Made by a program: the position numbers and the translations under genes. This document shows positions 1-64,000 of a DNA stretch of 64,000 nucleotides, one piece after another (the first letter of the stretch is position 1; the number at the start of each line of letters is the position of its first letter). The notes under the pieces were generated by a model. It ran no database searches, was not told where the DNA came from, and saw only the letters and a list, made by a program, of their open reading frames with translations. The DNA comes from a virus, in IMG/VR virus record IMGVR_UViG_3300045594_000099, positions 1 through 64,000 of that record; one strand, written 5' to 3'.

Positions 1-126
1 GGTGGTGGATACTATGGTGCTGGTGCAGGTTCATTCTTGTCTAACAAGACTCTTATAGCGCTGAGGTCTGGTGCTTTTCTTGGTTCTTATCTCAATGTCA
101 ATACAGTAGTCAACACGAATTTCTAG
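1..126 (+). CDS. 3' end of an upstream gene (partial at window edge), Gly-rich C-terminus
   Basis: Frame 1 open from base 1 to TAG 124-126 (GGGYYGAGAGSFLSNK...VVNTNF*); a cassette promoter follows. Confidence 0.4.
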   Translation, partial: GGGYYGAGAGSFLSNKTLIALRSGAFLGSYLNVNTVVNTNF

Positions 127-128
127 AT

Positions 129-157
129 TTTACATTATTAACTATTTGATATATAAT
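129..157 (+). promoter_or_regulatory. Conserved sigma70-type cassette promoter (TTTACA-17-TATAAT)
   Basis: agaTTTTACAttattaactatttgataTATAATtat, about 30 bp upstream of the ligase start. Confidence 0.7.
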
Positions 158-185
158 TATATTAACGTATAAAAAATCGTAAAGA

Positions 186-2021
186 ATGGAATCTAAGATG
201 CTTTCTGAGACAGAAGACAAGATACGAGAAGCTAATAGAGCTTACTATGCAGGCCATCCGCTGATGACAGATGAAGAATACGATGAGATGGTCGAAAGCT
301 CTGGTCTTCTACAGTATCAGATTGATCAGATAAAGACAGAGTCTGTGATCGTATCAGACAAGATAAAGCACTACCAGCCAATGACATCATTGCCCAAAGT
401 CAAAAGCAAAGACGCTTTGCAGGAAGTCAATGGTCACAGAATATATCAGCTGAAGCTCGATGGCTCTTCGCTTGAAGTGCATTATGACTTCAATGGCAAT
501 TTTGATTATGCTGCATCACGAGGCGATTATGTCTATGGCGACAACAGAACGAAGCTAGTCATAGCTATGATAGCTCTTAACAAGATTCCATCTACATTCA
601 AGTATCATAGATGCGCTGTTCGTGGAGAGCTTATAGTAAGCAAAGAAGACATGTCTGTCCTTGGAAACGAGTTCATATCTCAAAGGTCTGCATCTTCAGG
701 CATAGCAAATCGTAATGATCCATCATATGCCAAGTTCTTGACATTCATTCCATATGACATCGTTTTCGATGATGGCAGCAAGTGGCAATATGTCAACGAT
801 GACATAACATTCGACAGCTTCGAAAAAGCAGAAGCTATGTTCAATTCAGAAGCATACCCATGCGATGGCGTCGTAGTCAAAGACTATGATGATGATTCTC
901 ATGAAGAGCTTAGAGGCATGAACTATGCTATGGCTTACAAGTTTGCTGACAAGCAGGTAGAGACTAGAATACGCGATGTCAACTGGCAGATTGGCAAGAC
1001 TGGAAAGCTTACGCCAGTAGCTAAGTTCGATATGGTGTTCATAGATGCTGAAGTGACAAGAGCTTCGCTTGGCTCATTAGAGCTTTTCAAGTCGCTAGAT
1101 CTTCACTATGGAGACAAGATAGTGGTCAAGAAAGCGAATATGGTCATACCGCAAGTAGTCAAGAATCTCGGTGGTGGCAAGAACAAGATAGAAGCTCCAG
1201 AATGGTGGAATGGCAAGAAGACATTTGTTCAAGGACAGCATCTCTACGGCTTTGACAGCGAAAGATGGAAGAAGATACTGTATTCTCAGTCAAGCCAGCT
1301 TTTTGGCAAGGGAGTATCTGGTGGCATCGTAGATCTTTGTGTAGATGAATATGAAGCTACGACTATCTTCGACATATACAAGATATGCATGGATAGCAAT
1401 TTCAAAGCTAAGTCTTATGGCGCTAGAAGGATAGAGAAGCTTAGAGAAGCTGTCTCTGAGCTCAAGACGAAGAATGCTCTTGACTTGCTTGACAGCGTCG
1501 GAATCGATGGGTTCTCATGGTCAAGATGCGTCAATATTGCAAAGAAAGCAGCTGAAGAAGCAAGACTGAAAGGTGTAAGCCAAAGCCAGTTCTTCATAGA
1601 CTTGGTAGATCCGTATAGCTTTGCTATATCTATCGATGGCATTGGAGGCAGTCTTGCTAAGACATTCTCAGATTCGTATCAAGATGTAAGAGACATATTC
1701 TCAAGATTCATAGACACATTCGGCGAAGACGCTAAAGACTGGAACGAAGACATAGAAGTTAAGAAGTCTGTCATCGCAAGCGTATGCGTTACAGGCAAGC
1801 TAGATTTGGGCAGGTCTAAAACGAGGTCTAGAATGAATTCTAATGGCATCGATGTGACTTCTGAAGTCGGCAAGCAGACAGATTTCCTTGTCTGCGGCTC
1901 TAATCCGACAATGCGAAAAGTCAATGATGCAGAGAATGCTGGCATCAAGATACTGTATTGCACACTTACAGAAGAAGCGATATCTCAGATAAAAGCTCTG
2001 AAACCGCTAGAAATCGCGTGA
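186..2021 (+). CDS. ligA: NAD-dependent DNA ligase (LigA family), apparently lacking the Cys4 zinc finger
   Basis: N-terminal Ia-like AYYAGHPLMTDEEYDEM; adenylation KLDGSS (KxDG); VRGELIV; CDGVVVK; AYKF; OB motif VNWQIGKTGKLTPVA; C-terminal BRCT-like FLVCGSNPTMRKVNDAENAGIKIL. Confidence 0.9.
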   Translation: MESKMLSETEDKIREANRAYYAGHPLMTDEEYDEMVESSGLLQYQIDQIKTESVIVSDKIKHYQPMTSLPKVKSKDALQEVNGHRIYQLKLDGSSLEVHYDFNGNFDYAASRGDYVYGDNRTKLVIAMIALNKIPSTFKYHRCAVRGELIVSKEDMSVLGNEFISQRSASSGIANRNDPSYAKFLTFIPYDIVFDDGSKWQYVNDDITFDSFEKAEAMFNSEAYPCDGVVVKDYDDDSHEELRGMNYAMAYKFADKQVETRIRDVNWQIGKTGKLTPVAKFDMVFIDAEVTRASLGSLELFKSLDLHYGDKIVVKKANMVIPQVVKNLGGGKNKIEAPEWWNGKKTFVQGQHLYGFDSERWKKILYSQSSQLFGKGVSGGIVDLCVDEYEATTIFDIYKICMDSNFKAKSYGARRIEKLREAVSELKTKNALDLLDSVGIDGFSWSRCVNIAKKAAEEARLKGVSQSQFFIDLVDPYSFAISIDGIGGSLAKTFSDSYQDVRDIFSRFIDTFGEDAKDWNEDIEVKKSVIASVCVTGKLDLGRSKTRSRMNSNGIDVTSEVGKQTDFLVCGSNPTMRKVNDAENAGIKILYCTLTEEAISQIKALKPLEIA

Positions 2022-2039
2022 AAGAAGAAAGATAAGAAA

Positions 2040-2495
2040 ATGCAGAATATAGACGGATTGTTCGTATCAGATTCTAAAGTCAATCTCATGCCGTCAGAAC
2101 GACTTGACATAAAGAATGCTATTGCTGCAGAATCAAACAGCTATCAGACGAAGTCTTCATTTGATGCAGCTGATTCTGCAAATGCTATCGAAAGCTCTGC
2201 AAAGCATTTTGCAGAAAGATTGATAAGCAGAATCAACAGCCTTGGATATCAGTGCTTCGTATCTTCTAATATAAAAGATGAAGACAACTGGACTATGTAT
2301 TCTGATGGCACTATGATGTGGACTCCCAAAGTCAGTCTTCTTGGCAGATACGATGCTAAGAAAGCTAAGCAAGAGACAGACTACGACAAACTCCAGTGGC
2401 AATGTCAGCATGGGTATGTCGATGGAAAAGTTGGAAAGCTCAAGAATGGCAATACTTGGACTGATGATGTAGACAAGACAAGCGTGCTATTCTAG
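2040..2495 (+). CDS. Hypothetical protein
   Basis: 151-aa ORF 19 bp after ligA stop; no motif recognised. Confidence 0.6.
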   Translation: MQNIDGLFVSDSKVNLMPSERLDIKNAIAAESNSYQTKSSFDAADSANAIESSAKHFAERLISRINSLGYQCFVSSNIKDEDNWTMYSDGTMMWTPKVSLLGRYDAKKAKQETDYDKLQWQCQHGYVDGKVGKLKNGNTWTDDVDKTSVLF

Positions 2496-2496
2496 A

Positions 2497-2594
2497 AGTA
2501 ACGACGTTGTTTTCTGTGAACTTGAGATATAGAGTATATATAATTATATATCTTTTATACTATAAGTTCACAGAGATAAACCTCATTAATCTGA
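2497..2594. repeat. Palindromic intergenic element, copy 1
   Basis: Left arm aacgacgttgttttctgtgaac, centre gtatatataattatatatc, right arm gttcacagagataaacctcattaatctg; starts right after the stop at 2495. Confidence 0.85.
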
Positions 2595-2657
2595 TGATAT
2601 ACATGGTCAATATGTAATATACAAATATAGATGATATGCAGTCAGCGAGATGCTGAT

Positions 2658-2686
2658 TTTACTTTCGTTAATAGTTGTTATATAAT
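2658..2686 (+). promoter_or_regulatory. Conserved cassette promoter (TTTACT-17-TATAAT)
   Basis: ctGATTTTACTTTCgttaatagttgtTATATAATATAA upstream of 2727. Confidence 0.75.
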
Positions 2687-2726
2687 ATAAATACATTGAA
2701 AAATGAACAGGAGGGAATGACATATT

Positions 2727-3680
2727 ATGACCGTTAAGTCTCGCTCTAAGAAATTCGAAGTGAATGACTCTCGCTTTCCGAATGAGCATATCAAGAATAG
2801 AAGCAATGTCGTCAATGATTTGACCGCTATTGATGTCAATCTAAGATACATGCCGACATGGGAAGAAGCTAAAGCTTTTCTTCCAGATGCTATCATGTCA
2901 ACATGGGCTGCTAAGTCAGATGAGTATGACTTCACTGAGCATCAGAAAGATGCTCTTATGTATAGAGCACTACGAAAGAAGTTCCTGCCTCAATATCTAG
3001 AATTCGTTAACGTAGTGTTTTCTGTCGATGGAATGACAGCACACGATCTTTCGCACACACTTCGAAACAGGAATGCTTCTTTCGCAGTAGAATGCACAGG
3101 AGACAATTACAAGAATCGCAATGATGTTTCTATGCCAGAAGCCTATAATGAGCTTGGCTTATCGCATGAGTATGAAGCACTTGCTACACTTCAAATGGAT
3201 CTGTATGCTAAAGCAATCAATTCTGGCATGAGCGTGCAAGATGCAAGACTTATCTTGCCAAGAGGCATCCATCAGTTCGTAATGCTTCGTATGACTTTAG
3301 GCAATGCATTGGGGCTGATCACGCAAAGAATTGACACCCAGATCCAGCCGCGTTCAGATAATGTCTTTGCTCTTCAGCTTGCAGTCGCTATGTGCAAGAA
3401 ATGGCCCTTGCTTGCAACTCTTATCGATTTTGATGACACTAACTGGTACTATGTCAAAGAGACTACGACTAATTTTGCTTCTAGATTCTTCAAGCCACTT
3501 CCGCAAAATGACAAGTTTGAGAATGATGACATTGAATTCAAATTCGATGCAGATCCTCTGCATATCCCAGGTCAGAAGACATTCATCAAGTTGCTGAATA
3601 AGTATAAAGATGAATTGCTAGCAATCAGAAAGCAAGCAGAAGCAGATTATCCATGGGTTTTCGATGAGGACTATCGCTGA
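2727..3680 (+). CDS. thyX: Divergent ThyX-like (flavin-dependent thymidylate synthase fold) protein
   Basis: VVFSVDGMTAHDLSHTLRNRNASFAVECTGDNY aligns to the ThyX motif RHRxxSxxxxSxRY with H to N, second S to C and R to G; downstream DARLILPRG...MLRMTLGNALGLITQR resembles the ThyX AR-x-LP / N-x-R block. Confidence 0.6.
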   Translation: MTVKSRSKKFEVNDSRFPNEHIKNRSNVVNDLTAIDVNLRYMPTWEEAKAFLPDAIMSTWAAKSDEYDFTEHQKDALMYRALRKKFLPQYLEFVNVVFSVDGMTAHDLSHTLRNRNASFAVECTGDNYKNRNDVSMPEAYNELGLSHEYEALATLQMDLYAKAINSGMSVQDARLILPRGIHQFVMLRMTLGNALGLITQRIDTQIQPRSDNVFALQLAVAMCKKWPLLATLIDFDDTNWYYVKETTTNFASRFFKPLPQNDKFENDDIEFKFDADPLHIPGQKTFIKLLNKYKDELLAIRKQAEADYPWVFDEDYR

Positions 3681-3703
3681 TCTAGCTGTTTGGAGTCTCT
3701 ATC

Positions 3704-5194
3704 ATGGCATATGACAAGGTTAAGAAAGCATGTCTTTCGCATAAGTTTTTAGAGCTTTTCTCTGATGATGATGAAGTGCTGTATGCTATGAAAGAGACGC
3801 CTAAGGCAGTGCTTCTGAAAGGCATTGCAACAGAGTCTTGGGTTCCGAAGTCATGCATATCAGAAGCGAATGCTATCGATTTTGATTCTATGTATTCTTC
3901 TCAGGAGAAGAGCATAAAATTTCCGATCAAGCATGACACAGAACACAAGTATAAGAACGTGCTTGCTTTGCCTTTGTATCAGCATCAGCAAGATGTAGTC
4001 AAAACACTGAAGAATAGCAGACGCTCATATCTTGGCATGGAGATGGGCACAGGAAAGACTGCTTCATCTCTTGCTCATATTGCTATACAGAAGCAGAAGT
4101 ATCCAATACAGATCATATGCGAAAAAGGCCTGATGTCCCAGTGGAAGAGCGAAATACATAAGTTTGCTCCAGACCTAGAAGACAGAGTAAGAATCATAAA
4201 TTACGACAAGATATTTCGAGATTCTTGCAAAGCGTATCTTTCAGAATTGAAGAAGAATCGCTACTTTCTTATACTCGAAGAAGTTTCTTGTCTAGGACAT
4301 ATAGAAGCTAAGAGAACGCAGAAGTCTATAGAGCTAGCTAAGAATGCTTTTGATGTTCAGATGCTTTCAGGCTCTTTCTACGGCGGCAAACTAGAGCAAT
4401 TCTATCCAGTCTTCACTATTCAGGGCTTTACTGGCTCTAAAGAGCAATTTGAAGGCATGTTCACTATAAAGATTCCTAGTGTCAAATCTGTAAGGACTAG
4501 ATATGGATACACTAAAATCAAAGACGAAAGAATTATTGGATATAAGAACATCGATTTGATGCTTAAGAAGTCTTCTGAATCTGGAGCTGTGTATCTTAAG
4601 ACAGAAGACTGCATAGACTTGCCTGAGACAGTCATATCTAGCGTATATGTAGCATTAGACAGGAAAGCAGTGAAGTATGAAGGTGCATTCTACAAGCTGC
4701 AGAGCACTATTGATGACAATGAAAAAAGAGGCATGCTCGCTAAGATAAAGCATATGAATTCTTGCGCAGACAACAAGAACAAGCTTGATGCTATCGAAGC
4801 GCTTCTAAGCAAGTCTTCAGATCGTTTTGTCATAATGTATTCGCTTGTAGATGAATTAGACGCACTTAAGAGAATTTGCAAGAAAGCTAATCGAAAAGTA
4901 TCGGAATGGAATGGATCCGTGAAGAACATGTCTGCTTTTGACAAGTATGACAATTCTGTGATGCTAGTCCAATGGCAGTCTGGTGCAAAAGGGCTGAATC
5001 TTCAGAAAGCAAACAAGATGATATTCACTTCTCCAATACCATCTGATGCTTACATACAAGCAAAGAAGAGAATACACAGGATCGGCCAGAAAAGAAAATG
5101 CTTCTATTGGCTTATCTGCTCTGATGACAGATTCGAAAGAAATAGGTATGAGCAGCTCTTCAAGTCTGAAGAAAGAGTCAATTCTATCGGTTGA
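3704..5194 (+). CDS. SNF2/Rad54-family helicase
   Basis: Motif I LGMEMGTGKT; motif II position LILEEVSCLGH (EE instead of DE); QSGAKGLNLQ; motif VI QAKKRIHRIGQKR. Confidence 0.8.
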   Translation: MAYDKVKKACLSHKFLELFSDDDEVLYAMKETPKAVLLKGIATESWVPKSCISEANAIDFDSMYSSQEKSIKFPIKHDTEHKYKNVLALPLYQHQQDVVKTLKNSRRSYLGMEMGTGKTASSLAHIAIQKQKYPIQIICEKGLMSQWKSEIHKFAPDLEDRVRIINYDKIFRDSCKAYLSELKKNRYFLILEEVSCLGHIEAKRTQKSIELAKNAFDVQMLSGSFYGGKLEQFYPVFTIQGFTGSKEQFEGMFTIKIPSVKSVRTRYGYTKIKDERIIGYKNIDLMLKKSSESGAVYLKTEDCIDLPETVISSVYVALDRKAVKYEGAFYKLQSTIDDNEKRGMLAKIKHMNSCADNKNKLDAIEALLSKSSDRFVIMYSLVDELDALKRICKKANRKVSEWNGSVKNMSAFDKYDNSVMLVQWQSGAKGLNLQKANKMIFTSPIPSDAYIQAKKRIHRIGQKRKCFYWLICSDDRFERNRYEQLFKSEERVNSIG

Positions 5195-5195
5195 T

Positions 5196-5224
5196 TTTAC
5201 ATTGCTAAAAATATGGTATATAAT
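5196..5224 (+). promoter_or_regulatory. Conserved cassette promoter (TTTACA-17-TATAAT)
   Basis: tGATTTTACAttgctaaaaatatggTATATAATATAAc; overlaps the tracked ATG at 5213, so the real start is taken downstream. Confidence 0.7.
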
Positions 5225-5260
5225 ATAACTAATCAACCTATTAAGGAAAGGTTCTTAGTT

Positions 5261-5776
5261 ATGGCAGACTCAGGCATATTCGTAAACGATAAGAGCATGT
5301 CTTTTGAAGATTTTGGCAAAGACTCGAAAATTTTCGATATCGACATCTCCATCTCTAAAGAGAAAGATCGTCTTAAAACTGACAGATGGACTGTCTTGAA
5401 AGATGGTCTTACTAATTCTTTGCTATACAAAGAAGAGAACGGCATAAGTTGCTTTCAAAGAGTCATATCTGCTGGCGATGTTGATGTCAATAGGATGTTC
5501 AAAGAAGACATTCCATTCTGTAAGCAATACATGTCAGACAATAGCATTGGTAAGTCGTATTTTGAGTATCTCCCAGTCATTCTAGTTCTTAAGAACACTA
5601 AGACTACTAGACGTGGTGGAATACGAAAAGTCAATATCAAAGAGAATGACGCAAAAGTTGTAGGCTTTGATTCTTCCAGGCTTTCAGTATATGATGAAGC
5701 ACCAGACGATGTGTGTCCAGTATGCTTCATGATACGAGCAAATGGCCACTGCTTTTGCGATGGCATAGCACTTTAA
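5261..5776 (+). CDS. Hypothetical protein with C-terminal Cys cluster
   Basis: ATG 5261 (MADSGIF) preceded by aaggaaagg; tracked start 5213 lies inside the -10 box; C-terminus CPVCFMIRANGHCFC. Confidence 0.6.
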   Translation: MADSGIFVNDKSMSFEDFGKDSKIFDIDISISKEKDRLKTDRWTVLKDGLTNSLLYKEENGISCFQRVISAGDVDVNRMFKEDIPFCKQYMSDNSIGKSYFEYLPVILVLKNTKTTRRGGIRKVNIKENDAKVVGFDSSRLSVYDEAPDDVCPVCFMIRANGHCFCDGIAL

Positions 5777-5805
5777 TATCAAAAACAACAACAAAAGGAA
5801 TCGCA

Positions 5806-6498
5806 ATGAAAAGAAAAGACAAAGTCTGCGACATGTCATTATTCAGCATTCAGTCTATAGATGACTGGGATGTAAATGACATCATAGATTATGCTGGGTT
5901 TGATAGTGAGACTTATGCAAAGCTTGATGACGCAGTCATTCCTAAGATGTACAGACTTTTCAACGTATGGCCTTTAGCAGATGCTCAGAAGCTTGTCAGT
6001 GATGTCAAGGAAGAGTATTCTAGGTCGAATCTGAAAGACATCGTAGTAGACAACAGCATCTATATCTCGGAAGAGATTGACATGCTAAGCGTAAGCAAAG
6101 CATTGAGCATCAGCAACAAAGACAAAGTATTCCGAGTAGATGACTTCAATGCAATGAAAGACTTCGATAAGGCTTTGATTAAGAAGCCAAGAACTAACGA
6201 AGAGCTTTATGAAGCAAAATATTCAGCTTTCGATACAATTATGAAAGATTTTGACAATCGAAGGTTTCAGAAGTCTGCAGTAGAAAATCCTAAAGAATCG
6301 TTAGAGTTTGCGATTCACGACTATTTAGAGAATGCAATTTATTGCTACGATGAAGAAGGTCTGTTAGAGATTCGTGGATTGCATCAAGCAGAATACTTCA
6401 TTCGCAAAATTGTTGGCAAAAGGAATTTCTCTGAGAATACATGGAAGATGCTTTCTTTCGCTTATGCAATTGATGAGAGGAAGTATTCGGGTGACTAA
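5806..6498 (+). CDS. Hypothetical protein
   Basis: ATG 5806 (MKRKDKV) preceded by aaaagga; upstream part of tracked ORF overlaps previous gene. Confidence 0.6.
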   Translation: MKRKDKVCDMSLFSIQSIDDWDVNDIIDYAGFDSETYAKLDDAVIPKMYRLFNVWPLADAQKLVSDVKEEYSRSNLKDIVVDNSIYISEEIDMLSVSKALSISNKDKVFRVDDFNAMKDFDKALIKKPRTNEELYEAKYSAFDTIMKDFDNRRFQKSAVENPKESLEFAIHDYLENAIYCYDEEGLLEIRGLHQAEYFIRKIVGKRNFSENTWKMLSFAYAIDERKYSGD

Positions 6499-7345
6499 AG
6501 CTACGCCAAGAGACTACTTCAAGAATCTAGACGCAGTCTACATCAATCTAGATGCAGCTGCAGAAAGACGAGAAGCTATAGAGAATTCTTTTTCGAACAC
6601 TTTCAGAAGTCTAACAAGGGTTGTTCCAATAGACTTCAAAGACAAGTTTGCTGTTGGTGTAGATACTAAGTTGCGGCTTATGGATGCTCTGCAGAACTAT
6701 GATGAAAAAGGCTACTTCAAGCGTTCGAATCAGTATAAGATCGAAGACATCGAAGACTTCAAGAATAGAAAGAATGACTGCAGATTCGTCAATGAAGTCT
6801 GGACACCTGAACAGTATGCTGCACAGGAAAGCCTGTCTCAGACATATAAGAAGATACTAGAAGACTTTCTAGCTAGCAAACTAGAACGTATCATGATTTT
6901 CGAAGACGATGCGCGTGCTAGAGATTTCATGAATCAAGAAATAGACATTCCTGACGATGCAGAGATTTTAGCATGGGGAGGCGCTACATCTTCAGTTCAG
7001 ACAGATGCTAGGCATTTTATGAACGAGCAGCCTTTTCACTTTCTTAGAGTAAGTGGCAAGCGCACAGCATGGTACTGCACTGCTTATGAATTCGCAAGAA
7101 CTGGTGCAGCTAAGCTTCTTGAAGACTTCAATTCTGTTCCAGCTTATACGACAGACACTATTATCAGATACACATTAGACAGAGCTACTGCATATCGTCT
7201 ATCGCCAATGGGCTTCGTTCAGGGCGATTCATCGTATCTAGCTAGAGAAGGCATCAGAATGCCATTGACTAGAGATGAAGCAAAGACATATGATTTCAAA
7301 AATGTAATTGAGCATAAAGCAAAATTGCAAGCAAGCGCAAATTAG
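6491..7345 (+). CDS. Glycosyltransferase family 25-like protein, paralog 1
   Basis: GTG 6491 after gaggaag; AVYINLDAAAERREAIE resembles the GT25 N-terminus (vInL..s.eRr); TPEQYAAQESLSQ and IMIFEDDARA resemble the gEiGC.lSH and ilEDD blocks. Confidence 0.55.
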   Translation: MTKATPRDYFKNLDAVYINLDAAAERREAIENSFSNTFRSLTRVVPIDFKDKFAVGVDTKLRLMDALQNYDEKGYFKRSNQYKIEDIEDFKNRKNDCRFVNEVWTPEQYAAQESLSQTYKKILEDFLASKLERIMIFEDDARARDFMNQEIDIPDDAEILAWGGATSSVQTDARHFMNEQPFHFLRVSGKRTAWYCTAYEFARTGAAKLLEDFNSVPAYTTDTIIRYTLDRATAYRLSPMGFVQGDSSYLAREGIRMPLTRDEAKTYDFKNVIEHKAKLQASAN

Positions 7346-7358
7346 AAAGAACAATTTC

Positions 7359-8216
7359 ATGGTTGTTATGAAGCCAAGAGACTACTTCAAGACAATCGAC
7401 GCAGTCTACATCAATCTAGATGCAGCCAAAGAAAGACGAGCCTCTATAGAACATGATTTTGGCAATGCATTCAGAAGTCTTACAAGAGTAGAGCCTGTTC
7501 ATTTCGATGACATGCGTTCAGCTGGCGTAGATGCGAAGATGCGGCTAATCGAATCAGCTGAAAGCTACGATGAAAAAGGCTACTTCAAATGTTCAGAGCA
7601 GTACAAGAAGATAAGTGCCGATCGTTTCAAGAAGCGAAAGAGTGGCAGCGTTCACGCTAATTCAGTCTGGACACCTGAACAGTATGCTGCGCAGGAAAGC
7701 CTGTCTCAGACATCTAGAAAGATCTTGCAAGCTTTTCTTAGCACTTCGTTGAATAAGCTTATGATTCTTGAAGACGATGCGCGTGCTAGAAATTTCATGA
7801 ATCAAGAAATTGACATCCCAGATGCAGACATTTTAGTGTGGGGTGGAGCAGTAACATCTGCACAATCTGATGCGAATAGATTCGCTAAGAACACTTCGTT
7901 CTGGTTTTCTAAAATTGATGGAAAGCATAATGCTTGGTATACGACAGCTTATGAAGTTTCCAGAGCTGGAGCAAGCAAGCTTCTTGAAGAGTATAATTCT
8001 CGTCCTGCTTACACAACAGATACAGTATGGCGATATGCTTTTGATGAAGTGAATGCTTACCATCTTATACCAATGGGATTTGTTCAGGGAGCGTCATCAT
8101 ATTTAGCTGACTCCGGCGTAGCAATGCCTTTGACTAGAGATGAAGCTGCAGCATATTGCTTCAAAGACATAACACATCGGACTAAAATTGTACAAAAGAA
8201 CAAAGTGGTTATATAA
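7359..8216 (+). CDS. Glycosyltransferase family 25-like protein, paralog 2 (tandem duplicate)
   Basis: About 60% identical by eye to 6491..7345 along its whole length; a near-identical 45-nt DNA stretch gtctggacacctgaacagtatgctgc.caggaaagcctgtctcagaca occurs in both. Confidence 0.55.
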   Translation: MVVMKPRDYFKTIDAVYINLDAAKERRASIEHDFGNAFRSLTRVEPVHFDDMRSAGVDAKMRLIESAESYDEKGYFKCSEQYKKISADRFKKRKSGSVHANSVWTPEQYAAQESLSQTSRKILQAFLSTSLNKLMILEDDARARNFMNQEIDIPDADILVWGGAVTSAQSDANRFAKNTSFWFSKIDGKHNAWYTTAYEVSRAGASKLLEEYNSRPAYTTDTVWRYAFDEVNAYHLIPMGFVQGASSYLADSGVAMPLTRDEAAAYCFKDITHRTKIVQKNKVVI

Positions 8217-8279
8217 TTATAAATATAAGGATTAAGAAGATTCCTTAGAATAACTTCTACAAAAAAGAAAGAATCGCGA

Positions 8280-8753
8280 ATGATTCCATACATTGAACTG
8301 ATTGGTCCAGACAGGTCTGGAAAGTCAACTATACTCAATTGTTTCAGAAAACGTCTTGAAAAAGACAAATTCTCTTTTGAGTTCATTCAAGACAGAGGCA
8401 TTGCAGATAGCGTTGTTCTTGATGCTTATTTCAATAGAACTAATGAAGATGTTCTTGATGAAAGACTAGCTTTTCTTGAATCTGCAAAACAGCATTACGA
8501 AATCATCTATGTGCATTCTAGCGCACCAATTCTTCAAAATAGAGTAGATGAAGAATTTGACAAAACTGATGCAGAAGACAGTTTCATGAATAAAGTCAAA
8601 GTTGATTCTAGCAAGCAATTAGAGCTTTACGACTTCTATTATGGCGTGTTCAAGTCTTTCATGCCATTTGTTTTTGAATATGATACTTCTTTGCATTCTA
8701 CCGATTTCATTGTAGACGAATTGCTTAAGAATAGAAAAGAAAGGGATTTGTAG
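8280..8753 (+). CDS. Deoxynucleoside monophosphate kinase (thymidylate-kinase-like P-loop)
   Basis: IELIGPDRSGKSTIL Walker A near N-terminus; QDRGIADSVV resembles the Tmk DR..S motif; 157 aa. Confidence 0.6.
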   Translation: MIPYIELIGPDRSGKSTILNCFRKRLEKDKFSFEFIQDRGIADSVVLDAYFNRTNEDVLDERLAFLESAKQHYEIIYVHSSAPILQNRVDEEFDKTDAEDSFMNKVKVDSSKQLELYDFYYGVFKSFMPFVFEYDTSLHSTDFIVDELLKNRKERDL

Positions 8754-11700
8754 ATGTCATACATTGGACTTCATCAGCATCTTGATTCTTCATGTTTGGA
8801 TGGTTTTCAGACTCGTCAAGAACTTGTATCAAGAGCAAAAAGTCTTGGCATGAATGCTGTAGCTATAACAGATCATGGAACTTGTGCAATTCATGTCAAG
8901 TTTGCGCAAGAATGTGCTAAGCAGTCAGATGACAATCTTACGATCAAGCCGATATTCGGTATGGAGTCATATCTTGTAGACGATGTTCATGATATCATGA
9001 CAGACAGGATAGCTCATACTAGAGCTGGAAAGGTCAAATACAATAAAGAGACTGGCGAACCTGAATTAGAGAAGCAAAGAGCTTCAGACTTCAATCATTG
9101 TTGCTTATGGGCTCAGAATGACAAGGGCTTGGAGAATCTTTGGACTGTGTCAACTCTTTCGTATACAGAAGGGTTCTACAGAAAGCCACGTATTGACTTC
9201 AATATGCTTAAGACGTATGGCGAAGGCTTGTTCGTATCAGATGGCTGCATGCTTTCTAGGGTGTCAAGATGCATAGCTAATGATGATATCAAAGGTGCTA
9301 TTGCATGGGAGAAGAAGCTTATTGATGCTGTTGGCAAAGAAAATGTTCTTGTAGAGATTCATACATGGCAGTTCTGCGATCCAAAGACTGAAGAGCAGTT
9401 CAATCTAAATAGCATAATGACGAAGACTAATAAAGTCAAGATTGAGATTGCTAAAGAGCTTGGTCTTAGAACTATAGCAGTCAATGATGCTCATTATGCA
9501 AAAAGAGAAGATTATCGTTGGCATGAGCTTGTATGGCAGTCAACTACAGGAAAAGGTAGCGATCTGAATGATGACAAGACTAGTGGACGTGGAGAGACAG
9601 CTGCTTGGGTCATGTCTGAAGATGAATGCTTCTATTGGCTAAAGAAGCATGGTCTTGATGATGAAGACATTCAGACAGCTATAGACAATACTCAATGGGT
9701 TGCAGATCATTGCAATGCGAAAATCAAGTTCGGCATGGTTCCACCGCGATATGGTGACTCTAAGGAAGACGATGACAGGTTGCTTGAAAAGCTTGTCTTA
9801 GAGGGTGCTAGGGAAAGAATTCCTTCTGTAGATCAAGCTCAAGAATATATGGCAGAGCTTAAGAAAGAGCTTGAGCTTATAGAGAAGACAGACTTGTCAG
9901 GATACTTCCTTATTGTCTGGGATTATGTCAACTTTGTCTTGTCAGATGATGAAGATGGCTCTAAGTATGGAATTGTAGGCAAGAAAGCTTCGTTGCTAGG
10001 TGTAGCACGTGGTTCAAGTGGAGCTTCAGTAGTATGCTACTTCTTGAGAATTACGAATATTGATCCGATAAAGAACAGTCTGTATTTCGAACGTTTTCTT
10101 ACAGCAGGACGTGTTGTATCGTCTGTCAACATCAAGTTTGAAGATGGATGGAAGAAATTCTCACCATCTGAAAAGATATCTCTATCTGATGGCACAAGTA
10201 AAGATGCATGGAAGCTTTTGTATGAAGAAGATGATACAGAATATGGGAAAGAGATAGATTCAAGCTTCGACTTCAAAGACTGCCCAGATATCGATCTCGA
10301 TTTTGAAGCTTCAGTCATTCCACAAGTAGATGCATATCTTAAGAAACGCTGGGGCGAATGGAATGTATGCAGAATCGGTACTGAACTACAAGGCAAGATA
10401 TCGACTTCGGTCCACGATGTATTCGCTATCCATGGATACTCTTCTTCAGACATATTCAATCTGAATCGGAAGATTGCTGCAACAGGCTGGGATACTGGTG
10501 AATACATGGAGCTTCAGACTTATGAAGATTTCATAGAATGCATATCTAAAGATGAAGACCTCAAGAAGATAGTAGATGAGACAGAATACTTCAAAGAGGC
10601 ATGGAATTTCGGTGGAAGAATCAGGACATATGGCGTGCATGCATCAGGCTATGTGATATCTAAGAAGTCATTGCTTGGCAAGATGCCGCTTCGTGTTGCA
10701 CAAGGCATTTTAGTGACTCAATTCTCTCATGATCAGGTTGCAAGCATGGGATTCATAAAGTATGATGTTCTCAAGCTTTCTTCACTTGGGACAATACGCG
10801 AAGTATATGAGAATGTACACGGCAAACTTGATCCCGAATCGATATATGCCGATATGCAGAATGACAAGCTATTCGATGGCGCTGCTATATGGAAGCCGAC
10901 ATGGGATGGAGATGTCTTGGGCATATTCCAGCTAGATACTCCATTAGGCAAGACTACTGCAACGAATGCTATAGTCAATTCAGTATCTGATGCAGGCATG
11001 ATTACAGCTGTTGATCGACCAGGTCTAGTACGAAGTGGACTAATCAAAGACTTCTACAAGGTCAGAAAAGGCGAAGAGGGATGTCCAAGCTACCATCCAT
11101 TCACAGATTCTATTCTTGAAGAGACTTCTGGCTTTGTCGTATATCAGGAGCAGATCATGAAGATCTACTCTAGGCTATGCAACATGAATATGGAGGAAGC
11201 AGACAATGTAAGGAAAGTTTTCTCTAAGAAGCAAGTCACTAAAGTGCCTGCAATGAAGAAGTTGCTTTATGATGTATGTCTTAATGACAAGAACTTCATA
11301 GACAGTGTTCCTGTGAAGTATTCATCTCCTAAAGAATGTCTTGACGATCTATGGGTTGGAATATCAAGAACAGCAGAATATTCATTCAACAAATCGCATT
11401 GCCTTGATGGTCACACTTTAGTAAAGCTAGATACTGGTGAATGCATATATATGTCTGAGTTATTCAAAAGATATGAATCTGGTGAAGAGCTGAAGATAAT
11501 GTCTATGATGCCAGATGGAAAGATAGCTTCTGCAAAAATTCATGAAGTAATGAAGTCTGGAATCAAAGAGTTGCTTACGATAACTCTTGCAAATGGAGCA
11601 CTTATTCGAGCAACTCCAGAGCATAGGTTCTTGACTACTAGAGGTTATGTCGCTGTGAAAGACTTTCGCGATGATGAGGAGCTTATATTCGATAGTAAGC

Positions 11701-13424
11701 ATAGATATGCACATACTTCATTGTCAAAAGCTATGAAAGATACACAGTCAAGAATTACTCATGAGCAAAGATGCAAGCATCAGCAAAATGTTCAGAAGAT
11801 TCATCCAGATAGATGCAAGAATGGGTATATTGCTGGGCAAAAATCATTGATGAGACTTAGGGAAGATGAAGAGTGGTCTAAAAGACATAATAAGAATACA
11901 TCGATTGGTATTCAAAAGTATTGGAATGGCATAGACGATAAAAAGCATGCAAGAAAATGGACTGGGTTCACTTTTTGGCAGACAATGTCTAAAGAAGAAC
12001 TCATGATATTCGAACAGTCTCGGGCCAAAAAGATGAAAGCTACATTAGCTAAAAAGACAGACGATCAGTGGCAAGAGATAACGGATAAAATTAGGAATAC
12101 TAAGCTTGAGCATGGATGTGTCAACTTCGGCAAGAAGACATTTTTGTCAGATGGAAGGCTTTGCGATTCTATGTTTGAAGCTAAGATTGGTGAGTATTTG
12201 ATTGACAGAGGTGTAAAGTTTAGTCTTCATAAACAACTCAGAGGGCAAGGCGACCATAAGCATGTATTCTGTGATTTTTATGCAAATGGCGTCTATATAG
12301 AAGCTGATGGTCTGTACAGAGGCGATGACTTCTTTAAGAATAAGAAGTATGGAGATGATTTGCCATTCTTAGTTTTGTATCCAAACGACTGGAAATATAA
12401 GATTGATGCTATGCTTATGGGAGATCACGTATCGAATGGCATCAAAGTCGTTTCTATTGAAAAGAAGCCTCTTCCTGGAAGATGGCATAAGACATATGGA
12501 ATGACATATGACATTGAGATGGATGACCATTATCCAGCAAACTTCATAGCAAATGGCATCGTATCGCACAATTCAATGTCATACGGCATGATAACAGCAT
12601 ACGAACAATATATGAAGGTCAGATGGCCATTGCAGTTCATATGCGCATCTTTGAATACAGATCCAGGTCAGATAGAGTTTCTGAAGTATGCTATAGTTCG
12701 TGGTTATAATGTCAAAACTCCCAATGTCAACAAATCAACAGACAAATATGTAGTAGACAACAATACTATATACATGCCAATGTGGTCTATAAAAGGTGTT
12801 GGTGGAAAAGCTGTTGAAGAGATTCTCAATAATGGTCCATATTCATCATATGATGACTTTCTAGACAAGACTACTGGAAGAGGTGGTCGAAAGAAGAATG
12901 TTCTTCAAAGTCTTATATCAATAGGCGCTTTTGATGGAGTAGATGAAAGAAGTAGATATGACCTGATGTGTGCATTTGCAGAATCTAAAGGACTAGAAAA
13001 ACCATATAAGAAGAATTTCGAATCTGACAGAATAATTGCTAAGATCGAGCAAGAACTTCTAGGTGTATCATTGTCATATGACGATGTTCTAGATAACAAA
13101 GACTGGCTGTCATCAGAATCTCCTCAATCAATGGCTGGTCTTATGAAGACTGATGTAGGTGAATCTACTAAGATTGCTGGCAAGATAACATCTACGAAGA
13201 CTAAGAATGCTAAGAATGGCTTGATGGCATGGGTTACGCTTAAGCTTGTGTCTCAAGAAGAAGTCAAGATAACAGTATTTGCAAATTCGTATTCTAGATT
13301 CAAAGACTATCTTTCTACTGGAGATTTAGTATCGATAATGTGCAAAAGAAGCTCGGATTTCAATGGCGCACCATCATTCATATGCAATTATGTGTTCAAC
13401 AAGTCTATTCAGCAAGACAAATAG
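8754..13424 (+). CDS. dnaE: DNA polymerase III alpha subunit (DnaE type) interrupted by an intein
   Basis: PHP motifs GLHQHLDSSCLDG and AITDHG; GVARGSSGASVVCYFLRITNIDPI..LYFERFL; PDIDLDF; GVHASGYVI; IKYDVLKL; GIFQLD; DRPGLV; YQEQIM; FNKSH/(intein)/SMSYGMITAY. Confidence 0.93.
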   Translation: MSYIGLHQHLDSSCLDGFQTRQELVSRAKSLGMNAVAITDHGTCAIHVKFAQECAKQSDDNLTIKPIFGMESYLVDDVHDIMTDRIAHTRAGKVKYNKETGEPELEKQRASDFNHCCLWAQNDKGLENLWTVSTLSYTEGFYRKPRIDFNMLKTYGEGLFVSDGCMLSRVSRCIANDDIKGAIAWEKKLIDAVGKENVLVEIHTWQFCDPKTEEQFNLNSIMTKTNKVKIEIAKELGLRTIAVNDAHYAKREDYRWHELVWQSTTGKGSDLNDDKTSGRGETAAWVMSEDECFYWLKKHGLDDEDIQTAIDNTQWVADHCNAKIKFGMVPPRYGDSKEDDDRLLEKLVLEGARERIPSVDQAQEYMAELKKELELIEKTDLSGYFLIVWDYVNFVLSDDEDGSKYGIVGKKASLLGVARGSSGASVVCYFLRITNIDPIKNSLYFERFLTAGRVVSSVNIKFEDGWKKFSPSEKISLSDGTSKDAWKLLYEEDDTEYGKEIDSSFDFKDCPDIDLDFEASVIPQVDAYLKKRWGEWNVCRIGTELQGKISTSVHDVFAIHGYSSSDIFNLNRKIAATGWDTGEYMELQTYEDFIECISKDEDLKKIVDETEYFKEAWNFGGRIRTYGVHASGYVISKKSLLGKMPLRVAQGILVTQFSHDQVASMGFIKYDVLKLSSLGTIREVYENVHGKLDPESIYADMQNDKLFDGAAIWKPTWDGDVLGIFQLDTPLGKTTATNAIVNSVSDAGMITAVDRPGLVRSGLIKDFYKVRKGEEGCPSYHPFTDSILEETSGFVVYQEQIMKIYSRLCNMNMEEADNVRKVFSKKQVTKVPAMKKLLYDVCLNDKNFIDSVPVKYSSPKECLDDLWVGISRTAEYSFNKSHCLDGHTLVKLDTGECIYMSELFKRYESGEELKIMSMMPDGKIASAKIHEVMKSGIKELLTITLANGALIRATPEHRFLTTRGYVAVKDFRDDEELIFDSKHRYAHTSLSKAMKDTQSRITHEQRCKHQQNVQKIHPDRCKNGYIAGQKSLMRLREDEEWSKRHNKNTSIGIQKYWNGIDDKKHARKWTGFTFWQTMSKEELMIFEQSRAKKMKATLAKKTDDQWQEITDKIRNTKLEHGCVNFGKKTFLSDGRLCDSMFEAKIGEYLIDRGVKFSLHKQLRGQGDHKHVFCDFYANGVYIEADGLYRGDDFFKNKKYGDDLPFLVLYPNDWKYKIDAMLMGDHVSNGIKVVSIEKKPLPGRWHKTYGMTYDIEMDDHYPANFIANGIVSHNSMSYGMITAYEQYMKVRWPLQFICASLNTDPGQIEFLKYAIVRGYNVKTPNVNKSTDKYVVDNNTIYMPMWSIKGVGGKAVEEILNNGPYSSYDDFLDKTTGRGGRKKNVLQSLISIGAFDGVDERSRYDLMCAFAESKGLEKPYKKNFESDRIIAKIEQELLGVSLSYDDVLDNKDWLSSESPQSMAGLMKTDVGESTKIAGKITSTKTKNAKNGLMAWVTLKLVSQEEVKITVFANSYSRFKDYLSTGDLVSIMCKRSSDFNGAPSFICNYVFNKSIQQDK
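11400..12572 (+). mobile_element. 391-aa intein in DnaE at the FNKSH site, with a non-LAGLIDADG (PD-(D/E)xK / DUF559-like) endonuclease insert
   Basis: Begins CLDGHTLVKL (Cys1 codon 11400-11402); block B ATPEHRF; blocks F/G TYDIEMDDHYPANFIANGIVSHN then Ser+1 (12573); central CDSMFEAKIGEYLIDRGVKF...FCDFYANGVYIEADG. Confidence 0.85.
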
Positions 13425-13520
13425 ATTAACGACGTTATTCTCTGTTGATACGAATTTTTAAGTATATATAATTATATATATAGTATACTAGGTATTCACA
13501 GAGATAAACGTCGTTAATCT
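13423..13520. repeat. Palindromic intergenic element, copy 2
   Basis: agattaacgacgttattctctgttgat..gtatatataattatatata..attcacagagataaacgtcgttaatct; begins at the dnaE stop. Confidence 0.85.
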
Positions 13521-13563
13521 GGTGAAATATCAGATATCAATCTAATAAAGGAAAACATCGAAA

Positions 13564-13764
13564 ATGGCTATTCTTAATGGCATAGAGAAAGATATCGACA
13601 ATGCTTTGCATTCTGTATGTGAAGTACTGACTACAAATGACAATCTTACAGTCATTGAATCTGACCTGCTTACGCAGTCTATAGCACATCTTGGTTCAGC
13701 AAGGACTTTGATAAAGTCTGCTAAGATATCATACAAAGACAGTTTTCGAGGTTCAAGCAAATGA
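13564..13764 (+). CDS. Hypothetical small protein
   Basis: 66-aa ORF after aaaggaaaac; overlaps next gene by ATGA. Confidence 0.5.
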   Translation: MAILNGIEKDIDNALHSVCEVLTTNDNLTVIESDLLTQSIAHLGSARTLIKSAKISYKDSFRGSSK

Positions 13765-14630
13765 TTGACATGCCATATAGAAAGCGAAAGCAAGTATTCG
13801 TTCTAGATTCTAATCTGCTTATGATGAAGTCGGCAGCAGTCTTTAGAAATCTTAGCCTTGAGTCAGGAGAAGAGTCTGGAATAGTCTATGGCTATGTCAG
13901 CAAGGTACTGAATATCATTTGGCAAGATATGCCAGACTACTTTGTTCCATTGTTTGACAATGGACGATCAAAGTACAGGACTAACATCAGAGCAGAATAC
14001 AAAGGCAACAGAGGCAAGAAGTCAGATTCGAAGATAAAGCAGTTCGAAGCTTGCAAGGAGTTCGCTAGCCTACTTGGATTCAATCCATATTGCCTTGCTA
14101 ATACAGAAGCAGACGACCTTGCAGCAGCAATAGTAAGCAAGTATGCTAGCAAGTACTACATCAAACTGTGGTCTGCAGACCATGACTGGAGACAATTGCT
14201 TAGAGACAACGTAGTGCTCATCAAGGAGCTAAAAGGCAATATCGAGCTCATAACAGAAAAGAAGGCGACAGAAGAGCTAGGTCTTGACATTCATAGATGG
14301 CCAGAGATTGCTGCGATAGTTGGAGATCCTGGTGATGGAGTGTATGGTCTGAAGGGCTTTGGCTATGGAAAAGCTAAGAAGATGCTGTACAAGTATGGCG
14401 ATCTTTGGAATGCTGTAGCTAACGATGACAAGCTTAAGCCATATTCGAAGACTATTCTTGAGAACTACCAGCTTACGATCTTAGACGGCTCTATTGCAGA
14501 AGAGCAGGTCAGTATAGAAGCTCATGACATACGTAACATAAAAGACATAGACAGAGAAGCGTTGTATGCTTTCTTTGATAGGTGGCAACTGAACAAGGCT
14601 AAGAAAGACTTCGAGAATGAATTCGTCTGA
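13761..14630 (+). CDS. 5'-3' exonuclease / flap endonuclease (Pol I N-terminal domain family)
   Basis: FVLDSNLLMMKS; IRAEYKGNR; NTEADDLAAAIV; IVGDPGDGVYGLKGFGYGKAKKML (H3TH-type GD.sD..pG..GiG.KtA). Confidence 0.85.
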   Translation: MIDMPYRKRKQVFVLDSNLLMMKSAAVFRNLSLESGEESGIVYGYVSKVLNIIWQDMPDYFVPLFDNGRSKYRTNIRAEYKGNRGKKSDSKIKQFEACKEFASLLGFNPYCLANTEADDLAAAIVSKYASKYYIKLWSADHDWRQLLRDNVVLIKELKGNIELITEKKATEELGLDIHRWPEIAAIVGDPGDGVYGLKGFGYGKAKKMLYKYGDLWNAVANDDKLKPYSKTILENYQLTILDGSIAEEQVSIEAHDIRNIKDIDREALYAFFDRWQLNKAKKDFENEFV

Positions 14631-15357
14631 TGCATTGTCTAGCATAGAGTTTATGCCTGAGAATGTTCCAGTCTCAGCTAATTTCAGCTCAGATGATGCG
14701 TACTACTACTGTGATGAATGCGGAGACAGGTTCGATTCCATAGGTGCTCTTAACTTTCATAAGACTAGCTTCCACTATGACAGATGGAAAGACATTGATA
14801 GTGCGCAGTATGATGCTGGACAGACATGTCTCTATAACGGCACCCAATGGCTATGGGGCGAATTCAAGAAAGAGCATGCTTTGCCAGATGTAGTCTTCTC
14901 GTTCGACTATGACAGATACATACATAGAGACGACTACGACAAGAACATCATGCCAGCATTCTTCAAAGACAAATGCAAAGACTTGCGAACAGGGCTTATG
15001 TACGATCTTCTTTCTTTCAGCTATCAATGGAAGATGCTTGACCCTTATGCTAAAGCTGCTTCTTTAGCGCATACAGCTGCTCATATAGAGTACATGAATA
15101 GCGGAAGAGCTGTGACTAAGAAGTTTAGCCATGGAAGAGTCTTCAAGAAGATAGCTGAATCGTATCTGTTAGAATGCTCAAGAACGCAAAATGGCTGGGA
15201 TGCTACTTATGCTACTAAGAAGTTCAAAGACAGATACAAGGGAGCATGCAAAGAGCTTGCAAGATATCATCCGCTTGCCGTAGTCGAAGAAGGAAGAAGA
15301 AAGAAGCTATGCAGCGCAGAAAGTAGCAAGCTATGCAATCTTCCAAAACTGATCTGA
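14617..15357 (+). CDS. Hypothetical protein with a C2H2-like zinc finger
   Basis: YYCDECGDRFDSIGALNFHKTSFH near N-terminus; otherwise unrecognised. Confidence 0.55.
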   Translation: MNSSDALSSIEFMPENVPVSANFSSDDAYYYCDECGDRFDSIGALNFHKTSFHYDRWKDIDSAQYDAGQTCLYNGTQWLWGEFKKEHALPDVVFSFDYDRYIHRDDYDKNIMPAFFKDKCKDLRTGLMYDLLSFSYQWKMLDPYAKAASLAHTAAHIEYMNSGRAVTKKFSHGRVFKKIAESYLLECSRTQNGWDATYATKKFKDRYKGACKELARYHPLAVVEEGRRKKLCSAESSKLCNLPKLI

Positions 15358-15358
15358 T

Positions 15359-15387
15359 TTTACTTTCTGCAATTGATGTTATATAAT
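15359..15387 (+). promoter_or_regulatory. Conserved cassette promoter (TTTACT-17-TATAAT)
   Basis: ctGATTTTACTTTCtgcaattgatgtTATATAATtaa directly after the stop at 15357. Confidence 0.75.
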
Positions 15388-15422
15388 TAAATCATAAAAA
15401 ATGAAAAACGAAAGGATATGTT

Positions 15423-16082
15423 TTGGGTAGACGCAAAAAAGACAATCCAAAATACAAAGAAGACGGATTCGTCACAACGAATCTTGATACTGGAATGCAG
15501 ATCGTCGATGGAAGCAAATGTCTTAATGACTACCATCTGACCAATGACATAACGATGTTTTCAGATGCTATCATGTTCGCATTCAAATATGGCATAGTCG
15601 TCAATATTTCTGAATGGTGGCTTGACGATGCTAAAGACATATCAGACGGCAAGATCTACATTGAGAATATGGGCTTTGAAGTCAGCAAACTTCTTCCTAG
15701 CATGAAGATGTATGATCCATGGCTTAATGATGATCTGTACTGGCTTAAGTCATGGACACCTGGTGCGAATGTCAACAAGTTTTCCAGCTGGTCTGATATA
15801 GAGCATGATACGCCTAGAATACAGCAAGTAGAGCATATACGAGGTCCATTCGATCGTTTTGACAAGTATGACATTGACAAGTACTTCAAAAGAGAAGATG
15901 TTCTAGAATGGGACGCTGACGTTGATGAAAGACGTAACTGGCAGAAGAACATAGAAGAGAAAGGTGTTCTTTCTACAGAAGAAGGCAAGAATCTTCATTA
16001 TGAAGAGTCTTCTGGATTGAGCATTGCTGGCAAGATGTGGAAGCCTAGCATCAAGAAGATAAAGGAAGCTGAGCTGTCATGA
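15423..16082 (+). CDS. Hypothetical protein (TTG start)
   Basis: aaagga-6 nt-TTG, the same SD spacing seen at other TTG starts here; no motif recognised. Confidence 0.55.
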   Translation: MGRRKKDNPKYKEDGFVTTNLDTGMQIVDGSKCLNDYHLTNDITMFSDAIMFAFKYGIVVNISEWWLDDAKDISDGKIYIENMGFEVSKLLPSMKMYDPWLNDDLYWLKSWTPGANVNKFSSWSDIEHDTPRIQQVEHIRGPFDRFDKYDIDKYFKREDVLEWDADVDERRNWQKNIEEKGVLSTEEGKNLHYEESSGLSIAGKMWKPSIKKIKEAELS

Positions 16083-16774
16083 ATGTTTTGACTTTTGATT
16101 TGGAGACTACTGGCCTTGATTTCGATTCAGACCAGATTACTCAATTTGCTGCAATGCATTTTAGTGATTGCAAGATAAAGGAATTCCAGTTCAAGCTGCC
16201 AGCAACTAAGCAATTGTCTGATGCCGCAATTGAGAAGACTGGATTCGATCTTGATAGCTTGAAGAAAGATTCGCCATTCGACGACTACAACGAAGCGCTT
16301 AAGAATGCTTTGAATGCAATAGTCTCTGCTATATCAAACGACTTTGTGATTTGCGGATACAATGTATCGTTTGACTTCACGATGCTTTTCAACAATGCTG
16401 CAAGAGAGCTTAACGTCAACAAGACTGCTTTAAGCAAGCTGTTCAATATTGCTTTAGTATATGATGCGTATGTCATTGACAAAGAATACAGACGCAATAC
16501 TAACGGAATGTCAAGGCGTCTTGTAGATGTAGCAGACTTCTATGAAGTGCCAAGCAAGCCAAATCATGATGCTAAGTATGATGTAAGAGCGACATTCGAG
16601 ATAATGCAAGCTCAGTTGCAATCGTATAATGACAAGCTTGGAGACAGCAAAGAGCAAATATGCAAAGATTGCAAGCTTGCAGCTATTGCACAAAGAGAAT
16701 CGCTCAATATGTGGTTGAAGACTAAAGAGCATGAGAAGCTTTACGATGGATTCCCTATTCTAAAAGAAATCTGA
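16079..16774 (+). CDS. dnaQ: DnaQ-like DEDDh 3'-5' exonuclease
   Basis: ExoI FDLETTGL; ExoII GYNVSFDFTML; ExoIII HDAKYDVRAT. Confidence 0.85.
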   Translation: MNVLTFDLETTGLDFDSDQITQFAAMHFSDCKIKEFQFKLPATKQLSDAAIEKTGFDLDSLKKDSPFDDYNEALKNALNAIVSAISNDFVICGYNVSFDFTMLFNNAARELNVNKTALSKLFNIALVYDAYVIDKEYRRNTNGMSRRLVDVADFYEVPSKPNHDAKYDVRATFEIMQAQLQSYNDKLGDSKEQICKDCKLAAIAQRESLNMWLKTKEHEKLYDGFPILKEI

Positions 16775-16792
16775 CTTATTTTCATCATCGAT

Positions 16793-16821
16793 TTTACAAA
16801 CGTAAAAGAGTGTATTATAAT
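16793..16821 (+). promoter_or_regulatory. Conserved cassette promoter (TTTACA-17-TATAAT) driving the tRNA/structured-RNA region
   Basis: cGATTTTACAaacgtaaaagagtgtatTATAATaaaac; no ORF follows. Confidence 0.7.
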
Positions 16822-16834
16822 AAAACTATAAGGT

Positions 16835-17150
16835 TTAATCCAATCATAATGCGGTTGCCTTGAAACGGTTGAGGCTAGTTAGATTCCTTTCAGACCTTGA
16901 TCGTTTCGTTAATTGTTGCATGCATCTTAATGGTGCATGCAACTTTAATCTTTGCAATTCAAATATTGCATTTTGGGTAATATGGTACTGTATGTAGAGT
17001 GTTCTGTATATTGCTGATGTTCGATTCATCAGTTACCTACGCAGTTTCAGTAGGCTATGAGTTAGCAGCATGACGAAAGTCATCATGGTTATATGTGACC
17101 ACTAACGAGCTGAATGCTATAGCATACAGTCTGGTGCAATGCCAGACATT
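16835..17150 (+). ncRNA. Hairpin-rich non-coding transcript upstream of tRNA-Arg (decayed tRNA array or unknown structured RNA)
   Basis: No credible ORF. Perfect 10-bp stem gttgcatgca/tgcatgcaac (16914-16942); tgcaat/attgca; T-arm-like tgatgTTCGATTcatca plus acceptor-like gggtaat/gttacct (16975-17038); atgac-GAAA-gtcat; gtctgg/ccagac. Confidence 0.3.
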
Positions 17151-17224
17151 GCCTTTGTAATTCAACTGGATAGAATGCCCGTCTTCTAAACGGGATGTTG
17201 CGAGTCCGAGTCTCGCCAAAGGCA
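17151..17224 (+). tRNA. tRNA-Arg (anticodon UCU)
   Basis: Cloverleaf by hand: acceptor GCCTTTG/CAAAGGC, D stem ATTC/GAAT, anticodon stem CCCGT/ACGGG with loop CTTCTAA, T stem GCGAG/CTCGC with loop TCCGAGT, discriminator A; 74 nt. Confidence 0.85.
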
Positions 17225-17322
17225 CGCACAAAAAATGTAGAAAGGTGATTATGTAATGCTGGTAGTTTAACTCTCTTTTCTACCAGCACATACCAATATA
17301 TGCTGTTAGCTCAGAAGGTTAG

Positions 17323-18045
17323 ATGATATTTATGTTCGTTTGTGATATTTGTGATAGAAGTTTTGATACAAAAGGCGGTATGCATTATCATAGAACAGTA
17401 ATTCATGATAAGAATATAAACGAAAAAATTAAGACGTCGTATAAGAGGAAAAACCAATACTAAAGAAGCAAATGCTAAAAGAAGAAAAACGTGTCTAGAA
17501 AGATATGGATGTATTCCAATTAATAGCAAAGCTTCACATGAAAAAGCACATAAAACATATATGTCTAGAGGTTATAAACATAGGAAAGGTACTCATTTAT
17601 CTAAATAGCAAAAGAAAGAATTTCTGTTGGAAGAAAACGATATCTATATAATTTATCAGATGAAGAAAGAAGTATTTTATTTAATAAATGCGCAAGAGGA
17701 AATAAAAGCATAGTTAATTTTGAAAATAAAATGATAAGATGCGATTCTGATTTGGAAGCTAAATTTGTTAATTTAGCAGAAGAATTACAGTTAAAAAATT
17801 TTGATAGATGTAATAGACATATAAATTACATTTATGAAGGAGAAAAGCATAGATACTATCCAGATTTTGAATTTGATTATAATGGAAAAAGGTTTATAGC
17901 AGAAGTAAAGAATAGTCATAATAGATATAATCATAAGGTATTAGCTAAAGAATCTGCTGCAATAGATTCTTTAAAAAATATAGAATACTTTATAATTACA
18001 GAAAAACAAATGAATAAGGATTGTTTGTTAGAACTAATCAGTTAA
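17323..18045 (+). pseudogene. Free-standing homing-endonuclease gene broken by two compensating frameshifts; only the nuclease-domain ORF 17731..18045 is intact
   Basis: Three fragments: 17323-17463 (frame 1; CDICDRSFDTKGGMHYHRTVIH zinc finger), 17462-17608 (shifted frame; KRRKTCLERYGCIPIN module) and 17605-18045 (frame 1; CDSDLEAKF...YYPDFEF...IAEVK = PD..ExK). Very AT-rich compared with flanks. Confidence 0.65.
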
Positions 18046-18050
18046 TAAAC

Positions 18051-18127
18051 AGCTCGCTATCTCCTCATTCTTATAAAATGCTGAAAGAGTAATTGGTGAC
18101 ATAAGAGTTCGAATCTCTTGCGAGCTA
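18051..18127 (+). other. tRNA-like element (perfect acceptor stem plus canonical T-arm, no anticodon or D arm found)
   Basis: agctcgc...aagagTTCGAATctctt-gcgagct-a; I tested all 5-bp/7-nt-loop registers and found no anticodon arm. Confidence 0.35.
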
Positions 18128-18175
18128 CGATAAAATTGAAAGAAGACTAGAAAGAAGATACTATAAGACATATTA

Positions 18176-18217
18176 GCATTATTTAGCATTATTTAGCGTA
18201 TAGACGCATTATTTAGC
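18176..18217. repeat. Iteron-like direct repeats GCATTATTTAGC (three copies, two in tandem)
   Basis: gcattatttagcattatttagc-gtatagac-gcattatttagc, plus a partial aagcattaag, in the gap before 18249. Confidence 0.6.
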
Positions 18218-18248
18218 ATAGTTTAAGCATTAAGAAAGTGGATACGAT

Positions 18249-19064
18249 ATGTCTAACTATCAAGATCTATTCGAACAGTATCGCAAAAAAGTAGAGAACA
18301 ATTACAGAAATAGCGTCAATCTCATTGGTGTTACGGAAGAAAATCCGAAGATCTACATCCAGCTTCTTCAGAATGGGCTGTTCGCTATTCCATTCTATCG
18401 CTGGCATAAAGTGTTTGACGGTGGCAAGAATCGAAACTTCATTGCTCGGTCATTCCTTGGCAAGCCAGATTTCATTCACGATCATTTTCATGAAGACCCT
18501 AAGCCTCGTTATGTAGGTAGAGTCCTGCAGCTTGATCGAGACGGCAAAGACTTGACTCCAATGATTGAAGACATTGTCACTACTCAAGAGAAAGCTGACA
18601 AGGTGCTTTCAAAGTTCCCGAATCTTGAGCATTCAGATTACAATGGCAAAGTCACATTCAAGAATCTGTATCGAATTGGCTTCATCAATGTCGGAAAATC
18701 TGTTGATGGTGAGGTAGCTGGCATTCTTGAAGAGTTTGGAGACATTACGTCTACGCCGCTGTCTTTCTCTCGCAAAGGTGAGAAGCTAGAGACTTCATAC
18801 AGTGTCATTCCAGCTAGGGAAGCTAAGCTAGATGCAGACATTCTTACAGCGTCAGTTCTTGCTTCTGCTACTATCGACGACTATGTCGATATCTTTGCAT
18901 CTGAGAAGCGATACAACAAAGCATTCAATCTGAATCAAGACTCTGAAAGCAAAGCTGCATCAGAAGAGTCTGTTGCTTCGAAAGCAGATGAAGATGATGC
19001 AGAATCTAAAACAGACAGCAAGCAAGATATCGCTGCAGCAATCAATGATCTGTGGAAAGACTAG
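18249..19064 (+). CDS. Hypothetical protein, possible ssDNA-binding protein
   Basis: Position just upstream of recA-like gene and an acidic C-terminal tail (ADEDDAESKTDSKQD); no OB motif verified. Confidence 0.3.
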   Translation: MSNYQDLFEQYRKKVENNYRNSVNLIGVTEENPKIYIQLLQNGLFAIPFYRWHKVFDGGKNRNFIARSFLGKPDFIHDHFHEDPKPRYVGRVLQLDRDGKDLTPMIEDIVTTQEKADKVLSKFPNLEHSDYNGKVTFKNLYRIGFINVGKSVDGEVAGILEEFGDITSTPLSFSRKGEKLETSYSVIPAREAKLDADILTASVLASATIDDYVDIFASEKRYNKAFNLNQDSESKAASEESVASKADEDDAESKTDSKQDIAAAINDLWKD

Positions 19065-19262
19065 AAGTTCTGTAGAATCTAGATCATTCTCAGATTTCGG
19101 TTCATTCACGAACATATAAGATGAGTTCATGCCAGTCTCTGCATCATAAGAATATTATGAATATAGTATTATATATTCAATTGATTAGCTATGGTCAGAG
19201 ATTGGCATTCTCATTATTTTTCAACTGATTCAGATTCACGTTGTAAGGCAAAAGAATACAAT

Positions 19263-20546
19263 ATGGTAACAGCTATCGATAAGCTTAAAGCTAGTCTTAA
19301 GTCTCAATTTGGGGATATATCTGCTATGTCTCCAAGTGAGATACCAAACAAGGGTGTTGTTTCTACAGGCTCATTAGGAATAGACTACATGGTCGGTTCT
19401 AAGCATGGTATGGGCGTGCCAAGAAACATTGTAGTAGAGCTAGGTGGAATGCCAGGCTCATCAAAGTCTTCGCTTTCATTTTCGATAATAGAGCATGTTC
19501 TTGAATTGGAGTTCTACAGAGCTTGCTTCAAGCGAAAAGTAGAGAAGCTAGTATCTCAAGGAAAATTCGAAAAAGGTGAATTAGACTGGTTCAACAAATT
19601 CTATGATGAGCAGATAGCAGACTTGCATGTATGGAATGAGCAAGAGAAGAATGATGCTGTAGATGCAGAGACATTGACAGATGAAGAGAAGCAGTCTGTC
19701 ATAGAGAATGACATGAGAAATGCTATCTATCTAGATGTCGAAGGCAGATTCGACAAGGAATGGGCGTCTCATTTCATCAAAGAAGAGTTCTTCAACAAGC
19801 TCATTCTTGTCTGGCCTGATACGGCAGAGCAAGCGACTGACATGTACGTAGAAGCTTTGCGAACTGGCACTATAGCGGTTGCAGTATTCGATTCCATAGG
19901 CGGAGCTCCATCTCAAAGGACATACTGGAAGTCAGCTACATCTGGAAATGTAGGTGGCAATGCATTAGCTATCACTAGATTCTCGCAATTCGCTCAGAAC
20001 ATGTCAAACAAGTATACATGTCTGACAATCGGAATCAACCAGGTCAGAGCAGACATGAGCGGATATCATCAGTACATAACTCCTGGTGGTCTTGGATGGC
20101 AGCACGCATGCTCTTTGAGAATCGAACTGAAGCGCAAGAACAAAGATGTCGTATATGATATCGAACCAGGTACAGTAGACTCACAATACATATGCGGATA
20201 CAAAGTAGCTGCAAGACTGCATAAGAATTCTATTGGCATGTCTAAGCAAGCTTGTGAGTTCTGGTTCTACACTAATGATTGCAGATATGGAAAAGCTGGC
20301 TTTGGCACTATAGAAGAGCTCATCAATCTTGCGACTCTATGTGGAGAGGTAGAAAAGGGTGCTGCTGGAGTGTATCGATCAGGATACTTCCCAGATGGCA
20401 AGATTCGTGGCTACGACAAGATGGTCAACTACATAAAGAACGATGAAGGCGTATACAATCAGCTATATGAAGACATGAAGTCTAGATTGATGGCTGGTGA
20501 CATACGAAATGCTGTCACAGAATTCAATGATGCTGACGAAGAATAA
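19263..20546 (+). CDS. recA: RecA-family recombinase with an approximately 80-aa insertion after the P-loop
   Basis: SQFGDISAM..VVSTGSLGIDYMVG..GVPRNIVVELGGMPGSSKSS matches the RecA N-terminus and Walker A; YLDVEGRFD; Walker B VAVFDSIGG; start taken at ATG 19263 (MVTAIDKL). Confidence 0.8.
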   Translation: MVTAIDKLKASLKSQFGDISAMSPSEIPNKGVVSTGSLGIDYMVGSKHGMGVPRNIVVELGGMPGSSKSSLSFSIIEHVLELEFYRACFKRKVEKLVSQGKFEKGELDWFNKFYDEQIADLHVWNEQEKNDAVDAETLTDEEKQSVIENDMRNAIYLDVEGRFDKEWASHFIKEEFFNKLILVWPDTAEQATDMYVEALRTGTIAVAVFDSIGGAPSQRTYWKSATSGNVGGNALAITRFSQFAQNMSNKYTCLTIGINQVRADMSGYHQYITPGGLGWQHACSLRIELKRKNKDVVYDIEPGTVDSQYICGYKVAARLHKNSIGMSKQACEFWFYTNDCRYGKAGFGTIEELINLATLCGEVEKGAAGVYRSGYFPDGKIRGYDKMVNYIKNDEGVYNQLYEDMKSRLMAGDIRNAVTEFNDADEE

Positions 20547-20551
20547 CAAAT

Positions 20552-20580
20552 TTTACTTTTGATTGCCTATAGTATATAAT
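20552..20580 (+). promoter_or_regulatory. Conserved cassette promoter (TTTACT-17-TATAAT)
   Basis: aaATTTTACTTTtgattgcctatagTATATAATATAA directly after recA stop. Confidence 0.7.
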
Positions 20581-20604
20581 ATAATTATAGACTTGGAGAC
20601 GACA

Positions 20605-21147
20605 ATGGCTAATTCTCATGAAAGCTTCCCAGACTGGCATCAGCATGAAAAAGACATATCTGACATGATTCAAGCTGATCAGACCACAGCTTCTGGTTCC
20701 GTATGGTATGACAAGACTGATGTGACGACAAGAGAGCACCCATTAGATAGAGAAGTGCAATTCCAAGCAGATGGAAAGTCAACTCACTTCAGCAAATATT
20801 CTATCGATGTGCATTTCATGGAAGAGAACAGAATTCGTGCAGTGAAGACTGGCAAGATCTTCCTTCTCCCTGTTCGTTTCGAACTTACGCCAGACAGACA
20901 TGAGAAATACGACTATGTCGTTCTGTCAATGGACGATTTCAGATTCGTCACTGGTCTAGACGAAGTGAAAAGCATACGAGAGAAAGATGCTAATCGCAAG
21001 AACAAAGAAGCTGCATTCAAGAACAAGATATCAGCAGTCATTGAGTCGCTCTACAATATGGCTGCAGACAACAAGCTGTCTTCAAATGAGCTAAACATCA
21101 TATACAAAGCTTGCGATGTTCTCGATGAAGGCACGAATGAACTGTGA
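20605..21147 (+). CDS. Hypothetical protein, possible Hjc-like PD-(D/E)xK nuclease
   Basis: ATG 20605 after ggagacgaca; EKDISDMIQ..ASGSVWYDKTDV..FQADGKST loosely matches the E..SG..D..ExK pattern of archaeal-type resolvases. Confidence 0.3.
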   Translation: MANSHESFPDWHQHEKDISDMIQADQTTASGSVWYDKTDVTTREHPLDREVQFQADGKSTHFSKYSIDVHFMEENRIRAVKTGKIFLLPVRFELTPDRHEKYDYVVLSMDDFRFVTGLDEVKSIREKDANRKNKEAAFKNKISAVIESLYNMAADNKLSSNELNIIYKACDVLDEGTNEL

Positions 21148-21704
21148 CAGATTCATTAGAGCTTGTATCTGCTGTTGCGCAGTCTAACAAAGAGAGACTT
21201 GCAAAGTCTAGCATATGTAGGATATGCTCTCTAGAAGTATCTGAAAGACGAGTCTTAGAGCAGCTTATAGCTTGTGGAGTGCCCAATACTGTAATCATAC
21301 ATATTGCGAGCCAGATGTTCAATATCGAGATCAATGGCTCTATTATAGCTAAGCACATCGATCATCTTCCTGCTAAGCTGTTCATGTACAAGGAGATAAT
21401 AGAGAGACGAGCTAAAGAAGCTGGCATATCGCCAGATGATACTGCTAGCAGACTTACTCCAGTCGCTTACATAGAGATGCTTCTCAATGATGCAGCTCAG
21501 ACACTTATTGACAATCCTAAAAGCACTAATGCATTTGTTGGGATGCAAGCTGCCAAGACTTTGATAGACATCGAAGGGAACAAGGCTTCTCAAGACGATG
21601 TCATGCTTTGGGTTTCTAAGTTCAGGCAATTGGTTGGTGCTATGAAGACTGTATGCTCGCAAGATCAGATAGACAAGATACTGAAAGTTGTAGAAGATGA
21701 GTGA
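21144..21704 (+). CDS. Hypothetical protein
   Basis: 186-aa ORF overlapping neighbours by 4 and 8 nt; CRIC pair and possible HTH, not assignable. Confidence 0.55.
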   Translation: MTDSLELVSAVAQSNKERLAKSSICRICSLEVSERRVLEQLIACGVPNTVIIHIASQMFNIEINGSIIAKHIDHLPAKLFMYKEIIERRAKEAGISPDDTASRLTPVAYIEMLLNDAAQTLIDNPKSTNAFVGMQAAKTLIDIEGNKASQDDVMLWVSKFRQLVGAMKTVCSQDQIDKILKVVEDE

Positions 21705-22002
21705 GTCTGATGTATCAAAAGAAGAAGCTGAGCAGAAGTTCGATGATTTCAGAAAGACAAAAGCTTTGCTTCCATGTCAGTATCTGCCATCTGCTTATTT
21801 CTACAGACGATACTGGATATGGTCTTCGCCTACTGATGTTGATGACATAAGAGTCGTAAAGAATGTTTGCGATACTTGTCCTCTTAAAGAAGAATGCAGG
21901 GAAGTCGGCAAAGACGAGCCTTATGGCATTTGGGGTAATGAATATAGAGAGCACTGGGCTGAAAGACGAGATCTTGATAAAGATAGAGAGCCTTATGCGT
22001 AG
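21697..22002 (+). CDS. WhiB-like (Wbl) Fe-S transcription factor
   Basis: Four Cys in Wbl spacing (LPCQY ... VCDTCPLKEEC) followed by YGIWGN, the G(V/I)WGG turn. Confidence 0.7.
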   Translation: MSESDVSKEEAEQKFDDFRKTKALLPCQYLPSAYFYRRYWIWSSPTDVDDIRVVKNVCDTCPLKEECREVGKDEPYGIWGNEYREHWAERRDLDKDREPYA

Positions 22003-22024
22003 TTTCTAGTTTTTGTCATATGAT

Positions 22025-22053
22025 TGTACATTGTCAATCATTTGATATATAAT
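22025..22053 (+). promoter_or_regulatory. Cassette promoter variant (TGTACA-17-TATAAT)
   Basis: attGTACAttgtcaatcatttgataTATAATaaaaat upstream of 22091. Confidence 0.55.
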
Positions 22054-22090
22054 AAAAATATTATAAAATACAAAAAAGAAAGGATTCATT

Positions 22091-22522
22091 TTGAGTAAGA
22101 ACAACAAAGACTTTCTAAGTAAGAAAGCTTCGCAATTTGATTGGGAAGATGTCCTCAATTCGCAAATGGCATTGCAATCTGCTTATCGTGTAGATTTGAA
22201 TGCTAAAGGCAAAGACAAATGCCGTCTGATAAAAGACATGGCTTTCTCATGCGAATCAGAACTTCATGAAATGTTGCAATGCGTTTCATGGAGAGACTGG
22301 TCTGATAGCGATGACATAGATGAAGATGGCGTAAAAGAAGAATTACGAGACTCTTTCCAATTCTTTGTCAACCTTATGCTCATAATGAAAATGTCGCCTG
22401 AAGAGCTATTTGAAAGAATCAAGTCCAAGCAGAATAAGAATTGGGACAGAATTTCTTCTAATTACAGTGAGCATATCAATTCTAAGGATTCTGATGGATC
22501 AGACTATAGTAATGCAATCTGA
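22091..22522 (+). CDS. All-alpha NTP pyrophosphohydrolase (dimeric dUTPase / MazG-like)
   Basis: aaagga-6 nt-TTG start; CESELHEMLQCVSWRDW...EELRDSFQFFVNLML matches the E..E...wK.W....EL.D..fF pattern of dUTPase_2/MazG folds. Confidence 0.45.
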   Translation: MSKNNKDFLSKKASQFDWEDVLNSQMALQSAYRVDLNAKGKDKCRLIKDMAFSCESELHEMLQCVSWRDWSDSDDIDEDGVKEELRDSFQFFVNLMLIMKMSPEELFERIKSKQNKNWDRISSNYSEHINSKDSDGSDYSNAI

Positions 22523-23285
22523 ACCTTCTATGTCTGATGAAGAAATGCGATATGACTTTCTTTCAGACAGAGATGTTCTTTATGTCTATTCTGTATATCC
22601 TGAATCTAAAAAGAAGTCATGGTGCCCGACTTGCAATGGTAGTGACGCTAATTGCGATCATGAATTGCAAAGGCAATTGTTCAAGCATTATGCAAATGCA
22701 GGCATAGGTCTTACATATCAACGGCTTTCATGGAAAGACTACAATGGGCCTGAAGATGTGAAGAAATTCTGTCAGATATATGCAAGTCAGTCTAAAGCTT
22801 TCAAAGAGAACAATGTCGGACTAATGCTTCTTGGCAATAATGGAACAGGCAAGACTACTGTAATGTCATTGCTATTGAAAGACTTGGTAAGACAAAGAGC
22901 TAAGTGCTTCTTCACAACGTATTCGAATCTAGTTCAAATGCTTGGTGGCTCGTTTTACGATGAAGATGCAAGACGACTTTATGCTGACAAGATTATCAAG
23001 TCTACTTTCTTGGCTATAGACGACATAGGCAAAGAGATGGCTAACAAGTTGACTGTAAATGCTATCGATAATGTTCTTAGACAAAGAGTGCAAGCTTCTA
23101 GACCTACTTTCCTTACATCGAACATGACTAGAGGTCAGATAATGAATGAGTATGGAAGATCTGCTTTCAGTCTGATAGCTGAGACCTCTAATGCATTCGA
23201 TTTTGACGGATACGATGTCAGACCAGATGTAAGAAAGCGAAAGCTTGAAGATGCAGCTAAGGGTATCATTCATCCCATCATTTGA
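22512..23285 (+). CDS. DnaC/IstB-like AAA+ helicase loader
   Basis: Walker A LLGNNGTGKTT; Walker B FLAIDDIGKE; sensor RPTFLTSNM; start taken at ATG 22512. Confidence 0.75.
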   Translation: MQSEPSMSDEEMRYDFLSDRDVLYVYSVYPESKKKSWCPTCNGSDANCDHELQRQLFKHYANAGIGLTYQRLSWKDYNGPEDVKKFCQIYASQSKAFKENNVGLMLLGNNGTGKTTVMSLLLKDLVRQRAKCFFTTYSNLVQMLGGSFYDEDARRLYADKIIKSTFLAIDDIGKEMANKLTVNAIDNVLRQRVQASRPTFLTSNMTRGQIMNEYGRSAFSLIAETSNAFDFDGYDVRPDVRKRKLEDAAKGIIHPII

Positions 23286-23304
23286 AAGAATGTAACAACA
23301 GCTT

Positions 23305-24597
23305 ATGGAAGAAGCAACTAAATTAGAAGACATGGCTGTCTACTTGATGACAGATCTGACTTCATTGAAGAGAATGTACTCTCTTGGTCTTAGAGAGAGT
23401 TATTTCGAAGAGATTCAGAACAAGAAAGCATTTGCATTCTCTGTAGAATACTGGCAAGGATCGAATCTTAAGAAAGCGCCTACTTGTAGTCTGCTTGAAA
23501 AGGAAGTCCCAAGTCTTCATGTGAAATCGACAGACGTATCTGCAACATACATTGTAGAAGCTCTTAAGAAACGGCTTATATCAAACAGGATGAAAAGAGC
23601 TTTGCTGGATTCAGCAGACTCTTTGAAAGAGCATCCAAAAGAAGCACTAGAAATTCTGTCTAATCAGCTATGGTCTATTTCGAAGCAAGCTAAAGACAGA
23701 AAGAATGTTTCAGAACTGTATGATACTGTAGAAAGTCGAAAAGAAAGATATCATAAACGCTCAGAAATGTCTAAGAATGGCATAATGGGCGCATCTATTG
23801 GTTTTCCTGAAATCGATCAAGTCACTATGGGTCTTGCAAATGGAGAGCTATGTACAATAGCAGCACCTACTAAGACTGGTAAGACTTGGATTGGTCTAAA
23901 GATTGTTGCAGAAGCTATGAAAGCTAAGAAGAGAGCAGTCTTCTTCACGCTTGAGCTTTCTGTAGCAGATATAGAAGATAGACTTGACGCTATTCTATCA
24001 GGTGTCTCATATGCAAGGCTTTCTACAGGTACTTTGTCTTCTATAGAAGTCGGAAAGCTGTCAAAGATTCAGCAGTCGTACGATTCATATGGACAAGTGC
24101 TGATTTCTAAGCCACGAATAGGTGAAAGAACAGTTCCAGACATGATGAAAGTAATACGAGATTTTGATGCGGAGTTAGTAGTCATAGATCAGCTTTCATT
24201 CATGGAAGCATCGAATCCTGGAACATCAAAGACAGAGAACGCATCTAGAATAATCGATGAGCTTAAGATGTCGGTATCTGAAGACGAAGACAGCATGATT
24301 CCAGTCTACTTGCTTTCTCAGATGAATAGAGCTGCATCTTTTACTGAAAATGGAAGAGGAAAGCTTACAAATATAGCTCTTACATCAAATATAGAGAATG
24401 CTTCTGATCTGATAATCGGTCTTGGTGCTACAAAAGAGCAAAGAATCAACAATACAATGGTCGTAGAAATCTTGGGTTCAAGAAGAACAAGTATGCGATC
24501 GTGGCTAATATATCGAAATCTTCAAGATAAGACAGACTTCCACGTCATAAAAGAAATGACTGACGATGAAGACGCAAGTGAAGAGGGAGAATCGTGA
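23305..24597 (+). CDS. dnaB: DnaB-family replicative helicase
   Basis: GFPEIDQVTMGLANGELCTIAAPTKTGKTWIGLKI; Walker B VVIDQLSFM; LLSQMNRA. Confidence 0.85.
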   Translation: MEEATKLEDMAVYLMTDLTSLKRMYSLGLRESYFEEIQNKKAFAFSVEYWQGSNLKKAPTCSLLEKEVPSLHVKSTDVSATYIVEALKKRLISNRMKRALLDSADSLKEHPKEALEILSNQLWSISKQAKDRKNVSELYDTVESRKERYHKRSEMSKNGIMGASIGFPEIDQVTMGLANGELCTIAAPTKTGKTWIGLKIVAEAMKAKKRAVFFTLELSVADIEDRLDAILSGVSYARLSTGTLSSIEVGKLSKIQQSYDSYGQVLISKPRIGERTVPDMMKVIRDFDAELVVIDQLSFMEASNPGTSKTENASRIIDELKMSVSEDEDSMIPVYLLSQMNRAASFTENGRGKLTNIALTSNIENASDLIIGLGATKEQRINNTMVVEILGSRRTSMRSWLIYRNLQDKTDFHVIKEMTDDEDASEEGES

Positions 24598-25643
24598 TGC
24601 AGTATGTTTCTGGAAGAGGACTTAGAATTGCTTTTGTAACGCATAAAGGCAATCTGAATGGAAGTCTGACATGGTTCAATTCTATGAAGGAGATAGAGTT
24701 TTTGAAGCAAGTATTCAAGGGCTCTGTGGTTGATGGCGTAAGCATGAAGCCAGATGCTAAAGATTTCAATACTACATTCAAGCAGGCGTCTAAAAGACGT
24801 TATGACCTGATCGTCATGAACATTCAGAAGAAGTATGCTTCTGAAAGAACGCATGCTGGCTTCAAAATGATGAATGACTTCATCAAGCAATCTGAAGCGC
24901 CTGTGCTAGCGCTTATAGATGATGTAGTGATAGCAGAATCGCCATCTACGAACATGTCCTCTTTCGACAACAAGATGGCAGTGCTAGGAATGAAGATAGA
25001 CAGCAAGAAGCTAAAAGACGCTGGATATCATAATGTCGTCATCTCAAACAGAATCAAAGGCATGTCTGTCATGCTGAAGTCAGATAGACGTTTCATGACT
25101 TCTGCTAAGCCTGTAGACTTCGCTTACATTGGAATGCTTCGCAACAAGAGACTTAGATTAGTAGTAGATGCTTTCAATGCTCTTTCGAAAGCAGGATATT
25201 CATGCAAATTCTATGGAGCTGATGCTATCTATGACATGGATTCGGAAGAATCTTCTAGCATTCTAGATTATGTTGAGTTTGAAGTGCTTGACAAAGTTGA
25301 TGCTGACAAAGTAGTGGACGTCATGTCTGAAGCTAGATACTCCATTCTTCCAAGATACGATTATGGAAAAGACATACTCTCAAATAGGATATACGAAGAT
25401 GATTCTGCTAATTGCTTGATGCTAGTTGATGAGCAATATGGCCTGCATGACTTGTTCGATAAAGAAGTGCGATATCAGAATGACAAGGATCTGATAGCTT
25501 TAGTCAAGCTGTTCGATGATCATCCAGAACTGCAGTCGTACATGCTTGACCAGCAGCATGTTAGCGTAGATAGAGAATATCATGCTTCCAGAGCAGAGCT
25601 AGAGCAAGCTTTGATAGATTCTGTAAAAGAGCTTCTGCGATGA
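24594..25643 (+). CDS. T4 beta-glucosyltransferase-like protein (candidate DNA hydroxymethyl-pyrimidine glycosyltransferase)
   Basis: 349 aa versus 351 aa for T4 Bgt as I remember it. Collinear blocks by eye: RIAFVTHKGNL / KIAIINMGNNV; YDLIVMN / YDRLIVVN; DFAYIGMLRNKRLR..CKFYG / DVIYGGSFRSGQRE..IEFFG; LSNRIYEDDSANCLMLVDEQYG / ITLRVWETMASDAVMLIDEEFD. Confidence 0.5.
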   Translation: MMQYVSGRGLRIAFVTHKGNLNGSLTWFNSMKEIEFLKQVFKGSVVDGVSMKPDAKDFNTTFKQASKRRYDLIVMNIQKKYASERTHAGFKMMNDFIKQSEAPVLALIDDVVIAESPSTNMSSFDNKMAVLGMKIDSKKLKDAGYHNVVISNRIKGMSVMLKSDRRFMTSAKPVDFAYIGMLRNKRLRLVVDAFNALSKAGYSCKFYGADAIYDMDSEESSSILDYVEFEVLDKVDADKVVDVMSEARYSILPRYDYGKDILSNRIYEDDSANCLMLVDEQYGLHDLFDKEVRYQNDKDLIALVKLFDDHPELQSYMLDQQHVSVDREYHASRAELEQALIDSVKELLR

Positions 25644-26557
25644 GCTTAGGAAGACTTTCTGCTATAGAGATAATCAGAAGATATCGTCCAGACAGCAGAA
25701 TCATAGTAAGCGGAAGCTGGATACGACATTCTTGCATAATCGATACGGTAGATCCGCATCACAATCACGGTGACAGAAATCCATCTGCAGGTCTGAATAG
25801 CCAATCTGGTGCTTATCTTTGCTTTGCATATTCTGCTCATGCTTTGTCATTCAACAAGCTGAAGCAGATAATGCATCTGCAGTATGACTTCGAGTCTGAA
25901 AGAAGAGAGCTGCCATCTGACTTCAAGAAAGCTATGGAGTCTAAAGTATCGAATGACGACAAGCATTTCATTGACTTAAGACCATACAAGCGAGTCAATC
26001 ATCAATACATGCTAGATAGGGGCTTTCTAGAGTCTACTCTTGATGCTGCAGACATAAGGTATGACGACATCAATGAAAGAATAGTCATACCAGTGTATGA
26101 AGATGGAATGTGCGTAGGATATCAAAGCAGAGCAATAAGAGATTCTCAGTTCCCAAGATACAAGAACAGCAAGGGCTTCGACAAGTCAGATCATGTCTAT
26201 TCGATATCTGCTTTAGACGAATCTATGCCATTGATCGTATTCGAGTCACCAATGTCTGTAATGCGAGCTTATGACTATGGCATGACTAATTGCATTGCGA
26301 CATTCGGAAGCAAGATATCAAGTACACAAGCATCATTCATCAATAAGTTCAGAGATGTATTGCTATGGTTCGATGGTGATGGTGCTGGTCAATGGGGAAT
26401 AAAGCAGGCAATCAAGAAGCTATCAGCTACTGACCTTAGGATAGTGGATTCGAAAGACCTTGGCACTAAAGACATCGCTGACATAAGTCAGAATGAAGCT
26501 ATAGTCAAGATAGTCTCAGCTAAGACTGCTTTAGAATACGCTATTGATTATATTTGA
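25640..26557 (+). CDS. dnaG: DnaG-type primase (TOPRIM)
   Basis: Zinc-binding-like SCIIDTVDPHHNHGDRNPSAGLN..YLCFAYSAH; RNA-pol core VIPVYEDGMCVGYQSRAI; TOPRIM LIVFESPMSVM and LWFDGDGAG. Confidence 0.8.
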   Translation: MSLGRLSAIEIIRRYRPDSRIIVSGSWIRHSCIIDTVDPHHNHGDRNPSAGLNSQSGAYLCFAYSAHALSFNKLKQIMHLQYDFESERRELPSDFKKAMESKVSNDDKHFIDLRPYKRVNHQYMLDRGFLESTLDAADIRYDDINERIVIPVYEDGMCVGYQSRAIRDSQFPRYKNSKGFDKSDHVYSISALDESMPLIVFESPMSVMRAYDYGMTNCIATFGSKISSTQASFINKFRDVLLWFDGDGAGQWGIKQAIKKLSATDLRIVDSKDLGTKDIADISQNEAIVKIVSAKTALEYAIDYI

Positions 26558-26583
26558 CATTAGATAGCTATTCAGTATATCAC

Positions 26584-26683
26584 CAGAATTACGACGTTTA
26601 TCTCTATGAACTTCAAGTATCAAATATATATAATTATATATACCAAAAATTCTAAGTCATTAGAGAACAACGTCGTTAATCTG
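26584..26683. repeat. Palindromic intergenic element, copy 3 (arms in flipped orientation)
   Basis: cagaattacgacgtttatctctatgaac..aaatatatataattatatata..gtcattagagaacaacgtcgttaatctg. Confidence 0.85.
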
Positions 26684-26691
26684 TACTCGAT

Positions 26692-26720
26692 TTTACAATT
26701 GTTCAATAATGATATATAAT
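26692..26720 (+). promoter_or_regulatory. Conserved cassette promoter (TTTACA-17-TATAAT)
   Basis: cGATTTTACAattgttcaataatgataTATAATATAA, abutting palindrome copy 3. Confidence 0.75.
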
Positions 26721-26749
26721 ATAAATATAGTTGAATAGAAAGGACTCAA

Positions 26750-27688
26750 ATGTCAACTACGTTAAAAGATCTGCAAGCATTTATAGACGACAATCTTGAT
26801 AAAGTAATTCATAGAGGAATAGATTGCAAATATACTGACGACAAGCTGCAATTCAAAGACGATGAAAATCTGTACGATATTTCGCCTGTTGCAATATCAG
26901 AACTTTCTGCTATTCTGCATTTGCCAAACAAGTATATAGAATCTATCCCTTCAGATTTGCGTACGATGAACATCATGTATTTCCTGATGCGTTTCGAAGG
27001 CAATCTTACATTCTCTATCTCAGGCAATGCGATTTCAGAAGTCATTGAATCAGATAACATTCGTCCTGTCGACAGCATCATTTCAGAGCTTTCAGAAGTG
27101 TTTGATGCAAATGAAGTCAATGTCATTCAACCAGAGATTGACAACAAGCACATCTCAATGTGGATTTATTTTGCAGACGAAGTTGCTACTTCTAAGTTCG
27201 GTGCATTCAATCAAGGCTACAATCTTTATATTGGAACAGACAAGAAAGATTCTGTGTATTGCAATCCTATTCTTGTCAATCCACTTGAAGAAACAGCTAT
27301 TGAAGTATTGGTCGATGACGATGATGAAGTAGACAATTCGTCTATAACAGAAAAAATTGAATACGTCATGTTATTCAAGAATGTCTTTGATGCGCTTAAT
27401 CTAGCTTCTGAAAATAGAATAGAAGACATCAATGTATTCTTCAATATCATGTCTTCCGGTTTTCGTATGACTTCTAAAGCTAAGAAAGCTGTACTAGAAG
27501 AATTGCAATTGTCAGATGCTTCTACTATATCTGATGCAATAAAAGCTTCATTGTCTGCAGAGACTAGAATGAAGAAGCTTTCAGATGTCAAGTCTATCGC
27601 TACATTCATAGGAAAGTATTCTGAATTCAAGAACCCGAAATTCTGCTCTGAATGCGGACAGCCGATCATTGAGGATGTGAATCTTTGA
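26750..27688 (+). CDS. Hypothetical protein, possibly DUF932-like, with C-terminal zinc ribbon
   Basis: ISPVAISELSAILHLPNKYIESIPSDL resembles the DUF932 a..QL...lgiP..Y block; C-terminal FCSECGQPI. Confidence 0.35.
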   Translation: MSTTLKDLQAFIDDNLDKVIHRGIDCKYTDDKLQFKDDENLYDISPVAISELSAILHLPNKYIESIPSDLRTMNIMYFLMRFEGNLTFSISGNAISEVIESDNIRPVDSIISELSEVFDANEVNVIQPEIDNKHISMWIYFADEVATSKFGAFNQGYNLYIGTDKKDSVYCNPILVNPLEETAIEVLVDDDDEVDNSSITEKIEYVMLFKNVFDALNLASENRIEDINVFFNIMSSGFRMTSKAKKAVLEELQLSDASTISDAIKASLSAETRMKKLSDVKSIATFIGKYSEFKNPKFCSECGQPIIEDVNL

Positions 27689-28686
27689 AGCTAGCAATAC
27701 TGATTACAGAGAAAGACTCAGAAGCATCGCTTGTCAATATCGTCAATGATGCTATGCATGTCAACAACGCTAAGACATTCGTAGTAGATGACGGGTCAAG
27801 AATTCCAATTTCTATAGAAGGCAATAGCAAGCTAGCAGTTTTCAGACACGATAAGAACATTGGCTATGGAGCAGAAATGAACTTTCTGCTTGATTGCATA
27901 AAGTATGACGATTTCGATTATGTCATGTTTGCAGAAGCAGATGACAGAATAGACTATGTCAATCTAAACAAAGTCTTGCAAAAAGTCAGCAACTTGCCAT
28001 GCTACTATGACATGATCAAGTGCTCGTATTACAAGAGACAGACACCAGAAAGTGAGTTTTGCATTCCAGAATCTGAATTAGCTTTCTATGAAGATGGTCT
28101 TCTGAAGAACAAAGACATTCCTATGATGTTAGATCATCATAATGCTATCTGGTCTATTCTTTATTCTTCTGCATTTATAGAGAATCATAGTTTTGTAGAG
28201 GCTAAAGGTGCTGGATGGGTAGACATACCTTTTGCGTATGATACTTTGCTAGATGCTGATGCTGTATACAGAATTGCAACACCAATCTACAAGTATACAT
28301 TGCATAACGTCACTAATTCATCAGATGTTTTCGATGCATCTACTCCATTTGCAAGATTGCTAGATGTTCAGAAGATTTTGTTTGATGAAGGCATAGACAA
28401 CATTCCTGTAGAAGTTCTATGGTGCTATATTCATCAAATTCTGAAAATGATAGATCTTTGCTTCTATAACAAACGAAAGCTTTCTGAATATCAAACCAAC
28501 AGATTTGCTATCTATCAATGCATGAACTTCATATACAGCATCATGAATGACAGATCATTTGCTAGCATATTGCGTGTCTTCAAGAATGACAGAAGTCTTC
28601 TTGACAGTGTATCTTCAGAGCAGATAGCTATTTTAGACGATTTCAACAAGAACGGCAATATAGACAAATGGATAAGCAGTCTTTAA
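27685..28686 (+). CDS. Glycosyltransferase family 2 (soluble)
   Basis: LAILITEKDSEASLVNIV...TFVVDDGSRIP (GT-A DDGS); FAEADD (DxD-like); TTG start overlapping previous stop. Confidence 0.65.
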   Translation: MKLAILITEKDSEASLVNIVNDAMHVNNAKTFVVDDGSRIPISIEGNSKLAVFRHDKNIGYGAEMNFLLDCIKYDDFDYVMFAEADDRIDYVNLNKVLQKVSNLPCYYDMIKCSYYKRQTPESEFCIPESELAFYEDGLLKNKDIPMMLDHHNAIWSILYSSAFIENHSFVEAKGAGWVDIPFAYDTLLDADAVYRIATPIYKYTLHNVTNSSDVFDASTPFARLLDVQKILFDEGIDNIPVEVLWCYIHQILKMIDLCFYNKRKLSEYQTNRFAIYQCMNFIYSIMNDRSFASILRVFKNDRSLLDSVSSEQIAILDDFNKNGNIDKWISSL

Positions 28687-29147
28687 GAAAAGTCTTAGAA
28701 GCATTTCAGAATGATGCTGGTGCATCTGAAACAGAGAAAGAGTTAGCGACTAGACTTCTTAAGACTATTCCTAAACTGTCTATTGTAAGTGAAGACAAAT
28801 CAGTAGACATAGCTTTCGACATTGCGATGTCATCCGACCTAAGAATGGAAATAGCTAAGATTGCTTCTTCATATGGCTGTGTCATAGTATATGATAATGA
28901 TACGACGTACATAAGAGGAAGACACAATCAAGCTGTCGCTTTCAAGTACATAGTAGACAATGCTTTGTCTTTATGCAAAGATATCGATGATATAGACGTA
29001 GCGATAGCTGTTCTTAGAAAGATAGGCGAATCTAAATACAGTATCGTTGCATCATTGCCAGACGTAAAAGACTGCAATGTAGAATATGTGAAGACGAAGC
29101 ATATCGGAAAACGAAAAATGAACAAAGCTGATAAGCTACTTTCTTAA
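28668..29147 (+). CDS. Hypothetical protein
   Basis: 159-aa ORF, last gene of this cassette. Confidence 0.55.
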   Translation: MDKQSLRKVLEAFQNDAGASETEKELATRLLKTIPKLSIVSEDKSVDIAFDIAMSSDLRMEIAKIASSYGCVIVYDNDTTYIRGRHNQAVAFKYIVDNALSLCKDIDDIDVAIAVLRKIGESKYSIVASLPDVKDCNVEYVKTKHIGKRKMNKADKLLS

Positions 29148-29172
29148 TAGTTTTATATTATATCATCTGTAT

Positions 29173-29201
29173 TTTACAAACTTTATCAAATGGTATATAA
29201 T
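29173..29201 (+). promoter_or_regulatory. Conserved cassette promoter (TTTACA-17-TATAAT)
   Basis: gtATTTTACAaactttatcaaatggTATATAATATAA. Confidence 0.75.
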
Positions 29202-29240
29202 ATAAATATAAAGATAAATCAATCAATGAAAGGAAAAGCA

Positions 29241-29873
29241 ATGAAAACAGCTATCGTACCAAGGCATCCGTTTACAGAGGTTTCTAGCAGCAGTATAAAA
29301 GCTTGGGTATCAGAAGCTTCTAAAGAAGATGTTCTTCAAGAAGTTTCAGAATACAATGACAATCTAGAAAAATTCGAAAAAGCGGTAGTTAAAGCTGATA
29401 GAAGCGATGCTTCTGTAAAGACATACTCTGATGCATATGTTCATGCATCTAAGCTTGCAGCATATTTCAATGCTGCATTGGACAAAATCAAGAATATCGC
29501 TATTCAAATTGGCACTTTTGAATCTGATGAATATAGTCTGAAATTCTCAGTCGAAGGTGGCAAAGAAAAAGCTAGAGAGTATGATCTAGATGCTCTTAAG
29601 AAAGACCATCTAGATGTATACAGAAAAGTCACATTCAAGAATGGCAAGCCAATGCTTAAAGCAGATCGCAAAAAGCTTGATGATGAAGCTGACAGATTGA
29701 AGGCAGAGCTTCAAGAAGTCAATAAGAAGCTTATTGAGGACAATGCCAACAAGCAAGTCTATGTGAATGAGCAACTTTTTGACAATGCTGTAGAATCTGA
29801 TCCGGATATTGCTAATTACAGGACAATCAAGTACGGATCTAAGCGTTTCCAGGTTCGAGAGCTTAAGGATTGA
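29241..29873 (+). CDS. Hypothetical coiled-coil protein
   Basis: ATG 29241 (MKTAIV) after aaaggaaaagca; tracked start 29190 lies inside the promoter. Confidence 0.55.
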   Translation: MKTAIVPRHPFTEVSSSSIKAWVSEASKEDVLQEVSEYNDNLEKFEKAVVKADRSDASVKTYSDAYVHASKLAAYFNAALDKIKNIAIQIGTFESDEYSLKFSVEGGKEKAREYDLDALKKDHLDVYRKVTFKNGKPMLKADRKKLDDEADRLKAELQEVNKKLIEDNANKQVYVNEQLFDNAVESDPDIANYRTIKYGSKRFQVRELKD

Positions 29874-29876
29874 GTC

Positions 29877-30425
29877 TTGCTTCTGTCAGATACTTCTATC
29901 AAAAGAATCAATGCTATTGAGCCATTCAATGAAGACAATTTGCAAGCAGCGTCATATGATTTGACATTAAGCGACGTATTCATTGTTACAGATGCAGAAA
30001 TATTATGTCCTGGAGATGCAAGTCTTACAAGGAAATGCTATTCTACTAAATTAGTAACGCATCAGTACAAGCTCATGCCAAACGAATTCATCTTGTCATC
30101 TACTATTGAGAAAGTAAGCATTCCCAATAACATCGGAGCAAGATTCGAAGGCAAATCGTCTCTTGGCCGCATCGGCCTAGCTACGCATATAACTGCTGGC
30201 TTCATTGACCCTGGCTTTGAAGGCAATATCACTCTTGAGATAAAGAATGAAGCATCGTATCCAATACTTCTCACTTGTGGGATGAAGATAGGACAGATAT
30301 GCTTCTACTATATGGATGAAGCTAGTTCTGAACCGTATGGAAGCACTAGCAAGTCGCATTATCAAAATCAGTTTTCAGCAACTAGTTCGTGGTACGTATC
30401 TAGTTTTACAAAGCAGCATAAGTAA
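29877..30425 (+). CDS. dcd: dCTP deaminase (Dcd family)
   Basis: MLLSDTSIKR..IEPFNEDNLQAASYDLTL; EGKSSLGRIGLATHITAGFIDPGFEGNITLEIKN. Confidence 0.9.
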   Translation: MLLSDTSIKRINAIEPFNEDNLQAASYDLTLSDVFIVTDAEILCPGDASLTRKCYSTKLVTHQYKLMPNEFILSSTIEKVSIPNNIGARFEGKSSLGRIGLATHITAGFIDPGFEGNITLEIKNEASYPILLTCGMKIGQICFYYMDEASSEPYGSTSKSHYQNQFSATSSWYVSSFTKQHK

Positions 30426-30470
30426 TATATAATTATATTAAATAGTTTTATTATGAATATGGAGAATAAT

Positions 30471-30944
30471 ATGAAGGTCTCAGAGGAATTCAGACAAGCT
30501 ATTGATAAGCCAGAAGGCAATATCAGAGTATATTTTGCTAATTCGTGGTTCAATGAAAATAAAGCAAAAGCTTCTGATTTAGGTTTCGATGTTCTAAAGA
30601 AGTTCGATGTGGAAGTATTCAATCCGCGTTTTGATTCTCCACAAATTGGAAAGAATCCAACAGAAGCTGAACGACAAGCTAATTTCGATGCAAATCTTTC
30701 TGCTATGCGAAGTTCAGATGTTCTTATCGCTTCTACAGAAGGACTTGATTCTGGCACTATCTGGGAATGCGGCTATGGTTCTGCTTTAGGAATTCCAACA
30801 TTTGGTTTTGCACCATTGCTTCCAGAAGGTGTGCCATTCAATCTAATGCTTGCACAATCTATGAAGCATATCTTCCTTTCAAGCGAAGCTCTTGCTTCTT
30901 ATCTTAAAGATGGCAAAGAGCCTGACAGGATTGGTGCTTGCTAA
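30471..30944 (+). CDS. Nucleoside 2-deoxyribosyltransferase-family protein (NDT / Rcl-like)
   Basis: RVYFANSWFNENKA (Y.AG..F motif) and LDSGTIWECGYGSALGIPTFGF (D.GT..E.G.A); start at ATG 30471 after ggagaataat, tracked ORF opens at 30453. Confidence 0.75.
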   Translation: MKVSEEFRQAIDKPEGNIRVYFANSWFNENKAKASDLGFDVLKKFDVEVFNPRFDSPQIGKNPTEAERQANFDANLSAMRSSDVLIASTEGLDSGTIWECGYGSALGIPTFGFAPLLPEGVPFNLMLAQSMKHIFLSSEALASYLKDGKEPDRIGAC

Positions 30945-31483
30945 TGTTGACTGATGAAGACATTGTAGATTCAGTAATCGATGCTGCGAATGAGATTAGT
31001 GGACAAGCTTATGTAGTCAGATACAATGGAAAGCCAACTTTGCATAGGCAGAATCTTTATGAGCATCATGGATCTGTAGCTCAGTTGCTGCTGTTGCTAT
31101 TCAAAGTCTATGATGTTCCAGAATTCGAGCAATTGAATGCTTTGAAACGTGCTTTGACGCATGATTTGCCAGAGATATGGCTTGCTGACATCCCATTCAA
31201 CACTCATGTAGACAATCCGCATTTTTCTGAAGCATATGACTATTCTGAGCAGAAGATACTGAATAGCAAGCTAGAAAAGTTCGACTATTCAGTATCCAAG
31301 TATGGCAGAGTGTGGCATTTAGTGAAAGCAGCAGATTGCTTAGATGTAGTCCTGTTCTGCAAGCAAGAGTTCAATCTTGGCAACAAGTCAGATACAGTCA
31401 TGTCTATGTATAAGCAGGATGTAGAGCTAGCTGCAAAGCATTTAAGAGAATTGGATAGCAATTATGCAAGATTTGAAAAGTAA
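30938..31483 (+). CDS. HD-domain 5'-deoxynucleotidase (YfbR-like)
   Basis: RQNLYEHHGSVAQLLLLL ... ALKRALTHDLPEIWLADIP parallels YfbR E-H-s..vA ... HDasE..tGDlP. Confidence 0.7.
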   Translation: MLMLTDEDIVDSVIDAANEISGQAYVVRYNGKPTLHRQNLYEHHGSVAQLLLLLFKVYDVPEFEQLNALKRALTHDLPEIWLADIPFNTHVDNPHFSEAYDYSEQKILNSKLEKFDYSVSKYGRVWHLVKAADCLDVVLFCKQEFNLGNKSDTVMSMYKQDVELAAKHLRELDSNYARFEK

Positions 31484-31925
31484 ACTTCAGTTCAACAAGC
31501 AAGTGCTAGACGCTAAAGCATCTCAGATCGATGAGATGGTAGAGTCTGTAATAAAAGACGTCAATGACGGAAAGAGCTTCAAAGATGCGTCTAATCAATA
31601 TGGCAAGTCACCATACAATGTAAGACGATTCGTAAAAGCGTATCTTTTCAAGCATGATCTGTCTGCTAATGACATCTTCAAAGACAATAAGAAGAGCATT
31701 GGCGGCAAGTACCATAAAGAAGACATGCAAGAGCTTATCGACAAGGTTTCAGAAATCGCTGAATTCATAAAAGAAGGCCATACTATTGCAGATGCTAGCA
31801 AAGCGTTCAATGTGTCTGCTGTCACTATCTACAAGTATCTGACCATTCTGCTTTATGTCGATCCTGTCGCTGGAGCAGAGTACAGGACTATGACAGACTC
31901 GCATAGATTCGGCATCAGAAAATGA
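31464..31925 (+). CDS. Tandem helix-turn-helix DNA-binding protein (possible small terminase or regulator)
   Basis: Two similar HTH units: GKSFKDASNQYGKSPYNVRRFVKAY and GHTIADASKAFNVSAVTIYKYL; lies 0.8 kb upstream of the terminase ATPase gene. Confidence 0.35.
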   Translation: MQDLKSKLQFNKQVLDAKASQIDEMVESVIKDVNDGKSFKDASNQYGKSPYNVRRFVKAYLFKHDLSANDIFKDNKKSIGGKYHKEDMQELIDKVSEIAEFIKEGHTIADASKAFNVSAVTIYKYLTILLYVDPVAGAEYRTMTDSHRFGIRK

Positions 31926-32143
31926 GCACGGAGATAGTATTTGAAGATGAAAGCAAGCCATCACTTCTATCTTATCATTTTGAAGAAGACAGCAATGGTA
32001 ATGATGTCCTTGTAGTAGCAGATTCTAATGGCGAAGTCAATGATATGCGATTCTTATATCCTGAAGACGTATTAGCATTCTCTTGTGTGCTGAAAGATGC
32101 TTATGCTGACTTCAATAACAGAAAGGCTCTGTCAGATGAATAA
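31922..32143 (+). CDS. Hypothetical small acidic protein
   Basis: 73-aa ORF coupled by ATGA to the previous gene. Confidence 0.45.
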   Translation: MSTEIVFEDESKPSLLSYHFEEDSNGNDVLVVADSNGEVNDMRFLYPEDVLAFSCVLKDAYADFNNRKALSDE

Positions 32144-32525
32144 GTCTTGGGGAGTAGTAGTGTCGTTTGACACTAAGCTTATGTCTGGATCTGTCAATGT
32201 AGCTAGCGGTTATGTTACAGCATTTATGGCTGTCAATACTAGCGTCATCAGAATTCCACAGCCTGGAGAGCTATGGAAGCTAGACTATGACAATGGCTCA
32301 TATTCATTCGATTCGCCATTTGCGAAAGACATGAGCGAAGATGTCAGAATACTTCAAGCAGGAGACACACTCATATCTACGCCAGAGATAATGAGCATAA
32401 AAGCTAAAAGGCTTGATCTGAAAGACGGCAATGGCGACTTGCTTGATGAGATAGACGGAACAGTCTCAACTAGCAGGATGCCAAAGCAATGGCTGATCGA
32501 TCTGATAAAAGATGTGATTAAGTAG
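32136..32525 (+). CDS. Hypothetical protein
   Basis: ATG 32136 (MNKSWGVV) after gaaagg, overlapping previous stop. Confidence 0.5.
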   Translation: MNKSWGVVVSFDTKLMSGSVNVASGYVTAFMAVNTSVIRIPQPGELWKLDYDNGSYSFDSPFAKDMSEDVRILQAGDTLISTPEIMSIKAKRLDLKDGNGDLLDEIDGTVSTSRMPKQWLIDLIKDVIK

Positions 32526-32737
32526 TGCTTGTAGAGATTGGCGACATGAAACTTACTCCGAAATTCCAGTGCTTTGATTCGTATGGCCCATTCGTTCTGA
32601 AAAGAGATGCTATAGAGGCATGCGCCAATCTTACTTCTGATTTAGCTGTGGCGTATGAGCAATTGCAAGCATACAAGTTGCAGAATGACATTCTTGTTGC
32701 TAGGCTTTCACGTTTAGAAAGAAATATGAATCTATGA
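32525..32737 (+). CDS. Hypothetical small protein (GTG start)
   Basis: 70-aa ORF filling the gap to the terminase gene; overlaps it by ATGA. Confidence 0.45.
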   Translation: MLVEIGDMKLTPKFQCFDSYGPFVLKRDAIEACANLTSDLAVAYEQLQAYKLQNDILVARLSRLERNMNL

Positions 32738-34341
32738 AAAGCAAGATGCTTGATTCTTTACTGAATGCTGTCACACCAGAATCTATAATAGCTAACTCGT
32801 TCAAGAGAAGCACTTCTCCATGGAATGACGACCCTATGGAGTTCTTCGAATCAGACAAGTTCTGCAATATGAAGCTGTATCCTAGACAGAGACTGATGCT
32901 TAAGCTATGGAATCTGCAATTAGATGACCTGTCTGATTATGAGAAGAAGACTCTTGACTCATGGAGAGCTTCTTTCTCAAATGATCAGTATACGATAGGC
33001 GTCAATGAGGACATATATGAAAGAATAGCCATTCTGAAGAAGAACGGCTACTTGTGGTTCAATACGATCATTCCGATTCTTGGAAGACGAGCATCCAAGA
33101 CTATGATGTCTGGTGCTCAGCTATGCCTTCAAGATGCTACTTTGATGTGGGATGGCATACCATCTGTCACTGTAGATGATGCTGGCGAGGGTGAAGACAA
33201 AGATGACTCTACATATTCGTTTGTAATTGCTAAGACGCAAGGCCAGGCTAAAGAGACTACGTTCGCAGCTCACTATAATGCAGTAATGCATTGCAAATGG
33301 CTAAAGCAATACATTGAAAGAGCTACTCCGTTCGAGATAAGATTTCAGACGTTCGATGACAGAATGCAATCTATCGATCTAGTAAGTCAGGGAATGCCGC
33401 TTGAAAAGCCAATCTCATCATTTGTAGCAAGGCCTGTGTCATCCGATTCCGATTCTATACGTGGTAGAGCTTGCGTATCTCCAGATTCGTATGTGCTTGA
33501 CTATCAAAGACATTGGGTTCAGCTTAGCACTATTCATCCTGGAAGCAGAATACTTGCTTTTCATGAGCATGAACCGTATTCATTGACAGAAGCTGTAGTT
33601 CTGAACATGTGGAAGACGAAGAAGGAATGCGTAAGACTGCATGTCTCTAAGAATGTCAATATGCCGTTAGTCTGCTCCATAGACCATAAGGTTCAGATGA
33701 ACGACTGGTCTTGGAAAGAAGCAGGAGCTCTGTCTAAAGGTGACATAGTTCGTACAGCTGACAGCACTAAGACTGTTCTTGAAGTCGAACATGTCGGAGA
33801 GCAAGATCTGATAGACATGACTACTTCTTCGCATACGTATCTTGCTAACAACATTCGATCTCACAACTGCGTATCGCTTGCTTATGACGAGATCTTCTTT
33901 GCTAATGCTGGGCAGTCGTCAAGATCTGGCGACAGAGGCGTCAAAGCAATGCAGCCAGCTTTGCAGCAGTTCGGCAAATACAAGCTGATGCTTTTCCCAT
34001 CTTCTCCATGGACTAGAAATGGAGTAGTGTACGACAAGTACTTGCAAGGTAGAGAGCATGTCAAAGAGTACATTGAGAAATACGGTCTATCAAGCAAAGA
34101 GAAAGATGCTCTAGACAAAGACATTGAGCATACTAAGAAAGCTATCATAACAGATCCCACTATTTTTGTTGCTCAGTTAGAGTCTTGGAATCTTTATGAA
34201 GACTTCGACAGTCAAGCATATGTTCCGACATACTATTCTGGCTTCAAAGCGAAGAAGCTTGTCATAGATGACAATGGCCATAAGACTGAAATAGTCGCCG
34301 ATACTAATGCTGTTGAAGGAGATTATGTCTATGTAGAATGA
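32734..34341 (+). CDS. Terminase large subunit, ATPase half only, interrupted by a mini-intein
   Basis: Walker A-like ILGRRASKTMMSG; SIRGRA/(intein)/CVSLAYDEIFF (Walker B); FPSSPW; ends soon after ESWNLYED with no nuclease domain. Confidence 0.8.
   Translation: MKSKMLDSLLNAVTPESIIANSFKRSTSPWNDDPMEFFESDKFCNMKLYPRQRLMLKLWNLQLDDLSDYEKKTLDSWRASFSNDQYTIGVNEDIYERIAILKKNGYLWFNTIIPILGRRASKTMMSGAQLCLQDATLMWDGIPSVTVDDAGEGEDKDDSTYSFVIAKTQGQAKETTFAAHYNAVMHCKWLKQYIERATPFEIRFQTFDDRMQSIDLVSQGMPLEKPISSFVARPVSSDSDSIRGRACVSPDSYVLDYQRHWVQLSTIHPGSRILAFHEHEPYSLTEAVVLNMWKTKKECVRLHVSKNVNMPLVCSIDHKVQMNDWSWKEAGALSKGDIVRTADSTKTVLEVEHVGEQDLIDMTTSSHTYLANNIRSHNCVSLAYDEIFFANAGQSSRSGDRGVKAMQPALQQFGKYKLMLFPSSPWTRNGVVYDKYLQGREHVKEYIEKYGLSSKEKDALDKDIEHTKKAIITDPTIFVAQLESWNLYEDFDSQAYVPTYYSGFKAKKLVIDDNGHKTEIVADTNAVEGDYVYVE
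33472..33867 (+). mobile_element. 132-aa mini-intein (no endonuclease domain) in the terminase ATPase just before Walker B
   Basis: Cys1 CVSPDSYVL (33472); block B SIDHK; block F/G DLIDMTTSSHTYLANNIRSHN followed by Cys+1 (33868). Confidence 0.8.
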
Positions 34342-34348
34342 CATAGAT

Positions 34349-34377
34349 TTTACTTTCTTATAGAAGTGTTATATAAT
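34349..34377 (+). promoter_or_regulatory. Conserved cassette promoter (TTTACT-17-TATAAT)
   Basis: taGATTTTACTTTCttatagaagtgtTATATAATATAA, 8 bp after the terminase-ATPase stop. Confidence 0.75.
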
Positions 34378-34408
34378 ATAATTACAAAATAAAAAACAAG
34401 ACAAAGGA

Positions 34409-34885
34409 ATGACAATGAAATACAAGAAAGCATTGCTAGCAATTACGAATATGCTTAACTGCGTAGCAGAAACTGACACTAATCCGAACATTTCGTTTAG
34501 AGTGCATTTCAAAGACAAAAAAGATGACAAAGCGCTTAATGACATAAATCAAGCACTAGTCAATCTTGGACTTGATATGTATTCATGCGTATTTGTAGAC
34601 AAGAGCTACTGGAAAGCAGTATGCGCTGATACGTCTAACAATGTGCATATCAATGCAAATCTTGACTTCGATCTACCCGAAGAAGAATGGTCTGACGATG
34701 TCAAGGAAGACGACAGGAAAGCTAAGAGACTTGCTTCAAAATCGTATCTGTCTAAAGAGCAAGAAGACGCTCTCGAAATCATTCGAGACATAATCAGCAT
34801 TGGCATCAGTCCAGATGATGCTGCAAAAGTGCTAGAAGCTTTGTCTAAGAAATACGACATCAAGAAGAAAGAGAACAAGATTTGA
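34409..34885 (+). CDS. Hypothetical protein
   Basis: 158-aa ORF after acaaagga. Confidence 0.55.
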   Translation: MTMKYKKALLAITNMLNCVAETDTNPNISFRVHFKDKKDDKALNDINQALVNLGLDMYSCVFVDKSYWKAVCADTSNNVHINANLDFDLPEEEWSDDVKEDDRKAKRLASKSYLSKEQEDALEIIRDIISIGISPDDAAKVLEALSKKYDIKKKENKI

Positions 34886-35178
34886 AGATAAGTTCTGGAC
34901 GAAAAAGGCTACGAAGCGACATAGCAAAGAGAATCTACTTCGATGCAAGCACATCTTCAGACATCAAAGAAGACTTCAGCAAAGTCAAGCCGCTAATTCA
35001 AGCATCTGTGCAACATGACTACACTAACATCAGCAATCATTTCAATGGTCAGCCATTCAAGATCAAATTCTGCAAGACTTGGGTAGAGCATCATTGTCTA
35101 GTAGTGATGTTCGCAATTGGATATACAGATGAAGCTAATGACGTGCTATACAGAAAGCAAAGTAGGAAAACGCTTTGA
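34882..35178 (+). CDS. Hypothetical protein (TTG start)
   Basis: 98-aa ORF translationally coupled to neighbours. Confidence 0.45.
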   Translation: MKISSGRKRLRSDIAKRIYFDASTSSDIKEDFSKVKPLIQASVQHDYTNISNHFNGQPFKIKFCKTWVEHHCLVVMFAIGYTDEANDVLYRKQSRKTL

Positions 35179-35426
35179 TTACAGATAAACACGAAAGTTT
35201 CGAATCAATAGAATACAATAATCTTTATGGATACGTAAAGAAAGATAAAGTTCCTATTAGCATTGATTTTGACAAAGATGAAATCGTCTATGCATACAGG
35301 TACTTTGTTTTCGTATTTGTCGGTACAATCATACGAATAGGCAAGAAAAGAGTTGGCTATTCTACAAGAGAAGAAGCTATAGACAGTTTCAAGAAATACG
35401 CTTCTGTTGAAGGCTTCAAATACTAG
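35175..35426 (+). CDS. Hypothetical protein (TTG start)
   Basis: 83-aa ORF; aggaaa-5 nt-TTG. Confidence 0.45.
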   Translation: MITDKHESFESIEYNNLYGYVKKDKVPISIDFDKDEIVYAYRYFVFVFVGTIIRIGKKRVGYSTREEAIDSFKKYASVEGFKY

Positions 35427-35440
35427 AAAGATTTGATATC

Positions 35441-35761
35441 ATGGCGAACGATCAAGAATACTCTATCTTAGACGCTTTTGAATATGTGAAAAGCAATGAA
35501 AACATTACGTCAAAGCCTGCTATCAATGACTTTGTCTATGTTACTCGCAATACGTACATTGATGGCAATGGCTATTATGGCAAGATTGCATACTATTCAG
35601 ATGTTTCACGAGTCATCATGCCTGTTCCAGCATTGCTATATTACAATGACAAGTATGGAGTAGGCGGAATGCAATACAAGTCTATTCTTGACTTGCTTAT
35701 GTCTGGATATTCATTCATCAAGATATCTGAAAAGCAATACGACGACAATGTCAAGAAGTGA
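35441..35761 (+). CDS. Hypothetical protein; AT-rich homolog of the C-terminal part of 44829..45353
   Basis: Shares FVYV.. / DYVY.. and Y.SIL..M.GYSFI. blocks with the GC-rich ORF 44829..45353. Confidence 0.55.
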   Translation: MANDQEYSILDAFEYVKSNENITSKPAINDFVYVTRNTYIDGNGYYGKIAYYSDVSRVIMPVPALLYYNDKYGVGGMQYKSILDLLMSGYSFIKISEKQYDDNVKK

Positions 35762-35782
35762 AAGTTTTGTTTTCATCTTGAT

Positions 35783-35811
35783 TTTACTTTCTTTCAGTAG
35801 TGTTATATAAT
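35783..35811 (+). promoter_or_regulatory. Conserved cassette promoter (TTTACT-17-TATAAT)
   Basis: tGATTTTACTTTCtttcagtagtgtTATATAATATAAc; drives the GC-rich island. Confidence 0.75.
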
Positions 35812-35851
35812 ATAACTATAAATAAAGACAAGTTTGTAGAAAGGACACAAA

Positions 35852-36139
35852 ATGAACAAGAAACTGCACCTCTATCGCATCAGCCAAAGCGTTAACATCG
35901 ATTACGATGTATATGATTCTGCTGTCGTTGCGGCGACAAGCGAGGACGACGCACGATCAATCCACCCGGACTCCTCCTTCCATCCGGGACCCGTACCAGC
36001 CTCGGAAGATGAATCCGGGAACGACGATGACTATTCGAATGACTGGTGCTGGCGGGAGGACGTGGATGTCGAATACGTCGGAGAGGCCCGTGACGGCATG
36101 CAGCGCGGTGTCATCTGCGCCAGCTTCAACGCAGGCTGA
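35852..36139 (+). CDS. Hypothetical protein, first gene of GC-rich island 1
   Basis: 95-aa ORF after gaaaggacacaaa; first 30 nt AT-rich, then composition jumps to GC-rich; ends ..GVICASFNAG. Confidence 0.6.
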   Translation: MNKKLHLYRISQSVNIDYDVYDSAVVAATSEDDARSIHPDSSFHPGPVPASEDESGNDDDYSNDWCWREDVDVEYVGEARDGMQRGVICASFNAG

Positions 36140-36164
36140 ACGAAAACACAGGAAAGGATATGAA

Positions 36165-36299
36165 ATGACAGAAACGGCCCTAGGAGCGCCCAGTAATCCG
36201 AAGAGCGATAACTTACCGCATTCAAGCCAAACCACGCAGGACGCCCACATTACGCAAGCCTCAGGGCATACCAACCACGAAACCAAGGCGGCAAAATGA
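36165..36299 (+). CDS. Hypothetical small protein
   Basis: 44-aa ORF after caggaaagga; its stop overlaps the next ATG. Confidence 0.3.
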   Translation: MTETALGAPSNPKSDNLPHSSQTTQDAHITQASGHTNHETKAAK

Positions 36300-36949
36300 G
36301 CAAGCAGATAATCACCGACTATATGGCGGGCAAAATCGGGGATGAATACTGGGTATCGGATCAGAACGGCGTCATCCGGGCACTGGGTGTGGTTGATCAT
36401 ATCGACGAAGAGGCAACCTTTCTTCGGTATCGCATTGACCTGTCGAGTAACGTCAGAAGCAACAGGAGACCCTGGTATAGCGGATTCGACCATTTTGAGC
36501 GCGAGGTGCCGGATGAGGAGTCCGAATCCGATGAAGGCATGGAACGGATCACCGACATCAAGCAAGTGTGCTCGGGTGATATCGAGGTCACGAAGAGCGG
36601 CAACCGGTATGAGGTGATTGAAACTGATAACACTCTAGACACTCTCAAGCTGCGCGTTGCCATCCCCGAATCCAACGATGAATACACGTGGCTTCATGAT
36701 TCTGCTTTCGCGTATGCGCTTCGCCCGAAGCCCAAGGTTCCCACCGAACCGGGATTGTACTTTGACAGTGTAAAAGATGTATGGGCGCTGTACGATGATG
36801 GCACTCGTCAACTAATACGTCGTGATGGACGGTATGTGAGTTTTGGTCTGAGAAGAAATGGTCTCAGAAGAAATGGTCTCAGAAGAAATGGTCTCAGCCC
36901 TAAGTTCGCACCATACTCTCGTATCGACTTGGATGACGACCATGAGTGA
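36296..36949 (+). CDS. Hypothetical protein containing a (GLRRN)n repeat
   Basis: 217-aa GC-rich ORF; shares a PEPGLY/TEPGLY block with the next gene. Confidence 0.55.
   Translation: MSKQIITDYMAGKIGDEYWVSDQNGVIRALGVVDHIDEEATFLRYRIDLSSNVRSNRRPWYSGFDHFEREVPDEESESDEGMERITDIKQVCSGDIEVTKSGNRYEVIETDNTLDTLKLRVAIPESNDEYTWLHDSAFAYALRPKPKVPTEPGLYFDSVKDVWALYDDGTRQLIRRDGRYVSFGLRRNGLRRNGLRRNGLSPKFAPYSRIDLDDDHE
36845..36897 (+). repeat. 15-bp tandem repeat, 3.5 copies (ggtctSagaagaaat)
   Basis: ggtctgagaagaaat ggtctcagaagaaat ggtctcagaagaaat ggtctcag; encodes GLRRNGLRRNGLRRNGL. Confidence 0.9.
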
Positions 36950-37430
36950 GCTAATAGCCAAGGACACGCCGGAACCGAAAGAGCCGGGACTCTATCTTAT
37001 TGCAGGCGAAACCGTTCTGCCGACTGTAGTTGTACGTTGTACAGATGACTTGGATAAGGAATTCCATTGGATGATGGTCGGAAGCACATGGATGTATAAC
37101 TGGGAAGGCATCCTCTTCGACTGGCTTCCATCTGATATTGCTTATACCATAGAGTCCCTGACCGAGCATGACAAGCGTATTCGTGATGAGACTGCACAAG
37201 ACATTGCAAGTAGATATTCAATTACACGTGGACCATTGACACAGGATGAGTTGGACAAGTCACAGAGTCTTCTCGATTCATTTATGAGCGATTTTGTTAA
37301 AGCGCCAAGACTTGTTGATCATGATCGCGATATAGCTAGCAAGGCATGGCGTGAAGGTCATTCTGCTGGTGAATACGACAGGCTGCTAGGCAACATTGAC
37401 ATATCTCCAAACCCATACGAAATCGAATAA
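36942..37430 (+). CDS. Hypothetical protein
   Basis: ATG 36942 (MSELIAKD) overlaps the previous stop (ATGAGTGA); the tracked start 36858 lies in the repeat. Confidence 0.55.
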   Translation: MSELIAKDTPEPKEPGLYLIAGETVLPTVVVRCTDDLDKEFHWMMVGSTWMYNWEGILFDWLPSDIAYTIESLTEHDKRIRDETAQDIASRYSITRGPLTQDELDKSQSLLDSFMSDFVKAPRLVDHDRDIASKAWREGHSAGEYDRLLGNIDISPNPYEIE

Positions 37431-37509
37431 TAGTGAATATGCAGTTGACAACCAAAGACATGGCAGAATCTGAAGACGTATCGCTGACATGTATAGAGAA
37501 AGGCATTCT

Positions 37510-37590
37510 ATGAATTGGCAGGATGTTGTCGTTACGGTGGCTATCCTAGCCGCAATAGTTCTGATTAGCTGGATGAATCGAAAAAAGTAG
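37510..37590 (+). CDS. Possible 26-aa single-TM peptide
   Basis: MNWQDVVVTVAILAAIVLISWMNRKK after gagaaagg; too short to be sure. Confidence 0.25.
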   Translation: MNWQDVVVTVAILAAIVLISWMNRKK

Positions 37591-37645
37591 ACATGAAGAA
37601 TATTCTCATTGCATTTTGGCTACACAACAATAGCGAGCGTAAATT

Positions 37646-37996
37646 ATGAGTGAACTGACAACCAATGAAATGCTGGAACATGAAGAGAAGTTGTTCTTCA
37701 TTGATGGAGAGCCATTCGTTCTCACTAAAAACAAAGAATCAGATTGCTATCGCGAACAGGTAAAGGAACTCCATGACCAGCATTCGTCCAACATCATTGA
37801 ATCACTTGCAGAGCATTACAAGCGCATACGTCATGATGCATTGACCCTTACTGATGCTGAAGCTAATGCTGGGGCAGATGCTATCGCTGACTTTTTCGCT
37901 TCGCCAGGCGAAGAAGTGATGTTAGAAATTCCGACGCTAGACATTCTGAATGCTGCAATCAAAGCAATAGCAGAGATACGCGAGCACAAATCATGA
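37646..37996 (+). CDS. Hypothetical protein
   Basis: 116-aa ORF; overlaps next start by ATGA. Confidence 0.5.
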   Translation: MSELTTNEMLEHEEKLFFIDGEPFVLTKNKESDCYREQVKELHDQHSSNIIESLAEHYKRIRHDALTLTDAEANAGADAIADFFASPGEEVMLEIPTLDILNAAIKAIAEIREHKS

Positions 37997-38136
37997 AGCA
38001 GTTGACAATAGACATGATACTCAAATGGCATGATGCAGGATATTCGCCAGAAGAGACATCCCGTCTGCTCAAACAGCCTGTAGCTATCGTAAATGCCGTC
38101 ATCGAAACTGCTAATGACAAGGGGCAGGATTTTTGA
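37993..38136 (+). CDS. Possible small HTH protein (47 aa)
   Basis: MKQLTIDMILKWHDAGYSPEETSRLLKQPVAIVNAVI..., translationally coupled on both sides; below the ORF-track cutoff. Confidence 0.35.
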   Translation: MKQLTIDMILKWHDAGYSPEETSRLLKQPVAIVNAVIETANDKGQDF

Positions 38137-38342
38137 AAGACTATAGAAAAGAGGCCGAATACCAGCGCAAATACCGGCAAAAGAAACGCGAAGAGAAGAT
38201 ACTAGAGGAGCTAGAAGAGATTGAATTATCAGAAGTCAAGGTAGATGTTGACGATCCAGTAACCTATAAGCTGATACAGAGAATGAGACAGCCTAAAATT
38301 AAGAGAGTGCATCGTAGCATGATAGATGATGTAGGCAGCTGA
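38133..38342 (+). CDS. Hypothetical basic protein (TTG start)
   Basis: 69 aa, KDYRKEAEYQRKYRQKKREEK. Confidence 0.4.
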   Translation: MKDYRKEAEYQRKYRQKKREEKILEELEEIELSEVKVDVDDPVTYKLIQRMRQPKIKRVHRSMIDDVGS

Positions 38343-38375
38343 TCAGCTTCCTGATATCGCTAAAGCATACAGCAA

Positions 38376-38861
38376 ATGAACTGCTCGCATCTACAAAAGA
38401 AAGAGACATGGCTAATGAAAGACAAAGAGACGCTTGCTTATTCGATATTCATAGCTTTAGAGCAAGCAGACATACTTGATCCTGCTCATGAATATTCGCC
38501 TTCGTGGCTGTATGACGAAGCGAAGCCTGTCATAATGAAGTGCTTGAATCAGTACTATGAAGATTCAAATAGCTCTGACATTACTGACAAAGACATAGAA
38601 TCTGTAGATTCTGCAAAGCAATTGCTGTCAGATGCGATAGATACTGTCACTGTCGACAGGAAAGAGGACTATGGAGAAGCTGAAGACTTCTTCAGTGATA
38701 TCGCTGGACTGTGGTCTGTCATTCTGCATGAAGACGTCTCAAGCAAAGAAGTAGCATTGTGCATGATAGCTTTGAAGATTGCTAGATGCAATAATGGCAA
38801 CTACAAAAGAGACAGTTGGCTTGATATTGCCGGATATGCAGCTTTGGGAAGTCAGTTGTAG
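38376..38861 (+). CDS. Hypothetical protein, DUF6378-like C-terminal half
   Basis: RKEDYGEAEDFFSDIAGLWSVIL...VALCMIALKIARC...RDSWLDIAGYAALG recalls a phage domain of unknown function (R..YG...f..iA..W....K..R...Ds..D.aGYa). Confidence 0.35.
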   Translation: MNCSHLQKKETWLMKDKETLAYSIFIALEQADILDPAHEYSPSWLYDEAKPVIMKCLNQYYEDSNSSDITDKDIESVDSAKQLLSDAIDTVTVDRKEDYGEAEDFFSDIAGLWSVILHEDVSSKEVALCMIALKIARCNNGNYKRDSWLDIAGYAALGSQL

Positions 38862-38944
38862 ACATATCTGCAATACAAGATACTTGCATCTAATAGACTG
38901 CTATTGTAACGATAGCATAATGTAAATGATACTATTGAAAGAAG

Positions 38945-39184
38945 ATGACTAGACCAATGTCTGCTTTGACATCTGCAAAATGCATAGAATGTGGTCATAT
39001 CGGACCTAAGTTTGCTATGCGAAAAGTCTTTGAGAATGGCTTTGTCAAAGGCTACAAGCACGAGAACTGCGAAAGCTACAAGGCAGCTCCGAAAGATACG
39101 AAAGACATCATAGAAGACAGTTATTCAAGGGCTTCAAGCTTGTTCGTCAAGAACAGAAATATGCGAAAGAGTCAGCAATTCTGA
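38945..39184 (+). CDS. Hypothetical small Cys-containing protein
   Basis: 79-aa ORF. Confidence 0.45.
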   Translation: MTRPMSALTSAKCIECGHIGPKFAMRKVFENGFVKGYKHENCESYKAAPKDTKDIIEDSYSRASSLFVKNRNMRKSQQF

Positions 39185-39228
39185 ATCTGTCACGAATTAG
39201 CAAAAAATGGAGACTAGACTTGCATAAG

Positions 39229-39375
39229 ATGAAAAGCTGGACATTCGAGAATGATGTCAAGACTAAAGTCACTGTCAAAGCAGAAAGATTTTCAGAAGCA
39301 TACAATAAAGCTTCGAAGTTCATCTGCAACCCTGTTCTTGTCAGCATCAAAGAAATGGATGATTTAGATGACTAG
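39229..39375 (+). CDS. Hypothetical small protein (48 aa)
   Basis: MKSWTFENDVKTKV...; overlaps the next start; below track cutoff. Confidence 0.3.
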   Translation: MKSWTFENDVKTKVTVKAERFSEAYNKASKFICNPVLVSIKEMDDLDD

Positions 39376-39601
39376 CATAGAAGATCGCAATGCAATCGAA
39401 TGCCCGTTCTGCAAAAAGCACCCTATTCTTGTCACAGAAGAAGTGACTGAAGGCAACAAGATGCATAATGAGCATCAGCTAAGATGCTCTCATCCATCAG
39501 GCTTCAAGACCTGCTTCTACTTGACTAAAGCTGAAGCTGAAAAGCATTGGAATGGCATGATGCTTGAATGCATATCTAATAGAGCACTGCTAGGAAGATG
39601 A
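39368..39601 (+). CDS. Lar-like restriction-alleviation protein candidate
   Basis: IECPFCKKHPILV ... RCSHPSGFKTC ... TKAEAEKHWNGM follows the Lar family layout (CPFCG ... second Cys pair ... eAi..WN). Confidence 0.45.
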   Translation: MTSIEDRNAIECPFCKKHPILVTEEVTEGNKMHNEHQLRCSHPSGFKTCFYLTKAEAEKHWNGMMLECISNRALLGR

Positions 39602-39622
39602 CATTCTACATCGCATCTTGAT

Positions 39623-39651
39623 TTTACTTTCTTGTAATTGTGTTGTATAAT
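39623..39651 (+). promoter_or_regulatory. Conserved cassette promoter (TTTACT-17-TATAAT)
   Basis: tGATTTTACTTTCttgtaattgtgttgTATAATATAAc. Confidence 0.75.
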
Positions 39652-39700
39652 ATAACTATAAATCAAAAACAAACAAGAAAGTGAATCAGGAGAATACATC

Positions 39701-39874
39701 ATGAAACTCAACAAGACTAGAATCAAGCTTATCGCTCTTGCTTTCATAGCATCTATGCTTGCTCTTGCAGTCAATGCTATCCCATCGCTATCCGATTCTA
39801 AAGGCGAAGTAAATGCTTTTGCATTGCTAGGCGTTTTCTTGTTCTTAGCTGCTTGGAAAGGAAACGAAGACTGA
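39701..39874 (+). CDS. Small two-TM membrane protein (57 aa)
   Basis: ATG after aggagaatacatc; MKLNKTRIKLIALAFIASMLALAVNAI...FALLGVFLFLAAWKG. Confidence 0.5.
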   Translation: MKLNKTRIKLIALAFIASMLALAVNAIPSLSDSKGEVNAFALLGVFLFLAAWKGNED

Positions 39875-40221
39875 TGAATGCTACTACTCAAGACAGCGAA
39901 GCTAATGAAGATGACTGCATCTACTATGACAATCGTAAATGGGTGAAATGCAATGGTGACAACGACTACTATTGCGACTGGTCTATGAACATCATAAAGA
40001 CTTCTTATGGCAAAGTCTCAGTCAAGAAGACATATTCAGATCCACTCAATGGTGAGAAGTACATACGAGAATCGCACTCATACAAAGACAAAGATGGTAG
40101 ACGTCATCAAAGAACTATTCGAAGGTATGTCTCTCAGCTTTGCAAGTGCAAGTACGGATTGCAAGAGCCACATATCAGATTCATCACTCGTGGCAATACA
40201 GAAAACCCATGGTTCTGGTAG
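39874..40221 (+). CDS. Hypothetical protein
   Basis: ATG 39874 overlaps previous TGA; Cys-rich N-terminus. Confidence 0.5.
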   Translation: MNATTQDSEANEDDCIYYDNRKWVKCNGDNDYYCDWSMNIIKTSYGKVSVKKTYSDPLNGEKYIRESHSYKDKDGRRHQRTIRRYVSQLCKCKYGLQEPHIRFITRGNTENPWFW

Positions 40222-40236
40222 AAAGTGATATGCATC

Positions 40237-40485
40237 ATGACTAAAGACTATGAAAGAGTGCTGAACATCAAGAAGCAAGTCGAAAACTTCAAGCGACAGC
40301 TGCATTCGTACATTGCAGATTTGATTGATGCAGACGATCTTGCATGCATAGATGACAGCATGCTGCGAATAGAAGCTGTCGTTAATTCTTGCATAGCTGA
40401 CTGCGAAGACGACGAGAATGTTCAGAATGATAACAATGAGAACAAAAGCAATAAGAATGACGCTGAAAGCGAGGCATCAGAATGA
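40237..40485 (+). CDS. Hypothetical acidic protein
   Basis: ATG 40237 (tracked GTG 40225). Confidence 0.45.
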   Translation: MTKDYERVLNIKKQVENFKRQLHSYIADLIDADDLACIDDSMLRIEAVVNSCIADCEDDENVQNDNNENKSNKNDAESEASE

Positions 40486-40772
40486 CTAGCAAACGAAAGA
40501 CATTGAAGCAGAATCTGAATGAGATGAAGCAGCATATCGAAAGCAGATTCAAAGCAAGCTGCGAAGTCAAGAGCTGCATTCTGTCATTTCAGAAAGATGG
40601 CGTCTTGTTCGTCATAGACAAAGCTAATGACACATGGTTCAGACTTGAATGCTATTCAGCAGATAGCATGCTTCTTGACAGACCATTCATGTCAAAGCTT
40701 GTAGGATGCAAAGCATATGACACAGTAGATGCTGTCATTGAGAAAGCTACAGAGTCAGGATGGACAGAATGA
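40482..40772 (+). CDS. Hypothetical protein
   Basis: 96-aa coupled ORF. Confidence 0.5.
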   Translation: MTSKRKTLKQNLNEMKQHIESRFKASCEVKSCILSFQKDGVLFVIDKANDTWFRLECYSADSMLLDRPFMSKLVGCKAYDTVDAVIEKATESGWTE

Positions 40773-41077
40773 AACTAGACTATGATGTTGCTGCAGAGTG
40801 TTCTGAGAAGATAGCAAAGCTTGCTTTCAAGCTAAGACAGTCTGACTCTGTACTGAATATGCGACTGCATGAATACAGCGTCACATTCGATTGCTTCAGC
40901 ATGTCATACTGCATTTCATTCTATGACATGTTTGCTAATTCTGACACTCTGCTTGTAGAAGAGTACTTGCGTTCTCTTACACGCAGGCATGCGACCCTGC
41001 CTTGGACAGATGAAGATTCTGATGCTAAGATGATACTAGCTCTGATTGACGAATGGAAGTCTAGCTCCATCTTCTAG
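40760..41077 (+). CDS. Hypothetical protein
   Basis: 105-aa coupled ORF, last before palindrome copy 4. Confidence 0.5.
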   Translation: MDRMKLDYDVAAECSEKIAKLAFKLRQSDSVLNMRLHEYSVTFDCFSMSYCISFYDMFANSDTLLVEEYLRSLTRRHATLPWTDEDSDAKMILALIDEWKSSSIF

Positions 41078-41102
41078 TATCTGAAAGCAGTCATGAAGCA
41101 CG

Positions 41103-41192
41103 CACTAGATTGTTCTCTGATGACTTAGAATCGTATGTATATATAATTATATAGACATTATTCTTGAAGTTCACAGAGATAAACGTCGTAAC
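41103..41192. repeat. Palindromic intergenic element, copy 4 (left outer end eroded)
   Basis: tgttctctgatgacttagaatcg..tatatataattatata..gttcacagagataaacgtcgtaac. Confidence 0.8.
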
Positions 41193-41336
41193 ACTGAGTA
41201 TACATCAGATTCATATCTAATATATGAAATGGAAAGAATAGCTGAAATGACTTGAAACTGTCTGTTTTCTATATTAAGATAGGAGCAATAGCATGCGTGA
41301 TGAATTGCTAGATAAGTTCAATACAAAGAGCAAATC

Positions 41337-41549
41337 ATGCTGAAGCACAAGCTTAAGCAATATCAAGACAAAGGAATCGAAATCAGAATGAAGAAGCAAA
41401 TAGTAGAAGTTCATGAAGATGACAATGGCTTCTGGTGCAAAGTCAATGGAATTGTAGTAAGAGCAACCAACGTGTTCGCTCTTGACAATGAAGTAGACAA
41501 AGCTGTGCATGACCAGCAGCATAGAGACTATCGACTAGTCAGGGACTAG
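41337..41549 (+). CDS. Hypothetical small protein
   Basis: 70-aa ORF. Confidence 0.4.
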   Translation: MLKHKLKQYQDKGIEIRMKKQIVEVHEDDNGFWCKVNGIVVRATNVFALDNEVDKAVHDQQHRDYRLVRD

Positions 41550-41569
41550 ACATGAAAGAATGAGCAATC

Positions 41570-42997
41570 ATGAACACCGACATAGCAGTACGACAAAAAC
41601 CATTCATGTGGGCGACACTTGATTTCATTGAACGACAGATAGGTCGTCTGCACAGATTCATTGACGTGCAACAGCAAACAGACAATGAGATTACAGCTTT
41701 GATTCCGACATATGAGAAAGAGGAATCGCGCAATGTTACTCTTGATTCTCTTTTGCGACAGACACGCAGAATCAACAACATACTGATTGTCATAAACGGA
41801 AGCGGAATCAGCGATGTCTCAGCAAAGATTGCGCAGACATACGCCGGTTGCTTTCCCAATATTCATGTCATCAGACTTCGTGTTCCAGGAAAAGCTAATG
41901 CGCTTAATGAAGGGTATTCATGCATTCGTCATGACTTTCCAAACACTATGATGATTCTTGGATGTGACGCTGATGTAGAGGCTGACTCTCATATGGTAGA
42001 GCATCTTGAGCATGACATGAAGCAATGGCCTCTTTCACTTGGAGTTCGTGCACGGTATGCATTCCGCAAACCAGATACGAATTCAGACTTTTCTCGTTCT
42101 CTTGTCTCTGGTCAACGTGTCGAATTCGCAATGACTGAGGTTCGTGCACAACTCAGAGGTCAGCATACATCTATTCTTGGTGGTCAAGCGACATTGTTCA
42201 GCATGAAAGCTCTTGATTCGATAGCGAAGACAATGCCCAATCGACTTCCATGGGATGCATCAAGCAAGGTTGAGGATGCACAGCTTACAAGAATCGGGTC
42301 TCGTTTGGGACTGGAGGCACGAGTATCGTTACAAGCAAGAGCTTGGACTGGTTTGATGCTTCACTCATACCAATGGCACAGTCAAAGACGAAAATGGCAG
42401 GATGGTCATTTTGATGATCTAACTCGTGAATTCCATCCATATCAGGATAGAAGAAGATGGCTTGACCAATTGGCTCTTGGTTGGAATGTCATTCTTCGAG
42501 TGCTGTTTGTCTCACTGATTGGTGCAGACATTTTGACTGGCAGTCTTTCTTTGTCGCTGTGGTGGCTTACACCAATCGTTCTTGCTATCATTCAATCAAC
42601 ATTGATTGCAGTCAGAATGCCAGACAGATCTCTTGGAGAAGTCTTTCGTGCTTTAGTGTTCATTCCTGGTGAGATCTACTATCTGCGAACTCTATCTGTA
42701 TGGATAGAATCGCTAGTATCGCTTTTGCTGAATCTTCGTTCTGATGGATGGAAGAAGCAGTACAAAGCTGAGTCTTCGAGCAAGCATGTCAATGTTTCAG
42801 GTTGGATGGTGCTCACTGTGTCTTTTTCGCTACCGATGATAGGACTTATCGCACTGTTGCGATATGCACCAGCAGCAGGTAGTGTGGCAATGACTGTTGG
42901 ATGGAGTTTGCTAGCTTTCATGACCATTCTGTCTTCATTGTCAATGACATTCTTGATACTTAGGATTGTAAGACGATTCAAAGAGATGAGACCATGA
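41570..42997 (+). CDS. Membrane-embedded processive GT2 synthase (cellulose/PNAG/hyaluronan-synthase-like)
   Basis: ALIPTYEKEE; GCDADVEAD (DxD); VEDAQLT (ED); SQRRKWQDG (QxxRW); several C-terminal hydrophobic helices. Confidence 0.7.
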   Translation: MNTDIAVRQKPFMWATLDFIERQIGRLHRFIDVQQQTDNEITALIPTYEKEESRNVTLDSLLRQTRRINNILIVINGSGISDVSAKIAQTYAGCFPNIHVIRLRVPGKANALNEGYSCIRHDFPNTMMILGCDADVEADSHMVEHLEHDMKQWPLSLGVRARYAFRKPDTNSDFSRSLVSGQRVEFAMTEVRAQLRGQHTSILGGQATLFSMKALDSIAKTMPNRLPWDASSKVEDAQLTRIGSRLGLEARVSLQARAWTGLMLHSYQWHSQRRKWQDGHFDDLTREFHPYQDRRRWLDQLALGWNVILRVLFVSLIGADILTGSLSLSLWWLTPIVLAIIQSTLIAVRMPDRSLGEVFRALVFIPGEIYYLRTLSVWIESLVSLLLNLRSDGWKKQYKAESSSKHVNVSGWMVLTVSFSLPMIGLIALLRYAPAAGSVAMTVGWSLLAFMTILSSLSMTFLILRIVRRFKEMRP

Positions 42998-43075
42998 CTA
43001 ATTGCTTTTGATCTGACAATGCGACATTCTGGTTATGCAATGGAAACGTCAAGACAAAATGAAGAAGGAGACGAA

Positions 43076-43486
43076 ATGAAGCTGTTCAGGCTTGATGGCC
43101 GCGAGATCGGCTCTGGTGAGAGTCTCAGGAAGATAGCAGAGAGGAATTTTGCGAACCTTATTGGAGCTGATCTTGCTGGTGCTGATCTACGTTACGCTAA
43201 CCTACGTGGTGCGAATCTACGTGGAGCAGATCTTCGGGATGCGAATCTAAAAGACACTGATCTACGTGGCGCATACATCGTGGATGTGAACCTCAGTGGT
43301 GCTGATCTAAGGAATGCAGATCTCAGGAACGCGAAACTTATGCATACGAAACTCATGGCGGCTGACTTAAGTGGAGCGAACCTAGTTGGTGCGAACTTCG
43401 ATTGTGCAAGCCTCAGGCACGTGAACTTCAAGGGAGCGAAAGCAGACACAAAAACACTACACGATCATGCGAGCATTCATTCTTAG
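43076..43486 (+). CDS. Pentapeptide-repeat protein
   Basis: ATG 43076 after gaaggagacgaa; about 20 consecutive A(D/N)LxG-type pentapeptides ([33 protein letters not shown]...). Confidence 0.85.
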
Positions 43487-43513
43487 AATCTTGAACATTA
43501 GCGTTCATGCGAT

Positions 43514-43542
43514 TTCCCTTTCTCAATATTATAGTATATAAT
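43514..43542 (+). promoter_or_regulatory. Cassette promoter variant with degenerate -35 (TTCCCT-17-TATAAT)
   Basis: cGATTTCCCTTTCtcaatattatagTATATAATATAAc. Confidence 0.55.
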
Positions 43543-43594
43543 ATAACTATAACTTAAAGAAGTCATATCAGCAAAAGCAAAATGGAGAATCAAA

Positions 43595-43813
43595 ATGACA
43601 GACAGCTCATCGATCATCAAGCCAGCAGACCCTCACTCAATCTCAATCAGCGACATAAGCGACGCTGAGCACTACACAGACTACTGGGTGCTGACTACAA
43701 GCAAGTATATGTCTCAGAACGGCCCAGTGACTTCAGACATCATTCTGACTGATGATGAGATGAAGTCTCTCTATGACGGTCTGACTCAGTTCTACTCTAA
43801 GGACAGCAAATGA
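43595..43813 (+). CDS. Hypothetical small protein
   Basis: 72-aa ORF after aatggagaatcaaa. Confidence 0.5.
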   Translation: MTDSSSIIKPADPHSISISDISDAEHYTDYWVLTTSKYMSQNGPVTSDIILTDDEMKSLYDGLTQFYSKDSK

Positions 43814-44145
43814 ACGACGAAGACTCAAAGTCTGACAAGCAGTATCGTACAAAGAACGCTATGCTCAAGCGAATCACCTCGTCATACTATTCTGACACTG
43901 GTGAGGTGCTGTTCAAGCTAGAGCTAAAGACATTAGATGCGACGCTCTTCTCATTCGTCAAGTTCGAAGACTTGAAGACATTGCTCAAAGATGTCTTGCA
44001 GATCAAAGACAAGAAGATCGTAGACTTGTCAAGAGTCATAGACAAGCCAGTCAAATTGACGGTCGTGATGTCTTCTACTATATTTGAAGAAGTGACGACT
44101 GTGTCTAACTTCATTGATCCGACTAAAGCAATCGCAGTCATCTGA
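43810..44145 (+). CDS. Hypothetical protein
   Basis: 111-aa coupled ORF. Confidence 0.5.
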   Translation: MNDEDSKSDKQYRTKNAMLKRITSSYYSDTGEVLFKLELKTLDATLFSFVKFEDLKTLLKDVLQIKDKKIVDLSRVIDKPVKLTVVMSSTIFEEVTTVSNFIDPTKAIAVI

Positions 44146-44242
44146 TTGTACGACGTTGTCATGTGTGGACTTAGAATGCGAGGTATATATAATTTATAAT
44201 CCTAATACTACTAAGTTCACACATGACATCCTCATAACACGT
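44142..44242. repeat. Palindromic intergenic element, copy 5
   Basis: ctgattgtacgacgttgtcatgtgtggacttagaatg..gtatatataatttataat..gttcacacatgacatcctcataacacg; compensatory arm changes keep pairing (gtcatgtgtg / cacacatgac). Confidence 0.8.
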
Positions 44243-44318
44243 GAGATACACTGAGTTAAAATATAGGATATGAATATGACAGCGTCATGATGAAGCTGAA
44301 ACAAAGCTCAATCTTGAT

Positions 44319-44347
44319 TTTACTTTCTGCAAAAGTGGTTATATAAT
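44319..44347 (+). promoter_or_regulatory. Conserved cassette promoter (TTTACT-17-TATAAT)
   Basis: tGATTTTACTTTCtgcaaaagtggtTATATAATATAA; drives GC-rich island 2. Confidence 0.75.
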
Positions 44348-44391
44348 ATAAATATAAGGAAAACAAATAAAAAAGAAAGAAAGCGATAAAA

Positions 44392-44604
44392 ATGAAAAAG
44401 ACAATCAGAATAGACAATTTGGAAGATGTGAAGATCGGTGACATGCTGTTTGTCAAAGGGCGCAGCGACGGGTTCCATGTAGTATGCGTGCGCGCATGCG
44501 CTTCGTGGCTCCATGTAGCTGTGGACAACCCATCCTGTAACAGGATGGCTTACGTGAGTACGGACAGGTTCGATCATGCTGAGCGGAAGGCTGTGGCGCG
44601 ATGA
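44392..44604 (+). CDS. Hypothetical small protein, first gene of GC-rich island 2
   Basis: 70-aa ORF; AT-rich first 60 nt then GC-rich. Confidence 0.5.
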   Translation: MKKTIRIDNLEDVKIGDMLFVKGRSDGFHVVCVRACASWLHVAVDNPSCNRMAYVSTDRFDHAERKAVAR

Positions 44605-44676
44605 GCATCACAACAGATGAAGCGTAAGTCAAGGCAGTGAATCAGCTTTGTTAAAGTACAAAAGAGGGACATAATC

Positions 44677-44832
44677 ATGAGCGGCGTTCTTAACGTTTCG
44701 TTCTCCATACCGTTTGAAACATACGACATGGACGATATTAACCAGATGCTCAGCCATGCAGGGTTCGTTGATCCTAGGTGCTATGAGATATCTTTTAAAG
44801 ATTTTGAAGATGATGAGGAGCAGGAATCATGA
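44677..44832 (+). CDS. Hypothetical small acidic protein (51 aa)
   Basis: After aaagaggga; stop overlaps next ATG; below track cutoff. Confidence 0.35.
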   Translation: MSGVLNVSFSIPFETYDMDDINQMLSHAGFVDPRCYEISFKDFEDDEEQES

Positions 44833-45353
44833 CACAGGAATACACGCCAACCACTGATGAGGTTCGTAGGGGTTTCAGAGCTGATCCGAGCAAATATGAA
44901 TACGCTGAAACGCCTGAGTACATAGACGAGAACTGGTGGGAGCTTAATAAACTGGCCCATGGCCGCCCCGACGAACTCGCCGCTCATGATGCTCAGGTAC
45001 GAGCAGAAGCAGTGCTTTCAGCTTTTCATTATGACGATTACGAGAGTGAGGATGGCGAAGAGCCGAGACTTCGACTAGGTGACTATGTGTATGCATTCTG
45101 CGAGCTTCCGCCAAACATGGGAGAGGTTTGTTTTCACGCACATATTGTCAATTTCTCCGATGATTACAGGGGCGTTAAACCCACACCTGCTTTCAAAATA
45201 CTGGATTCAGAAGGCGAAGAAAGATATGCGTCAATTCTTGAATGCGCGATGCAGGGTTACTCGTTCATTCTTGTAAACAAGCAGTCAGTTGCCGAGCACC
45301 GTAAGGAGACAGTAATGAATGAGTATCTTGAACAATTGAACAGAGCATATTAG
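44829..45353 (+). CDS. Hypothetical protein; GC-rich homolog of 35441..35761 in its C-terminal half
   Basis: LGDYVYAF...RYASILECAMQGYSFILVNKQS versus FVYVTR...QYKSILDLLMSGYSFIKISEKQ. Confidence 0.55.
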   Translation: MTQEYTPTTDEVRRGFRADPSKYEYAETPEYIDENWWELNKLAHGRPDELAAHDAQVRAEAVLSAFHYDDYESEDGEEPRLRLGDYVYAFCELPPNMGEVCFHAHIVNFSDDYRGVKPTPAFKILDSEGEERYASILECAMQGYSFILVNKQSVAEHRKETVMNEYLEQLNRAY

Positions 45354-45374
45354 AAAGTAGTAAGGAATATTATC

Positions 45375-45617
45375 ATGAAAGAAGCAAACTCAGTATTCGA
45401 CGTTCTGCTCTTCGACGAAAAGCATAATCTTATAGAGCGAATTGGCCCCTTTGTTGAAGATTATAGTGATGTTATAGAGCTGGGATATTCAAGGCTTTCG
45501 GAGAAGAGGCCAGAACAGCAAAAGCCTGCGTATTTCACAATTGAGAAGAGGTTTCTACCTTTTCTCAATCAGAAGAATACCCCGTTCGAATACCCCTTTG
45601 TTATAAGGAGACAGTAA
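45375..45617 (+). CDS. Hypothetical small protein
   Basis: 80-aa ORF after gtaaggaatattatc. Confidence 0.5.
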   Translation: MKEANSVFDVLLFDEKHNLIERIGPFVEDYSDVIELGYSRLSEKRPEQQKPAYFTIEKRFLPFLNQKNTPFEYPFVIRRQ

Positions 45618-45636
45618 GGAATGAAAGGCTTGAATC

Positions 45637-46602
45637 ATGGACATTCAAAATCAGAACTACCCGAATTGGCAGCATGACAGTACTCATATATCGCACCCAT
45701 CTGCACAAGCTCCTGATCCAGACAGCAAGAAGCATGACACGATCAAGAAAATTGCAATTGGAGTTGGCGTAGCAGTTGTTGTAGCGGCAACATGCTTAGC
45801 GATACATTCATACGTTCAGAAAGCTAATGTAGTAGGTCTCAATGCTGCTTTTAGTAGATGCGACAATGAAATGAACAAATCTTTCAAAGATGACGGTTTC
45901 AGTGCTGACGACTACATGGCATCAACTTCGTCAGTGTCTCCATACAGCAATACGAAGTATTTCGACTGCATTGCGACTAATCTTGGAGTAGACAAGAGCA
46001 ATCTTAATTCGATAGTCAAGCATGACGCTGACAAGGGCAGTGATGAGACTGTAGACACTGCTGGCACTAAAGCAAAACAAAATGGAGACTATCGGTTCTT
46101 CCTGTTCAAGAACGACTATGGCAAGTATCAGTTTGGAGCTATGACAGAAGCTACGTATGATACTTACTTCAAACCTGAACCAGCATCCAATTCTTCGTCT
46201 GATTCTGATTCAGATAGCAGTTCTAGCGATAATGACCAGCAAGATGCTTCTCAGCCAGAACCTAGTGATAGTGATGCAACTCCTTCTTCATCGCAATTAA
46301 AAGAGCAGATCATGGACACTTGCTTTGCTGATGTGACTACGTCGCAATATGCTAAGCTTGGCTTCATCAATGACAATGAGCTTGTATGGAATGACTCTAC
46401 TGAAATGGTAGCTAATGGCGCAGATGCTATCAACTGCACTAAGAATCTGATTCATTCCACAGATCCAGACGTGACTTGGTCCCAGCTTATGAGCATTCAT
46501 GGTCGTCAAGCACCCTTGATGCTCATTGGAGCTTGCGGAGTCATAGAAATACAAGATGGAGACACTCAGGACTCTACTGCAGTGCAAGTCAGTCTGGACT
46601 AG
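45637..46602 (+). CDS. N-terminally membrane-anchored protein with Ser/Asp-rich linker
   Basis: TM segment IAIGVGVAVVVAATCLAI; SNSSSDSDSDSSSSDNDQQD linker. Confidence 0.55.
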   Translation: MDIQNQNYPNWQHDSTHISHPSAQAPDPDSKKHDTIKKIAIGVGVAVVVAATCLAIHSYVQKANVVGLNAAFSRCDNEMNKSFKDDGFSADDYMASTSSVSPYSNTKYFDCIATNLGVDKSNLNSIVKHDADKGSDETVDTAGTKAKQNGDYRFFLFKNDYGKYQFGAMTEATYDTYFKPEPASNSSSDSDSDSSSSDNDQQDASQPEPSDSDATPSSSQLKEQIMDTCFADVTTSQYAKLGFINDNELVWNDSTEMVANGADAINCTKNLIHSTDPDVTWSQLMSIHGRQAPLMLIGACGVIEIQDGDTQDSTAVQVSLD

Positions 46603-46618
46603 CATTTAGCGAGATTGA

Positions 46619-46647
46619 TTCGAATATAGTAGCGTTGATGATATAAT
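46619..46647 (+). promoter_or_regulatory. Weak cassette promoter variant (TTCGAA-17-TATAAT)
   Basis: gattcgaatatagtagcgttgatgaTATAATATAAc. Confidence 0.4.
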
Positions 46648-46675
46648 ATAACTATATGGATCTTGTCATCACATC

Positions 46676-47761
46676 ATGATTCTTCCATATGAATCGCATC
46701 TATTCTACTACGAAAGGTTGAATGCATTGAGCAATACTATGAAGTTTGAGATAGCTTCTGACGACTTGGGAATCTGGGATGCTTCAGATGCACAAGATCT
46801 CTATTCTAGTCTGAAGTCTTCTGCCAAGAGCTACAATGTAGTTCTGCAATATGATGGCGAGGACGGATTCAATTATGCATTCACAGCTGTAGGAGATGGA
46901 GACGATCTTCTAGCTTTGTATGATGGTGCAATTAGATGGTACACGAAAATGTCTGCTGAAGATGCTGCAAGCGAATCAGCTGAAAATGGAGGAATAACTA
47001 TGTCTGCTAAGAAGACAGCTGCTGACGACTTCGACTGGTCTTTGGAGTCATATGACGATCCAGACTATGGCGAGATCAAAGAATGGACATACAGCACTGG
47101 CAAAGACGAGTTCACGATCCAGTCTTATGTAGATGAAGATGGCTTTGAGCATTTTGATGCTACATCGTCAGTCAATGGTCTGCTAAATGACAGCTTCGAT
47201 GGATTCGATTCGTTTGAAGAAGCTGAAAATGCTTGCTACAATGCTGCTGATCTTGATGATGAGAAAGAAGCAGATGACCCATTTGCTACTGAAGCTTCTG
47301 CAAAGAAAGCCCATCTTGATGGCTGGGAAGAAGACGAACCAGGTACATTCTACAAGGAATTATCGAATGGCTTTGAAGGTTTTGTTGGAGATGCTACTGG
47401 CAATGGCTTTGGCTATACTATTCTAAACAATACGGATAACGATCTGCCTTCAAACGAGCTGTATTCAAAGGATGGCTTTGATTCTATTGAAGAAGCTGAA
47501 GCTGCTGCAGATGCATGGGTAGCTTCCAATATCACTGCCTCGAAGCATGAAGCTTCTGTAAAGAAAGCACATGACGTATCTAATCTAGATGTAGCTATTT
47601 CAGCACTGTCTGATCAATTAGCGCTTGATCCGGATGATGAACTAGCTGATATGCTTTCAGATCTAGTCGAATACAGAAACGGTGAAGCAAAAGAGACTGT
47701 TGAAGACGAATTCGAAGCACATGGAGAGAATGTTCCGATCACTGAATCTGCAAAGAAATAA
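46676..47761 (+). CDS. Highly acidic protein with internal repeats (start uncertain, alternative ATG 46739)
   Basis: Repeated modules DGFDSFEEAENA / DGFDSIEEAEAA and SAKKTAADDFDW / SAKKAHLDGWEED / SVKKAHDVS / ESAKK; D+E very abundant. Confidence 0.6.
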   Translation: MILPYESHLFYYERLNALSNTMKFEIASDDLGIWDASDAQDLYSSLKSSAKSYNVVLQYDGEDGFNYAFTAVGDGDDLLALYDGAIRWYTKMSAEDAASESAENGGITMSAKKTAADDFDWSLESYDDPDYGEIKEWTYSTGKDEFTIQSYVDEDGFEHFDATSSVNGLLNDSFDGFDSFEEAENACYNAADLDDEKEADDPFATEASAKKAHLDGWEEDEPGTFYKELSNGFEGFVGDATGNGFGYTILNNTDNDLPSNELYSKDGFDSIEEAEAAADAWVASNITASKHEASVKKAHDVSNLDVAISALSDQLALDPDDELADMLSDLVEYRNGEAKETVEDEFEAHGENVPITESAKK

Positions 47762-47838
47762 TCTGCTGAATTGACATCTTTTTGATGTTCGAATATAGCA
47801 TTTGCACTTGATATGACGATGCCATGAAGTCTAGTCTA

Positions 47839-47866
47839 AGCCCAGCCCAATAAGCTGGGCTTTTTC
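47839..47866 (+). terminator. Rho-independent terminator
   Basis: AGCCCAGC-ccaataa-GCTGGGCT followed by TTTTT; the only classical GC-stem/T-tract terminator I found. Confidence 0.8.
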
Positions 47867-47886
47867 TATATTCTTTTCATGTCGAT

Positions 47887-47915
47887 TTTACTTTCATAAA
47901 ATAGTGTTATATAAT
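47887..47915 (+). promoter_or_regulatory. Conserved cassette promoter (TTTACT-17-TATAAT)
   Basis: cGATTTTACTTTCataaaatagtgtTATATAATATAAc. Confidence 0.75.
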
Positions 47916-47959
47916 ATAACTATAAATAAAAAACAATCAACAAAAGGAAGAAGTCAATC

Positions 47960-48271
47960 ATGATGTGGTATTTCACATTCGGAAGCAAATACGACTACGA
48001 GCCTCATTCAGTACTAGGCAACATCAGTGCAGATGAAGTCATTCTTGTAGAAGCTGCTTCTTATGATGATGCTAGAACTGCTATGCTAGATGTAGTCGGA
48101 ACAGAATTCGCTTTCCAGTACGAGACTCCTACTGTTCCAGATAATGTGCTGCTGAAAATAACAGTAAAGAATGAAAATGGAAAGAAGACATACAGCTACG
48201 TTCCATTCCCGTCTACTCCAATCGTAGTCAATCGTTATGCTCAGATTGAGAATGCATTCGTTCATACATGA
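47960..48271 (+). CDS. Hypothetical protein
   Basis: 103-aa ORF after aaaaggaagaagtcaatc. Confidence 0.55.
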   Translation: MMWYFTFGSKYDYEPHSVLGNISADEVILVEAASYDDARTAMLDVVGTEFAFQYETPTVPDNVLLKITVKNENGKKTYSYVPFPSTPIVVNRYAQIENAFVHT

Positions 48272-48306
48272 CCTGGAAAGTATCAAGCAAGTCTTAAGGA
48301 TGTAAA

Positions 48307-48708
48307 ATGACAGACTTGTACACGATATCCAACATAGAAGTAGATTCCAATGGACTATCTAAAGACACATATATTGGACGATTGATGTATGCTGCTGATT
48401 TGAAATTCAAAGACGAGATAATTGACTTCTACAAAGAAGACTTTGTAAAGAGACTTCATAGTGATGGCTGCAATGCTACAAAAGAAGATGTGCAAGTACA
48501 TGTAGAGTATTCAGACAGTACTTTACAGTTCACTATTTGGATGAAATACATTCCATGCAAGTCTCTTGTCAATTCTTTGGAACGCGATACTGTCTATGGC
48601 AAGTTGTCAGATCCAGTTCGATATGCTACTGACGGGACAAAGCAGTATCGATATGCTGGCATCAATCCAAGATTGAACGTATGCATATATACATTAGACG
48701 AGGAGTGA
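48307..48708 (+). CDS. Hypothetical protein
   Basis: 133-aa ORF after taaggatgtaaa. Confidence 0.55.
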   Translation: MTDLYTISNIEVDSNGLSKDTYIGRLMYAADLKFKDEIIDFYKEDFVKRLHSDGCNATKEDVQVHVEYSDSTLQFTIWMKYIPCKSLVNSLERDTVYGKLSDPVRYATDGTKQYRYAGINPRLNVCIYTLDEE

Positions 48709-48711
48709 CAT

Positions 48712-48972
48712 ATGGAAGACTTCAACATAAAATACTCAAATCGACAGAAAGGGTATATTGAATATTTGACAGAAAATCCACGTATTGCAGGCTACATAAT
48801 GCGAAGAAAAATTGTGATTTATGCAGATGAATCTACTGGCAAGAAACAGTATGCATATCGCTGGATAATACGTCACGATGACGGTTTTGGCTATAAGACT
48901 TTGAATGAAGCTAAGAAAGCAGTAGAAGAAAGAATGCGAAATGGAAGTCTGGAGCAATTCACATTATTATGA
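48712..48972 (+). CDS. Hypothetical protein
   Basis: 86-aa ORF after gaggagtgacat. Confidence 0.5.
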   Translation: MEDFNIKYSNRQKGYIEYLTENPRIAGYIMRRKIVIYADESTGKKQYAYRWIIRHDDGFGYKTLNEAKKAVEERMRNGSLEQFTLL

Positions 48973-49124
48973 CTAGCTGCGACGATCTTCCATTCTACAG
49001 ATACATCCAATCTGGTTTCAGCATAGACTACTTGTTCAGAGAGTTCGGAATTAGCTATGAAGAAGCTACTCGTATCTTTGATGACTTCGATGATGCATAT
49101 TGCAAAGACGTTCTAGATGAGTAG
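48969..49124 (+). CDS. Hypothetical small protein (51 aa)
   Basis: ATGA-coupled; MTSCDDLPFYRYIQSGF...; below track cutoff. Confidence 0.3.
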   Translation: MTSCDDLPFYRYIQSGFSIDYLFREFGISYEEATRIFDDFDDAYCKDVLDE

Positions 49125-49222
49125 ATTTACGACGTTGTTCTCTAATGACTTAGAATTGTAAGTATATATAATTATATATACTGAATACTCGAGGTTCACA
49201 CATATAAACCTCGTAATTCTGA
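49122..49222. repeat. Palindromic intergenic element, copy 6
   Basis: tagatttacgacgttgttctctaatgacttagaattg..gtatatataattatatatac..ggttcacacatataaacctcgtaattctg. Confidence 0.85.
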
Positions 49223-49312
49223 GGATATGCAGAGTATAAAGATAGGATATGAATATGACATGAACATGCTGATTGAAAACGAAGATAGAAACAGAAACGA
49301 AAAGGACGAAAT

Positions 49313-49483
49313 ATGGTTGCGCTTGTCAAGCCAAATGATGTAGACAACAAAGAATTCGACTTCAAGACTAGCTACAAAAGGGACTGGTATGATGCAGACC
49401 AAGTAGATGACTTTCTAGATGATGTGCATGACACTATACTGGAGCTAGCTAAAGACAACATACGATTGAGAAAGAGACTTTGA
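49313..49483 (+). CDS. DivIVA-domain small protein (56 aa)
   Basis: FDFKTSYKRDWYDADQVDDFLDDVHDTILELAKDNIRLRKRL fits the DivIVA N-terminal pattern F....rGY....VD.FLd.v....l..eN..L. Confidence 0.55.
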   Translation: MVALVKPNDVDNKEFDFKTSYKRDWYDADQVDDFLDDVHDTILELAKDNIRLRKRL

Positions 49484-49488
49484 ATAGA

Positions 49489-49920
49489 ATGACTGAATAT
49501 ATGAGACTATCAGATGTTGCTCAAGAACCGACTAGAAAGCATGCATTTGATGCTGGCTCTGATCTGCATTCTTCTGAAGACACGACAATCGAACCTGGAC
49601 AGTACAAGCTTGTGCATACAGGCATTGCTATTAGACTAGACAAGAACAAAGTAGCAATGGTAGTTCCACGATCTGGTCTAGCTATCCATAATGGAATCAC
49701 AGTCATGAATTCTCCAGGAATTGTAGACTCTGGATACAGAGGAGAGATTCTAGTCAATCTTGTCAATCACAGCGACAAAGTATTCGAAATCAAGACTGGT
49801 GACAGAATCGCTCAGCTTCTTGTCATGTCTGTAGACTTGTCAAATTGGGAAGAAACAGAAAGCCTGGGCAAGTCTGAAGATGGAAGAGATGAATCTGGCT
49901 TCGGATCTACAGGAGTCTGA
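49489..49920 (+). CDS. dut: Trimeric dUTPase
   Basis: All five motifs: DAGSDL, PRSG, GIVDSGYRGEI, GDRIAQLL, RDESGFGSTG. Confidence 0.93.
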   Translation: MTEYMRLSDVAQEPTRKHAFDAGSDLHSSEDTTIEPGQYKLVHTGIAIRLDKNKVAMVVPRSGLAIHNGITVMNSPGIVDSGYRGEILVNLVNHSDKVFEIKTGDRIAQLLVMSVDLSNWEETESLGKSEDGRDESGFGSTGV

Positions 49921-49977
49921 TTGCAATAGCATGAAATGCTATGTCTTATAATAGAAAGCTTAGAAAAGGGAATTGAA

Positions 49978-50454
49978 ATGAAGCGCACTTTAAGAATCAA
50001 CATGAAGAACAATGTGAAAGATGGAGATCGAGTTCATGTATTCTTGCACGACTTGAATGTTGATTTCATGTTCGACAGAGAATGTGAGATATATGCAAAC
50101 TACATTGCGCATCTTGAAGATGGAGTCATCTATGTCGGAGGATGCAATATAGACAGTCTATACGATCAGAATCATGCGCCAAAGCAAGGGTCTTATGCAG
50201 AATTCTTGTTTGCTACTAGAGAGAAAGACGAGGAGATTGACGAAGTAGACAGCTTTCTTTCAAGACAAGATGTATTGACTCTGTTCAGAAAAGAAGATGG
50301 GTCTGTATGGTTCATCAGCAGAGACAACCATCCGATTCTTCTTCATGGGGCTCGTGGCAATGTCACTGCTAAATACGCTAGACAATGCATTGACTCTTAT
50401 GGCTTCCCTGGAGGAATGAGTCGTTACAAGCGATTCGATGTACCTCTTAAGTAG
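49978..50454 (+). CDS. Hypothetical protein
   Basis: ATG 49978 (MKRTLRI) after gaaaaggg. Confidence 0.5.
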   Translation: MKRTLRINMKNNVKDGDRVHVFLHDLNVDFMFDRECEIYANYIAHLEDGVIYVGGCNIDSLYDQNHAPKQGSYAEFLFATREKDEEIDEVDSFLSRQDVLTLFRKEDGSVWFISRDNHPILLHGARGNVTAKYARQCIDSYGFPGGMSRYKRFDVPLK

Positions 50455-50496
50455 CATTCTGCAAAAATGCAATTTAGCATGTTCTCATGAATCACT

Positions 50497-50564
50497 CAGA
50501 TTAATTGCAGTAAACCGTTAGTATATAATTATATATACAAGCTTCAATGACTACAGTTAATCTG
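50497..50564. repeat. Short variant of the palindromic element (termini and centre only)
   Basis: cagattaattgcag..gtatataattatatatac..ctacagttaatctg; its right end forms the first codons of ORF 50547. Confidence 0.6.
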
Positions 50565-51611
50565 GTGAAAATGGGACATTTTGTAAAAGTGTTGGATTCT
50601 GAAGCAATTGACACTTCAGATATGAGCAATATTGAGCTAGATGCTTTCCAGAAAGCTAAAGCTTACAAGCATCTTGCATTCTCCAGGCCTATTCAGTTCA
50701 AGCCAGATGCTAATGGCTCAATTGAAGAGCAAGCTATGGCAGCTGAAGAAGCAGCTGATCCAATAAATGCTAGAGTTGAGAACAGAGCTCAGTTCGTCGA
50801 AGGCTTGAATGTCTATCTGTCTCCTCAAGCTGTTGCTAAGATATTTGACGACTTCGACATCAATGGCATTCACAGACATCTTGAGAAGCAAAATCAGGGT
50901 GCATACTCTAAAGAGTACCATATGCATTGCGATCCAGCTAAAGTCAACGATGACTTCGCTGTAATGATATGCCATTCTGAACTGAATGAGCCTGACGAGT
51001 TCGGCATAAGCTACAAGCACATGATAGTCGACTGGTATTCAGTCTACAAGTCAAGCCAGTTCGAATCTGGTCAGATAGAGTACAGACACATACTGAATGA
51101 CATAAAGCAGCTTATAGCTATGTTCAGACTAAAGACGATATCATTCGATCAGTTCAATTCAGTCATGCCTATACAGGATCTGATGGCATACTGCCATGAT
51201 AACAACATAGCTTGCAAAGTGTTCGAAGAGACATTCACTGGAAGCAAGAACACTAAGATGTACGAGACATTGAAGATGTGCATAAATGAGCATTGGGTTC
51301 ATTCGTACTTCGATGACATGAACACTTGGGAGACAGCTAGGTGCATGCTTCAAGCAGAACTGGAAGCTTTGCAGATAGTGAATGGCAAAGTAGTCAAGCC
51401 AAGAATAGGGAATCTTGGGCACTCAGATCTTGTCGACTGCTTGATGGTGCTAGCATACAGACTTCTTTCAGACCAGACTAATGCTAGAGCAGACAGATAT
51501 CTGAACAATGTCGTGTCTAGTCCATCTGATTCGTTAAATTCAGCAGTATCTGACATAGATGCATATGCTAAGCCGTCTAAGTTCAAGTCTCCGTATTCTG
51601 GAATGTTTTGA
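50547..51611 (+). CDS. Terminase large subunit, nuclease half (separate gene; start may be ATG 50571)
   Basis: DPINARVENRAQFVEG (linker motif dp..f..e..a.F), HMHCDPAKVNDDFAVMICH (first catalytic Asp strand), ISFDQFNS, HSDLVDCLMVLAY (last Asp), the RNase-H-like TerL nuclease layout. Confidence 0.75.
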   Translation: MTTVNLVKMGHFVKVLDSEAIDTSDMSNIELDAFQKAKAYKHLAFSRPIQFKPDANGSIEEQAMAAEEAADPINARVENRAQFVEGLNVYLSPQAVAKIFDDFDINGIHRHLEKQNQGAYSKEYHMHCDPAKVNDDFAVMICHSELNEPDEFGISYKHMIVDWYSVYKSSQFESGQIEYRHILNDIKQLIAMFRLKTISFDQFNSVMPIQDLMAYCHDNNIACKVFEETFTGSKNTKMYETLKMCINEHWVHSYFDDMNTWETARCMLQAELEALQIVNGKVVKPRIGNLGHSDLVDCLMVLAYRLLSDQTNARADRYLNNVVSSPSDSLNSAVSDIDAYAKPSKFKSPYSGMF

Positions 51612-51638
51612 TTCCATCCATTGCACTGGCTATATCAC

Positions 51639-51733
51639 CAGAATTACGACGTTGTTCTCTGTGAACTTCCAGTATCAAGTATATATAATTATATATGCAT
51701 CGGATTCTAAGTCCACACATATAAACGTCGTCA
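51639..51733. repeat. Palindromic intergenic element, copy 7
   Basis: cagaattacgacgttgttctctgtgaac..gtatatataattatatatg..gtccacacatataaacgtcgtcaat. Confidence 0.85.
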
Positions 51734-51746
51734 ATAGTATTAGCGG

Positions 51747-51775
51747 CATGCTTTCTGCAAGCGTTTTGATATAAT
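51747..51775 (+). promoter_or_regulatory. Cassette promoter derivative with lost -35 and an extended -10 (TGaTATAAT)
   Basis: CATGCT-ttctgcaagcgttttga-TATAAT keeps the spacer core ttctgcaa of the promoter at 44319. Confidence 0.4.
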
Positions 51776-51814
51776 TATCAATATAAGCAACATTACTACG
51801 AAACGAGCAGCCAT

Positions 51815-52291
51815 ATGGTATCAAGACGACAGCAAGACAGAGCTCTAGAAAGAGCTAGAGCTGCAGAGCAGCCTGCAGAAGATGAAGTCGAAATGCATGA
51901 CGAAGCTGAGACGCATGATCAGGCTGATGAGTTTGCTATCATAGAAGCTGCTAGGCAGGGTGAAAAACGACAGACTTTGTCTATTCTCAAGCATACTGTA
52001 GAGATGAAAGTGCTGAATGCTAGAGAAGAGATGGAAGCTTTCACTCTAGTATCTCAGTATGAGAACTCTCTAGCATATCCGCTTGCATACAATACAGCTA
52101 TATTCGCTATGTCTGTCATACGAATAGATGGAGAGCTGTTCATACCGTCTATATCTAAAAGAGACGACACACCAGAAGCTAGATATGAGAAAGCTAAAGA
52201 CTACTACTCTAAATTCATAGAGAAGTATTGCTTAGCTTACAGAGACATGAAAAACGAATCAGACAAAGAACTTGAAGCACTGGGAAAATGA
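51815..52291 (+). CDS. Hypothetical protein, possible tail assembly chaperone
   Basis: Position two genes upstream of the tape-measure-like gene; no motif. Confidence 0.3.
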   Translation: MVSRRQQDRALERARAAEQPAEDEVEMHDEAETHDQADEFAIIEAARQGEKRQTLSILKHTVEMKVLNAREEMEAFTLVSQYENSLAYPLAYNTAIFAMSVIRIDGELFIPSISKRDDTPEARYEKAKDYYSKFIEKYCLAYRDMKNESDKELEALGK

Positions 52292-52599
52292 TACGGCAGG
52301 GACTGTCAGACAACACAGCATCTCGTTTGAGATGGCTTGACAGAAGCAATTCTCTGCCTGAATCTAGACTCAATGTGCACATTAAGCAGTATCTTGATGA
52401 GATCGATGCTAAGAACGACAAAGAGTTCTATGTCAATGTAGCTAAGATGCTGACAGCATTCATCAATCCGAAAATGCATGAAGCAGCATTCCCATCTGAA
52501 GACGACTCTGTCAACCAAAGGCATTCTGTCAATGGAGAAGTAGACATGAGAAAGATATCGGAGTTCCTGTCAGCTCACAATCTTGGCGGTAAAGCATGA
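52288..52599 (+). CDS. Hypothetical protein, possible tail assembly chaperone partner
   Basis: ATGA-coupled on both sides, immediately upstream of the tape-measure-like gene. Confidence 0.3.
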   Translation: MIRQGLSDNTASRLRWLDRSNSLPESRLNVHIKQYLDEIDAKNDKEFYVNVAKMLTAFINPKMHEAAFPSEDDSVNQRHSVNGEVDMRKISEFLSAHNLGGKA

Positions 52600-54659
52600 T
52601 AGATGACACAGTGTCTTTCTCGTTTGACGAAGACGAAGACAGCAGATCAATAGGCGATCTGATAGACCTGATAAAGAGCAGGTATGCTGAAGAAGATGAG
52701 AAGCGAGAGAAAGAGCGTGCTGCTAAAGCTAAGACGAATTCTAGCGATGAGTCAAGCGATTACGAAAGCAACATAGCTGCTATCGCTAAAGCTGTCAAAG
52801 AGAGCAATGAAAGACAGAAAGTCGACAGTGCTAAGCATGACAATGACAGAGTCAAGCGACAGCAGAATGAAGAGAAGAAAGCTGCAGTAAGTCGCACATC
52901 TAATGCTAGCGACGACAGGAAGATAGCTCAATTCAGCAAAGTCAATGCTGACGAAATACGAAAAGTATTCGCTACTCTCAACATGCAGCAAGTCGTCAAG
53001 AACTTAGATCAGTACACTTCGTCAATCAACAAGTACATTGATGGAATGCATACTGTAATGTCTATGGGCACTTCTTTCTATGACAGCTTGCATTCAAGAC
53101 TTGCGACTAAAGCAGCTTCTGAAAGCATAGACCAGACTGCTATGAGAGCTAAAGCTTCTGAGATATCATCTGACATGAAGACAGTCATAGACTCAAAGCA
53201 AGCTCTTGGGCCAGATACGATATCATCTATTCCGCAGACTGGCTCATCAGCTGGTGCTAGCTCTGATGAAGCTATGAAATCTGTCAGCACTGCTATATCC
53301 AAAGCTTTGCAAGCTGGCAAGTCTGTCACTAAGACACCTGGCATAGCCTCAGATGCAACTGAAAATGCTTCTTCAATTGCTACTAAGCAAATTGGTTCTG
53401 AAGCAGCTGATACTATTGCTAAGCCAGCATCAGAAGCATTGGACTCTGCAGCAACTTCTAAGATAGGCACTGCAGCTTCAGGCGCTTTAGCTGATGGCGC
53501 TGAGACAGCTGCAACAGGCGCAATAGACTCTGGCATAGCAGGTGCAGCTGGAGATGCTGCAGCTGGTGCTACTACTGCTGCAGCTGGTGCTGCTGGTGGT
53601 GGATTGATGTCGCTTGCTGGAAATCTTCTTACTAAAGTCAATCCTGTCCTCGCAGGCGTTACAGCAGTAGGTGCTCTTGCTAAAGCTGGAATGGAAGGCT
53701 ATAGAGATGCACAAAGACAAGGCAATGTCTATGGCTTAGGTGCAGGTGAAGGTGCCAAGATGATGGCATCTGGCGGATGGCAAGACGCTCAGAAGTTCCT
53801 TGGTCTTACAGATGTATCTGGCAAAGACTTGGCTAACTACAGAGCAAGCGCTTCAAGTGCTGGCTTGTCATATGGGTCAGAAGCTTTCAATGCATCTATC
53901 GAGTTGAAGAAGAGCATCAAAGACTCTGGGCTTCCTGATTCCATGATGTCTATGGCTGATCAGATGCTTAAGACTGGCGCTTCCACAGATGCTGTCAAGT
54001 CTTCTATGGATGCTTTGAAAGATACAGCCAAGACGACAGGCCAAAGCCTAGACGACATAACTAAGTCTGCTGCTGGAATAGGAAACAAGATAAATCAGGG
54101 AACTGGCGGCAGTGATGGTGAGGAGATGGCTGCAGATGTGCAAGCGAATCTTGAGAAAACTGTCAAAGACACTACTGGCGCTACCATAGGCGTAAAAGAC
54201 GCTCAGGCGCTAGTAAGCAACAAAGCATTCTTGCAAGGTCTTGGCTCTCTTGGTGGAGATGCTCTTGCAGCTTCTCAAAGCCCTGTCACAGCTACAAGAT
54301 ATCTGAATGACCATCCTGAAGATGCTTCAAGAGCTATGCAAAATATGTTGAGATTCAATACTCTTCCTGGAACAAGCACTAGCGAACAGTATATGAACGA
54401 GAACAATCTGGACAGAGCTGGCCTTGGCGCTGTCATAGGATCTGTAGACAGAGCTAGAAAAGTAGCAGTAGGAGAATCTGATTACGGCGAATCTAAGAGC
54501 ACATCTAGAAAGTCAAGAAGCAATAGCGATGCTAAGTCTTCGTCAGACATCAACATAAAGATAAGCGCAGATGATGGTCTGTATGCTAAGATGGCTAAGA
54601 AAGACGAGACGCTACAGAGAATCTATTCTGGCTCTGACTCTATGAGAATAGGCAAGTAG
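52596..54659 (+). CDS. Tape-measure-like tail protein
   Basis: 687 aa, long helical K/E-rich N-terminus, central Ala/Gly-rich hydrophobic stretch (AAGDAAAGATTAAAGAAGGGLMSLAGNLL..VLAGVTAVGALAKAG). Confidence 0.55.
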   Translation: MIDDTVSFSFDEDEDSRSIGDLIDLIKSRYAEEDEKREKERAAKAKTNSSDESSDYESNIAAIAKAVKESNERQKVDSAKHDNDRVKRQQNEEKKAAVSRTSNASDDRKIAQFSKVNADEIRKVFATLNMQQVVKNLDQYTSSINKYIDGMHTVMSMGTSFYDSLHSRLATKAASESIDQTAMRAKASEISSDMKTVIDSKQALGPDTISSIPQTGSSAGASSDEAMKSVSTAISKALQAGKSVTKTPGIASDATENASSIATKQIGSEAADTIAKPASEALDSAATSKIGTAASGALADGAETAATGAIDSGIAGAAGDAAAGATTAAAGAAGGGLMSLAGNLLTKVNPVLAGVTAVGALAKAGMEGYRDAQRQGNVYGLGAGEGAKMMASGGWQDAQKFLGLTDVSGKDLANYRASASSAGLSYGSEAFNASIELKKSIKDSGLPDSMMSMADQMLKTGASTDAVKSSMDALKDTAKTTGQSLDDITKSAAGIGNKINQGTGGSDGEEMAADVQANLEKTVKDTTGATIGVKDAQALVSNKAFLQGLGSLGGDALAASQSPVTATRYLNDHPEDASRAMQNMLRFNTLPGTSTSEQYMNENNLDRAGLGAVIGSVDRARKVAVGESDYGESKSTSRKSRSNSDAKSSSDINIKISADDGLYAKMAKKDETLQRIYSGSDSMRIGK

Positions 54660-54661
54660 TC

Positions 54662-55549
54662 ATGGTCATATCTATCACATCAGGCACAGCTGCATATTCA
54701 TTTGCGACTAACCCTACAGACTGGTCTTACACTGTCAAGCCAAAGTACACTATATCAGACACATTGCAAGGCAGAGTCATACAGCTTCTTGGCAAGACAG
54801 AGTCTGGAGCTTTCAGTGGCGATCTATGCGCAAGACCAGCATCTCCATCTGATCTTGACTCCATAGCATATGTATTCGCTTCATTCTACAAGTCTGTCCT
54901 TCAGAACCAGCAGAACAACATACCAACAAGACTTCAGTTCCCAGACAAGGGCATAGATGTCATATGCGCTTTGGGAGACTATGCTTACTCTAAGAGTCTT
55001 GACAGCAATTCTATCCCATATGCTATATCATTCGATGTCGTCAGAAATTCGTCTCCAATGACAAGAAGCGATATGTCATCTCTGTTCAATGCTATCAGAC
55101 AAGACATAGGCTTCACATCTGGAGATGAAGGCTGGCATGGCGGGACTGGAGACTACACTCTGCAGCCGATCACTGGACTTACGCCAAATGGAGTAGAAGT
55201 CAAGGGTCAGACAGTAGGCACATCTACAGATCTCGCTTCTAATTCTCCTGTCGATTGCCAGAAGTATGCTCATCAAAGAGTGCTTGACATGGGTTGGACA
55301 GAAGCTGACTTCGCTGCTCTTGTCAAGCTATGGAATCGAGAGTCAGGCTGGAACTATAAAGCTACGAATCAATCTTCTGGCGCGTATGGTATCGTGCAGT
55401 CTCTGCCACCTGAGAAGATGGCATCTGCTGGTGCTGACTGGAAGACTAATCCGAAGACTCAGATAGAGTGGGGACTTAAGTACATAAAGGACAGGTATGG
55501 AAGTCCGTCGCAAAGCTGGCAACACGAGTTGTCCGTCGGATGGTATTAA
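54662..55549 (+). CDS. Tail protein with C-terminal lysozyme-like transglycosylase domain
   Basis: LVKLWNRESGWNYKATNQSSGAYGIVQSLP...QIEWGLKYIKDRYGSPSQSW...GWY. Confidence 0.65.
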   Translation: MVISITSGTAAYSFATNPTDWSYTVKPKYTISDTLQGRVIQLLGKTESGAFSGDLCARPASPSDLDSIAYVFASFYKSVLQNQQNNIPTRLQFPDKGIDVICALGDYAYSKSLDSNSIPYAISFDVVRNSSPMTRSDMSSLFNAIRQDIGFTSGDEGWHGGTGDYTLQPITGLTPNGVEVKGQTVGTSTDLASNSPVDCQKYAHQRVLDMGWTEADFAALVKLWNRESGWNYKATNQSSGAYGIVQSLPPEKMASAGADWKTNPKTQIEWGLKYIKDRYGSPSQSWQHELSVGWY

Positions 55550-55581
55550 ATGATAATGATTGTCAACAAAGGTAGCATATC

Positions 55582-56289
55582 ATGTCTATGACGCTGTATT
55601 CTTCTGATACTATGGTAGAAGTGCTTCCAATACGAATGTCTTGGACTATGCAATCTGATGCTAGCACTTCTGTAGCTCAAAGAAATGCATGGTTCCAGGC
55701 TAAGCATCCACGACAAGACAGCTTGACAGTCACGTTCAGAAATGGTCCGCAAGAAGTGCAAGAGCAGACTGCTATGTGCTTCCAAAGATGGCAGAGAGGA
55801 AATGCGATACTGACTCTATCTTGGCCTGAGCAGCATATGAACTACAAAGTCACTATAGCTAGCTTCTCATGGCAAGAGACAGCTGGAGCGCCGACTAAAG
55901 ACTTGACTGCGTCATTCTTGCTTCTGACTAACATGTTCCAGACATCTATGACAGACATGATAGTATCGACAGACGTCATAAAGATAGTAGAGTCAATGCT
56001 TGAGAATGAAAGCATAGACGACAAGCTTGGAGACATAGCTAAAGACAACAACAAGAACCTGTATGACAAGTGGTCTAAAGAGAACAAGCAGATCGCTGGT
56101 ATGACAATAGCATATCTTGGCGATGGCAATGTCAGAATATCATGCACTAAGCCAATAGACTACACTAAGCCATTGAGCAGCAGCATGCAGTCAGCATCAT
56201 TCACAGTGCCATTCAGTCAGGATCTAGCTGACACATTAGCTAGCAATAGCGATGTGTATTCGTATCTTCAGCATCTGTCTGGCAAGTAG
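55582..56289 (+). CDS. Hypothetical tail/baseplate protein
   Basis: 235-aa ORF within the tail gene run. Confidence 0.45.
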   Translation: MSMTLYSSDTMVEVLPIRMSWTMQSDASTSVAQRNAWFQAKHPRQDSLTVTFRNGPQEVQEQTAMCFQRWQRGNAILTLSWPEQHMNYKVTIASFSWQETAGAPTKDLTASFLLLTNMFQTSMTDMIVSTDVIKIVESMLENESIDDKLGDIAKDNNKNLYDKWSKENKQIAGMTIAYLGDGNVRISCTKPIDYTKPLSSSMQSASFTVPFSQDLADTLASNSDVYSYLQHLSGK

Positions 56290-56310
56290 AAATAGATTGG
56301 GAAGGCAAGA

Positions 56311-58812
56311 ATGAGCAATCAAGTCACAGAGGCTTTCTACTCTGGAGTGGAAGTCATGGTGCGTCTTGCAAACAGCTCCATAATAGACGTGTCTGATGAT
56401 GTTGAGTCTGTCACTGTATCAAGACGCAAGTCTGCAATATCGACAGCATCAGTAACTCTGAACAATGCAGGATCGTATTCTCAGGGCAAGTACAGTGCTG
56501 GTAAATGGAAGCTGCACCCTGGCGATGCTGTGCACATAAGCTTCCTCAAGAACGACAGGACTATAGAAGCTTTCACTGGCAAGATATCCAAATGCCCAGC
56601 TTTCGGCTTCTATGACATAAGCTACTCATTTGATTGTGAAGACGCTATAGGCGACTTGCACTACATCTACTGGGATCCGTATTCTACTAAAGCTATAGAG
56701 AAGTACTGGAACGGCACGATGTCTGTACTTAGCAACGACAGCAAGTCAAGCAATGATGCTGAATCAGGGTCTCAGCTAGTGCAGTTCTTGCAGGACGTCT
56801 GCGGCTTTCCGTCTAGCATGATAAAGATAGCTAAGTTCCCTAATCAGAATAAGTTCATAGAAGACATAATCGGATCGATAACTGATGGCAAAGCTCAGTC
56901 TGATGACATGGCTCTTTCGATATTCCAGCAGCTGTTCGGTCCAACCAACATGTCTGATGCTTCTTCTAGCAAAAATGGATCTGCTGCAGCTGGAGACGTA
57001 GATTCTTATCAAGGCGTCATCCAGAAAATGCTGAATCTTGATGCTAAATCTAACATGAACGATGTGGGCAAAGAAGTTGGATTCGTAAATGCAAACAGCA
57101 ATACCACTTATGACTGGACGCATATGGATGGAGAAGGTCATACTGGCAAGTATGGTCTGACTCAAGAGCAGATGAAGAAATGGGCTAATATCGACAAAGC
57201 AGCTAAAGACTGCTCAGAATCTGCTCAAGACAAAGCTATGAAAGCTATATGCTTAGACATATCTAAAGGCACGGGAAGTGAAGATGCTGCTTGCATCATA
57301 TTCTACTACTTCACTGGTCTCAATATCAAAGACAAAAAAGACAAAGCTGATCTAAAGCTTCCAAGCAATGTCTATCTTAAGATTGGCAGCACTACTTACA
57401 AGACTCTTGACAAGTGGAAAGATTTCATAGACAAGCAGATTGGCGAGACTAATAGCTCTTCTTCGTCTGGCTCGCCCAGTTCGCATACATCAAATTCTGC
57501 TACTGGATCGACAGCTATGGATGGCAAGCTAGATGCATTCCTGAAGAAGCATGCTGATGGCACTCCATCTCTTGATGTAGATGGAGCTTGGGGGCATCAG
57601 TGCTGGGATCTGTACCTGTCTTACGGAAAGGAAGTGCTTGGCTTCAGCATGGGCAGTCCAGAGATGATGCAAGATGCTGGCGGAAATGGCGCTTTCTACA
57701 ATGCTATGCCAAAGGGCGATAGCGGCAAAGTACTGAAGAAGATACAGCCAAATGAAACATGTCAGAAGGGCGACATAGCATTGTGGAGAAGCTCTCCTGG
57801 CGATGGAGGATATGGGCATGTCGCTATAGTGCTTTCTGACAAGGGATCAGGCGTTGACTGCTTGTCTCAGGGAGGGTCAATACCAACTGTCTTCAGAATG
57901 ACGATGCCAAAGAACTCTGGCGGCTATTCGCTTGCAGGGTATCTTAGACCTACTGGAGTGACTGGGTCTTCTGACAACTCTGACTCATCAGATGGCAGCT
58001 CGTCTGATTCTGCTACTGCTACTGCTGAAGACCTAGCATACAAGCTGTTCAAGTATGTCACTTATGTCGGGCAGACACCAAGCTATGAGTCTGAAGCTCT
58101 TACTGGCCCATTAGCTCTGTACAATGATAAGCCTGCTCTTGAATTCGTGCAGTCTCTTTGCAAAGGGTCTATGAGAGAGTTCATGACTTTGCCAGATGGA
58201 TCGTTTGCAGCATTCGTACCAGACTACTTCGGAAAGCTTCATGCATCTGGCATTCTTAACAATGAGATATCGATACCTCAGTACGAGATAGTAGACTACT
58301 CTGCAGACTTCGACAAGTCAATGTACACTTCTCATGTCTACTTGCTTACTAGAGAGCATATGGACACTCAGTATGGAGTCACCATAGGCACATTCGATGA
58401 AGTGCAAAGACTTCTGCAATCTAATGGCACTATATCGTTGGAGAAGCAGGGAGACAGTCTTCTCAAGCTTGTAGACATATCGATAACAGGATGCAAGACA
58501 GCATCTCAGCTATTGCAAAGATTCGGCGTCTCAGTATACGATACTACTGACAACTACATAATAGACTCGACTATGACAGCTGTCAAAGCTTTGCTGATCT
58601 TCATGGAGAGATGGGCAGCTTGCTTCTCGAATACTTTGAAGATAACATTCAGGCCAGAGATACTGCCAGGCATAAGACTTAGACTAGAAGGAGCAGGAGT
58701 GACTGTATTCGTGGAGTCTGTCACTCATTCTTGGTCCGCTACTAATGGCGGAGCTACAAATGTGCAGATATCATCTCCAGTTGAGACGAATACTGGAAAA
58801 GTTGGATTGTAA
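56311..58812 (+). CDS. Tail/baseplate hub-like protein with an internal CHAP peptidase domain
   Basis: CHAP Cys block GAWGHQCWDLYLSYG and His block GDIALWRSSPGDGGYGHVAIVL; Ser-rich linkers; N-terminal part resembles late-control-D/hub proteins only loosely. Confidence 0.65.
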   Translation: MSNQVTEAFYSGVEVMVRLANSSIIDVSDDVESVTVSRRKSAISTASVTLNNAGSYSQGKYSAGKWKLHPGDAVHISFLKNDRTIEAFTGKISKCPAFGFYDISYSFDCEDAIGDLHYIYWDPYSTKAIEKYWNGTMSVLSNDSKSSNDAESGSQLVQFLQDVCGFPSSMIKIAKFPNQNKFIEDIIGSITDGKAQSDDMALSIFQQLFGPTNMSDASSSKNGSAAAGDVDSYQGVIQKMLNLDAKSNMNDVGKEVGFVNANSNTTYDWTHMDGEGHTGKYGLTQEQMKKWANIDKAAKDCSESAQDKAMKAICLDISKGTGSEDAACIIFYYFTGLNIKDKKDKADLKLPSNVYLKIGSTTYKTLDKWKDFIDKQIGETNSSSSSGSPSSHTSNSATGSTAMDGKLDAFLKKHADGTPSLDVDGAWGHQCWDLYLSYGKEVLGFSMGSPEMMQDAGGNGAFYNAMPKGDSGKVLKKIQPNETCQKGDIALWRSSPGDGGYGHVAIVLSDKGSGVDCLSQGGSIPTVFRMTMPKNSGGYSLAGYLRPTGVTGSSDNSDSSDGSSSDSATATAEDLAYKLFKYVTYVGQTPSYESEALTGPLALYNDKPALEFVQSLCKGSMREFMTLPDGSFAAFVPDYFGKLHASGILNNEISIPQYEIVDYSADFDKSMYTSHVYLLTREHMDTQYGVTIGTFDEVQRLLQSNGTISLEKQGDSLLKLVDISITGCKTASQLLQRFGVSVYDTTDNYIIDSTMTAVKALLIFMERWAACFSNTLKITFRPEILPGIRLRLEGAGVTVFVESVTHSWSATNGGATNVQISSPVETNTGKVGL

Positions 58813-58840
58813 TATCCTTCATTGGATCTCACTGTATCAT

Positions 58841-58935
58841 CAGGTTAACGACGTTTAATCGTGTGATACTTCAGTAATAGGTATTATAAAATATATATAC
58901 CTAATACTTCAAGTTCACAGAGATAAACGTCGTCA
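58841..58935. repeat. Palindromic intergenic element, copy 8 (convergent gene ends)
   Basis: caggttaacgacgtttaatcgtgtgat..gtattataaaatatatatac..gttcacagagataaacgtcgtcaat; lies between the + strand stop at 58812 and the - strand stop at 58937. Confidence 0.8.
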
Positions 58936-58936
58936 A

Positions 58937-59338
58937 TCATACATGCATGATGCAAGCATTGCCATGCCAGTCTGTATACACTGCATTCTTTACGTTAGCT
59001 GCTTTCATCAGCTTCTGGCATCTCTTGCATGGCTTAGACATCGTGGCCGTGCCGTCAGAATAGACTCTAGCTACGTAGACAGTAGAATTGCCAGCATCAC
59101 CTCTGCATGCCTTCAAAGCTTGCTCTTCAGCATGGACAGATATGCCTGATGGTCTGTCTAGCATGTATGCAGGATTGTTTCGCATCTTGTTGATTCCTAC
59201 AGACAGAACATTGTTGCTTCTTACGACTAAAGCACCATGTTTCTTCTTGCATGAACTGAGCTTAGCTAGTTCTGTAGCTATGTCAAGCCAATGCTGATGT
59301 CTTGCTGATATCATGTCTTTCATAGCTTTCAGAACCAT
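58937..59338 (-). CDS. dCMP (deoxycytidylate) / cytidine deaminase family zinc enzyme
   Basis: VHAEEQAL (HAE) and SKPCKRCQKLM (PCxxC); the only convincing minus-strand gene in the window. Confidence 0.85.
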   Translation of the reverse strand: MVLKAMKDMISARHQHWLDIATELAKLSSCKKKHGALVVRSNNVLSVGINKMRNNPAYMLDRPSGISVHAEEQALKACRGDAGNSTVYVARVYSDGTATMSKPCKRCQKLMKAANVKNAVYTDWHGNACIMHV

Positions 59339-59457
59339 CGACGTTCGAAGTCATTTCCAGGAAGTCGAATCCATCTTAAACTTTGATTAGCTATCATGTC
59401 GTTATTGCTTTTGATCCACATTCGATATCGCTTTCTTGTTTTTGTTTTTATAGTTAT

Positions 59458-59486
59458 ATTATATAACATAATAGTACGAAAGTAAA
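59458..59486 (-). promoter_or_regulatory. Conserved cassette promoter on the minus strand (TTTACT-17-TATAAT)
   Basis: Reverse complement reads aGATTTTACTTTCgtactattatgtTATATAATATAAc; drives the deaminase gene. Confidence 0.75.
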
Positions 59487-59518
59487 ATCTGAAGCATTCC
59501 AGTTGTTGTCAGGTTTAT

Positions 59519-59585
59519 CCAGATTGAAATCGTTGTTTAGTATCCATATAATTATATAGACTACGAATACAAAGCGTTCAGAAGT
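59519..59585. repeat. Degenerate copy of the palindromic element
   Basis: ccagattgaaatcgttgtttagtatccatataattatatagactacgaatacaaagcgttcagaag between the divergent promoters. Confidence 0.45.
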
Positions 59586-59596
59586 AAATTCTCAAT

Positions 59597-59625
59597 TTTA
59601 CATTTGCTAAAAAGTGTTATATAAT
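59597..59625 (+). promoter_or_regulatory. Conserved cassette promoter (TTTACA-17-TATAAT)
   Basis: caATTTTACAtttgctaaaaagtgtTATATAATAttc; followed by about 500 nt without a credible ORF. Confidence 0.7.
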
Positions 59626-59631
59626 ATTCAT

Positions 59632-60125
59632 ATAGGTTGGTGACAATCTATGATAAGATTGTGTTGAGCAATACAGACATGGACATTGTGTCTAGCATAT
59701 GGTCTTTTGCTGCATGAGCTAATATCGATTGAGTTGATGACTGACATCATACGATTTCGATATGCTTGATGATCATGCAGTACTTTGGATGGCAGTAGCT
59801 TTCACATCCAAAAGCAATTCAGCCATATGTGCAGGTACTGAAATAGCCTGGCATCTTTGTTCGTGCTTGCATCTGATGCAAGATGGGATCAGCAACTTCA
59901 GAAATGCTGAAATTCATGGTCTGCTTAAGAGGCATAGCCTACGAGTTCCATTTAATGCTCAGAGCAAATGCAAGTCTGAGGACCACAATATCCTCAATGT
60001 CTGCACAGCATAGAATACTCTATATCCGAAGCTTGCTTTATAGACAGCAGTTTAGGGCTATTTCCCTGAAATAGGACAAGTATGCTTAGAATACACATCA
60101 ACATCTAAATATCTTATCATAGAAA
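59632..60125 (+). ncRNA. Candidate structured non-coding RNA or long structured 5' leader
   Basis: Nested helices CTGCATGA(59710)/TCATGCAG(59780) enclosing ATATCGA/TCGATAT and TGATG/CATCA; TTTGGATG(59784)/CATCCAAA(59812); CTTGCAT/ATGCAAG; TCAGCA/TGCTGA; CTATTTC/GAAATAG. Tracked ORFs here lack SD sequences. Confidence 0.35.
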
Positions 60126-60137
60126 GAAGAATCTAAC

Positions 60138-60452
60138 ATGAACATTGAAAATGAAAATGAATTTGCAGACGAATCATATTATTCACTATTTACGAAGTCT
60201 AAAATGAACAGACTTGCATTCAATCAAGAGCAATGGCTTAAGCTTGACTCAAAGATTTCATATGCTTTACTTAATCACTATGCAGACTTGAATTCTAATC
60301 TCATCAAAGAACTAGATGTTCTATATGCTTATACAGAAATGACTTTGCCAAATGTTCCAGCAAAAGACAAGAAGACATTCGATTTGTATGAATCTATCAA
60401 CAACAGACTTCATATAATGGATACAAGACGTTCAGAACTTGAAAGCATCTGA
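60138..60452 (+). CDS. Hypothetical protein
   Basis: 104-aa ORF after agaaagaagaatctaac. Confidence 0.5.
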   Translation: MNIENENEFADESYYSLFTKSKMNRLAFNQEQWLKLDSKISYALLNHYADLNSNLIKELDVLYAYTEMTLPNVPAKDKKTFDLYESINNRLHIMDTRRSELESI

Positions 60453-60538
60453 TTTCTGATTTGAAATAGAGTGATTTATCAAATAGACTACGATAGTCAT
60501 ATTGGTCTTCAAACCAATATCTAGCTTGGCAGCAATGC

Positions 60539-61087
60539 TTGCGAAAAATACGAGAATCTGAAACGAATTGCAGTAATGCAGAAAGAGACAATATGCTAGA
60601 TGATTCAGATATGATAGTCATAGACAATAGGGCATTCAAGAAGAGAAAGAAGTCTAGAAGGTCTTCTAATCCCATCAAGTATCGCAATTGCGAATCTGAA
60701 AGCTACATCAGAACTGTACATTACTATGACAAGCAATCATTCAAGAGCATAGATTCAGAAAACGATTTCGATTATGCAGACGAATCAGTCAAAAGACGCA
60801 ATACAGCAAATGTCATTAGCAAAGCAGCTAGCATGTTCGTATTGAACAAACTATACGAAGACAAGAATGTAGTAGATGACATAATGCATGATGCTGATTC
60901 TGATACAATAGAAGACGATCTAGACAACTTCGCTGATACTGCCATATCGAATCTGAAATATGACATCAGCGACAATATAGCATTGCGAAGCAAAGTCAAC
61001 AGCATAGTGTCTAGCATAACAAAGGAAGACGTAATCGACATGCTAGCACAACAGTATTCAAAGCATGCTATCAAAAATCTGATGTAG
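60539..61087 (+). CDS. Hypothetical protein (start uncertain; TTG 60539 or ATG 60593)
   Basis: 182-aa ORF. Confidence 0.45.
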   Translation: MRKIRESETNCSNAERDNMLDDSDMIVIDNRAFKKRKKSRRSSNPIKYRNCESESYIRTVHYYDKQSFKSIDSENDFDYADESVKRRNTANVISKAASMFVLNKLYEDKNVVDDIMHDADSDTIEDDLDNFADTAISNLKYDISDNIALRSKVNSIVSSITKEDVIDMLAQQYSKHAIKNLM

Positions 61088-61229
61088 CTTTTGCTGTCTG
61101 TCGCTATGGACAATGATGTTCATGCAAAAGAGAACAGCGAAAACATCGCAAGCCTTAGCTTGTTTGATATAATCTATTATATAGAGATATAGATCATATC
61201 ATCAAATACAAGCTATAGGAGCAGCTATC

Positions 61230-61307
61230 TTGAATTTCATAATGCTTTCTATACTAGCAATAGTAGCGATCATATCAGTCATTCTGTCTAAGATAGAGAA
61301 GAAGTAG
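61230..61307 (+). CDS. Possible 25-aa membrane peptide (TTG start)
   Basis: aggag-8 nt-TTG; MNFIMLSILAIVAIISVILSKIEKK. Confidence 0.2.
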   Translation: MNFIMLSILAIVAIISVILSKIEKK

Positions 61308-61317
61308 CAAGAAAGTC

Positions 61318-62640
61318 ATGACTGAGCAAGAAAGCTCTCTTGGCCAGGACATGGTCTTCATGCCCTCTACGCTGCCAGTGTTGTCGTCTATAGACATAGA
61401 CAGCATAATGGCTCATTTCGACGATGACGTGTATGACAAGACAGCTTCAAGCCATCTAAGGCACATTGTAGAAGTAGTATGCGGTCAAGCAGGCTTTGGA
61501 CAGCTTCTTGCTGCTTCTGTAAAAGACTGGCTTAATGGTGGAGTAGAGACAGCGTGGCTTGGCTTCGTAGACCAGTTGTTCGCTTCTATATACGGGCTTC
61601 CAAGAGTCTATTCTGAAAAGACTTCGTTTGATACTGATGCAGCGCTGCTTACAGTAGATGAAGCTAATGAAGCTCTAGTCAAGGAGTCATGGTACAAAGA
61701 GCGCTTCATTGACATGATGCGTGCTATGAACGATGGCGGTACTGTCAAAGGGTTCAAAGAAGCAGTAAGGTCTGTTACATTCGATGACTGCAAGATGTAC
61801 GAGACTTGGCGATATGAGAAGCGTGATGAGACTGTAGGAAGAATGCAGTATCTTCTCAGAAACGAAGTAGTCATAGTCCCAGACAACAAAGACATAACTC
61901 CTCAGCAGAAAGACCTGCTTCTGAGAGTATTAGACAGGATCAAGCCTGCAGATGTCATCATCACTATAGACACAAATGGACTGGCATCATACAAAGAGGA
62001 CGATCTAAGAGACATATCTGCATCTTCATCATACTTCGAGATAGTCAAGACTCTGACTAATGCAGTAGACTCATCTAAGCTGCCACCGCCAGAATACTTG
62101 TTCGACGAGATAGCTTACGGCTATGATGCCAACTTCAATCTTAATCTTGGAGATCAAGCAGAAGTCAGGAAGAGCATGGAGAGCAGGACGCAAGAGTATT
62201 CTGAGTACTATGTGTACGACAAGTCCAACAACACTCAGATAAAGAACATCTCATACCAGTCTGAATACGAGTCTACGACAAAAGACGAGACTAGCTTCTC
62301 CGAGAAGACTTCATCGATACAGTGGTCTGACTGGAAGCAATTCGACAGAATAGACTCTCCTGACAACTTCCCTGGTGGCAAGTACGGAAAGACTCCATTG
62401 AGTGCTCCAGCTCTGAACAAAGACGGGTCGTCATACACTTTCCAGTACGACAGCCAGAATGAGTACGAGCTAGAGCAGTCTAAGAGCATAATAGCATCTG
62501 GAGGGCAAGTAAGCGGACATCAGTACAGAATGAAGTCGTTCTCGTCATCATCTGACATAACGTATCTTCCAGAGATGTCGCTCATGTCTGTCAACAATTC
62601 CAATGGCACTCTTTCTATGATGCCTGAGAAGAGCAAGTAG
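61318..62640 (+). CDS. Hypothetical baseplate-region structural protein
   Basis: 440-aa ORF immediately upstream of the baseplate J-like gene. Confidence 0.5.
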   Translation: MTEQESSLGQDMVFMPSTLPVLSSIDIDSIMAHFDDDVYDKTASSHLRHIVEVVCGQAGFGQLLAASVKDWLNGGVETAWLGFVDQLFASIYGLPRVYSEKTSFDTDAALLTVDEANEALVKESWYKERFIDMMRAMNDGGTVKGFKEAVRSVTFDDCKMYETWRYEKRDETVGRMQYLLRNEVVIVPDNKDITPQQKDLLLRVLDRIKPADVIITIDTNGLASYKEDDLRDISASSSYFEIVKTLTNAVDSSKLPPPEYLFDEIAYGYDANFNLNLGDQAEVRKSMESRTQEYSEYYVYDKSNNTQIKNISYQSEYESTTKDETSFSEKTSSIQWSDWKQFDRIDSPDNFPGGKYGKTPLSAPALNKDGSSYTFQYDSQNEYELEQSKSIIASGGQVSGHQYRMKSFSSSSDITYLPEMSLMSVNNSNGTLSMMPEKSK

Positions 62641-62654
62641 AAAGGAATAGCATA

Positions 62655-64000
62655 GTGAAGACTCCTGCTGAATGGTCTGACCAGCTTGTCAAAGCTCTCA
62701 ACACTATCGATCCTAACATAAGTACTGATGTTGGAGACCCGATACGAAAGATACTGGATGCCGCGGCTTCTGTAGCATCTGGTATCGACATCAATGCTCA
62801 AGTCAACATGTCATTCTTCGACATAGACTCAAAAAGCGGCGCAGATCTTGATGCTCTAGCATCATGGCTTGGCTTTGGCAGACAGAGCGGATTGAAAGCT
62901 ACAGGGCAAGTCAGATTCTATCTTGATACGCCAGCTACAGTAGAAGTAGACATACCTTCTGACTTCCAGATAACAGACGGCTCGCTGATATACAGCACTA
63001 ATGATGCAGCAATCATACCTGTAGCTCAATATGAAGTATTCGTCAATGCAACATGCACTACTCCAGGCGTTCAGGGAAATGCTAATGCTTATTCTATCAA
63101 TCAGATAGCAAGCAACTTCTACATAAAAGACCTGAAAGTCGAGAACAGATACAACTTCACTGGCGGCTATGATGTAGAGACCGATGCAGAGCTTAGAGCT
63201 AGAATACGAGCTACATTCTTAAGAAACGTAGCTGGCACTGAAGATGCTTACATGGGTACTGCTATGAATGTAGTGGGCAATAGCAGAGTCAATGTCATCG
63301 GTCCTATCGAAAGATGGGAAGAGCAGCTTGAAGTCGTCAATCTTCCGCAATCTCTAGGCGGTGGCATCGGCTTCCAGTCTATGATACCATGCTCCAAGTT
63401 CACATGGCCAAGGCAGACATATCTTGTCAAGGAGCCAGGAACAGCTAAGGAGCATGCATATGTAGAAGGCAAAGACTACTTCGTAGACACATCGTATGGC
63501 TCACAGCCAGTAGTCAAGCTGTACAAGTCATCTGCAGACTTGAATCTTGACAACATGTACGGAGCTGACCTGGATGCACTTGGCACTAAGATCGGTCTAG
63601 GCAGATTCTCTGGCTCATCTGCTACTGGAACAGTCTCATTCGGCTTCGATGTAGCTCAGAAGTCTAATTATATCCTTAAAGCAGGCACAAGACTTCAGGA
63701 CTCTAGCGGCAATGTGTATTCGACTAAGTCGGATGCTACTATCTATTCGGGAGCTATAGCATCTGCAGCAGTTCCAGTGGAGTCTGAAGACTTAGCTCCA
63801 AGATCTGTAGCATCAGGGTCTATGCTAACTTTGCCAGACAGGTCTGGCTTCAAATGCGAAGTCTCTGCTCCTATATCTGGAGGGCAGGAGATATGGACAG
63901 ACGCTGTCTACAGAGCGAAGCTGGCAGATGCTTTCAATGCTAGCGTCAATTTCAATGTCGGAGACTTCCTGTTCTTCAAGCATGAATACTGCCCTATAGA
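62655..64000 (+). CDS. Baseplate J-like protein (5' part; runs off the window)
   Basis: GTG 62655 after aaaggaatagcata; I translated the frame by hand and it is open to base 64000. GADLDALASWLGFGRQSGLKATGQVRF and GGYDVETDAELRARIRATF are typical gpJ/gp47 blocks. Not in the ORF track because it has no stop. Confidence 0.7.
   Translation, partial: MKTPAEWSDQLVKALNTIDPNISTDVGDPIRKILDAAASVASGIDINAQVNMSFFDIDSKSGADLDALASWLGFGRQSGLKATGQVRFYLDTPATVEVDIPSDFQITDGSLIYSTNDAAIIPVAQYEVFVNATCTTPGVQGNANAYSINQIASNFYIKDLKVENRYNFTGGYDVETDAELRARIRATFLRNVAGTEDAYMGTAMNVVGNSRVNVIGPIERWEEQLEVVNLPQSLGGGIGFQSMIPCSKFTWPRQTYLVKEPGTAKEHAYVEGKDYFVDTSYGSQPVVKLYKSSADLNLDNMYGADLDALGTKIGLGRFSGSSATGTVSFGFDVAQKSNYILKAGTRLQDSSGNVYSTKSDATIYSGAIASAAVPVESEDLAPRSVASGSMLTLPDRSGFKCEVSAPISGGQEIWTDAVYRAKLADAFNASVNFNVGDFLFFKHEYCPI

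Follow-up and report, generated by a model that had tools for sequence, protein, structure and literature searches.

Imperfect palindromes built from inverted, promoter-shaped half-sites at gene ends of an uncultivated human-gut phage

A family of imperfect intergenic palindromes

In the genome of an uncultivated human-gut phage, a palindromic sequence of about 100 nt recurs at the ends of genes, which raises the question of whether it acts as a structure in the RNA, as a site on the DNA or as a recombining unit. Across the window (the whole stretch of DNA that was analysed, 64 kb in length), the palindrome family is real and consists of eight imperfect copies of ~100 nt, one partial copy and one doubtful relic. 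All eight full copies listed in the initial annotation were located with a profile HMM (nhmmer); of its two reduced copies, that at 50497 is a real partial element, but that at 59519 is only a doubtful relic. The central 18-mer of the family has 11 matches at ≤3 mismatches, compared with 0.12 expected, and the outer 13-mer has 11 matches, compared with 1.14 expected. The elements are as follows.

2496-2593, no strand: palindrome copy 1, directly after the stop of ORF 2040-2495
13423-13521, no strand: palindrome copy 2, overlapping the TAG stop of the DnaE polymerase gene
26584-26683, no strand: palindrome copy 3, 27 nt after the primase gene
41099-41195, no strand: palindrome copy 4, without the left outer box, at the start of the hyperplastic region at 41-52 kb
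44145-44241, no strand: palindrome copy 5, with the CATGTGTG/CACACATG variant in both arms
49122-49221, no strand: palindrome copy 6 (49123-49220 in the HMM search), overlapping the TAG stop of ORF 48969-49124
50497-50563, no strand: partial element (copy 7), with outer CAGATTAA/TTAATCTG and centre GTATATAATTATATATAC
51639-51735, no strand: palindrome copy 8 (84.7 bits in the HMM search), immediately upstream of the tail operon
58841-58938, no strand: palindrome copy 9, between the convergent tail lysin (plus strand, ends 58812) and dCMP deaminase (minus strand, ends 58937) genes
59519-59585, no strand: doubtful relic (copy 10), between divergent transcription units, not HMM-significant (E ~9)

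Every copy is intergenic, and most begin 0-28 nt past a stop codon. A start near a stop codon had been noted from the first, and the distances for the eight full copies, in order, are 0, -2, 27, 21, -1, -2, 27 and 28 nt; the gap from stop codon to element is smaller than that from element to next start. The description of the palindromes as near-perfect was overstated, since the arms are 70-85% complementary, gap-free, and the 13-nt spacers that separate arm from centre pair about as often as expected by chance. Copy 1 scored 76.9 bits. Copy 3, which had been described as flipped, scored 75.4 bits on the minus strand and 69.6 bits on the plus strand and carries its arm variants in reverse order relative to the other copies; the flip holds for one arm variant (GTTGTTC versus GTTTATC) but does not extend beyond it. 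The tail operon that follows copy 8 contains a tail chaperone at 51815 and a 687-aa probable tape measure protein at 52596.

Approximately 130 further copies were found in related uncultivated phages and none in isolated phages, and a search of 185,579 species-representative bacterial and archaeal genomes returned five matches, none extending beyond the 18-nt seed. The phage lineage is distantly related to actinophage myoviruses.

Half-site geometry and its resemblance to promoters

Each element is made of two inverted half-sites of ~55 nt, in which a conserved box (TTACGACGTT followed by TATCTCTGTGAAC) precedes a variable 17-nt spacer and TATAAT or GATAAT. The hexamer lies exactly 17 nt past GTGAAC in most of the ~100 half-sites, on both strands (as in both halves of copy 1), the main exception being a variant centre with TATAAA at 16 nt. 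At the centre, TATAATTATA, two TATAAT hexamers on opposite strands overlap by 2 bp; of 32 element clusters, 24 have TATAAT on at least one strand and 15 have it in both halves. A distance of 44 nt separates the arm ends in 40 of 44 elements, and the spacers are alike at just 5.4 of 13 positions, compared with 4.0 expected from composition. Outer boxes of the form (G)TTACGACG...CGTCGTAA(C) were read from alignments; conservation fades gradually outward, and the element is without sharp ends. Comparison of two lineages with 40% ligase identity shows the arm consensus agreeing at 26 of 31 positions, with a difference (C versus T) at one defined position. No solo half-sites were found, and this obligatory inverted pairing is not predicted by a simple unidirectional promoter.

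We tentatively propose, giving it somewhat less than even weight, that each element is a symmetric site acting at the DNA level, composed of two inverted promoter-shaped half-sites and laid out as in a symmetric bidirectional sigma-70-type promoter or regulator site. The protein-binding option raised in the initial annotation fits this half-site architecture. Judged from sequence, the half-site geometry matches the published layout of bacterial bidirectional promoters, and promoter activity is predicted on that basis. Host sigma-A RNA polymerase would bind the element in either orientation and a lineage-conserved phage factor would probably recognise the arm box, so that the element could work as an orientation-independent boundary of transcription units.

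The elements can be compared with a separate family of standard promoters, TGATTTTACTTTC-N11-GTGTTATATAATATAACTATAAAT, which has at least 17 copies in the window and has the same -10 region as the elements. The members that bear on the palindromes, together with the cassette that carries its own standard promoter, are listed below.

2654-2702, plus strand: standard promoter, 60 nt downstream of copy 1
26688-26736: standard promoter downstream of copy 3
44315-44363: standard promoter downstream of copy 5
59591: standard promoter downstream of a palindrome
58937-59489, minus strand: inverted cassette with the dCMP deaminase gene and its own standard promoter (59445-59489, minus strand), bracketed by copies 9 and 10

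Several individual half-sites come close to consensus promoters. The sense half of copy 2 reads TTGATA-16-TATAAT, with a promoter match of 11/12 at 13445-13472 and no other promoter before the next ORF (13564); TTGACT-16-TATAAT halves, which are near-consensus promoters, occur in L052-L054 (orthologues of copy 2), L004 and L019, and the sense half of copy 4 reads ATGACT-16-TATAAT. The element at one locus is preceded, ~45 nt upstream, by a canonical terminator and thereby occupies a promoter position. By tally, the consensus TATAAT is retained on the sense-firing half in seven of eight discordant clusters (sign test p ~0.07). Copy 10, without outer boxes, retains the centre and TTGAAA-17-TATAAT with a perfect overlapping TATAAT pair. 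Both central hexamers are degenerate in copy 9 (TAAAAT and TATATT).

The match at the -35 position is poor, as GTGAAC agrees with TTGACA at three of six positions and only about one fifth of halves agree at four or five. Overall promoter quality is equal in sense and antisense halves (Wilcoxon p = 0.96), and a better -35 is not correlated with a missing downstream promoter (Fisher p = 0.63). A standard promoter lies downstream of four or five of the eight window copies, and at those copies a promoter function would seem redundant. Several elements also lie between convergent genes (copy 9, L001 3640 and L011 5945), where both promoters would yield antisense RNA.

Prokaryotic bidirectional promoters are described as pseudo-symmetric, with a common -10 element and divergent start sites (PMC12825309; Warman et al. 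2021). The elements resemble them in that -10 hexamers on opposite strands share or overlap bases and upstream elements lie on the outer sides. However, the known examples are single-copy and only locally symmetric, whereas the symmetry here extends ~55 nt to each side in a dispersed repeat family, mostly at the ends of co-directional genes, where one direction is antisense; the predicted distance between start sites is ~15 bp here, in contrast to the common 10, 18 or 23 bp.

Pairing, folding and alternative roles

Of the alternatives, the one that survives best, although we consider it unlikely, is that the element acts in RNA as a hairpin at the 3' end of the upstream message, with a ~26-bp stem and an apical AT stem, and serves as an RNase III site, a 3'-end stabiliser, or a terminator or attenuator without a U-tract. 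Such a role would suit the position of the elements, which begin 0-30 nt after stops with a larger gap to the next start, and the obligatory inverted pairing; a bidirectional terminator would also be sensible at the three convergent gene ends named above. Folding is much stronger than in shuffled sequences for six of the eight full copies, with z from -3.1 (51639) to -7.9, including -5.75 for copy 1 and -7.61 for copy 9, in which the spacers happen to pair; the partial element at 50497 has z = -6.65. As the arms are 80% paired, a duplex will form in any read-through RNA. In contrast, copies 4 (41103; z = -0.93) and 6 (49122; z = -1.65) fold no better than shuffled sequence. The relic has z = -0.42.

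The pairing of the element halves shows no sign of selection. Such selection had been argued from the compensatory change in copy 5, which is indeed present in the sequence; however, the copies at 49122 and 51639 also have CACACAT in the right arm, without a matching change in the left arm. The claim fails every family-wide test. Complementarity within elements (28.69 of 43) is no greater than that between elements (28.49; z = 0.3, 26 clusters), 71.4% of cells are paired compared with 71.3% after shuffling, and the covariation analysis over copies and relatives that the initial annotation had suggested gave a score of 0.155, the same as for shuffled data (0.155). Polymorphic arm variants combine independently. 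Mismatches show no strand asymmetry, with G-U pairs (124) not favoured over A-C (131) on the sense strand, and the folding energy of sense minus antisense is -0.26 +/- 4.3 kcal/mol (p = 0.97). The covariation and mismatch counts do not support a structured RNA element kept by compensatory change. It also counts against an RNA-level role that the spacers are unpaired yet of fixed length and that the conservation of arm sequence far exceeds what pairing needs. At the gathering threshold, Rfam matched only a tRNA in the window and no palindrome family.

An intrinsic (Rho-independent) terminator was rejected, because no T-run follows any copy, as had been correctly observed, and a consensus terminator scan does not call the elements; canonical GC-hairpin and T-run terminators occur elsewhere in the window, for example near 47850 and 16915, and can precede an element. 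The long hairpin in read-through RNA is a physical consequence of the symmetry of the element, and it may add attenuation or processing. In phage T7 and Bacillus phage SP82, repeated, sequence-related intercistronic hairpins are RNase III sites that act as RNA on the transcribed strand. In contrast to those sites, the elements have neither strand bias nor selection on pairing, and the length of their internal 'loop' is fixed like that of a promoter spacer.

Somewhat less probable than the RNA hairpin is a site for a sequence-specific phage DNA-binding protein that does not serve transcription initiation, such as a replication origin or DNA-unwinding element, a transcription roadblock, or a nucleoprotein or packaging-related site; the TATAAT centre would then, at the same low probability, be only an AT-rich region for melting or bending. 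The strong conservation of the arms across lineages, the fixed 44-nt geometry, the symmetry relative to gene direction and the lack of selection on pairing would all be expected of such a site, as would an AT-rich centre flanked by two inverted boxes. However, the 17-nt spacing to a sigma-70 consensus hexamer, and a -10 identical to that of the standard promoters, would have to be a coincidence; at least eight origins in 64 kb would be unusual, and no candidate for a protein binding the arms was found among the ORFs scanned.

Recombination at the elements and comparison with known systems

Related phages differ by cassettes that recombination at the elements has inverted, inserted or deleted, and by half-sites that it has reshuffled, in agreement with the earlier suggestion that the palindromes serve as recombination joints between cassettes. 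Between L001 and L011, relatives that are 92% identical, an element-bracketed cassette is inverted with both breakpoints inside elements. Cores have been swapped between copies at orthologous loci, and non-orthologous copies have spacer types in common in both orientations, which indicates that half-sites reassort. The suggested comparison of presence and absence in related phages revealed elements gained, lost or shifted at orthologous gene junctions. As dispersed 100-nt repeats that contain both orientations, the elements are substrates for recombination. No minus-strand unit other than the dCMP deaminase cassette was found in the window. Among the phage's own gene products are a UvsX-like recombinase and a Holliday junction resolvase.

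The weakest alternative, which we regard as quite doubtful, is a selfish or dedicated recombination element, either a MITE-like mobile palindrome or a site for a site-specific recombinase (attC-like), with moving or flipping cassettes as its sole role: the L001/L011 inversion, the position of the inverted dCMP deaminase cassette between copies 9 and 10, a tandem duplication in L021, the shifting presence and position at orthologous junctions, the reassortment of half-sites and the attC-like location at gene 3' ends speak for it, but the elements lack sharp ends and a target-site duplication (4-8-nt direct repeats at chance level, with two single matches, over 50 elements and 13 offsets), no transposase, integrase or cognate integron integrase was found among the ~60 larger ORFs of the window that were scanned, and general homologous recombination with the encoded enzymes would suffice. 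A MITE, as the initial annotation had offered, is not supported, given these features and the absence of copies from the bacterial genomes searched.

It is equally doubtful, in our estimation, that the preferred promoter-like reading extends to a built-in cassette system, in which orientation-independent promoter/insulator palindromes, recognised by a conserved phage factor, would bracket genes or operons, so that inversion, swapping or capture between co-infecting phages would leave any cassette both expressed and insulated. Cassettes might then be exchanged at the AT-rich centre through cruciform resolution or a dedicated enzyme. If true, such phages would have their own promoter-built equivalent of the integron's cassette logic.

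Among known systems, the closest analogue is the PeSLs (promoter-early stem-loops) of T4-type phages (Arbiol et al. 2010, PMC2839356; Comeau et al. 2014, PMC4122927). Like the elements, PeSLs are repeated intergenic motifs of ~100 bp that occupy the space from a stop codon to the following gene; in them a sigma-70-like promoter (predicted in the elements) is joined to a stem-loop that can overlap the -10 or -35. They cluster in hyperplastic regions, and their homology allows recombination to insert, delete and replace gene cassettes. However, the PeSL stem-loop is a small GC-rich hairpin, whereas here the whole element consists of two inverted promoter-like halves about one centre; furthermore, the main rearrangement documented here is inversion, a second, separate promoter family often lies downstream of the element, and the phage lineage is a different one.

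Two further systems share parts of this appearance. Correia (NEMIS) repeats of Neisseria and ERIC repeats of enterobacteria are palindromic intergenic repeats of 100-150 bp that are co-transcribed with their neighbours, may act as promoters and fold into hairpins that RNase III can cleave; they are chromosomal MITEs with terminal inverted repeats, a TA target-site duplication and hundreds of copies. In contrast, the present elements are confined to one phage lineage. Integron attC sites are imperfect palindromes of ~60-140 bp at cassette 3' ends with conserved outer boxes and a variable middle, defined by RYYYAAC/GTTRRRY boxes, strand-specific extrahelical bases, variable length and a cognate integrase. 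No such defining feature was found in the elements, whose halves are symmetric and interchangeable, or, for the integrase, among the ORFs scanned, and an attC identity is not supported. In L002, a 1.47-kb TnpB insertion sequence with unrelated ends occupies the place held in the window by the left half and the centre of the partial element at 50497.

Copies of the palindrome and their half-site architecture

All eight full copies of the ~100-nt palindrome reported in the initial annotation are present in the window, starting at 2497, 13423, 26584, 41103, 44142, 49122, 51639 and 58841 (copies 1–6, 8 and 9). The central 18-mer TATATATAATTATATATA gave 11 matches with three or fewer mismatches against 0.12 expected, the outer 13-mer gave 11 against 1.14 expected, and a profile HMM trained on the eight copies recovered each of them with E-values of 1e-24 to 2e-19 and found no further full copy in the window. 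Two reduced copies had also been proposed; the one at 50497 (copy 7) is a genuine partial element, whereas the one at 59519 (copy 10) keeps the centre alone and is not significant by HMM. Every copy is intergenic, with its start at −2 to 28 nt relative to the stop codon of the preceding gene. The term near-perfect was too strong, as the arms are 70–85% complementary without gaps. Separately, an identical 18-mer, ATAGGATATGAATATGAC, lies at 44263–44280 and 49242–49259, inside ~40 nt of conserved sequence that follow palindromes 5 and 6 directly.

Each element consists of two inverted half-sites of ~55–60 nt with the layout ATATtCTcAGAG – TTACGACGTT – TATCTCTGTGAAC – N17 – TATAAT (or GATAAT), in which the conserved arm box is ACGACGTTTATCTCTGTGAAC. 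On both strands, the distance from GTGAAC to the hexamer is exactly 17 nt in most of ~100 halves, the exception being a variant centre that carries TATAAA at 16 nt. Of 44 elements, 40 have 44 nt between the arm ends. The spacers share 5.4 of 13 positions, compared with 4.0 expected from composition. At the centre (TATAATTATA) the hexamers of the two halves share 2 bp, and GTATA just upstream of the hexamer resembles the GTTA of the standard promoters, a separate repeated family described below. TTGAC or ATGAC occurs at 16-nt spacing in about one-fifth of the halves; one half of copy 2 reads TTGATA-16-TATAAT, an 11/12 promoter match, and its close orthologues read TTGACT-16-TATAAT. No solo half-site was found among roughly 200 halves, the apparent ones lying at locus ends or having a diverged partner arm, which rules out a one-way promoter duplicated by chance.

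Exact-word scans located the element in ~10 IMG/VR viral contigs and ~10 metagenome contigs, with roughly 130 additional copies and no other source. In species-representative bacterial and archaeal genomes, none of the five hits matched the element past the 18-nt seed, and the 50,697 isolated-phage records contained no relative with the element by megablast of a 4-kb region or blastn of the consensus. Close relatives among the uncultivated phages (contigs L002, L006, L030 and L052–L054) are ~90% identical to the window, and distant ones show protein identities to it of 40% for the ligase, 48% for the tail lysin and 40% for the dCMP deaminase. Despite this distance, the arm consensus is equal at 26 of 31 positions between the close and distant lineages.

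A putative symmetric promoter and its alternatives

Our leading reading, which we hold tentatively, is that the palindrome is a symmetric DNA site with promoter architecture: RNA polymerase would bind it, a conserved phage factor would probably bind at the arm box, and the element would act as an orientation-independent unit boundary as well as a recombination linker. A sigma-70-type promoter is built in this way, from a conserved box, a 17-nt spacer of fixed length and free sequence, and a consensus −10 hexamer, and two such units with a shared −10 region correspond to the published arrangement of bacterial bidirectional promoters (PMC12825309). We infer the promoter role from these sequence features. 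At the locus shared by the related contigs L001, L011, L014 and L021, a canonical terminator precedes the element by ~45 nt; at this locus the element is thus not needed for termination, and it stands where a promoter would.

The window also carries a clear, strong sigma-70-type promoter family distinct from the palindromes, the standard promoter (TGATTTTACTTTC-N11-GTGTTATATAATATAACTATAAAT), with at least 17 copies and conservation reaching ~12 nt downstream of the −10 hexamer.

Standard promoters in the window
125–186, 2654, 5192, 15355, 16791, 20548, 22021, 26688, 29169; plus strand; standard promoter family
34345, 35779, 39619, 43510, 44315, 46636, 47883, 59591; plus strand; standard promoter family
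59445–59489; minus strand; standard promoter

A standard promoter follows four or five of the palindromes within ~120 nt. In copies 2, 4 and 6, the three that lack one downstream, the sense side carries the better −35 in every case; across the family, the association of a better −35 with the lack of a following standard promoter was not significant (Fisher p = 0.63). The consensus GTGAAC matches TTGACA at three of six positions. The sense half is not a better promoter than the antisense half overall (Wilcoxon p = 0.96), and TATAAT is kept on the sense-firing half in 7 versus 1 discordant clusters, a weak trend by our own tally (p ~0.07). Some elements lie between convergent genes, the case in the window being copy 9, both hexamers of which are degenerate; the relic copy 10, between divergent units, has kept two perfect hexamers. 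These hexamer states fit the promoter model, with one case each.

The obligatory pairing of halves is not accounted for by a one-way promoter. The strict need for both implies either binding by a symmetric complex or a real contribution of a hairpin or cruciform. Pfam and PHROGs scans of ~60 ORFs gave no candidate arm-binding protein.

The alternative that the element acts as RNA, as an RNase III site, 3' stabiliser or attenuator hairpin, is unlikely, although read-through RNA physically forms the hairpin, which may have a secondary role. Folded as RNA, six of the eight full copies far outperform shuffled sequence (z −3.1 to −7.9), and those at 41103 and 49122 do not (z = −0.9 and −1.65). Selection on pairing had been proposed, and four independent tests all spoke against it; here our results depart most from the initial annotation. 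Per-position counts show that the arms are 75–100% paired, with hardly any change of pair type; in the 13-nt spacers, pairing is 11–66% per position, barring a T-A pair beside the arm, which is about chance for their composition. Complementarity between halves was 28.69 of 43 positions within elements versus 28.49 between elements (26 non-redundant clusters; z = 0.3). In an ungapped alignment of 29 sequences, 71.4% of cells were paired versus 71.3% with partners shuffled, 218 of 500 shuffles reached the observed value, and covariation analysis gave no excess (score 0.155 versus 0.155 shuffled). Polymorphic arm variants (TTA/TGT; AACCT/GACTT; others) combine independently across the two halves. 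There was no strand signature in the sense orientation (G-U 124 versus A-C 131), and folding energy did not differ between sense and antisense (p = 0.97). The compensatory change noted in copy 5 is present in the sequence, but the same right-arm variant is uncompensated in copies 6 and 8; reassortment of arm variants is the better reading.

The element is not a member of Rfam. A classical terminator was rejected, since the elements have no T-run, as the initial annotation had stated, and canonical GC-hairpin and T-run terminators occur separately in the window, for example near 47850 and 16915. We consider a protein-binding site of another kind, such as an origin or a roadblock, more doubtful than the RNA hairpin.

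Recombination at the elements

The proposal that the elements are recombination joints between cassettes was borne out: recombination at the elements is demonstrated between related phages, and their role as recombination linkers is thereby observed. L001 and L011 are 92% identical and collinear save for one inverted segment between two elements, with both breakpoints inside elements (L001 3639–4537 versus L011 5944–6838). The gene inside the segment, of 212 and 221 aa in the two contigs, is 92% identical, and an adjoining cassette with a 131-aa gene is found in L001 and missing from L011. At one orthologous locus, where the flanks are ~95% identical, the genomes retain the arms but have wholly different sequence in the inner 45 nt. 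There L021 carries tandem elements at 2468–2564 and 2599–2688, 35 nt apart, where L001, L011 and L014 have a single element. The same discrete spacer types turn up again in elements that are not orthologous, in either orientation and across genomes.

At orthologous junctions, elements were found to be present, absent or shifted by one gene. The junction between the gene for a 687-aa probable tape measure protein and the next gene is variable in this way, and the order ligase-[element]-166aa in relatives corresponds to ligase-151aa-[element] in the window. A single minus-strand unit was found in the window: the dCMP deaminase gene, which has a standard promoter of its own and is flanked by copy 9 and the relic copy 10. 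Its homologue in distant relatives is located elsewhere and runs in the direction of the neighbouring genes. The elements do not account for all rearrangements: the replacements in the hyperplastic region between the window and L002 have breakpoints at promoters and ribosome-binding sites, none of them inside palindromes.

General homologous recombination is sufficient for these rearrangements, the phage encoding a UvsX-like recombinase and a resolvase. A purely selfish element or a site-specific recombination site is the least probable reading; the suggested MITE found no backing, as there were no cellular copies and no target-site duplication, hence no evidence for transposition. An integron attC site was likewise rejected, as the element lacks the consensus boxes.

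In L002, a 1.47-kb IS200/IS605-type element (8995–10467) occupies the position of window 50497–50537, the left half and centre of the partial element 7. It encodes a 420-aa TnpB with OrfB_IS605 and Cas12f-like TNB domains, whose closest relatives are on Bifidobacterium plasmids (44% identity). The 16 nt of right arm beside the insertion differ at 5 positions between L002 and the window, and the flanks are ~97% identical.

Relation to known systems and genome content

In function, the PeSL of T4-type phages comes nearest among known systems. It combines a sigma-70-like promoter with a stem-loop able to overlap the promoter boxes in ~100 bp between genes, and PeSL–PeSL recombination shuffles cassettes (PMC2839356, PMC4122927). 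Unlike PeSL, the palindrome is fully symmetric with two whole promoter-like halves, its cassette inversion is documented, and it occurs in a phage lineage unrelated to the T4-type. A search of the literature for a published counterpart turned up the PeSL and bidirectional-promoter papers and nothing else.

If our preferred reading of a symmetric promoter site is true, the PeSL idea of dispersed regulatory repeats that also link shuffled modules would extend past T4-like phages to an unrelated uncultivated human-gut lineage, and the fully symmetric element, working alike after a cassette flip, would be a new design. Such flip tolerance could account for lone opposite-strand genes in phage genomes that otherwise run in one direction. 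Should a phage factor bind the arms, the family would be a new promoter class and a handle toward that factor. Annotators should note that a palindrome which is long, folds strongly and follows stop codons is not necessarily an RNA element, and that comparing complementarity within and between elements can separate the two cases.

The window has 40.6% G+C, nearly all genes on the plus strand and no close match among the 50,697 isolated-phage records; of the isolated phages, actinobacteriophage myoviruses are nearest, with proteins roughly 30% identical. Encoded proteins include an NAD-dependent ligase, a helicase, a DnaE-type polymerase with an intein, an exonuclease, the UvsX-like recombinase, a Holliday junction resolvase and DnaC-, DnaB- and primase-like proteins; tail genes, a tail lysin and a weak terminase match were also found. 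One related metagenome contig is labelled human gut, and this label, the distant actinophage-myovirus similarity and the Bifidobacterium-plasmid relatives of TnpB are hints to the host.

Nucleotide-metabolism genes are dense (ThyX-like, dCTP deaminase, nucleoside 2-deoxyribosyltransferase, YfbR-like nucleotidase, dUTPase and dCMP deaminase), and at least five genes are glycosyltransferase-like. Together, the two sets suggest a hypermodified, possibly glycosylated DNA base.

Loci of the two gene sets in the window
2727–3680, 6374–8216, 24594–25643, 27685–28686, 29877–31483, 41570–42997, 49480–49920, 58937–59338; nucleotide-metabolism and glycosyltransferase-like genes

The adjacent paralogous glycosyltransferase-like genes at 6374–7345 and 7308–8216 are tandem duplicates that repeat with a period of 868 nt and contain blocks of 75–90% identity. 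The DnaE-type polymerase (8754–13424; 1556 aa) has its intein at residues 894–1273 (Intein_splicing match). In the intergenic stretch 18170–18230, upstream of ORF 18249, GCATTATTTAGC occurs three times, two copies adjacent and the third 9 nt further. A tRNA-Arg(TCT) gene (17151–17225) lies within a 325-nt intergenic region, with terminator-like hairpin and T-run sites at 16915 and 17129 just upstream.

Follow-up and report, generated by a model that had tools for sequence, protein, structure and literature searches.

A plausible route to sugar-modified DNA in an uncultured phage encoding a remodelled ThyX-fold protein and a distant homologue of T4 DNA beta-glucosyltransferase

Described systems and the phage genome

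Phages of the SPO1 type carry sugar-free 5-hydroxymethyluracil (hmU) in their DNA. In T4, beta-gt lies beside gene 42 and replisome genes, and the only known acceptor of its product, BGT, is 5-hydroxymethylcytosine (hmC). The DNA of Bacillus phage SP-15 contains glucosylated dihydroxypentyl-uracil, a hypermodified thymine, and the ThyX-fold protein gp130 of this phage was hypothesised, but never demonstrated, to be a hydroxymethyl-dUMP (hmdUMP) synthase (PMC5977210). The gene for the divergent gp130 adjoins an NDT gene, no ThyA is reported for SP-15, and a YfbR-like HD gene lies between helicase and primase.

The window analysed here (64,000 nucleotides) represents ~60% of the roughly 108-kb genome of a myovirus with a Gram-positive (Firmicutes-type) host and a base composition of about 60% A+T. 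Like SP-15, it combines a divergent ThyX-fold protein with NDT and HD. Between helicase and primase lies a gene resembling that of BGT (hereafter Bgt-like). A sequence-only reading had proposed that this phage glycosylates its DNA after a C5 modification by a ThyX-fold enzyme. Every ORF that it named is present where it had been placed, but its view that such an enzyme would be undescribed does not hold, since a hydroxymethyl-dUMP synthase of this fold was already proposed for gp130 (PMC5977210). The source is an uncultured phage; Geobacillus phage GR1 is a culturable relative.

Glycosyltransferase-like genes

24594..25643, plus strand: Bgt-like, distant homologue of T4 DNA beta-glucosyltransferase (profile against PDB, hhalign, global alignment, synteny)
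6374..7345 (start likely near 6491), plus strand: GT25-like putative glycosyltransferase, paralogue 1 (PF01755 E 5.9e-4, below cutoff)
7308..8216 (start likely near 7359), plus strand: GT25-like putative glycosyltransferase, paralogue 2 (PF01755 E 7.2e-4, below cutoff)
26750..27688, plus strand: conserved protein between primase and GT2, putative glycosylation partner
27685..28686, plus strand: soluble GT2-like glycosyltransferase, marginal (PF00535 23.6 bits, cutoff 23.3; NF007482 E 4.5e-7)

The Bgt-like gene is flanked by those for DnaB helicase (23305-24597) and DnaG primase (25640-26557) and thus, like beta-gt of T4, lies among replication genes. When its family profile was compared with the PDB, T4 BGT (1bgt) was the sole significant match (E 8.4e-6) and no other GT-B structure scored. 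Comparison with T4 BGT by hhalign gave 80% (E 1.3e-5, 293 columns), against 10.6% for a control GT-B protein of phage GR1, and a global alignment of the two proteins was colinear from end to end (z=8.9). D110, R183, R186, R265 and E268 align with D100, R191, R195, R269 and E272 of BGT, so that BGT's catalytic base (D100) and its UDP-binding residues are all conserved. In L007, a relative with 44% identity, the order DnaB-Bgt-primase-X-GT2 is kept. The proposed relationship to BGT is therefore correct at the profile level. As to the DNA-glucosyltransferase fold, the profile points to T4 BGT only, whereas Foldseek returned just generic GT-B matches with a poor model (pLDDT 55); Pfam yielded nothing beyond the equally generic Glyco_trans_1_2.

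The two adjacent GT25-like paralogues are 62% identical and belong to a family with an invariant EDD, 6 of whose 10 members match GT25; one homologue of paralogue 2 carries the JGI label GR25-family glycosyltransferase. Their description as a tandem pair stands, while their assignment to GT25 is tentative, the Pfam matches (E about 6e-4) being below cutoff. Likewise, the soluble GT2 passes its Pfam cutoff, but barely. L007 has a GT2 gene at the equivalent position and, in the place of 26750..27688, a gene resembling it in position and length (307 aa). The protein encoded by 26750..27688 has no Pfam or PHROG match and may work together with the glycosylation genes. Envelope functions are typical of both GT25 and GT2, and a further glycosyltransferase at 41570-42997, outside the range noted initially, is a membrane polysaccharide synthase (GT2); other glycosyltransferases of the phage may therefore also serve non-DNA targets.

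A ThyX-fold protein in a recurrent phage operon

2727..3680, plus strand: ThyXL, ThyX-fold flavoenzyme-like protein (Pfam Thy1, AF2 model, Foldseek, residue table)
8280..8753, plus strand: small thymidylate-kinase-like P-loop kinase with weak TMK similarity, abutting the polymerase gene
8754..13424, plus strand: DnaE-type (Pol III alpha) replicative polymerase with intein (Pfam PHP, DNA_pol3_alpha, finger, HHH_6, Intein_splicing)
30453..30944, plus strand: NDT/Rcl-family nucleoside 2-deoxyribosyltransferase, first of the NDT-HD pair (PF05014 E 2e-16)
30938..31483, plus strand: YfbR-like HD 5'-deoxynucleotidase or dNTPase, overlapping the NDT stop codon (PF12917 E 9e-14)
38376..38861, plus strand: DUF6378 protein (PF19905 E 7.8e-28)

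ThyXL matches Pfam Thy1 with 37.9 bits (cutoff 24.8), and its AF2 model (pLDDT 95) resembles solved ThyX/PolB structures with a TMt, the Foldseek TM-score normalised to the target, of about 0.63-0.77. The protein falls below the NCBIfam thyX equivalog threshold (TIGR02170, 25.9 bits versus a cutoff of 87.9). Its motif reads RNRNAS in place of RHRxxS (RHR to RNR), and C-T-G-D replaces SxRY in the catalytic loop, with loss of R90 and Y91. Across the 47 closest clade representatives this loop is C-[TS]-G-D, the S88 column being Cys in 38 and the Y91 column Asp in 42, and Q75 is changed to His in 46. True ThyX conserves S88, R90 and Y91, and mutants at these positions transfer methylene more slowly, up to >100-fold for Y91A (PMC8316439). 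The clade is phage-exclusive, with next to no cellular occurrence: 185,579 species genomes contained two matches, both on MAG contigs. These profile and residue data uphold the suggested ThyX fold with a degenerate active-site motif and support the conclusion that ThyXL is not an ordinary, dTMP-forming ThyX.

On the other hand, ThyXL retains R78, R147 and R174, i.e. the arginine that activates dUMP (R174) and those for phosphate and FAD, and may therefore simply be a divergent dTMP synthase. It is the sole thymidylate synthase (TS)-like gene found in the phage: tblastn gave no ThyA-type match in the window, in ~20 kb of flanking sequence on related contigs or in ~13.7 kb more of a near-identical 108-kb contig, which bears out the predicted lack of a ThyA-type hydroxymethylase in all but some 15 kb of the ~108-kb genome. 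In one relative (L024), a divergent ThyA-like gene occurs in addition to that of ThyXL and could be the modifying enzyme there, leaving ThyXL as the TS.

ThyXL belongs to a recurrent phage operon of often overlapping genes, NDT-HD-(DUF6378)-ThyXL-(kinase)-polymerase, in which NDT and HD accompany ThyXL in 17 of 25 loci and the DUF6378 family stands between HD and ThyXL in seven related ones (L022, L025-L029, L032). The polymerase is the end gene of the ThyXL-kinase-polymerase module and occurs in L004 as a version without intein (1165 aa). The small kinase has no Pfam match and is weakly similar to thymidylate kinase (E 0.18), but hhalign links it (94%, E 1e-7) to a small P-loop family of other phages whose genes come directly after or lie near ThyXL in 10 further loci. 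Of the claimed dNMP kinase before the polymerase, position and P-loop homology are thus confirmed, while its family remains tentative. The NDT and HD families named earlier (the former placed at 30471) were both recovered; the catalytic Glu of the NDT aligns to that of the NDT structure 6evs (E 4.7e-6), and in PHROG the HD gene matches 'dATP triphosphohydrolase' (E 3.8e-17).

Could this operon serve an ordinary nucleotide economy with canonical DNA? ThyXL would then be a true, if divergent, flavin-dependent thymidylate synthase and the small kinase would phosphorylate dTMP; NDT and HD would salvage deoxynucleosides from degraded host DNA and rebalance them towards thymidine, and the glycosyltransferases would have their targets in the host envelope or among the proteins of the virion. 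The A+T-rich genome, the lack of another TS-like gene, the three retained arginines, the typical envelope families GT25 and GT2 and the membrane synthase at 41570 all fit this reading, as does the family profile, whose 569 library representatives (E<=1e-3) grade continuously from canonical ThyX into the ThyXL clade. Moreover, an atypical ThyX adjoins DnaE in PB1-like Pseudomonas phages, for which we are not aware of any account of DNA modification. However, 24594 resembles T4 BGT specifically, over its full length and within a conserved helicase-primase operon, R90 and Y91, both lost in ThyXL, are important for ThyX turnover, the clade is virtually non-cellular, and a dNMP phosphatase with NDT/Rcl in a dTMP-synthase operon would seem pointless if their target were not another nucleotide. 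We consider this explanation somewhat unlikely.

Less likely still is that the Bgt-like protein glycosylates DNA while ThyXL is a plain thymidylate synthase, the acceptor hydroxyl coming from an unrecognised enzyme, e.g. a divergent thymine or 5mC dioxygenase, or the sugar being attached at another position. The BGT homology agrees with this, published work documents phage-encoded TET-type and T-dioxygenases whose action is followed by glycosylation, many of the ORFs in 2.7-31.5 kb match neither Pfam nor PHROG, and about 15 kb of the genome lie outside the sequence covered; but a Tet_JBP or 2OG-Fe(II) domain was absent from all ORFs scanned, and both the remodelled loop and the HD/NDT/kinase operon would be left unexplained.

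The ThyXL clade also occurs in many phages without a recognisable glycosyltransferase nearby; in GR1-like phages a GT-B glycosyltransferase is located within the operon. ThyXL might thus make hmdUMP or a different C5 adduct, which would take the place of T without a sugar, as in SPO1, with the glycosyltransferases acting off DNA. Against the BGT homology and replisome position of the Bgt-like gene, we regard this as improbable.

Nucleotide pools and a proposed pathway

29877..30425, plus strand: dCTP deaminase Dcd, dCTP to dUTP (PF22769 E 1.8e-36; TIGR02274 145 bits, cutoff 92.8)
49480..49920, plus strand: trimeric dUTPase Dut, dUTP to dUMP (PF00692 E 1.4e-30)
58937..59338, minus strand: dCMP deaminase, dCMP to dUMP (PF00383 E 3.6e-10)
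22091..22522, plus strand: all-alpha dimeric-dUTPase/MazG-like NTP pyrophosphatase (PF08761, dUTPase_2, E 5.7e-07)

Clear Pfam matches corroborate the three enzymes said to feed dUMP and the second, all-alpha dUTPase. The latter is dUTPase/NTP pyrophosphohydrolase in PHROG, lies upstream of DnaC-DnaB-Bgt-like also in L007, and could serve to remove a canonical dNTP (dUTP or dTTP). A phage of ~60% A+T would also require exactly this set, a dUMP funnel, a TS-like enzyme and a TMK-like kinase, to make plain dTTP.

An Asn-to-Asp switch converts ThyA into a dCMP enzyme, and the invariant Asp in the pyrimidine-contacting loop of ThyXL recalls it. By this analogy ThyXL might act on dCMP, giving 5-methyl- or 5-hydroxymethylcytosine as in XP-12 or T4, and the Bgt-like protein would glucosylate hmC, BGT's only known acceptor. 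Yet C nucleotides are destroyed twice, by dCTP and dCMP deaminases that send them to dUMP, and a dCMP-using enzyme would therefore be starved; a dCTPase of the T4 gp56 type was not identified with certainty. This makes a dCMP route very improbable.

Two results strengthen the hypothesis of sugar-modified DNA: the BGT homology and the phage-only, remodelled ThyXL in a recurrent operon. Given a BGT homologue and a virus-only ThyXL with its own kinase, the phage may build sugar-decorated, thymine-replacing DNA by a ThyX-type route, a reading that we put forward tentatively and that, judged from sequence, is plausible. In such a pathway, deoxypyrimidines would be converted to dUMP by Dcd, Dut and dCMP deaminase, and ThyXL would take the methylene carbon from CH2-THF and place it on C5, where the exocyclic methylene intermediate would be hydrated, whereas ordinary ThyX reduces it; the product would not be a methyl compound but, in the simplest case, 5-hydroxymethyl-dUMP. 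Phosphorylation of this product to the triphosphate would fall to the small kinase together with the host's NDP kinase, and the phage polymerase would incorporate it, while HD, NDT and the all-alpha pyrophosphatase would exclude dTMP/dTTP (or dUTP). After replication, the Bgt-like protein would flip the base out and glycosylate the hydroxymethyl group, yielding a base-J-like sugar-hmU, which the two GT25-like proteins and soluble GT2 might extend by further sugars. If true, this phage would possess a sugar-bearing thymine replacement made through a ThyX-fold rather than a ThyA-type enzyme.

A divergent ThyX-fold protein of a phage-exclusive clade

The sequence-only reading had proposed a glycosylated 5-hydroxymethyl-pyrimidine DNA, made with a ThyX-fold protein, a Bgt-like glycosyltransferase and a set of nucleotide-pool enzymes. 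All open reading frames that it named exist, each with family support of graded strength. The central genes, by position in the window and with a DUF6378 gene added to those it named, are:

2727-3680 (+), ThyX-fold protein (ThyXL, a name also used for its clade)
6374-7345 and 7308-8216, two GT25-like proteins (GT25L)
8280-8753, small kinase
8754-13424 (+), DnaE-type polymerase with intein
22091-22522, all-alpha dUTPase_2
24594-25643 (+), Bgt-like protein, between DnaB helicase and DnaG primase
27685-28686, GT2 glycosyltransferase
30453-30944, NDT
30938-31483, YfbR-like HD protein
38376-38861, DUF6378 protein

In Foldseek, an AF2 model of ThyXL (pLDDT 95) found its best PDB matches in PolB UMP/dUMP methylase and in ThyX from M. 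tuberculosis and from T. maritima, with probability 1.00 and TMt ~0.63-0.77 against 4p5b, 2af6 and 1o26. The ThyX fold of the modelled protein is therefore certain, and the degenerate motif noticed earlier is also present: RHRxxS reads RNRNAS in the window, and members of the subclade differ at its second and third positions. An ordinary ThyX, the outcome named beforehand as speaking against the proposal, was not what we found. ThyXL scores 25.9 bits against the TIGR02170 thyX equivalog, under the cutoff of 87.9, while passing the Pfam superfamily model (37.9 vs 24.8), and its SxRY loop is lost. An exhaustive profile search retrieved 569 representatives, of which 44 had E below 1e-30, in a continuum towards canonical ThyX. 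The clade itself is essentially phage-only, with two MAG contigs, both of Firmicutes, as its only matches among 185,579 species genomes and Geobacillus phage GR1 (OK896991; host G. stearothermophilus ATCC 10149) as its only cultured phage.

Residues were numbered by alignment to a T. maritima ThyX sequence, the numbering of which reproduces the published residues. Among the 47 closest clade members, all but one (46/47) have His in place of Q75. Their version of the catalytic loop Ser88-x-Arg90-Tyr91 is C-[TS]-G-D: 38 have Cys where S88 aligns and 42 have Asp in the Y91 column. In the window protein the loop reads C-T-G-D, with Cys123 and Asp126. R78, R147 and R174 are kept and nearly invariant in the same 47 members, corresponding to R113, R174 and R201 of the window protein, which also carries an additional C-terminal region of ~90 aa. 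[quoted passage not shown] Since the three arginines are kept and the R90/Y91 loop is lost, ThyXL has probably retained binding of a uridine-type nucleotide and of flavin, and the region of its site that deals with the carbon being transferred has probably been rebuilt. The protein thus resembles canonical ThyX (T. maritima, M. tuberculosis, PBCV-1) and PolB in fold, in R78/R147/R174 and probably in being flavin-bound, but differs in RNR for RHR, in His for Q75, in C-T-G-D for S88-x-R90-Y91 and in its restriction to phages.

A recurrent gene module and the phage that carries it

Homologues of the window NDT and HD proteins are encoded within 10 kb of ThyXL in 17 of the 25 viral loci carrying clade members, usually in the order NDT-HD-ThyXL with abutting or overlapping reading frames. 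A DUF6378 gene lies between HD and ThyXL in seven loci, and a small P-loop protein and DnaE polymerase directly follow ThyXL in several. The operon NDT-HD-(DUF6378)-ThyX-like-(small P-loop kinase)-DnaE/PolA was found in uncultured phages (L021, L024, L030, L025-L029, L032 and L015) and in GR1 (L008), and our literature searches yielded no description of it as a unit. Two examples are:

L030, 8963-14110, NDT-HD-ThyXL-P-loop-DnaE
L008 (GR1), 23909-34341, NDT-thioredoxin-HD-GT-B glycosyltransferase-x-P-loop-RNase HI-nitroreductase-ThyXL-x-x-DnaE

In GR1 and its relatives, the module also takes in a GT-B glycosyltransferase of 465 aa and a flavin reductase of the nitroreductase type. A literature search found no paper on GR1, which appears to be an unstudied, culturable candidate for modified DNA. 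Elsewhere (40057-41289), GR1 encodes an amidoligase and a gamma-glutamylcyclotransferase.

In the window, ThyXL ... GT25L-GT25L-kinase-DnaE stands in one place and Dcd-NDT-HD in another. The window kinase is homologous to the ThyXL-linked P-loop family (hhalign 94%, E 1e-7) and the DUF6378 gene is also present, so that the window holds the same module parts, more widely spread. One uncultured relative (L024, 9134-10340) combines NDT-NDT-HD-ThyXL-DnaE with dCMP deaminase and, next after the deaminase, a divergent ThyA-like protein of 247 aa that retains the catalytic Cys and is equally similar to thymidylate synthase (TS) and to the CMP hydroxymethylase MilA. This phage therefore has two different C5 enzymes, which shows that they are not redundant there and leaves it ambiguous which of them could be the modifying one. 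An atypical ThyX is also found in the PB1-like phages: that of Pseudomonas phage crassa (Pbunavirus; L044, 3001-3918) is a 305-aa protein with a C-terminal extension, RTR for RHR and the loop TSRA. It is encoded just upstream of a DnaE-type polymerase, and ThyX-DnaE linkage therefore reaches beyond the ThyXL clade.

The window has ~40% G+C and codes almost wholly on the + strand. Its left half encodes an NAD-dependent ligase, an SNF2 helicase, the intein-bearing polymerase, a FEN-type (5'-3') exonuclease, RecA-like, DnaC-like, DnaB and DnaG proteins and nucleotide metabolism enzymes, and its right half structural genes leading into baseplate genes. No phage in GenBank is a near relative, and 50,697 phage records, searched with both nucleotide and protein sequences, contained none; the polymerase matched best, at 31% identity, DnaE-like polymerases of actinophages, and the kinase and Bgt-like genes (the latter by tblastn) had no match in these records. 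Near-identical metagenomic contigs do exist, one of 108,378 bp with a polymerase lacking the intein, which in the window comprises ~390 aa (~aa 894-1273; Pfam Intein_splicing). In the 108-kb JGI contig L004 the polymerase is intein-free (1165 aa) even though the ThyX-like protein is 100% identical to ours, indicating recent intein gain or loss. Some ~17 kb more, scanned along the 108-kb IMG/VR contig IMGVR_UViG_3300044557_000185, gave no family matches save a portal-like protein, and PADLOC defence models returned nothing relevant. A GH25/CW_7/LysM lysin in a relative of 47% identity, together with the Firmicutes origin of the MAG matches of the clade, makes a Gram-positive host probable.

Further genes of the window and of the flanks of two related contigs (L004 and L006), where TnpB/IS605 OrfB (Cas12f-like) genes occur and, in L006, a TnsA-like endonuclease-domain gene follows baseplate J, are:

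window 14617-15357 (+), 246-aa protein with a weak C2H2 zinc-finger match, after the FEN-type exonuclease gene
window 17151-17225 (+), single tRNA-Arg (anticodon TCT), in the gap between exonuclease and recombination genes
window 31464-31925 (+), small HTH/NUMOD1 protein directly after the HD gene, which may be a homing-endonuclease remnant
L004 821-2107 (-), TnpB/IS605 OrfB mobile-element gene in the structural region
L006 8560-9831 (+) and 3847-5070 (+), mobile-element genes in the structural region (TnpB/IS605 OrfB and TnsA-like)

A distant relative of T4 beta-glucosyltransferase and the supporting enzymes

The T4 Bgt-like call at 24594 was borne out at the level of family profiles. As a single sequence (hmmscan, E<=0.01) the protein matched only PF13524 Glyco_trans_1_2 and not the curated model for T4 glucosyltransferases, and it had no match in the PDB. 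Its family is very small: 5.8 billion proteins yielded three homologues. When the resulting four-sequence profile was searched against the PDB with hmmsearch, it matched exactly one structural family, T4 DNA beta-glucosyltransferase (BGT; 1bgt, E 8.4e-6), and none of the hundreds of other GT-B structures scored. Using hhalign, alignment to the T4 b-gt product (NC_000866) reached 80% probability (E 1.3e-5; 293 columns, 43-344 vs 34-349) and spanned both Rossmann-like domains, compared with 10.6% for the GT-B glycosyltransferase of GR1 as control, and end-to-end global alignment of the 348-aa with the 351-aa T4 protein scored 8.9 SD above 300 shuffles. The residues with established structural roles in BGT, the catalytic base D100 and the UDP-binding R191, R195, R269 and E272, align to D110, R183, R186, R265 and E268 of the window protein, all invariant in the four-member family. 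An AF2 model built from only these four sequences (pLDDT 54.8) retrieved only generic GT-B enzymes in Foldseek (TM ~0.3).

BGT (CAZy GT63) and the window protein are thus alike in length, in colinear alignment from end to end, in the catalytic Asp and the UDP-binding Arg/Arg/Arg/Glu set, and in the embedding of the gene among replisome genes, but share only ~20% identity, and the window protein matches no Pfam family but the generic one. A relative whose Bgt-like protein is only 44% identical has the same gene order, dUTPase_2-DnaC-DnaB-Bgt-like-primase-X-GT2. We conclude that the window protein truly belongs to the BGT family, as a very distant member, and that it is expressed together with the replisome; DNA is therefore its most likely substrate.

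The other glycosyltransferases were supported less evenly. The GT2 at 27685 has its family match, albeit a marginal one. The supposed GT25-like genes are tandem paralogues (62% identical) with an invariant EDD, whereas PF01755 stayed sub-threshold (~20 bits each, cutoff 24), being weakly matched by 6 of 10 homologues, and the PDB gave no match. Two genes had escaped the sequence-only reading. At 41570-42997 (+) lies a 475-aa GT2 (PF00535, E 1.3e-14); its QRRKW-type motif and several transmembrane helices at the C terminus make it look like a processive membrane polysaccharide synthase. It is followed (43019-43486, +) by a pentapeptide-repeat protein of 155 aa (E 1.3e-30), the fold of which is known to mimic DNA. 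Possible roles of the pair are host-surface remodelling or superinfection exclusion and anti-restriction. The membrane GT2 favours the main rival reading, in which the pool enzymes merely supply dTTP for an AT-rich genome and the glycosyltransferases serve other targets. The PB1-like Pseudomonas phages, with their atypical ThyX beside DnaE, point the same way, and we know of no report of modified DNA in them. We regard plain dTTP supply as only slightly less probable than the pathway proposed below.

Among the pool enzymes, family matches were strong for Dcd, trimeric Dut, dCMP deaminase, NDT and the HD protein of YfbR type, and clear for dUTPase_2 and Thy1. The HD nucleotidase, the NDT/Rcl-family protein, the all-alpha pyrophosphatase, Dcd and Dut are candidates for removal of a canonical nucleotide. 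For the proposed dNMP kinase at 8280 we found weak thymidylate-kinase similarity, but neither a Pfam match nor similarity to T4 gp1. The stated absence of a ThyA-type gene held: tblastn detected no ThyA-like match in the window or the related loci L004, L006 and L039, and the Thymidylat_synt Pfam domain was absent from every ORF scanned. A second rival reading, in which the DNA is glycosylated but its hydroxyl group is made by an enzyme that we failed to recognise, seems improbable.

Other kinds of DNA were also considered. Uracil-DNA of the PBS1 type was ruled out by the presence of a TS-like gene and of two dUTPases. A 2-aminoadenine (Z) genome was set aside as well: the HD protein matches a 'dATP triphosphohydrolase' PHROG, but the ORFs scanned contain no PurZ-like adenylosuccinate-synthetase domain. 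Restriction-site avoidance was dropped as a proxy for unmodified DNA. The window has fewer 4-mer palindromes than expected (mean z -3.2; GATC z -8.0, CATG z -9.2), but the T4 (glc-hmC) and SPO1 (hmU) controls show the same depletion, and the measure therefore does not discriminate.

A candidate pathway and its relation to known systems

The pathway that we tentatively propose is one in which ThyXL makes a non-methyl C5 product that is polymerised and then glycosylated on DNA by the Bgt-like enzyme. dCTP, dCMP and dUTP would be converted to dUMP, to the C5 of which ThyXL, with reduced flavin, would carry the methylene of CH2-THF; the exocyclic methylene would then not be reduced and a hydroxymethyl (or other non-methyl) product would be released. 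Chemically this is a small step, and hydroxymethyl-dUMP has reportedly been seen on acid quenching of ThyX reactions. The small kinase would phosphorylate the product, HD, NDT and the all-alpha pyrophosphatase would clear dTMP, dTTP or dUTP, and DnaE would incorporate the analogue. Once it is in DNA, the Bgt-like enzyme would glycosylate it, and the GT25-like and GT2 proteins may lengthen the sugar. Two parts of the original interpretation stand, the homology to BGT and the existence of a non-canonical ThyX-like clade confined to phages; the chemistry is a proposal. Extended to the clade as a whole, with ThyXL not a thymidylate synthase but a nucleotide-level pyrimidine C5 hydroxymethylase or other non-methyl one-carbon transferase in a conserved module and, in this phage, Bgt glycosylation yielding a base-J-like glycosyl-hydroxymethyluracil genome, the proposal is less likely than not.

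The logic of pool rewiring, C5 enzyme, kinase and DNA glycosyltransferase is shared with the T-even hmC-glucose pathway (gp42, gp1 kinase, gp56 dCTPase, alpha/beta-gt). Unlike T4, however, the window belongs to a Firmicutes-type myovirus with a DnaE polymerase, without a ThyA-fold hydroxymethylase and with its pool driven to dUMP rather than dCMP, so that the acceptor would be hmU rather than hmC. The hmU pathways of SPO1, phi-e and SP8 and those of phiW-14, ViI and M6 are closer in this respect, with dCMP deaminase and dUTPase feeding dUMP, a kinase, a one-carbon transferase acting at C5, and a phosphatase or pyrophosphatase that keeps dTMP/dTTP out. To our knowledge, all characterised examples use a ThyA-fold dUMP hydroxymethylase, which we did not find in the window, and the later steps employ 5-HMUDK and aGPT-Pplase in place of a BGT-like enzyme.

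Searched against viral models with Foldseek, the ThyXL model matched the 413-aa 'thymidylate synthetase' gp130 of Bacillus phage SP-15. In SP-15 DNA about half of the thymine is replaced by glucosylated, phosphoglucuronolated dihydroxypentyl-uracil, a sugar-bearing base made at the nucleotide level, as we propose for the window phage. gp130 adjoins the NDT-family gene gp127, gp9 looks like a canonical ThyX, and a YfbR-like HD 5'-nucleotidase (gp90) is encoded between DnaB helicase and primase:

L046 (SP-15) 4325-4987, YfbR-like HD
L047 (SP-15) 1730-4911, NDT-family gene and SDR reductase just upstream of gp130

SP-15 and the window phage thus have in common a Gram-positive host (a probable one for the window phage), dCMP deaminase and the NDT, HD and divergent ThyX-fold triad of families. 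SP-15 differs in its canonical gp9, its UDP-sugar gene cluster, its PolA-type polymerase and its lack of a Bgt-like gene. gp130 shares the fold of the window family (Foldseek E 1e-5) but no sequence similarity (hhalign 0.1%), and SP-15 is therefore a parallel rather than a member. Kropinski et al. described two Thy1-family proteins in SP-15, with no ThyA reported, and hypothesised that gp9 is the TS and gp130 a hydroxymethyl-dUMP synthase (PMC5977210). The earlier claim that a ThyX-fold C5 step is undescribed must be softened accordingly: we found no demonstrated ThyX-type hydroxymethylase in the literature, but the idea had been put forward for gp130 (PMC5977210). The arabinosyl-5-hydroxycytosine clusters of RB69 and DLP3 likewise place two glycosyltransferases and a thymidylate-kinase-like 'nucleotide kinase' near a TS homologue, the DLP3 gp76-gp80 layout paralleling ThyXL ... 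GT25L-GT25L-kinase, but they rely on a ThyA homologue acting on dCMP, GT-B arabinosyltransferases and a UDP-arabinose pathway (PMC13326640). No sugar-nucleotide genes were seen in the window phage sequence. The scheme is best filed as nucleotide-level pyrimidine replacement with DNA glycosylation, which is already known, the new part being a ThyX-fold instead of a ThyA-fold entry enzyme.

A ThyA-fold enzyme stands at the start of every biochemically proven phage route to 5-hydroxymethyl- or 5-hydroxy-pyrimidine DNA that we know of, and this is the marker on which searches of genomes for modified phage DNA are built. If the ThyXL clade were a second, flavin-based entry, hundreds of metagenomic phages labelled 'thymidylate synthase ThyX' would carry unrecognised DNA modifications, and there would be a class of candidates to test for the long-open question of SP-15 base synthesis. 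A Bgt homologue beyond the T-even phages would, if our reading is true, widen DNA glucosylation to Gram-positive hosts, which bears on restriction and CRISPR evasion, sequencing bias and enzyme tools. Should the clade instead prove to be a plain, radically remodelled dTMP synthase working without R90 and Y91, it would still matter for the debated mechanism of ThyX.

Follow-up and report, generated by a model that had tools for sequence, protein, structure and literature searches.

The 64-kb stretch of viral DNA analysed here (the window) encodes a variant ThyX-fold protein from a discrete clade that is almost purely viral; most likely, it acts at the entry to a pathway, specific to viruses, for a non-canonical pyrimidine. 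The reading we favour, with somewhat better than even confidence, is that of a neofunctionalised flavoenzyme whose product, on inferred chemistry, is a pyrimidine dNMP modified at C5 (probably with a hydroxymethyl group) and destined for glycosylated phage DNA; dTMP for ordinary DNA is probably not its product. A preliminary description of this DNA had interpreted a retained scaffold with altered substrate-contact residues as neofunctionalisation. Comparative evidence supports that interpretation, since a canonical ThyX paralog lies nearby in 20 loci, the distribution is virus-restricted, the clade is linked to nucleoside 2-deoxyribosyltransferases (NDT), dNMP nucleotidases and TMK-like kinases, and a TET-Associated Glycosyltransferase (TAGT) adjoins the gene in three clade groups. 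This functional evidence is guilt by association and thus circumstantial, there being no biochemical or DNA-composition datum for clade members.

Family, fold and altered signature

The open reading frame is present as first described, and the following features were located within it.

2727..3680, + strand: variant ThyX-fold protein (317-aa ORF, ATG start)
3063..3110, + strand: altered ThyX signature R113-Y128 (RNRNASFAVECTGDNY), from the residue map to T. maritima ThyX (TmThyX)
3093-3104, + strand: core clade motif C123-T-G-D126, within the altered signature
3246..3263, + strand: retained nucleotide-phosphate arginine block R174-LILPR179, equivalent to Tm R147-xx-L-P
3324..3362, + strand: clade-specific block Q200-R201-I-D203-T-Q205-I-Q207-P208-R-S-D211-N212, from the alignment, with R201 equivalent to Tm R174

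Membership of the Thy1/ThyX superfamily with a ThyX fold is a high-confidence assignment, resting on a profile match and a predicted structure, both of which uphold the fold proposed from the letters alone. The protein matched Pfam PF02511 (Thy1) at E = 2.1e-9 (37.9 bits; cutoff 24.8), and its AlphaFold2 model (pLDDT 95.0, pTM 0.92) retrieved the ThyX enzymes of M. tuberculosis, PBCV-1 and T. maritima, together with PolB, at a Foldseek probability of 1.00. More than 50 ThyX/PolB chains reached this probability, with target-normalised TM-scores of 0.62-0.82 and identities of 12-18%. TIGR02170 (thyX equivalog) gave 25.9 bits, far short of its cutoff of 87.9, and the protein thus fails the equivalog score criterion.

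Residues were mapped through a 123-sequence alignment that included verified TmThyX. Where canonical ThyX has RHRxxSxxxxSxRY, residues 113-128 read RNRNASFAVECTGDNY, and the register originally aligned by eye was right, the family profile placing RhrtlsfaveCtGD opposite RHRHFSFSQLSQRF of C. glutamicum ThyX. From T. maritima to the window protein, the map runs R78 to R113, H79 to N114, R80 to R115, S83 to S118, S88 to C123, G89 to T124, R90 to G125, Y91 to D126, R147 to R174, R165 to G192 and R174 to R201. It bears out the described replacement of the second signature Ser by Cys and of Arg by Gly. The reported loss of His to Asn is real in the window but not clade-wide, RHR being kept in 21 of 27 clade groups; H79 to Asn is peculiar to the window's lineage, and the changes common to the clade are S88 to C, R90 to G and Y91 to D.

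Across the 27 groups, Cys occupies the S88 position in all, Gly the R90 position in 25 and Asp the Y91 position in 26, with R or K directly after the Asp126 position in most clade members. Sequence retrieval for these counts was partly pattern-biased; in an unbiased set, Cys filled the S88 column in 61 of 122 sequences. Cys123 as a universal catalytic nucleophile was considered and is weakened: a Cys-nucleophile mechanism cannot be general because some clade members, in the unbiased set, carry S, T, G or A there. Published work describes S88, R90 and Y91 of ThyX as strictly conserved residues that are critical to the kinetics, and R174 as the dUMP activator (PMC8316439; PMC11940539), the uracil-activating arginine of the T. 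maritima enzyme (PMC8316439). The canonical signature with Ser88, Arg90 and Tyr91 is unmet by the window protein, whereas among control viral ThyX sequences the canonical pattern was present in 77 of 80 and C[TS]GD in none (0/80).

The equivalents of R78, R80 and E58 are retained and those of H79, R165 and H178 are changed in the window protein, whilst R174 (Tm R147) is invariant in all 27 clade groups, as are R201, D203, Q207 and D211 (27/27). The neighbouring blocks that had been picked out as kept stand at residues 96-102 (VVFSVDG) and 172-180 (DARLILPRG), and the later N-x-R block reads LGNALGLITQR (191-201), as had been noted. Evidence on FAD binding and on NADPH/CH2THF-dependent conversion of dUMP to dTMP is indirect, inferred from which residues are retained and which are changed.

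Distribution of the clade and its gene neighbourhood

Clade members are recognised by C-[TS]-G-D-[RK] together with QRxDxQxQP, and the variant minus canonical HMM score was +284 to +386 bits for the clade, whereas canonical ThyX gave -78 to -308 bits. An exhaustive search recovered 44 representatives at E<1e-30, and 206 clade relatives were found in IMG/VR. Only 2 MAG contigs among cellular genomes (185,579 species) contained a clade member, and Geobacillus phage GR1 (OK896991) was the sole carrier among cultured phages (50,697 records). No near-identical DNA to the window was found among deposited phages, and a literature search found no paper on GR1 or any clade member. Three groups include loci, 20 in all, that encode a canonical ThyX (RHRTWSYNEISRRY; Pfam 6e-52) at a distance of 2-3.6 kb on the upstream side of the variant gene. 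In the 64-kb window, as in the complete genome of GR1, no other TS-like gene accompanies the variant; for the window, a second thymidylate synthase was sought by tblastn, using the E. coli ThyA and TmThyX sequences as queries, and by running a Thy1 HMM over all six-frame ORFs, and these searches detected only 2727-3680.

Gene linkage was compared between dereplicated groups of clade loci (n = 27) and of canonical-ThyX viral loci (n = 67). NDT was found in 22/27 clade groups (81%) and 0/67 controls (0%; p=5e-17), within 10.5 kb of the clade gene and at a median spacing of ~700 bp, and any dNMP 5'-nucleotidase (HD or NT5C) in 24/27 (89%) compared with 3/67 (4%; p=5e-16). Also more frequent were dUTPase_2 (18/27 versus 3/67), TMK-like P-loop kinases (14/27, 52%, versus 1/67, 1%; weak family matches) and NDP-sugar epimerase (8/27 versus 2/67). 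These Fisher p-values overstate independence because motif patterns were used to retrieve the IMG/VR case set, in which related lineages may predominate. HMM bias behind the contrast was rejected, the independent NDT (4e-32), HD (1e-20) and dNK (7e-10) of phage SP-15 having been detected; at E<=1, the controls gave one marginal NDT match. Best matches of the NDT partner profile were true NDTs (6EVS at 9e-25), to which it is far closer than to DNPH1/MilB-type dNMP hydrolases, leaving the latter identity unsupported. With substrate specificities inferred, the nucleotidases, dUTPase_2 and NDT fit the exclusion of a competing canonical nucleotide.

The window itself carries the following nucleotide and glycosyltransferase (GT) genes.

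6473..7345, + strand: putative GT25-like glycosyltransferase, paralog a (tentative; Pfam Glyco_transf_25 E=5.9e-4, sub-cutoff)
7359..8216, + strand: putative GT25-like glycosyltransferase, paralog b (tentative; Pfam Glyco_transf_25 E=7.2e-4, sub-cutoff)
8280..8753, + strand: small P-loop kinase, weakly thymidylate-kinase-like (Pfam Thymidylate_kin E=0.017)
24594..25643, + strand: glycosyltransferase-like protein (Glyco_trans_1_2) between DnaB and primase (Pfam PF13524 E=8.2e-8, 32.7 bits, cutoff 25)
27685..28686, + strand: GT2-family glycosyltransferase, borderline (Pfam PF00535 23.6 bits, cutoff 23.3)
29877..30425, + strand: dCTP deaminase/dUTPase-superfamily enzyme (Pfam DCD E=1.8e-36)
30453..30944, + strand: NDT-family protein, the clade's signature partner (Pfam PF05014 E=2e-16)
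30938..31483, + strand: YfbR-like HD 5'-deoxynucleotidase (Pfam PF12917 E=9e-14)

Going by its family assignment, the dCTP deaminase/dUTPase-superfamily enzyme would supply dUMP/dUTP and deplete dCTP. The kinase has counterparts that match Pfam Thymidylate_kin in L007 (ortholog, 3.4e-4) and GR1 (equivalent, 4.3e-4), and its best PDB sequence matches are thymidylate kinases at E~0.2; on so weak a match, it remains a candidate for the dNMP kinase acting on the modified nucleotide.

Paralog a has an in-frame ATG start and shares 60% identity and an invariant E-D-D motif with paralog b. A homolog of paralog b is named 'GR25 family glycosyltransferase' by JGI, and the moderate AF2 model of paralog b (pLDDT 70.6) had Mimivirus R655 as its sole significant fold match (probability 1.0, TM 0.43-0.47); a sequence-to-PDB search with the pair gave no match. 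In the syntenic relative L007 (48% identical), the place of the two genes is taken by a GT8/GT25-like/GT8 array in which both GT8 genes are strong matches and the gene between them is a homolog of paralog a. Elsewhere in the clade, TAGT begins at the stop codon of the variant (L018, where it spans 7515-8285), lies 860 bp downstream of it (L011) or is part of an operon ordered ThyX-like/NDT/HD/TAGT/second GT (L019). In these three loci, no TET/JBP or C5-MTase that would explain TAGT turned up among the ORFs that had a Pfam annotation or were tested, a few small ORFs being unannotated. A GR1-type GT is present in group 7. Overall, GTs were detected in about half of the clade groups, several groups having no recognisable GT, and none was detected near the L004 and L005 members. 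That the linked enzymes are DNA glycosyltransferases acting on a new hydroxyl is likewise an inference as regards DNA being the acceptor.

Proposed pathway and competing explanations

Under the favoured reading, flavin would still be bound through the R78, R80 and E58 equivalents and a uracil-type dNMP would still be held in the ThyX pose through the equivalents of R147 and R174, with a one-carbon unit still installed at C5. The S88/R90/Y91 trio that finishes methylene transfer in ThyX is swapped for Cys-x-Gly-Asp, and with the trio replaced the exocyclic-methylene intermediate might be captured by water, or the flavin might use O2, yielding a 5-hydroxymethyl or 5-hydroxy pyrimidine dNMP, most likely 5-hm-dUMP. 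The product would be phosphorylated by the small TMK-like kinase and the modified nucleotide incorporated by the phage DnaE polymerase, after which the base in DNA could be decorated by glycosyltransferases (TAGT in relatives, the putative GT25-like or GT8 enzymes in the window's lineage). Meanwhile, the dUTPase/DCD, dNMP 5'-nucleotidase and NDT would provide dUMP and either deplete or recycle the rival canonical nucleotide. The activities suggested at the outset, hydroxymethylation or action on a different pyrimidine, remain the leading candidates, on circumstantial support.

Several observations sit less easily with a modification role. A sole TS-like gene beside dUMP suppliers and a TMK-like kinase, as in the window and GR1, is also the classic thymidylate synthase context, and an NDT partner resembling true transferases is compatible with salvage or pool balancing as well. 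GR1 additionally encodes integrases, which would be unusual, though not impossible, in a phage with fully substituted DNA.

The main rival is a divergent but genuine flavin-dependent thymidylate synthase (dUMP to dTMP), in which methylene transfer has been re-solved with Cys/Asp and a downstream basic residue, and in which the NDT, nucleotidase, dUTPase and kinase form a deoxynucleotide salvage or pool-balancing cassette feeding dTTP. We regard this explanation as a whole as unlikely, though serious. The Pfam Thy1 threshold is passed, the equivalents of R78, R80, R147 and R174 are kept, and the R/K that follows Asp in most clade members could replace R90. Neither the 64-kb window nor the complete GR1 genome offers another TS-like gene, DCD/dUTPase, dCMP deaminase and thymidylate-kinase-like kinases lie alongside, and the NDT partner resembles a true transferase, as in salvage. 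However, in the 20 loci with a canonical ThyX no more than 3.6 kb from the variant, a second such enzyme would be redundant, and the linked dNMP 5'-nucleotidases, which include pyrimidine-specific NT5C (89% versus 4% for the nucleotidases), would undo dTMP synthesis. Unlike housekeeping ThyX, the clade has practically no members in cellular genomes; TAGT DNA glycosyltransferases adjoin the gene, and three strictly conserved, kinetically critical residues are all replaced.

A cytosine substrate is less probable still, and we would give it only a small chance. Here, the protein would be a ThyX-fold dCMP hydroxymethylase, hydroxylase or methylase in a T4-like pathway, with dTMP coming from canonical ThyX or the host thymidylate synthase. 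The co-occurring canonical ThyX would then mirror T4 td alongside gp42 (PMC13326640), TAGT is a TET-associated GT family and phage TET members generate 5hmC, the window's dCTP deaminase would deplete dCTP, and the new invariant acidic residues D126, D203 and D211 could recognise the N4 amino group. Nevertheless, the uracil-contacting and activating arginine (Tm R174, here R201) is invariant, as are the equivalents of D176 and Q180, while in ThyA-fold enzymes a switch from U to C needs a change of base-contact residue (PMC13326640). The linked dUTPase, dCMP deaminase and DCD, moreover, all yield dUMP, and NT5C-type nucleotidases are dUMP/dTMP-oriented according to their Pfam description.

A decaying or non-catalytic ThyX remnant (pseudo-enzyme), the alternative to neofunctionalisation raised in the preliminary description, is scarcely credible and, as far as selection and conservation data can tell, effectively refuted: signature residues are lost and the score lies under the TIGR02170 equivalog cutoff, but dN/dS between the window gene and 97%-identical orthologs is 0.096, which marks purifying selection, the ORF is intact in 89/89 loci, the replaced positions are themselves conserved as a new motif across a deep clade, about 45 positions in all are >=85% conserved over 27 groups with overall identity down to ~27%, and the predicted fold is very confident.

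Relation to known enzymes and modification pathways

The characterised pre-replicative phage C5-pyrimidine pathways (hmC, hmU and derivatives, 5mC, 5-hydroxyC) all start from a ThyA-fold paralog, and these known entry enzymes are accompanied by a dNMP kinase and GTs (PMC13326640). They include T4 gp42 dCMP hydroxymethylase, the dUMP hydroxymethylases of hmdU phages and the 5-hydroxy-dCMP synthase RB69 gp48/DLP3 gp80. The logic proposed for the clade is the same, running from a TS paralog through a dNMP kinase to DNA glycosyltransferases (PMC13326640; PMC8989533), and both systems include genomes that also encode a housekeeping-type paralog (for the clade, the 20 loci in 3 groups). In contrast, the ThyA and ThyX folds are unrelated and their cofactor logic differs, ThyX being natively a flavoenzyme, and the NDT and 5'-nucleotidase partners of the clade are absent from described ThyA-based pathways.

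A bolder reading, which we hold tentatively and at rather less than an even chance, is that the clade represents a second independent invention: a flavin-dependent ThyX-fold dUMP/dCMP C5-hydroxymethylase or hydroxylase with a Cys-x-Gly-Asp loop, heading a widespread, virus-only modification cassette. In such a cassette, the TMK-like kinase would lead to the modified dNTP, the canonical competitor would be broken down or recycled by the 5'-nucleotidase together with an NDT that puts uracil in the place of thymine on deoxyribose, and TAGT, GT8 or GT25-like transferases would glycosylate the DNA. If so, many uncultured marine and Firmicutes phages, as well as Geobacillus phage GR1, would carry an undescribed hypermodified base. 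Were the favoured reading true, the other thymidylate-synthase fold would have been recruited to the same purpose, with new flavin chemistry and unexpected pathway partners (NDT, dNMP nucleotidases), and hundreds of uncultured phage genomes annotated 'thymidylate synthase' would be flagged as carriers of hypermodified DNA; for annotation, a ThyX-like label does not mean thymidylate synthase. The question bears on phage-host arms races (restriction and CRISPR evasion), on virome sequencing bias and on the discovery of nucleotide-modifying flavoenzymes and DNA glycosyltransferases. As one clade member resides in the cultured phage GR1, the hypothesis is directly testable.

Canonical ThyX/FDTS (T. 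maritima TM0449, 1O26; M. tuberculosis, 2AF6; PBCV-1 A674R, 2CFA) has its fold and Pfam family in common with the window protein. The window family differs by C/G/D in place of S88/R90/Y91 and by H53 to L, E86 to V/A, R165 to G/K and H178 to Q, the window protein is ~100 residues longer, mostly through a C-terminal extension, and its clade is virus-only and set in a different gene neighbourhood. PolB (PDB 4P5B), the ThyX-fold UMP/dUMP C5-methylase of polyoxin biosynthesis and the rank 8 structural match (TM 0.73), documents recruitment of this fold to non-housekeeping pyrimidine C5 modification. PolB is still a methylase by its PDB name, however, and comes from an antibiotic gene cluster of bacteria, not from a cassette for phage replication.

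The NDT partner has a parallel in DmtZ, a phage NDT-family dAMP hydrolase/deoxyribose-5-phosphate transferase of Z-genome phages that serves non-canonical-base DNA synthesis (PMC12884076). Both are NDT-family enzymes in phages, and the DmtZ pathway replaces a canonical base; DmtZ, however, acts on purines, and the clade's partner is closer to classical NDTs, as its match to 6EVS indicates, than to dNMP hydrolases.

Bacillus phage SP-15 encodes a divergent Thy1 protein, gp130, hypothesised to be an hmdUMP synthase, its function untested (Kropinski et al. 2018, PMC5977210). It occurs beside a canonical Thy1 protein (gp9), and the dU of this phage is known from experiment to be hypermodified and glycosylated. 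A relationship of gp130 to the window family was rejected (hhalign probability 0.1%), and its fold match to the window protein is weak (rank 16 in BFVD). The SP-15 genome further contains genes for an NDT (gp127, upstream of gp130 by three genes) and for a YfbR-like 5'-nucleotidase (gp90).

Fold and residue register of the window protein

The window is a phage region for replication and nucleotide metabolism, with replication genes encoding NAD-dependent DNA ligase, SNF2 helicase, DnaE, 5'-3' exonuclease, RecA, DnaB and primase. The gene under study is:

2727-3680, + strand: ORF encoding the 317-aa variant ThyX-like protein

Its translation contains exactly the strings quoted in the preliminary description, and the protein passes the Pfam Thy1 threshold (37.9 bits vs 24.8) while remaining far from the NCBI thyX equivalog cutoff (25.9 vs 87.9). 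The AlphaFold2 model (105-sequence alignment as input; mean pLDDT 95.0, pTM 0.92) had its best PDB matches in ThyX of M. tuberculosis, PBCV-1 and T. maritima (Tm) and in the UMP/dUMP methylase PolB (probability 1.00, target-normalised TM 0.62-0.82, identity 12-18%). Using a 123-sequence alignment with Tm ThyX (identical to PDB 1KQ4) as reference, residues were mapped from Tm to window as H53->L87, E58->E92 and Q75->H110; in the signature as R78->R113, H79->N114, R80->R115, S83->S118, E86->V121, S88->C123, G89->T124, R90->G125 and Y91->D126; and later as R147->R174, R165->G192, R174->R201 and H178->Q205. An independent profile-to-PDB alignment with C. glutamicum ThyX gave the identical register, and the motif alignment previously made by eye is therefore correct.

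Ser88 and Tyr91 of ThyX are strictly conserved and Arg90 is conserved; S88A, R90A and Y91A mutants slow the dUMP-triggered consumption of the flavin carbinolamine, and Arg174 activates dUMP (PMC8316439; PMC11940539). The window protein and its relatives keep the nucleotide-holding residues (R147, R174) and mostly the flavin-holding ones (R78, R80, E58), and have replaced precisely the trio that finishes methylene transfer (S88/R90/Y91); by inference, this is what one would predict if the chemistry had changed while the substrate stayed similar.

Selection, signature and distribution of the clade

An identical protein is encoded by a 108-kb viral contig, and two other viral contigs encode 97%-identical orthologs, from which the window gene differs by 43.6 synonymous and 18.4 non-synonymous changes, hence a dN/dS of 0.096. 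Simple decay, the alternative first held against neofunctionalisation, is ruled out by this ratio and by conservation of the replaced positions as a clade motif.

Exhaustive HMMER searching of 1.84 billion representatives returned 569 relatives at E<=1e-3 (44 at E<=1e-30). Throughout the core group (the top ~47), where the clade HMM beats the canonical-ThyX HMM by 150-370 bits, Arg never occupies the R90 position nor Tyr the Y91 position, every member retains equivalents of R147 and R174, and the motif is typically RHRxxSFSAxC(T/S)GD(R/K). For the IMG/VR relatives, dereplicated to 27 groups, the signature comprises T59-W60, P88, H110, R113, R115, S118, C123-[TS]-G-D126-[RK] and Y160, followed by D172-A-R174-xx-L-P-[RK] and Q200-R201-x-D203-x-Q205-x-Q207-P208-xx-D211-N212. 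This set was retrieved with CTGD-containing peptide patterns, making its Cys invariance partly a matter of construction; some members of the unbiased set have S, T, G or A there. The His-to-Asn change reported in the preliminary description is present in the window protein (His79->Asn), but across the 27 groups it is, like the lack of a basic residue after Asp, peculiar to the window lineage.

The clade is essentially viral: relatives in cellular genomes were confined to two MAG contigs (185,579 species, one genome each), and Geobacillus phage GR1 is the only deposited phage (50,697 records) with a full-length member. The variant is the only TS-like gene of GR1, and the gene directly upstream of it encodes an NAD(P)H nitroreductase/dihydropteridine reductase. 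GR1 also encodes two nucleoside 2-deoxyribosyltransferases (NDTs), a glycosyltransferase, an HD protein, a dUTPase, a thymidine kinase, a TMK-like P-loop protein and an amidoligase paired with a gamma-glutamylcyclotransferase. The nitroreductase, the amidoligase and gamma-glutamylcyclotransferase pair and the second NDT (coordinates GR1 11208-11807 and 23228-24460, and L177 8491-8973) may provide a reductase partner for flavin or pterin as well as additional tailoring enzymes.

Gene neighbourhood

Genomic context is the main evidence on the variant's role. All ORFs within +-10 kb were clustered for 89 clade loci (27 groups at <80% identity). The controls, drawn from the same collection, were 80 canonical-ThyX viral loci forming 67 groups; their ThyX has the canonical signature in 77/80 and C[TS]GD in 0/80.

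Gene families within 10.5 kb, counted per group (clade; control; Fisher p), with identities from Pfam
NDT: 22/27; 0/67; 5e-17
YfbR-like HD 5'-deoxynucleotidase: 13/27; 0/67; 7e-9
NT5C (pyrimidine deoxy-5'-nucleotidase) fusion: 16/27; 3/67; 2e-8
Any 5'-nucleotidase: 24/27; 3/67; 5e-16
dUTPase_2: 18/27; 3/67; 5e-10
TMK-like kinase: 14/27; 1/67; 1.5e-8
dCMP deaminase: 8/27; 4/67; 0.004
NDP-sugar epimerase/dehydratase: 8/27; 2/67; 6e-4
Fpg/Nei: 6/27; 0/67; 4e-4
Trimeric dUTPase/DCD: 6/27; 14/67; not significant

Kinship among loci means that these p-values overstate independence. The family HMMs were built from clade sequences; as a sensitivity check they found independent SP-15 proteins (NDT E=4e-32, HD 1e-20, dNK 7e-10), and even loosening to E<=1 yielded just one marginal NDT match among the controls. 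NDT lies a median of about 700 bp from the variant, in stereotyped orders (dUT2-NDT-HD-variant-(TMK)-DnaE or dUT2-NT5C-variant-NDT-epimerase...DnaE). The cassette also accompanies non-DnaE replication modules, such as a D5-type primase-helicase with weak PolB matches, and occurs in a Geobacillus siphovirus, and therefore does not merely mark one phage lineage. The tabulated Fpg/Nei family is a recurrent DNA glycosylase (3226-4023 of L080 and homologs, cluster c9), and the epimerase is NAD-dependent and RmlD/GDP-mannose-dehydratase-like (3034-4020 of L093 and homologs, cluster c4), with only a few genes between it and the variant. Its surroundings in those marine groups showed no recognisable glycosyltransferase.

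A TET-Associated Glycosyltransferase (TAGT, PF20691) is close to the variant in three groups: its start coincides with the variant's stop codon in L018, it closes the operon variant-NDT-HD-TAGT-DXD-GT in L019, and it lies 860 bp downstream in L011. No TET/JBP or C5-MTase was detected among the ORFs tested near these loci.

In three groups, 20 loci carry a canonical ThyX (RHRTWSYNE[IV]SRRY; Pfam 6e-52) upstream of the variant, at a distance of 2-3.6 kb. The presence of both Thy1 paralogs in a single cassette argues against redundancy, and the pair mirrors those of T4 (td/gp42) and SP-15 (gp9/gp130). Directly upstream of one such pair, at L054 4959-8000, lies a tandem array of six paralogous ORFs (148-176 aa, one cluster). 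Control locus L145 has two Thy1-family ORFs (9971-10630 and 11870-12916), a different kind of ThyX duplication since both score better on the canonical than the variant HMM.

Proposed product, rival readings and further window genes

As proposed, the set would join a TS paralog and its dedicated kinase to a dNMP nucleotidase, to an enzyme acting on dNTPs (pyrophosphatase or deaminase) and to sugar transferases for DNA. Such architecture is known from base-replacement pathways: those of T4 and RB69 for cytosine (PMC13326640) and that of Z-genome phages, in which the NDT-family enzyme DmtZ takes part (PMC12884076). From this shared architecture we propose that the variant makes a C5-modified pyrimidine dNMP, inferred to be C5-hydroxymethyl, with C5-hydroxy less likely. 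The partner NDT is nearer true transferases (6EVS, 9e-25) than DNPH1 (~1e-3). In a coherent but speculative scheme, the nucleotidase would convert dTMP to thymidine and NDT would convert thymidine and uracil to deoxyuridine and thymine, so that the deoxyribose of host thymidine is recycled to dUMP.

We lean towards dUMP as substrate because R201, D203 and Q207 (Tm R174, D176, Q180) are retained and every linked supply enzyme makes dUMP; dCMP remains a live alternative, supported by the association of TAGT with TET and by the co-occurrence of canonical ThyX. That the variant is instead a genuine but divergent thymidylate synthase seems unlikely, if not negligibly so. That reading fits the TMK-like kinase and the variant's standing as the sole TS in the window and GR1; it leaves unexplained the neighbourhood contrast, the canonical paralog, the viral restriction and TAGT.

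The case for altered function, and with it a modified dNMP, is wholly comparative. The ThyX superfamily and phage base-modification pathways were known already; no description of a ThyX-fold hydroxymethylase or of this clade was found in the literature searched. The only precedent is an untested suggestion for SP-15 gp130 (PMC5977210), which has no detectable sequence relationship to the window family.

Among non-identical relatives, L007 (48%, syntenic) is closest to the window. It carries GT8/GT25-like/GT8 in the slot that holds a pair of GT25-like paralogs in the window, and in both a 157-aa TMK-like kinase and DnaE come next; this suggests that transferase families were swapped in situ. 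Further window genes encode a Glyco_trans_1_2 protein, a borderline GT2, dCTP deaminase, NDT and HD nucleotidase.

6473-7345 and 7359-8216: paralogs in tandem that share 60% identity and an invariant E-D-D motif; their similarity to GT25 is sub-threshold
8754-13424: DnaE
11400-12572: 391-aa intein inside DnaE (start CLDGHTLV, end VSHN/S), inserted after ...FNKSH
31464-31925: small ORF with HTH/NUMOD1 matches (homing-endonuclease-like DNA-binding module), directly after the HD nucleotidase gene

The DnaE of the near-identical 108-kb contig (L002/L015) is 97% identical and lacks the intein, which points to recent gain or loss. Upstream of the window-covered region, this sister contig has an IS605 OrfB/TnpB gene (L002 821-2107; Cas12f1-like TNB domain) and, along with it just upstream of the ligase, a gene for a 2417-aa CBM_4_9 protein.
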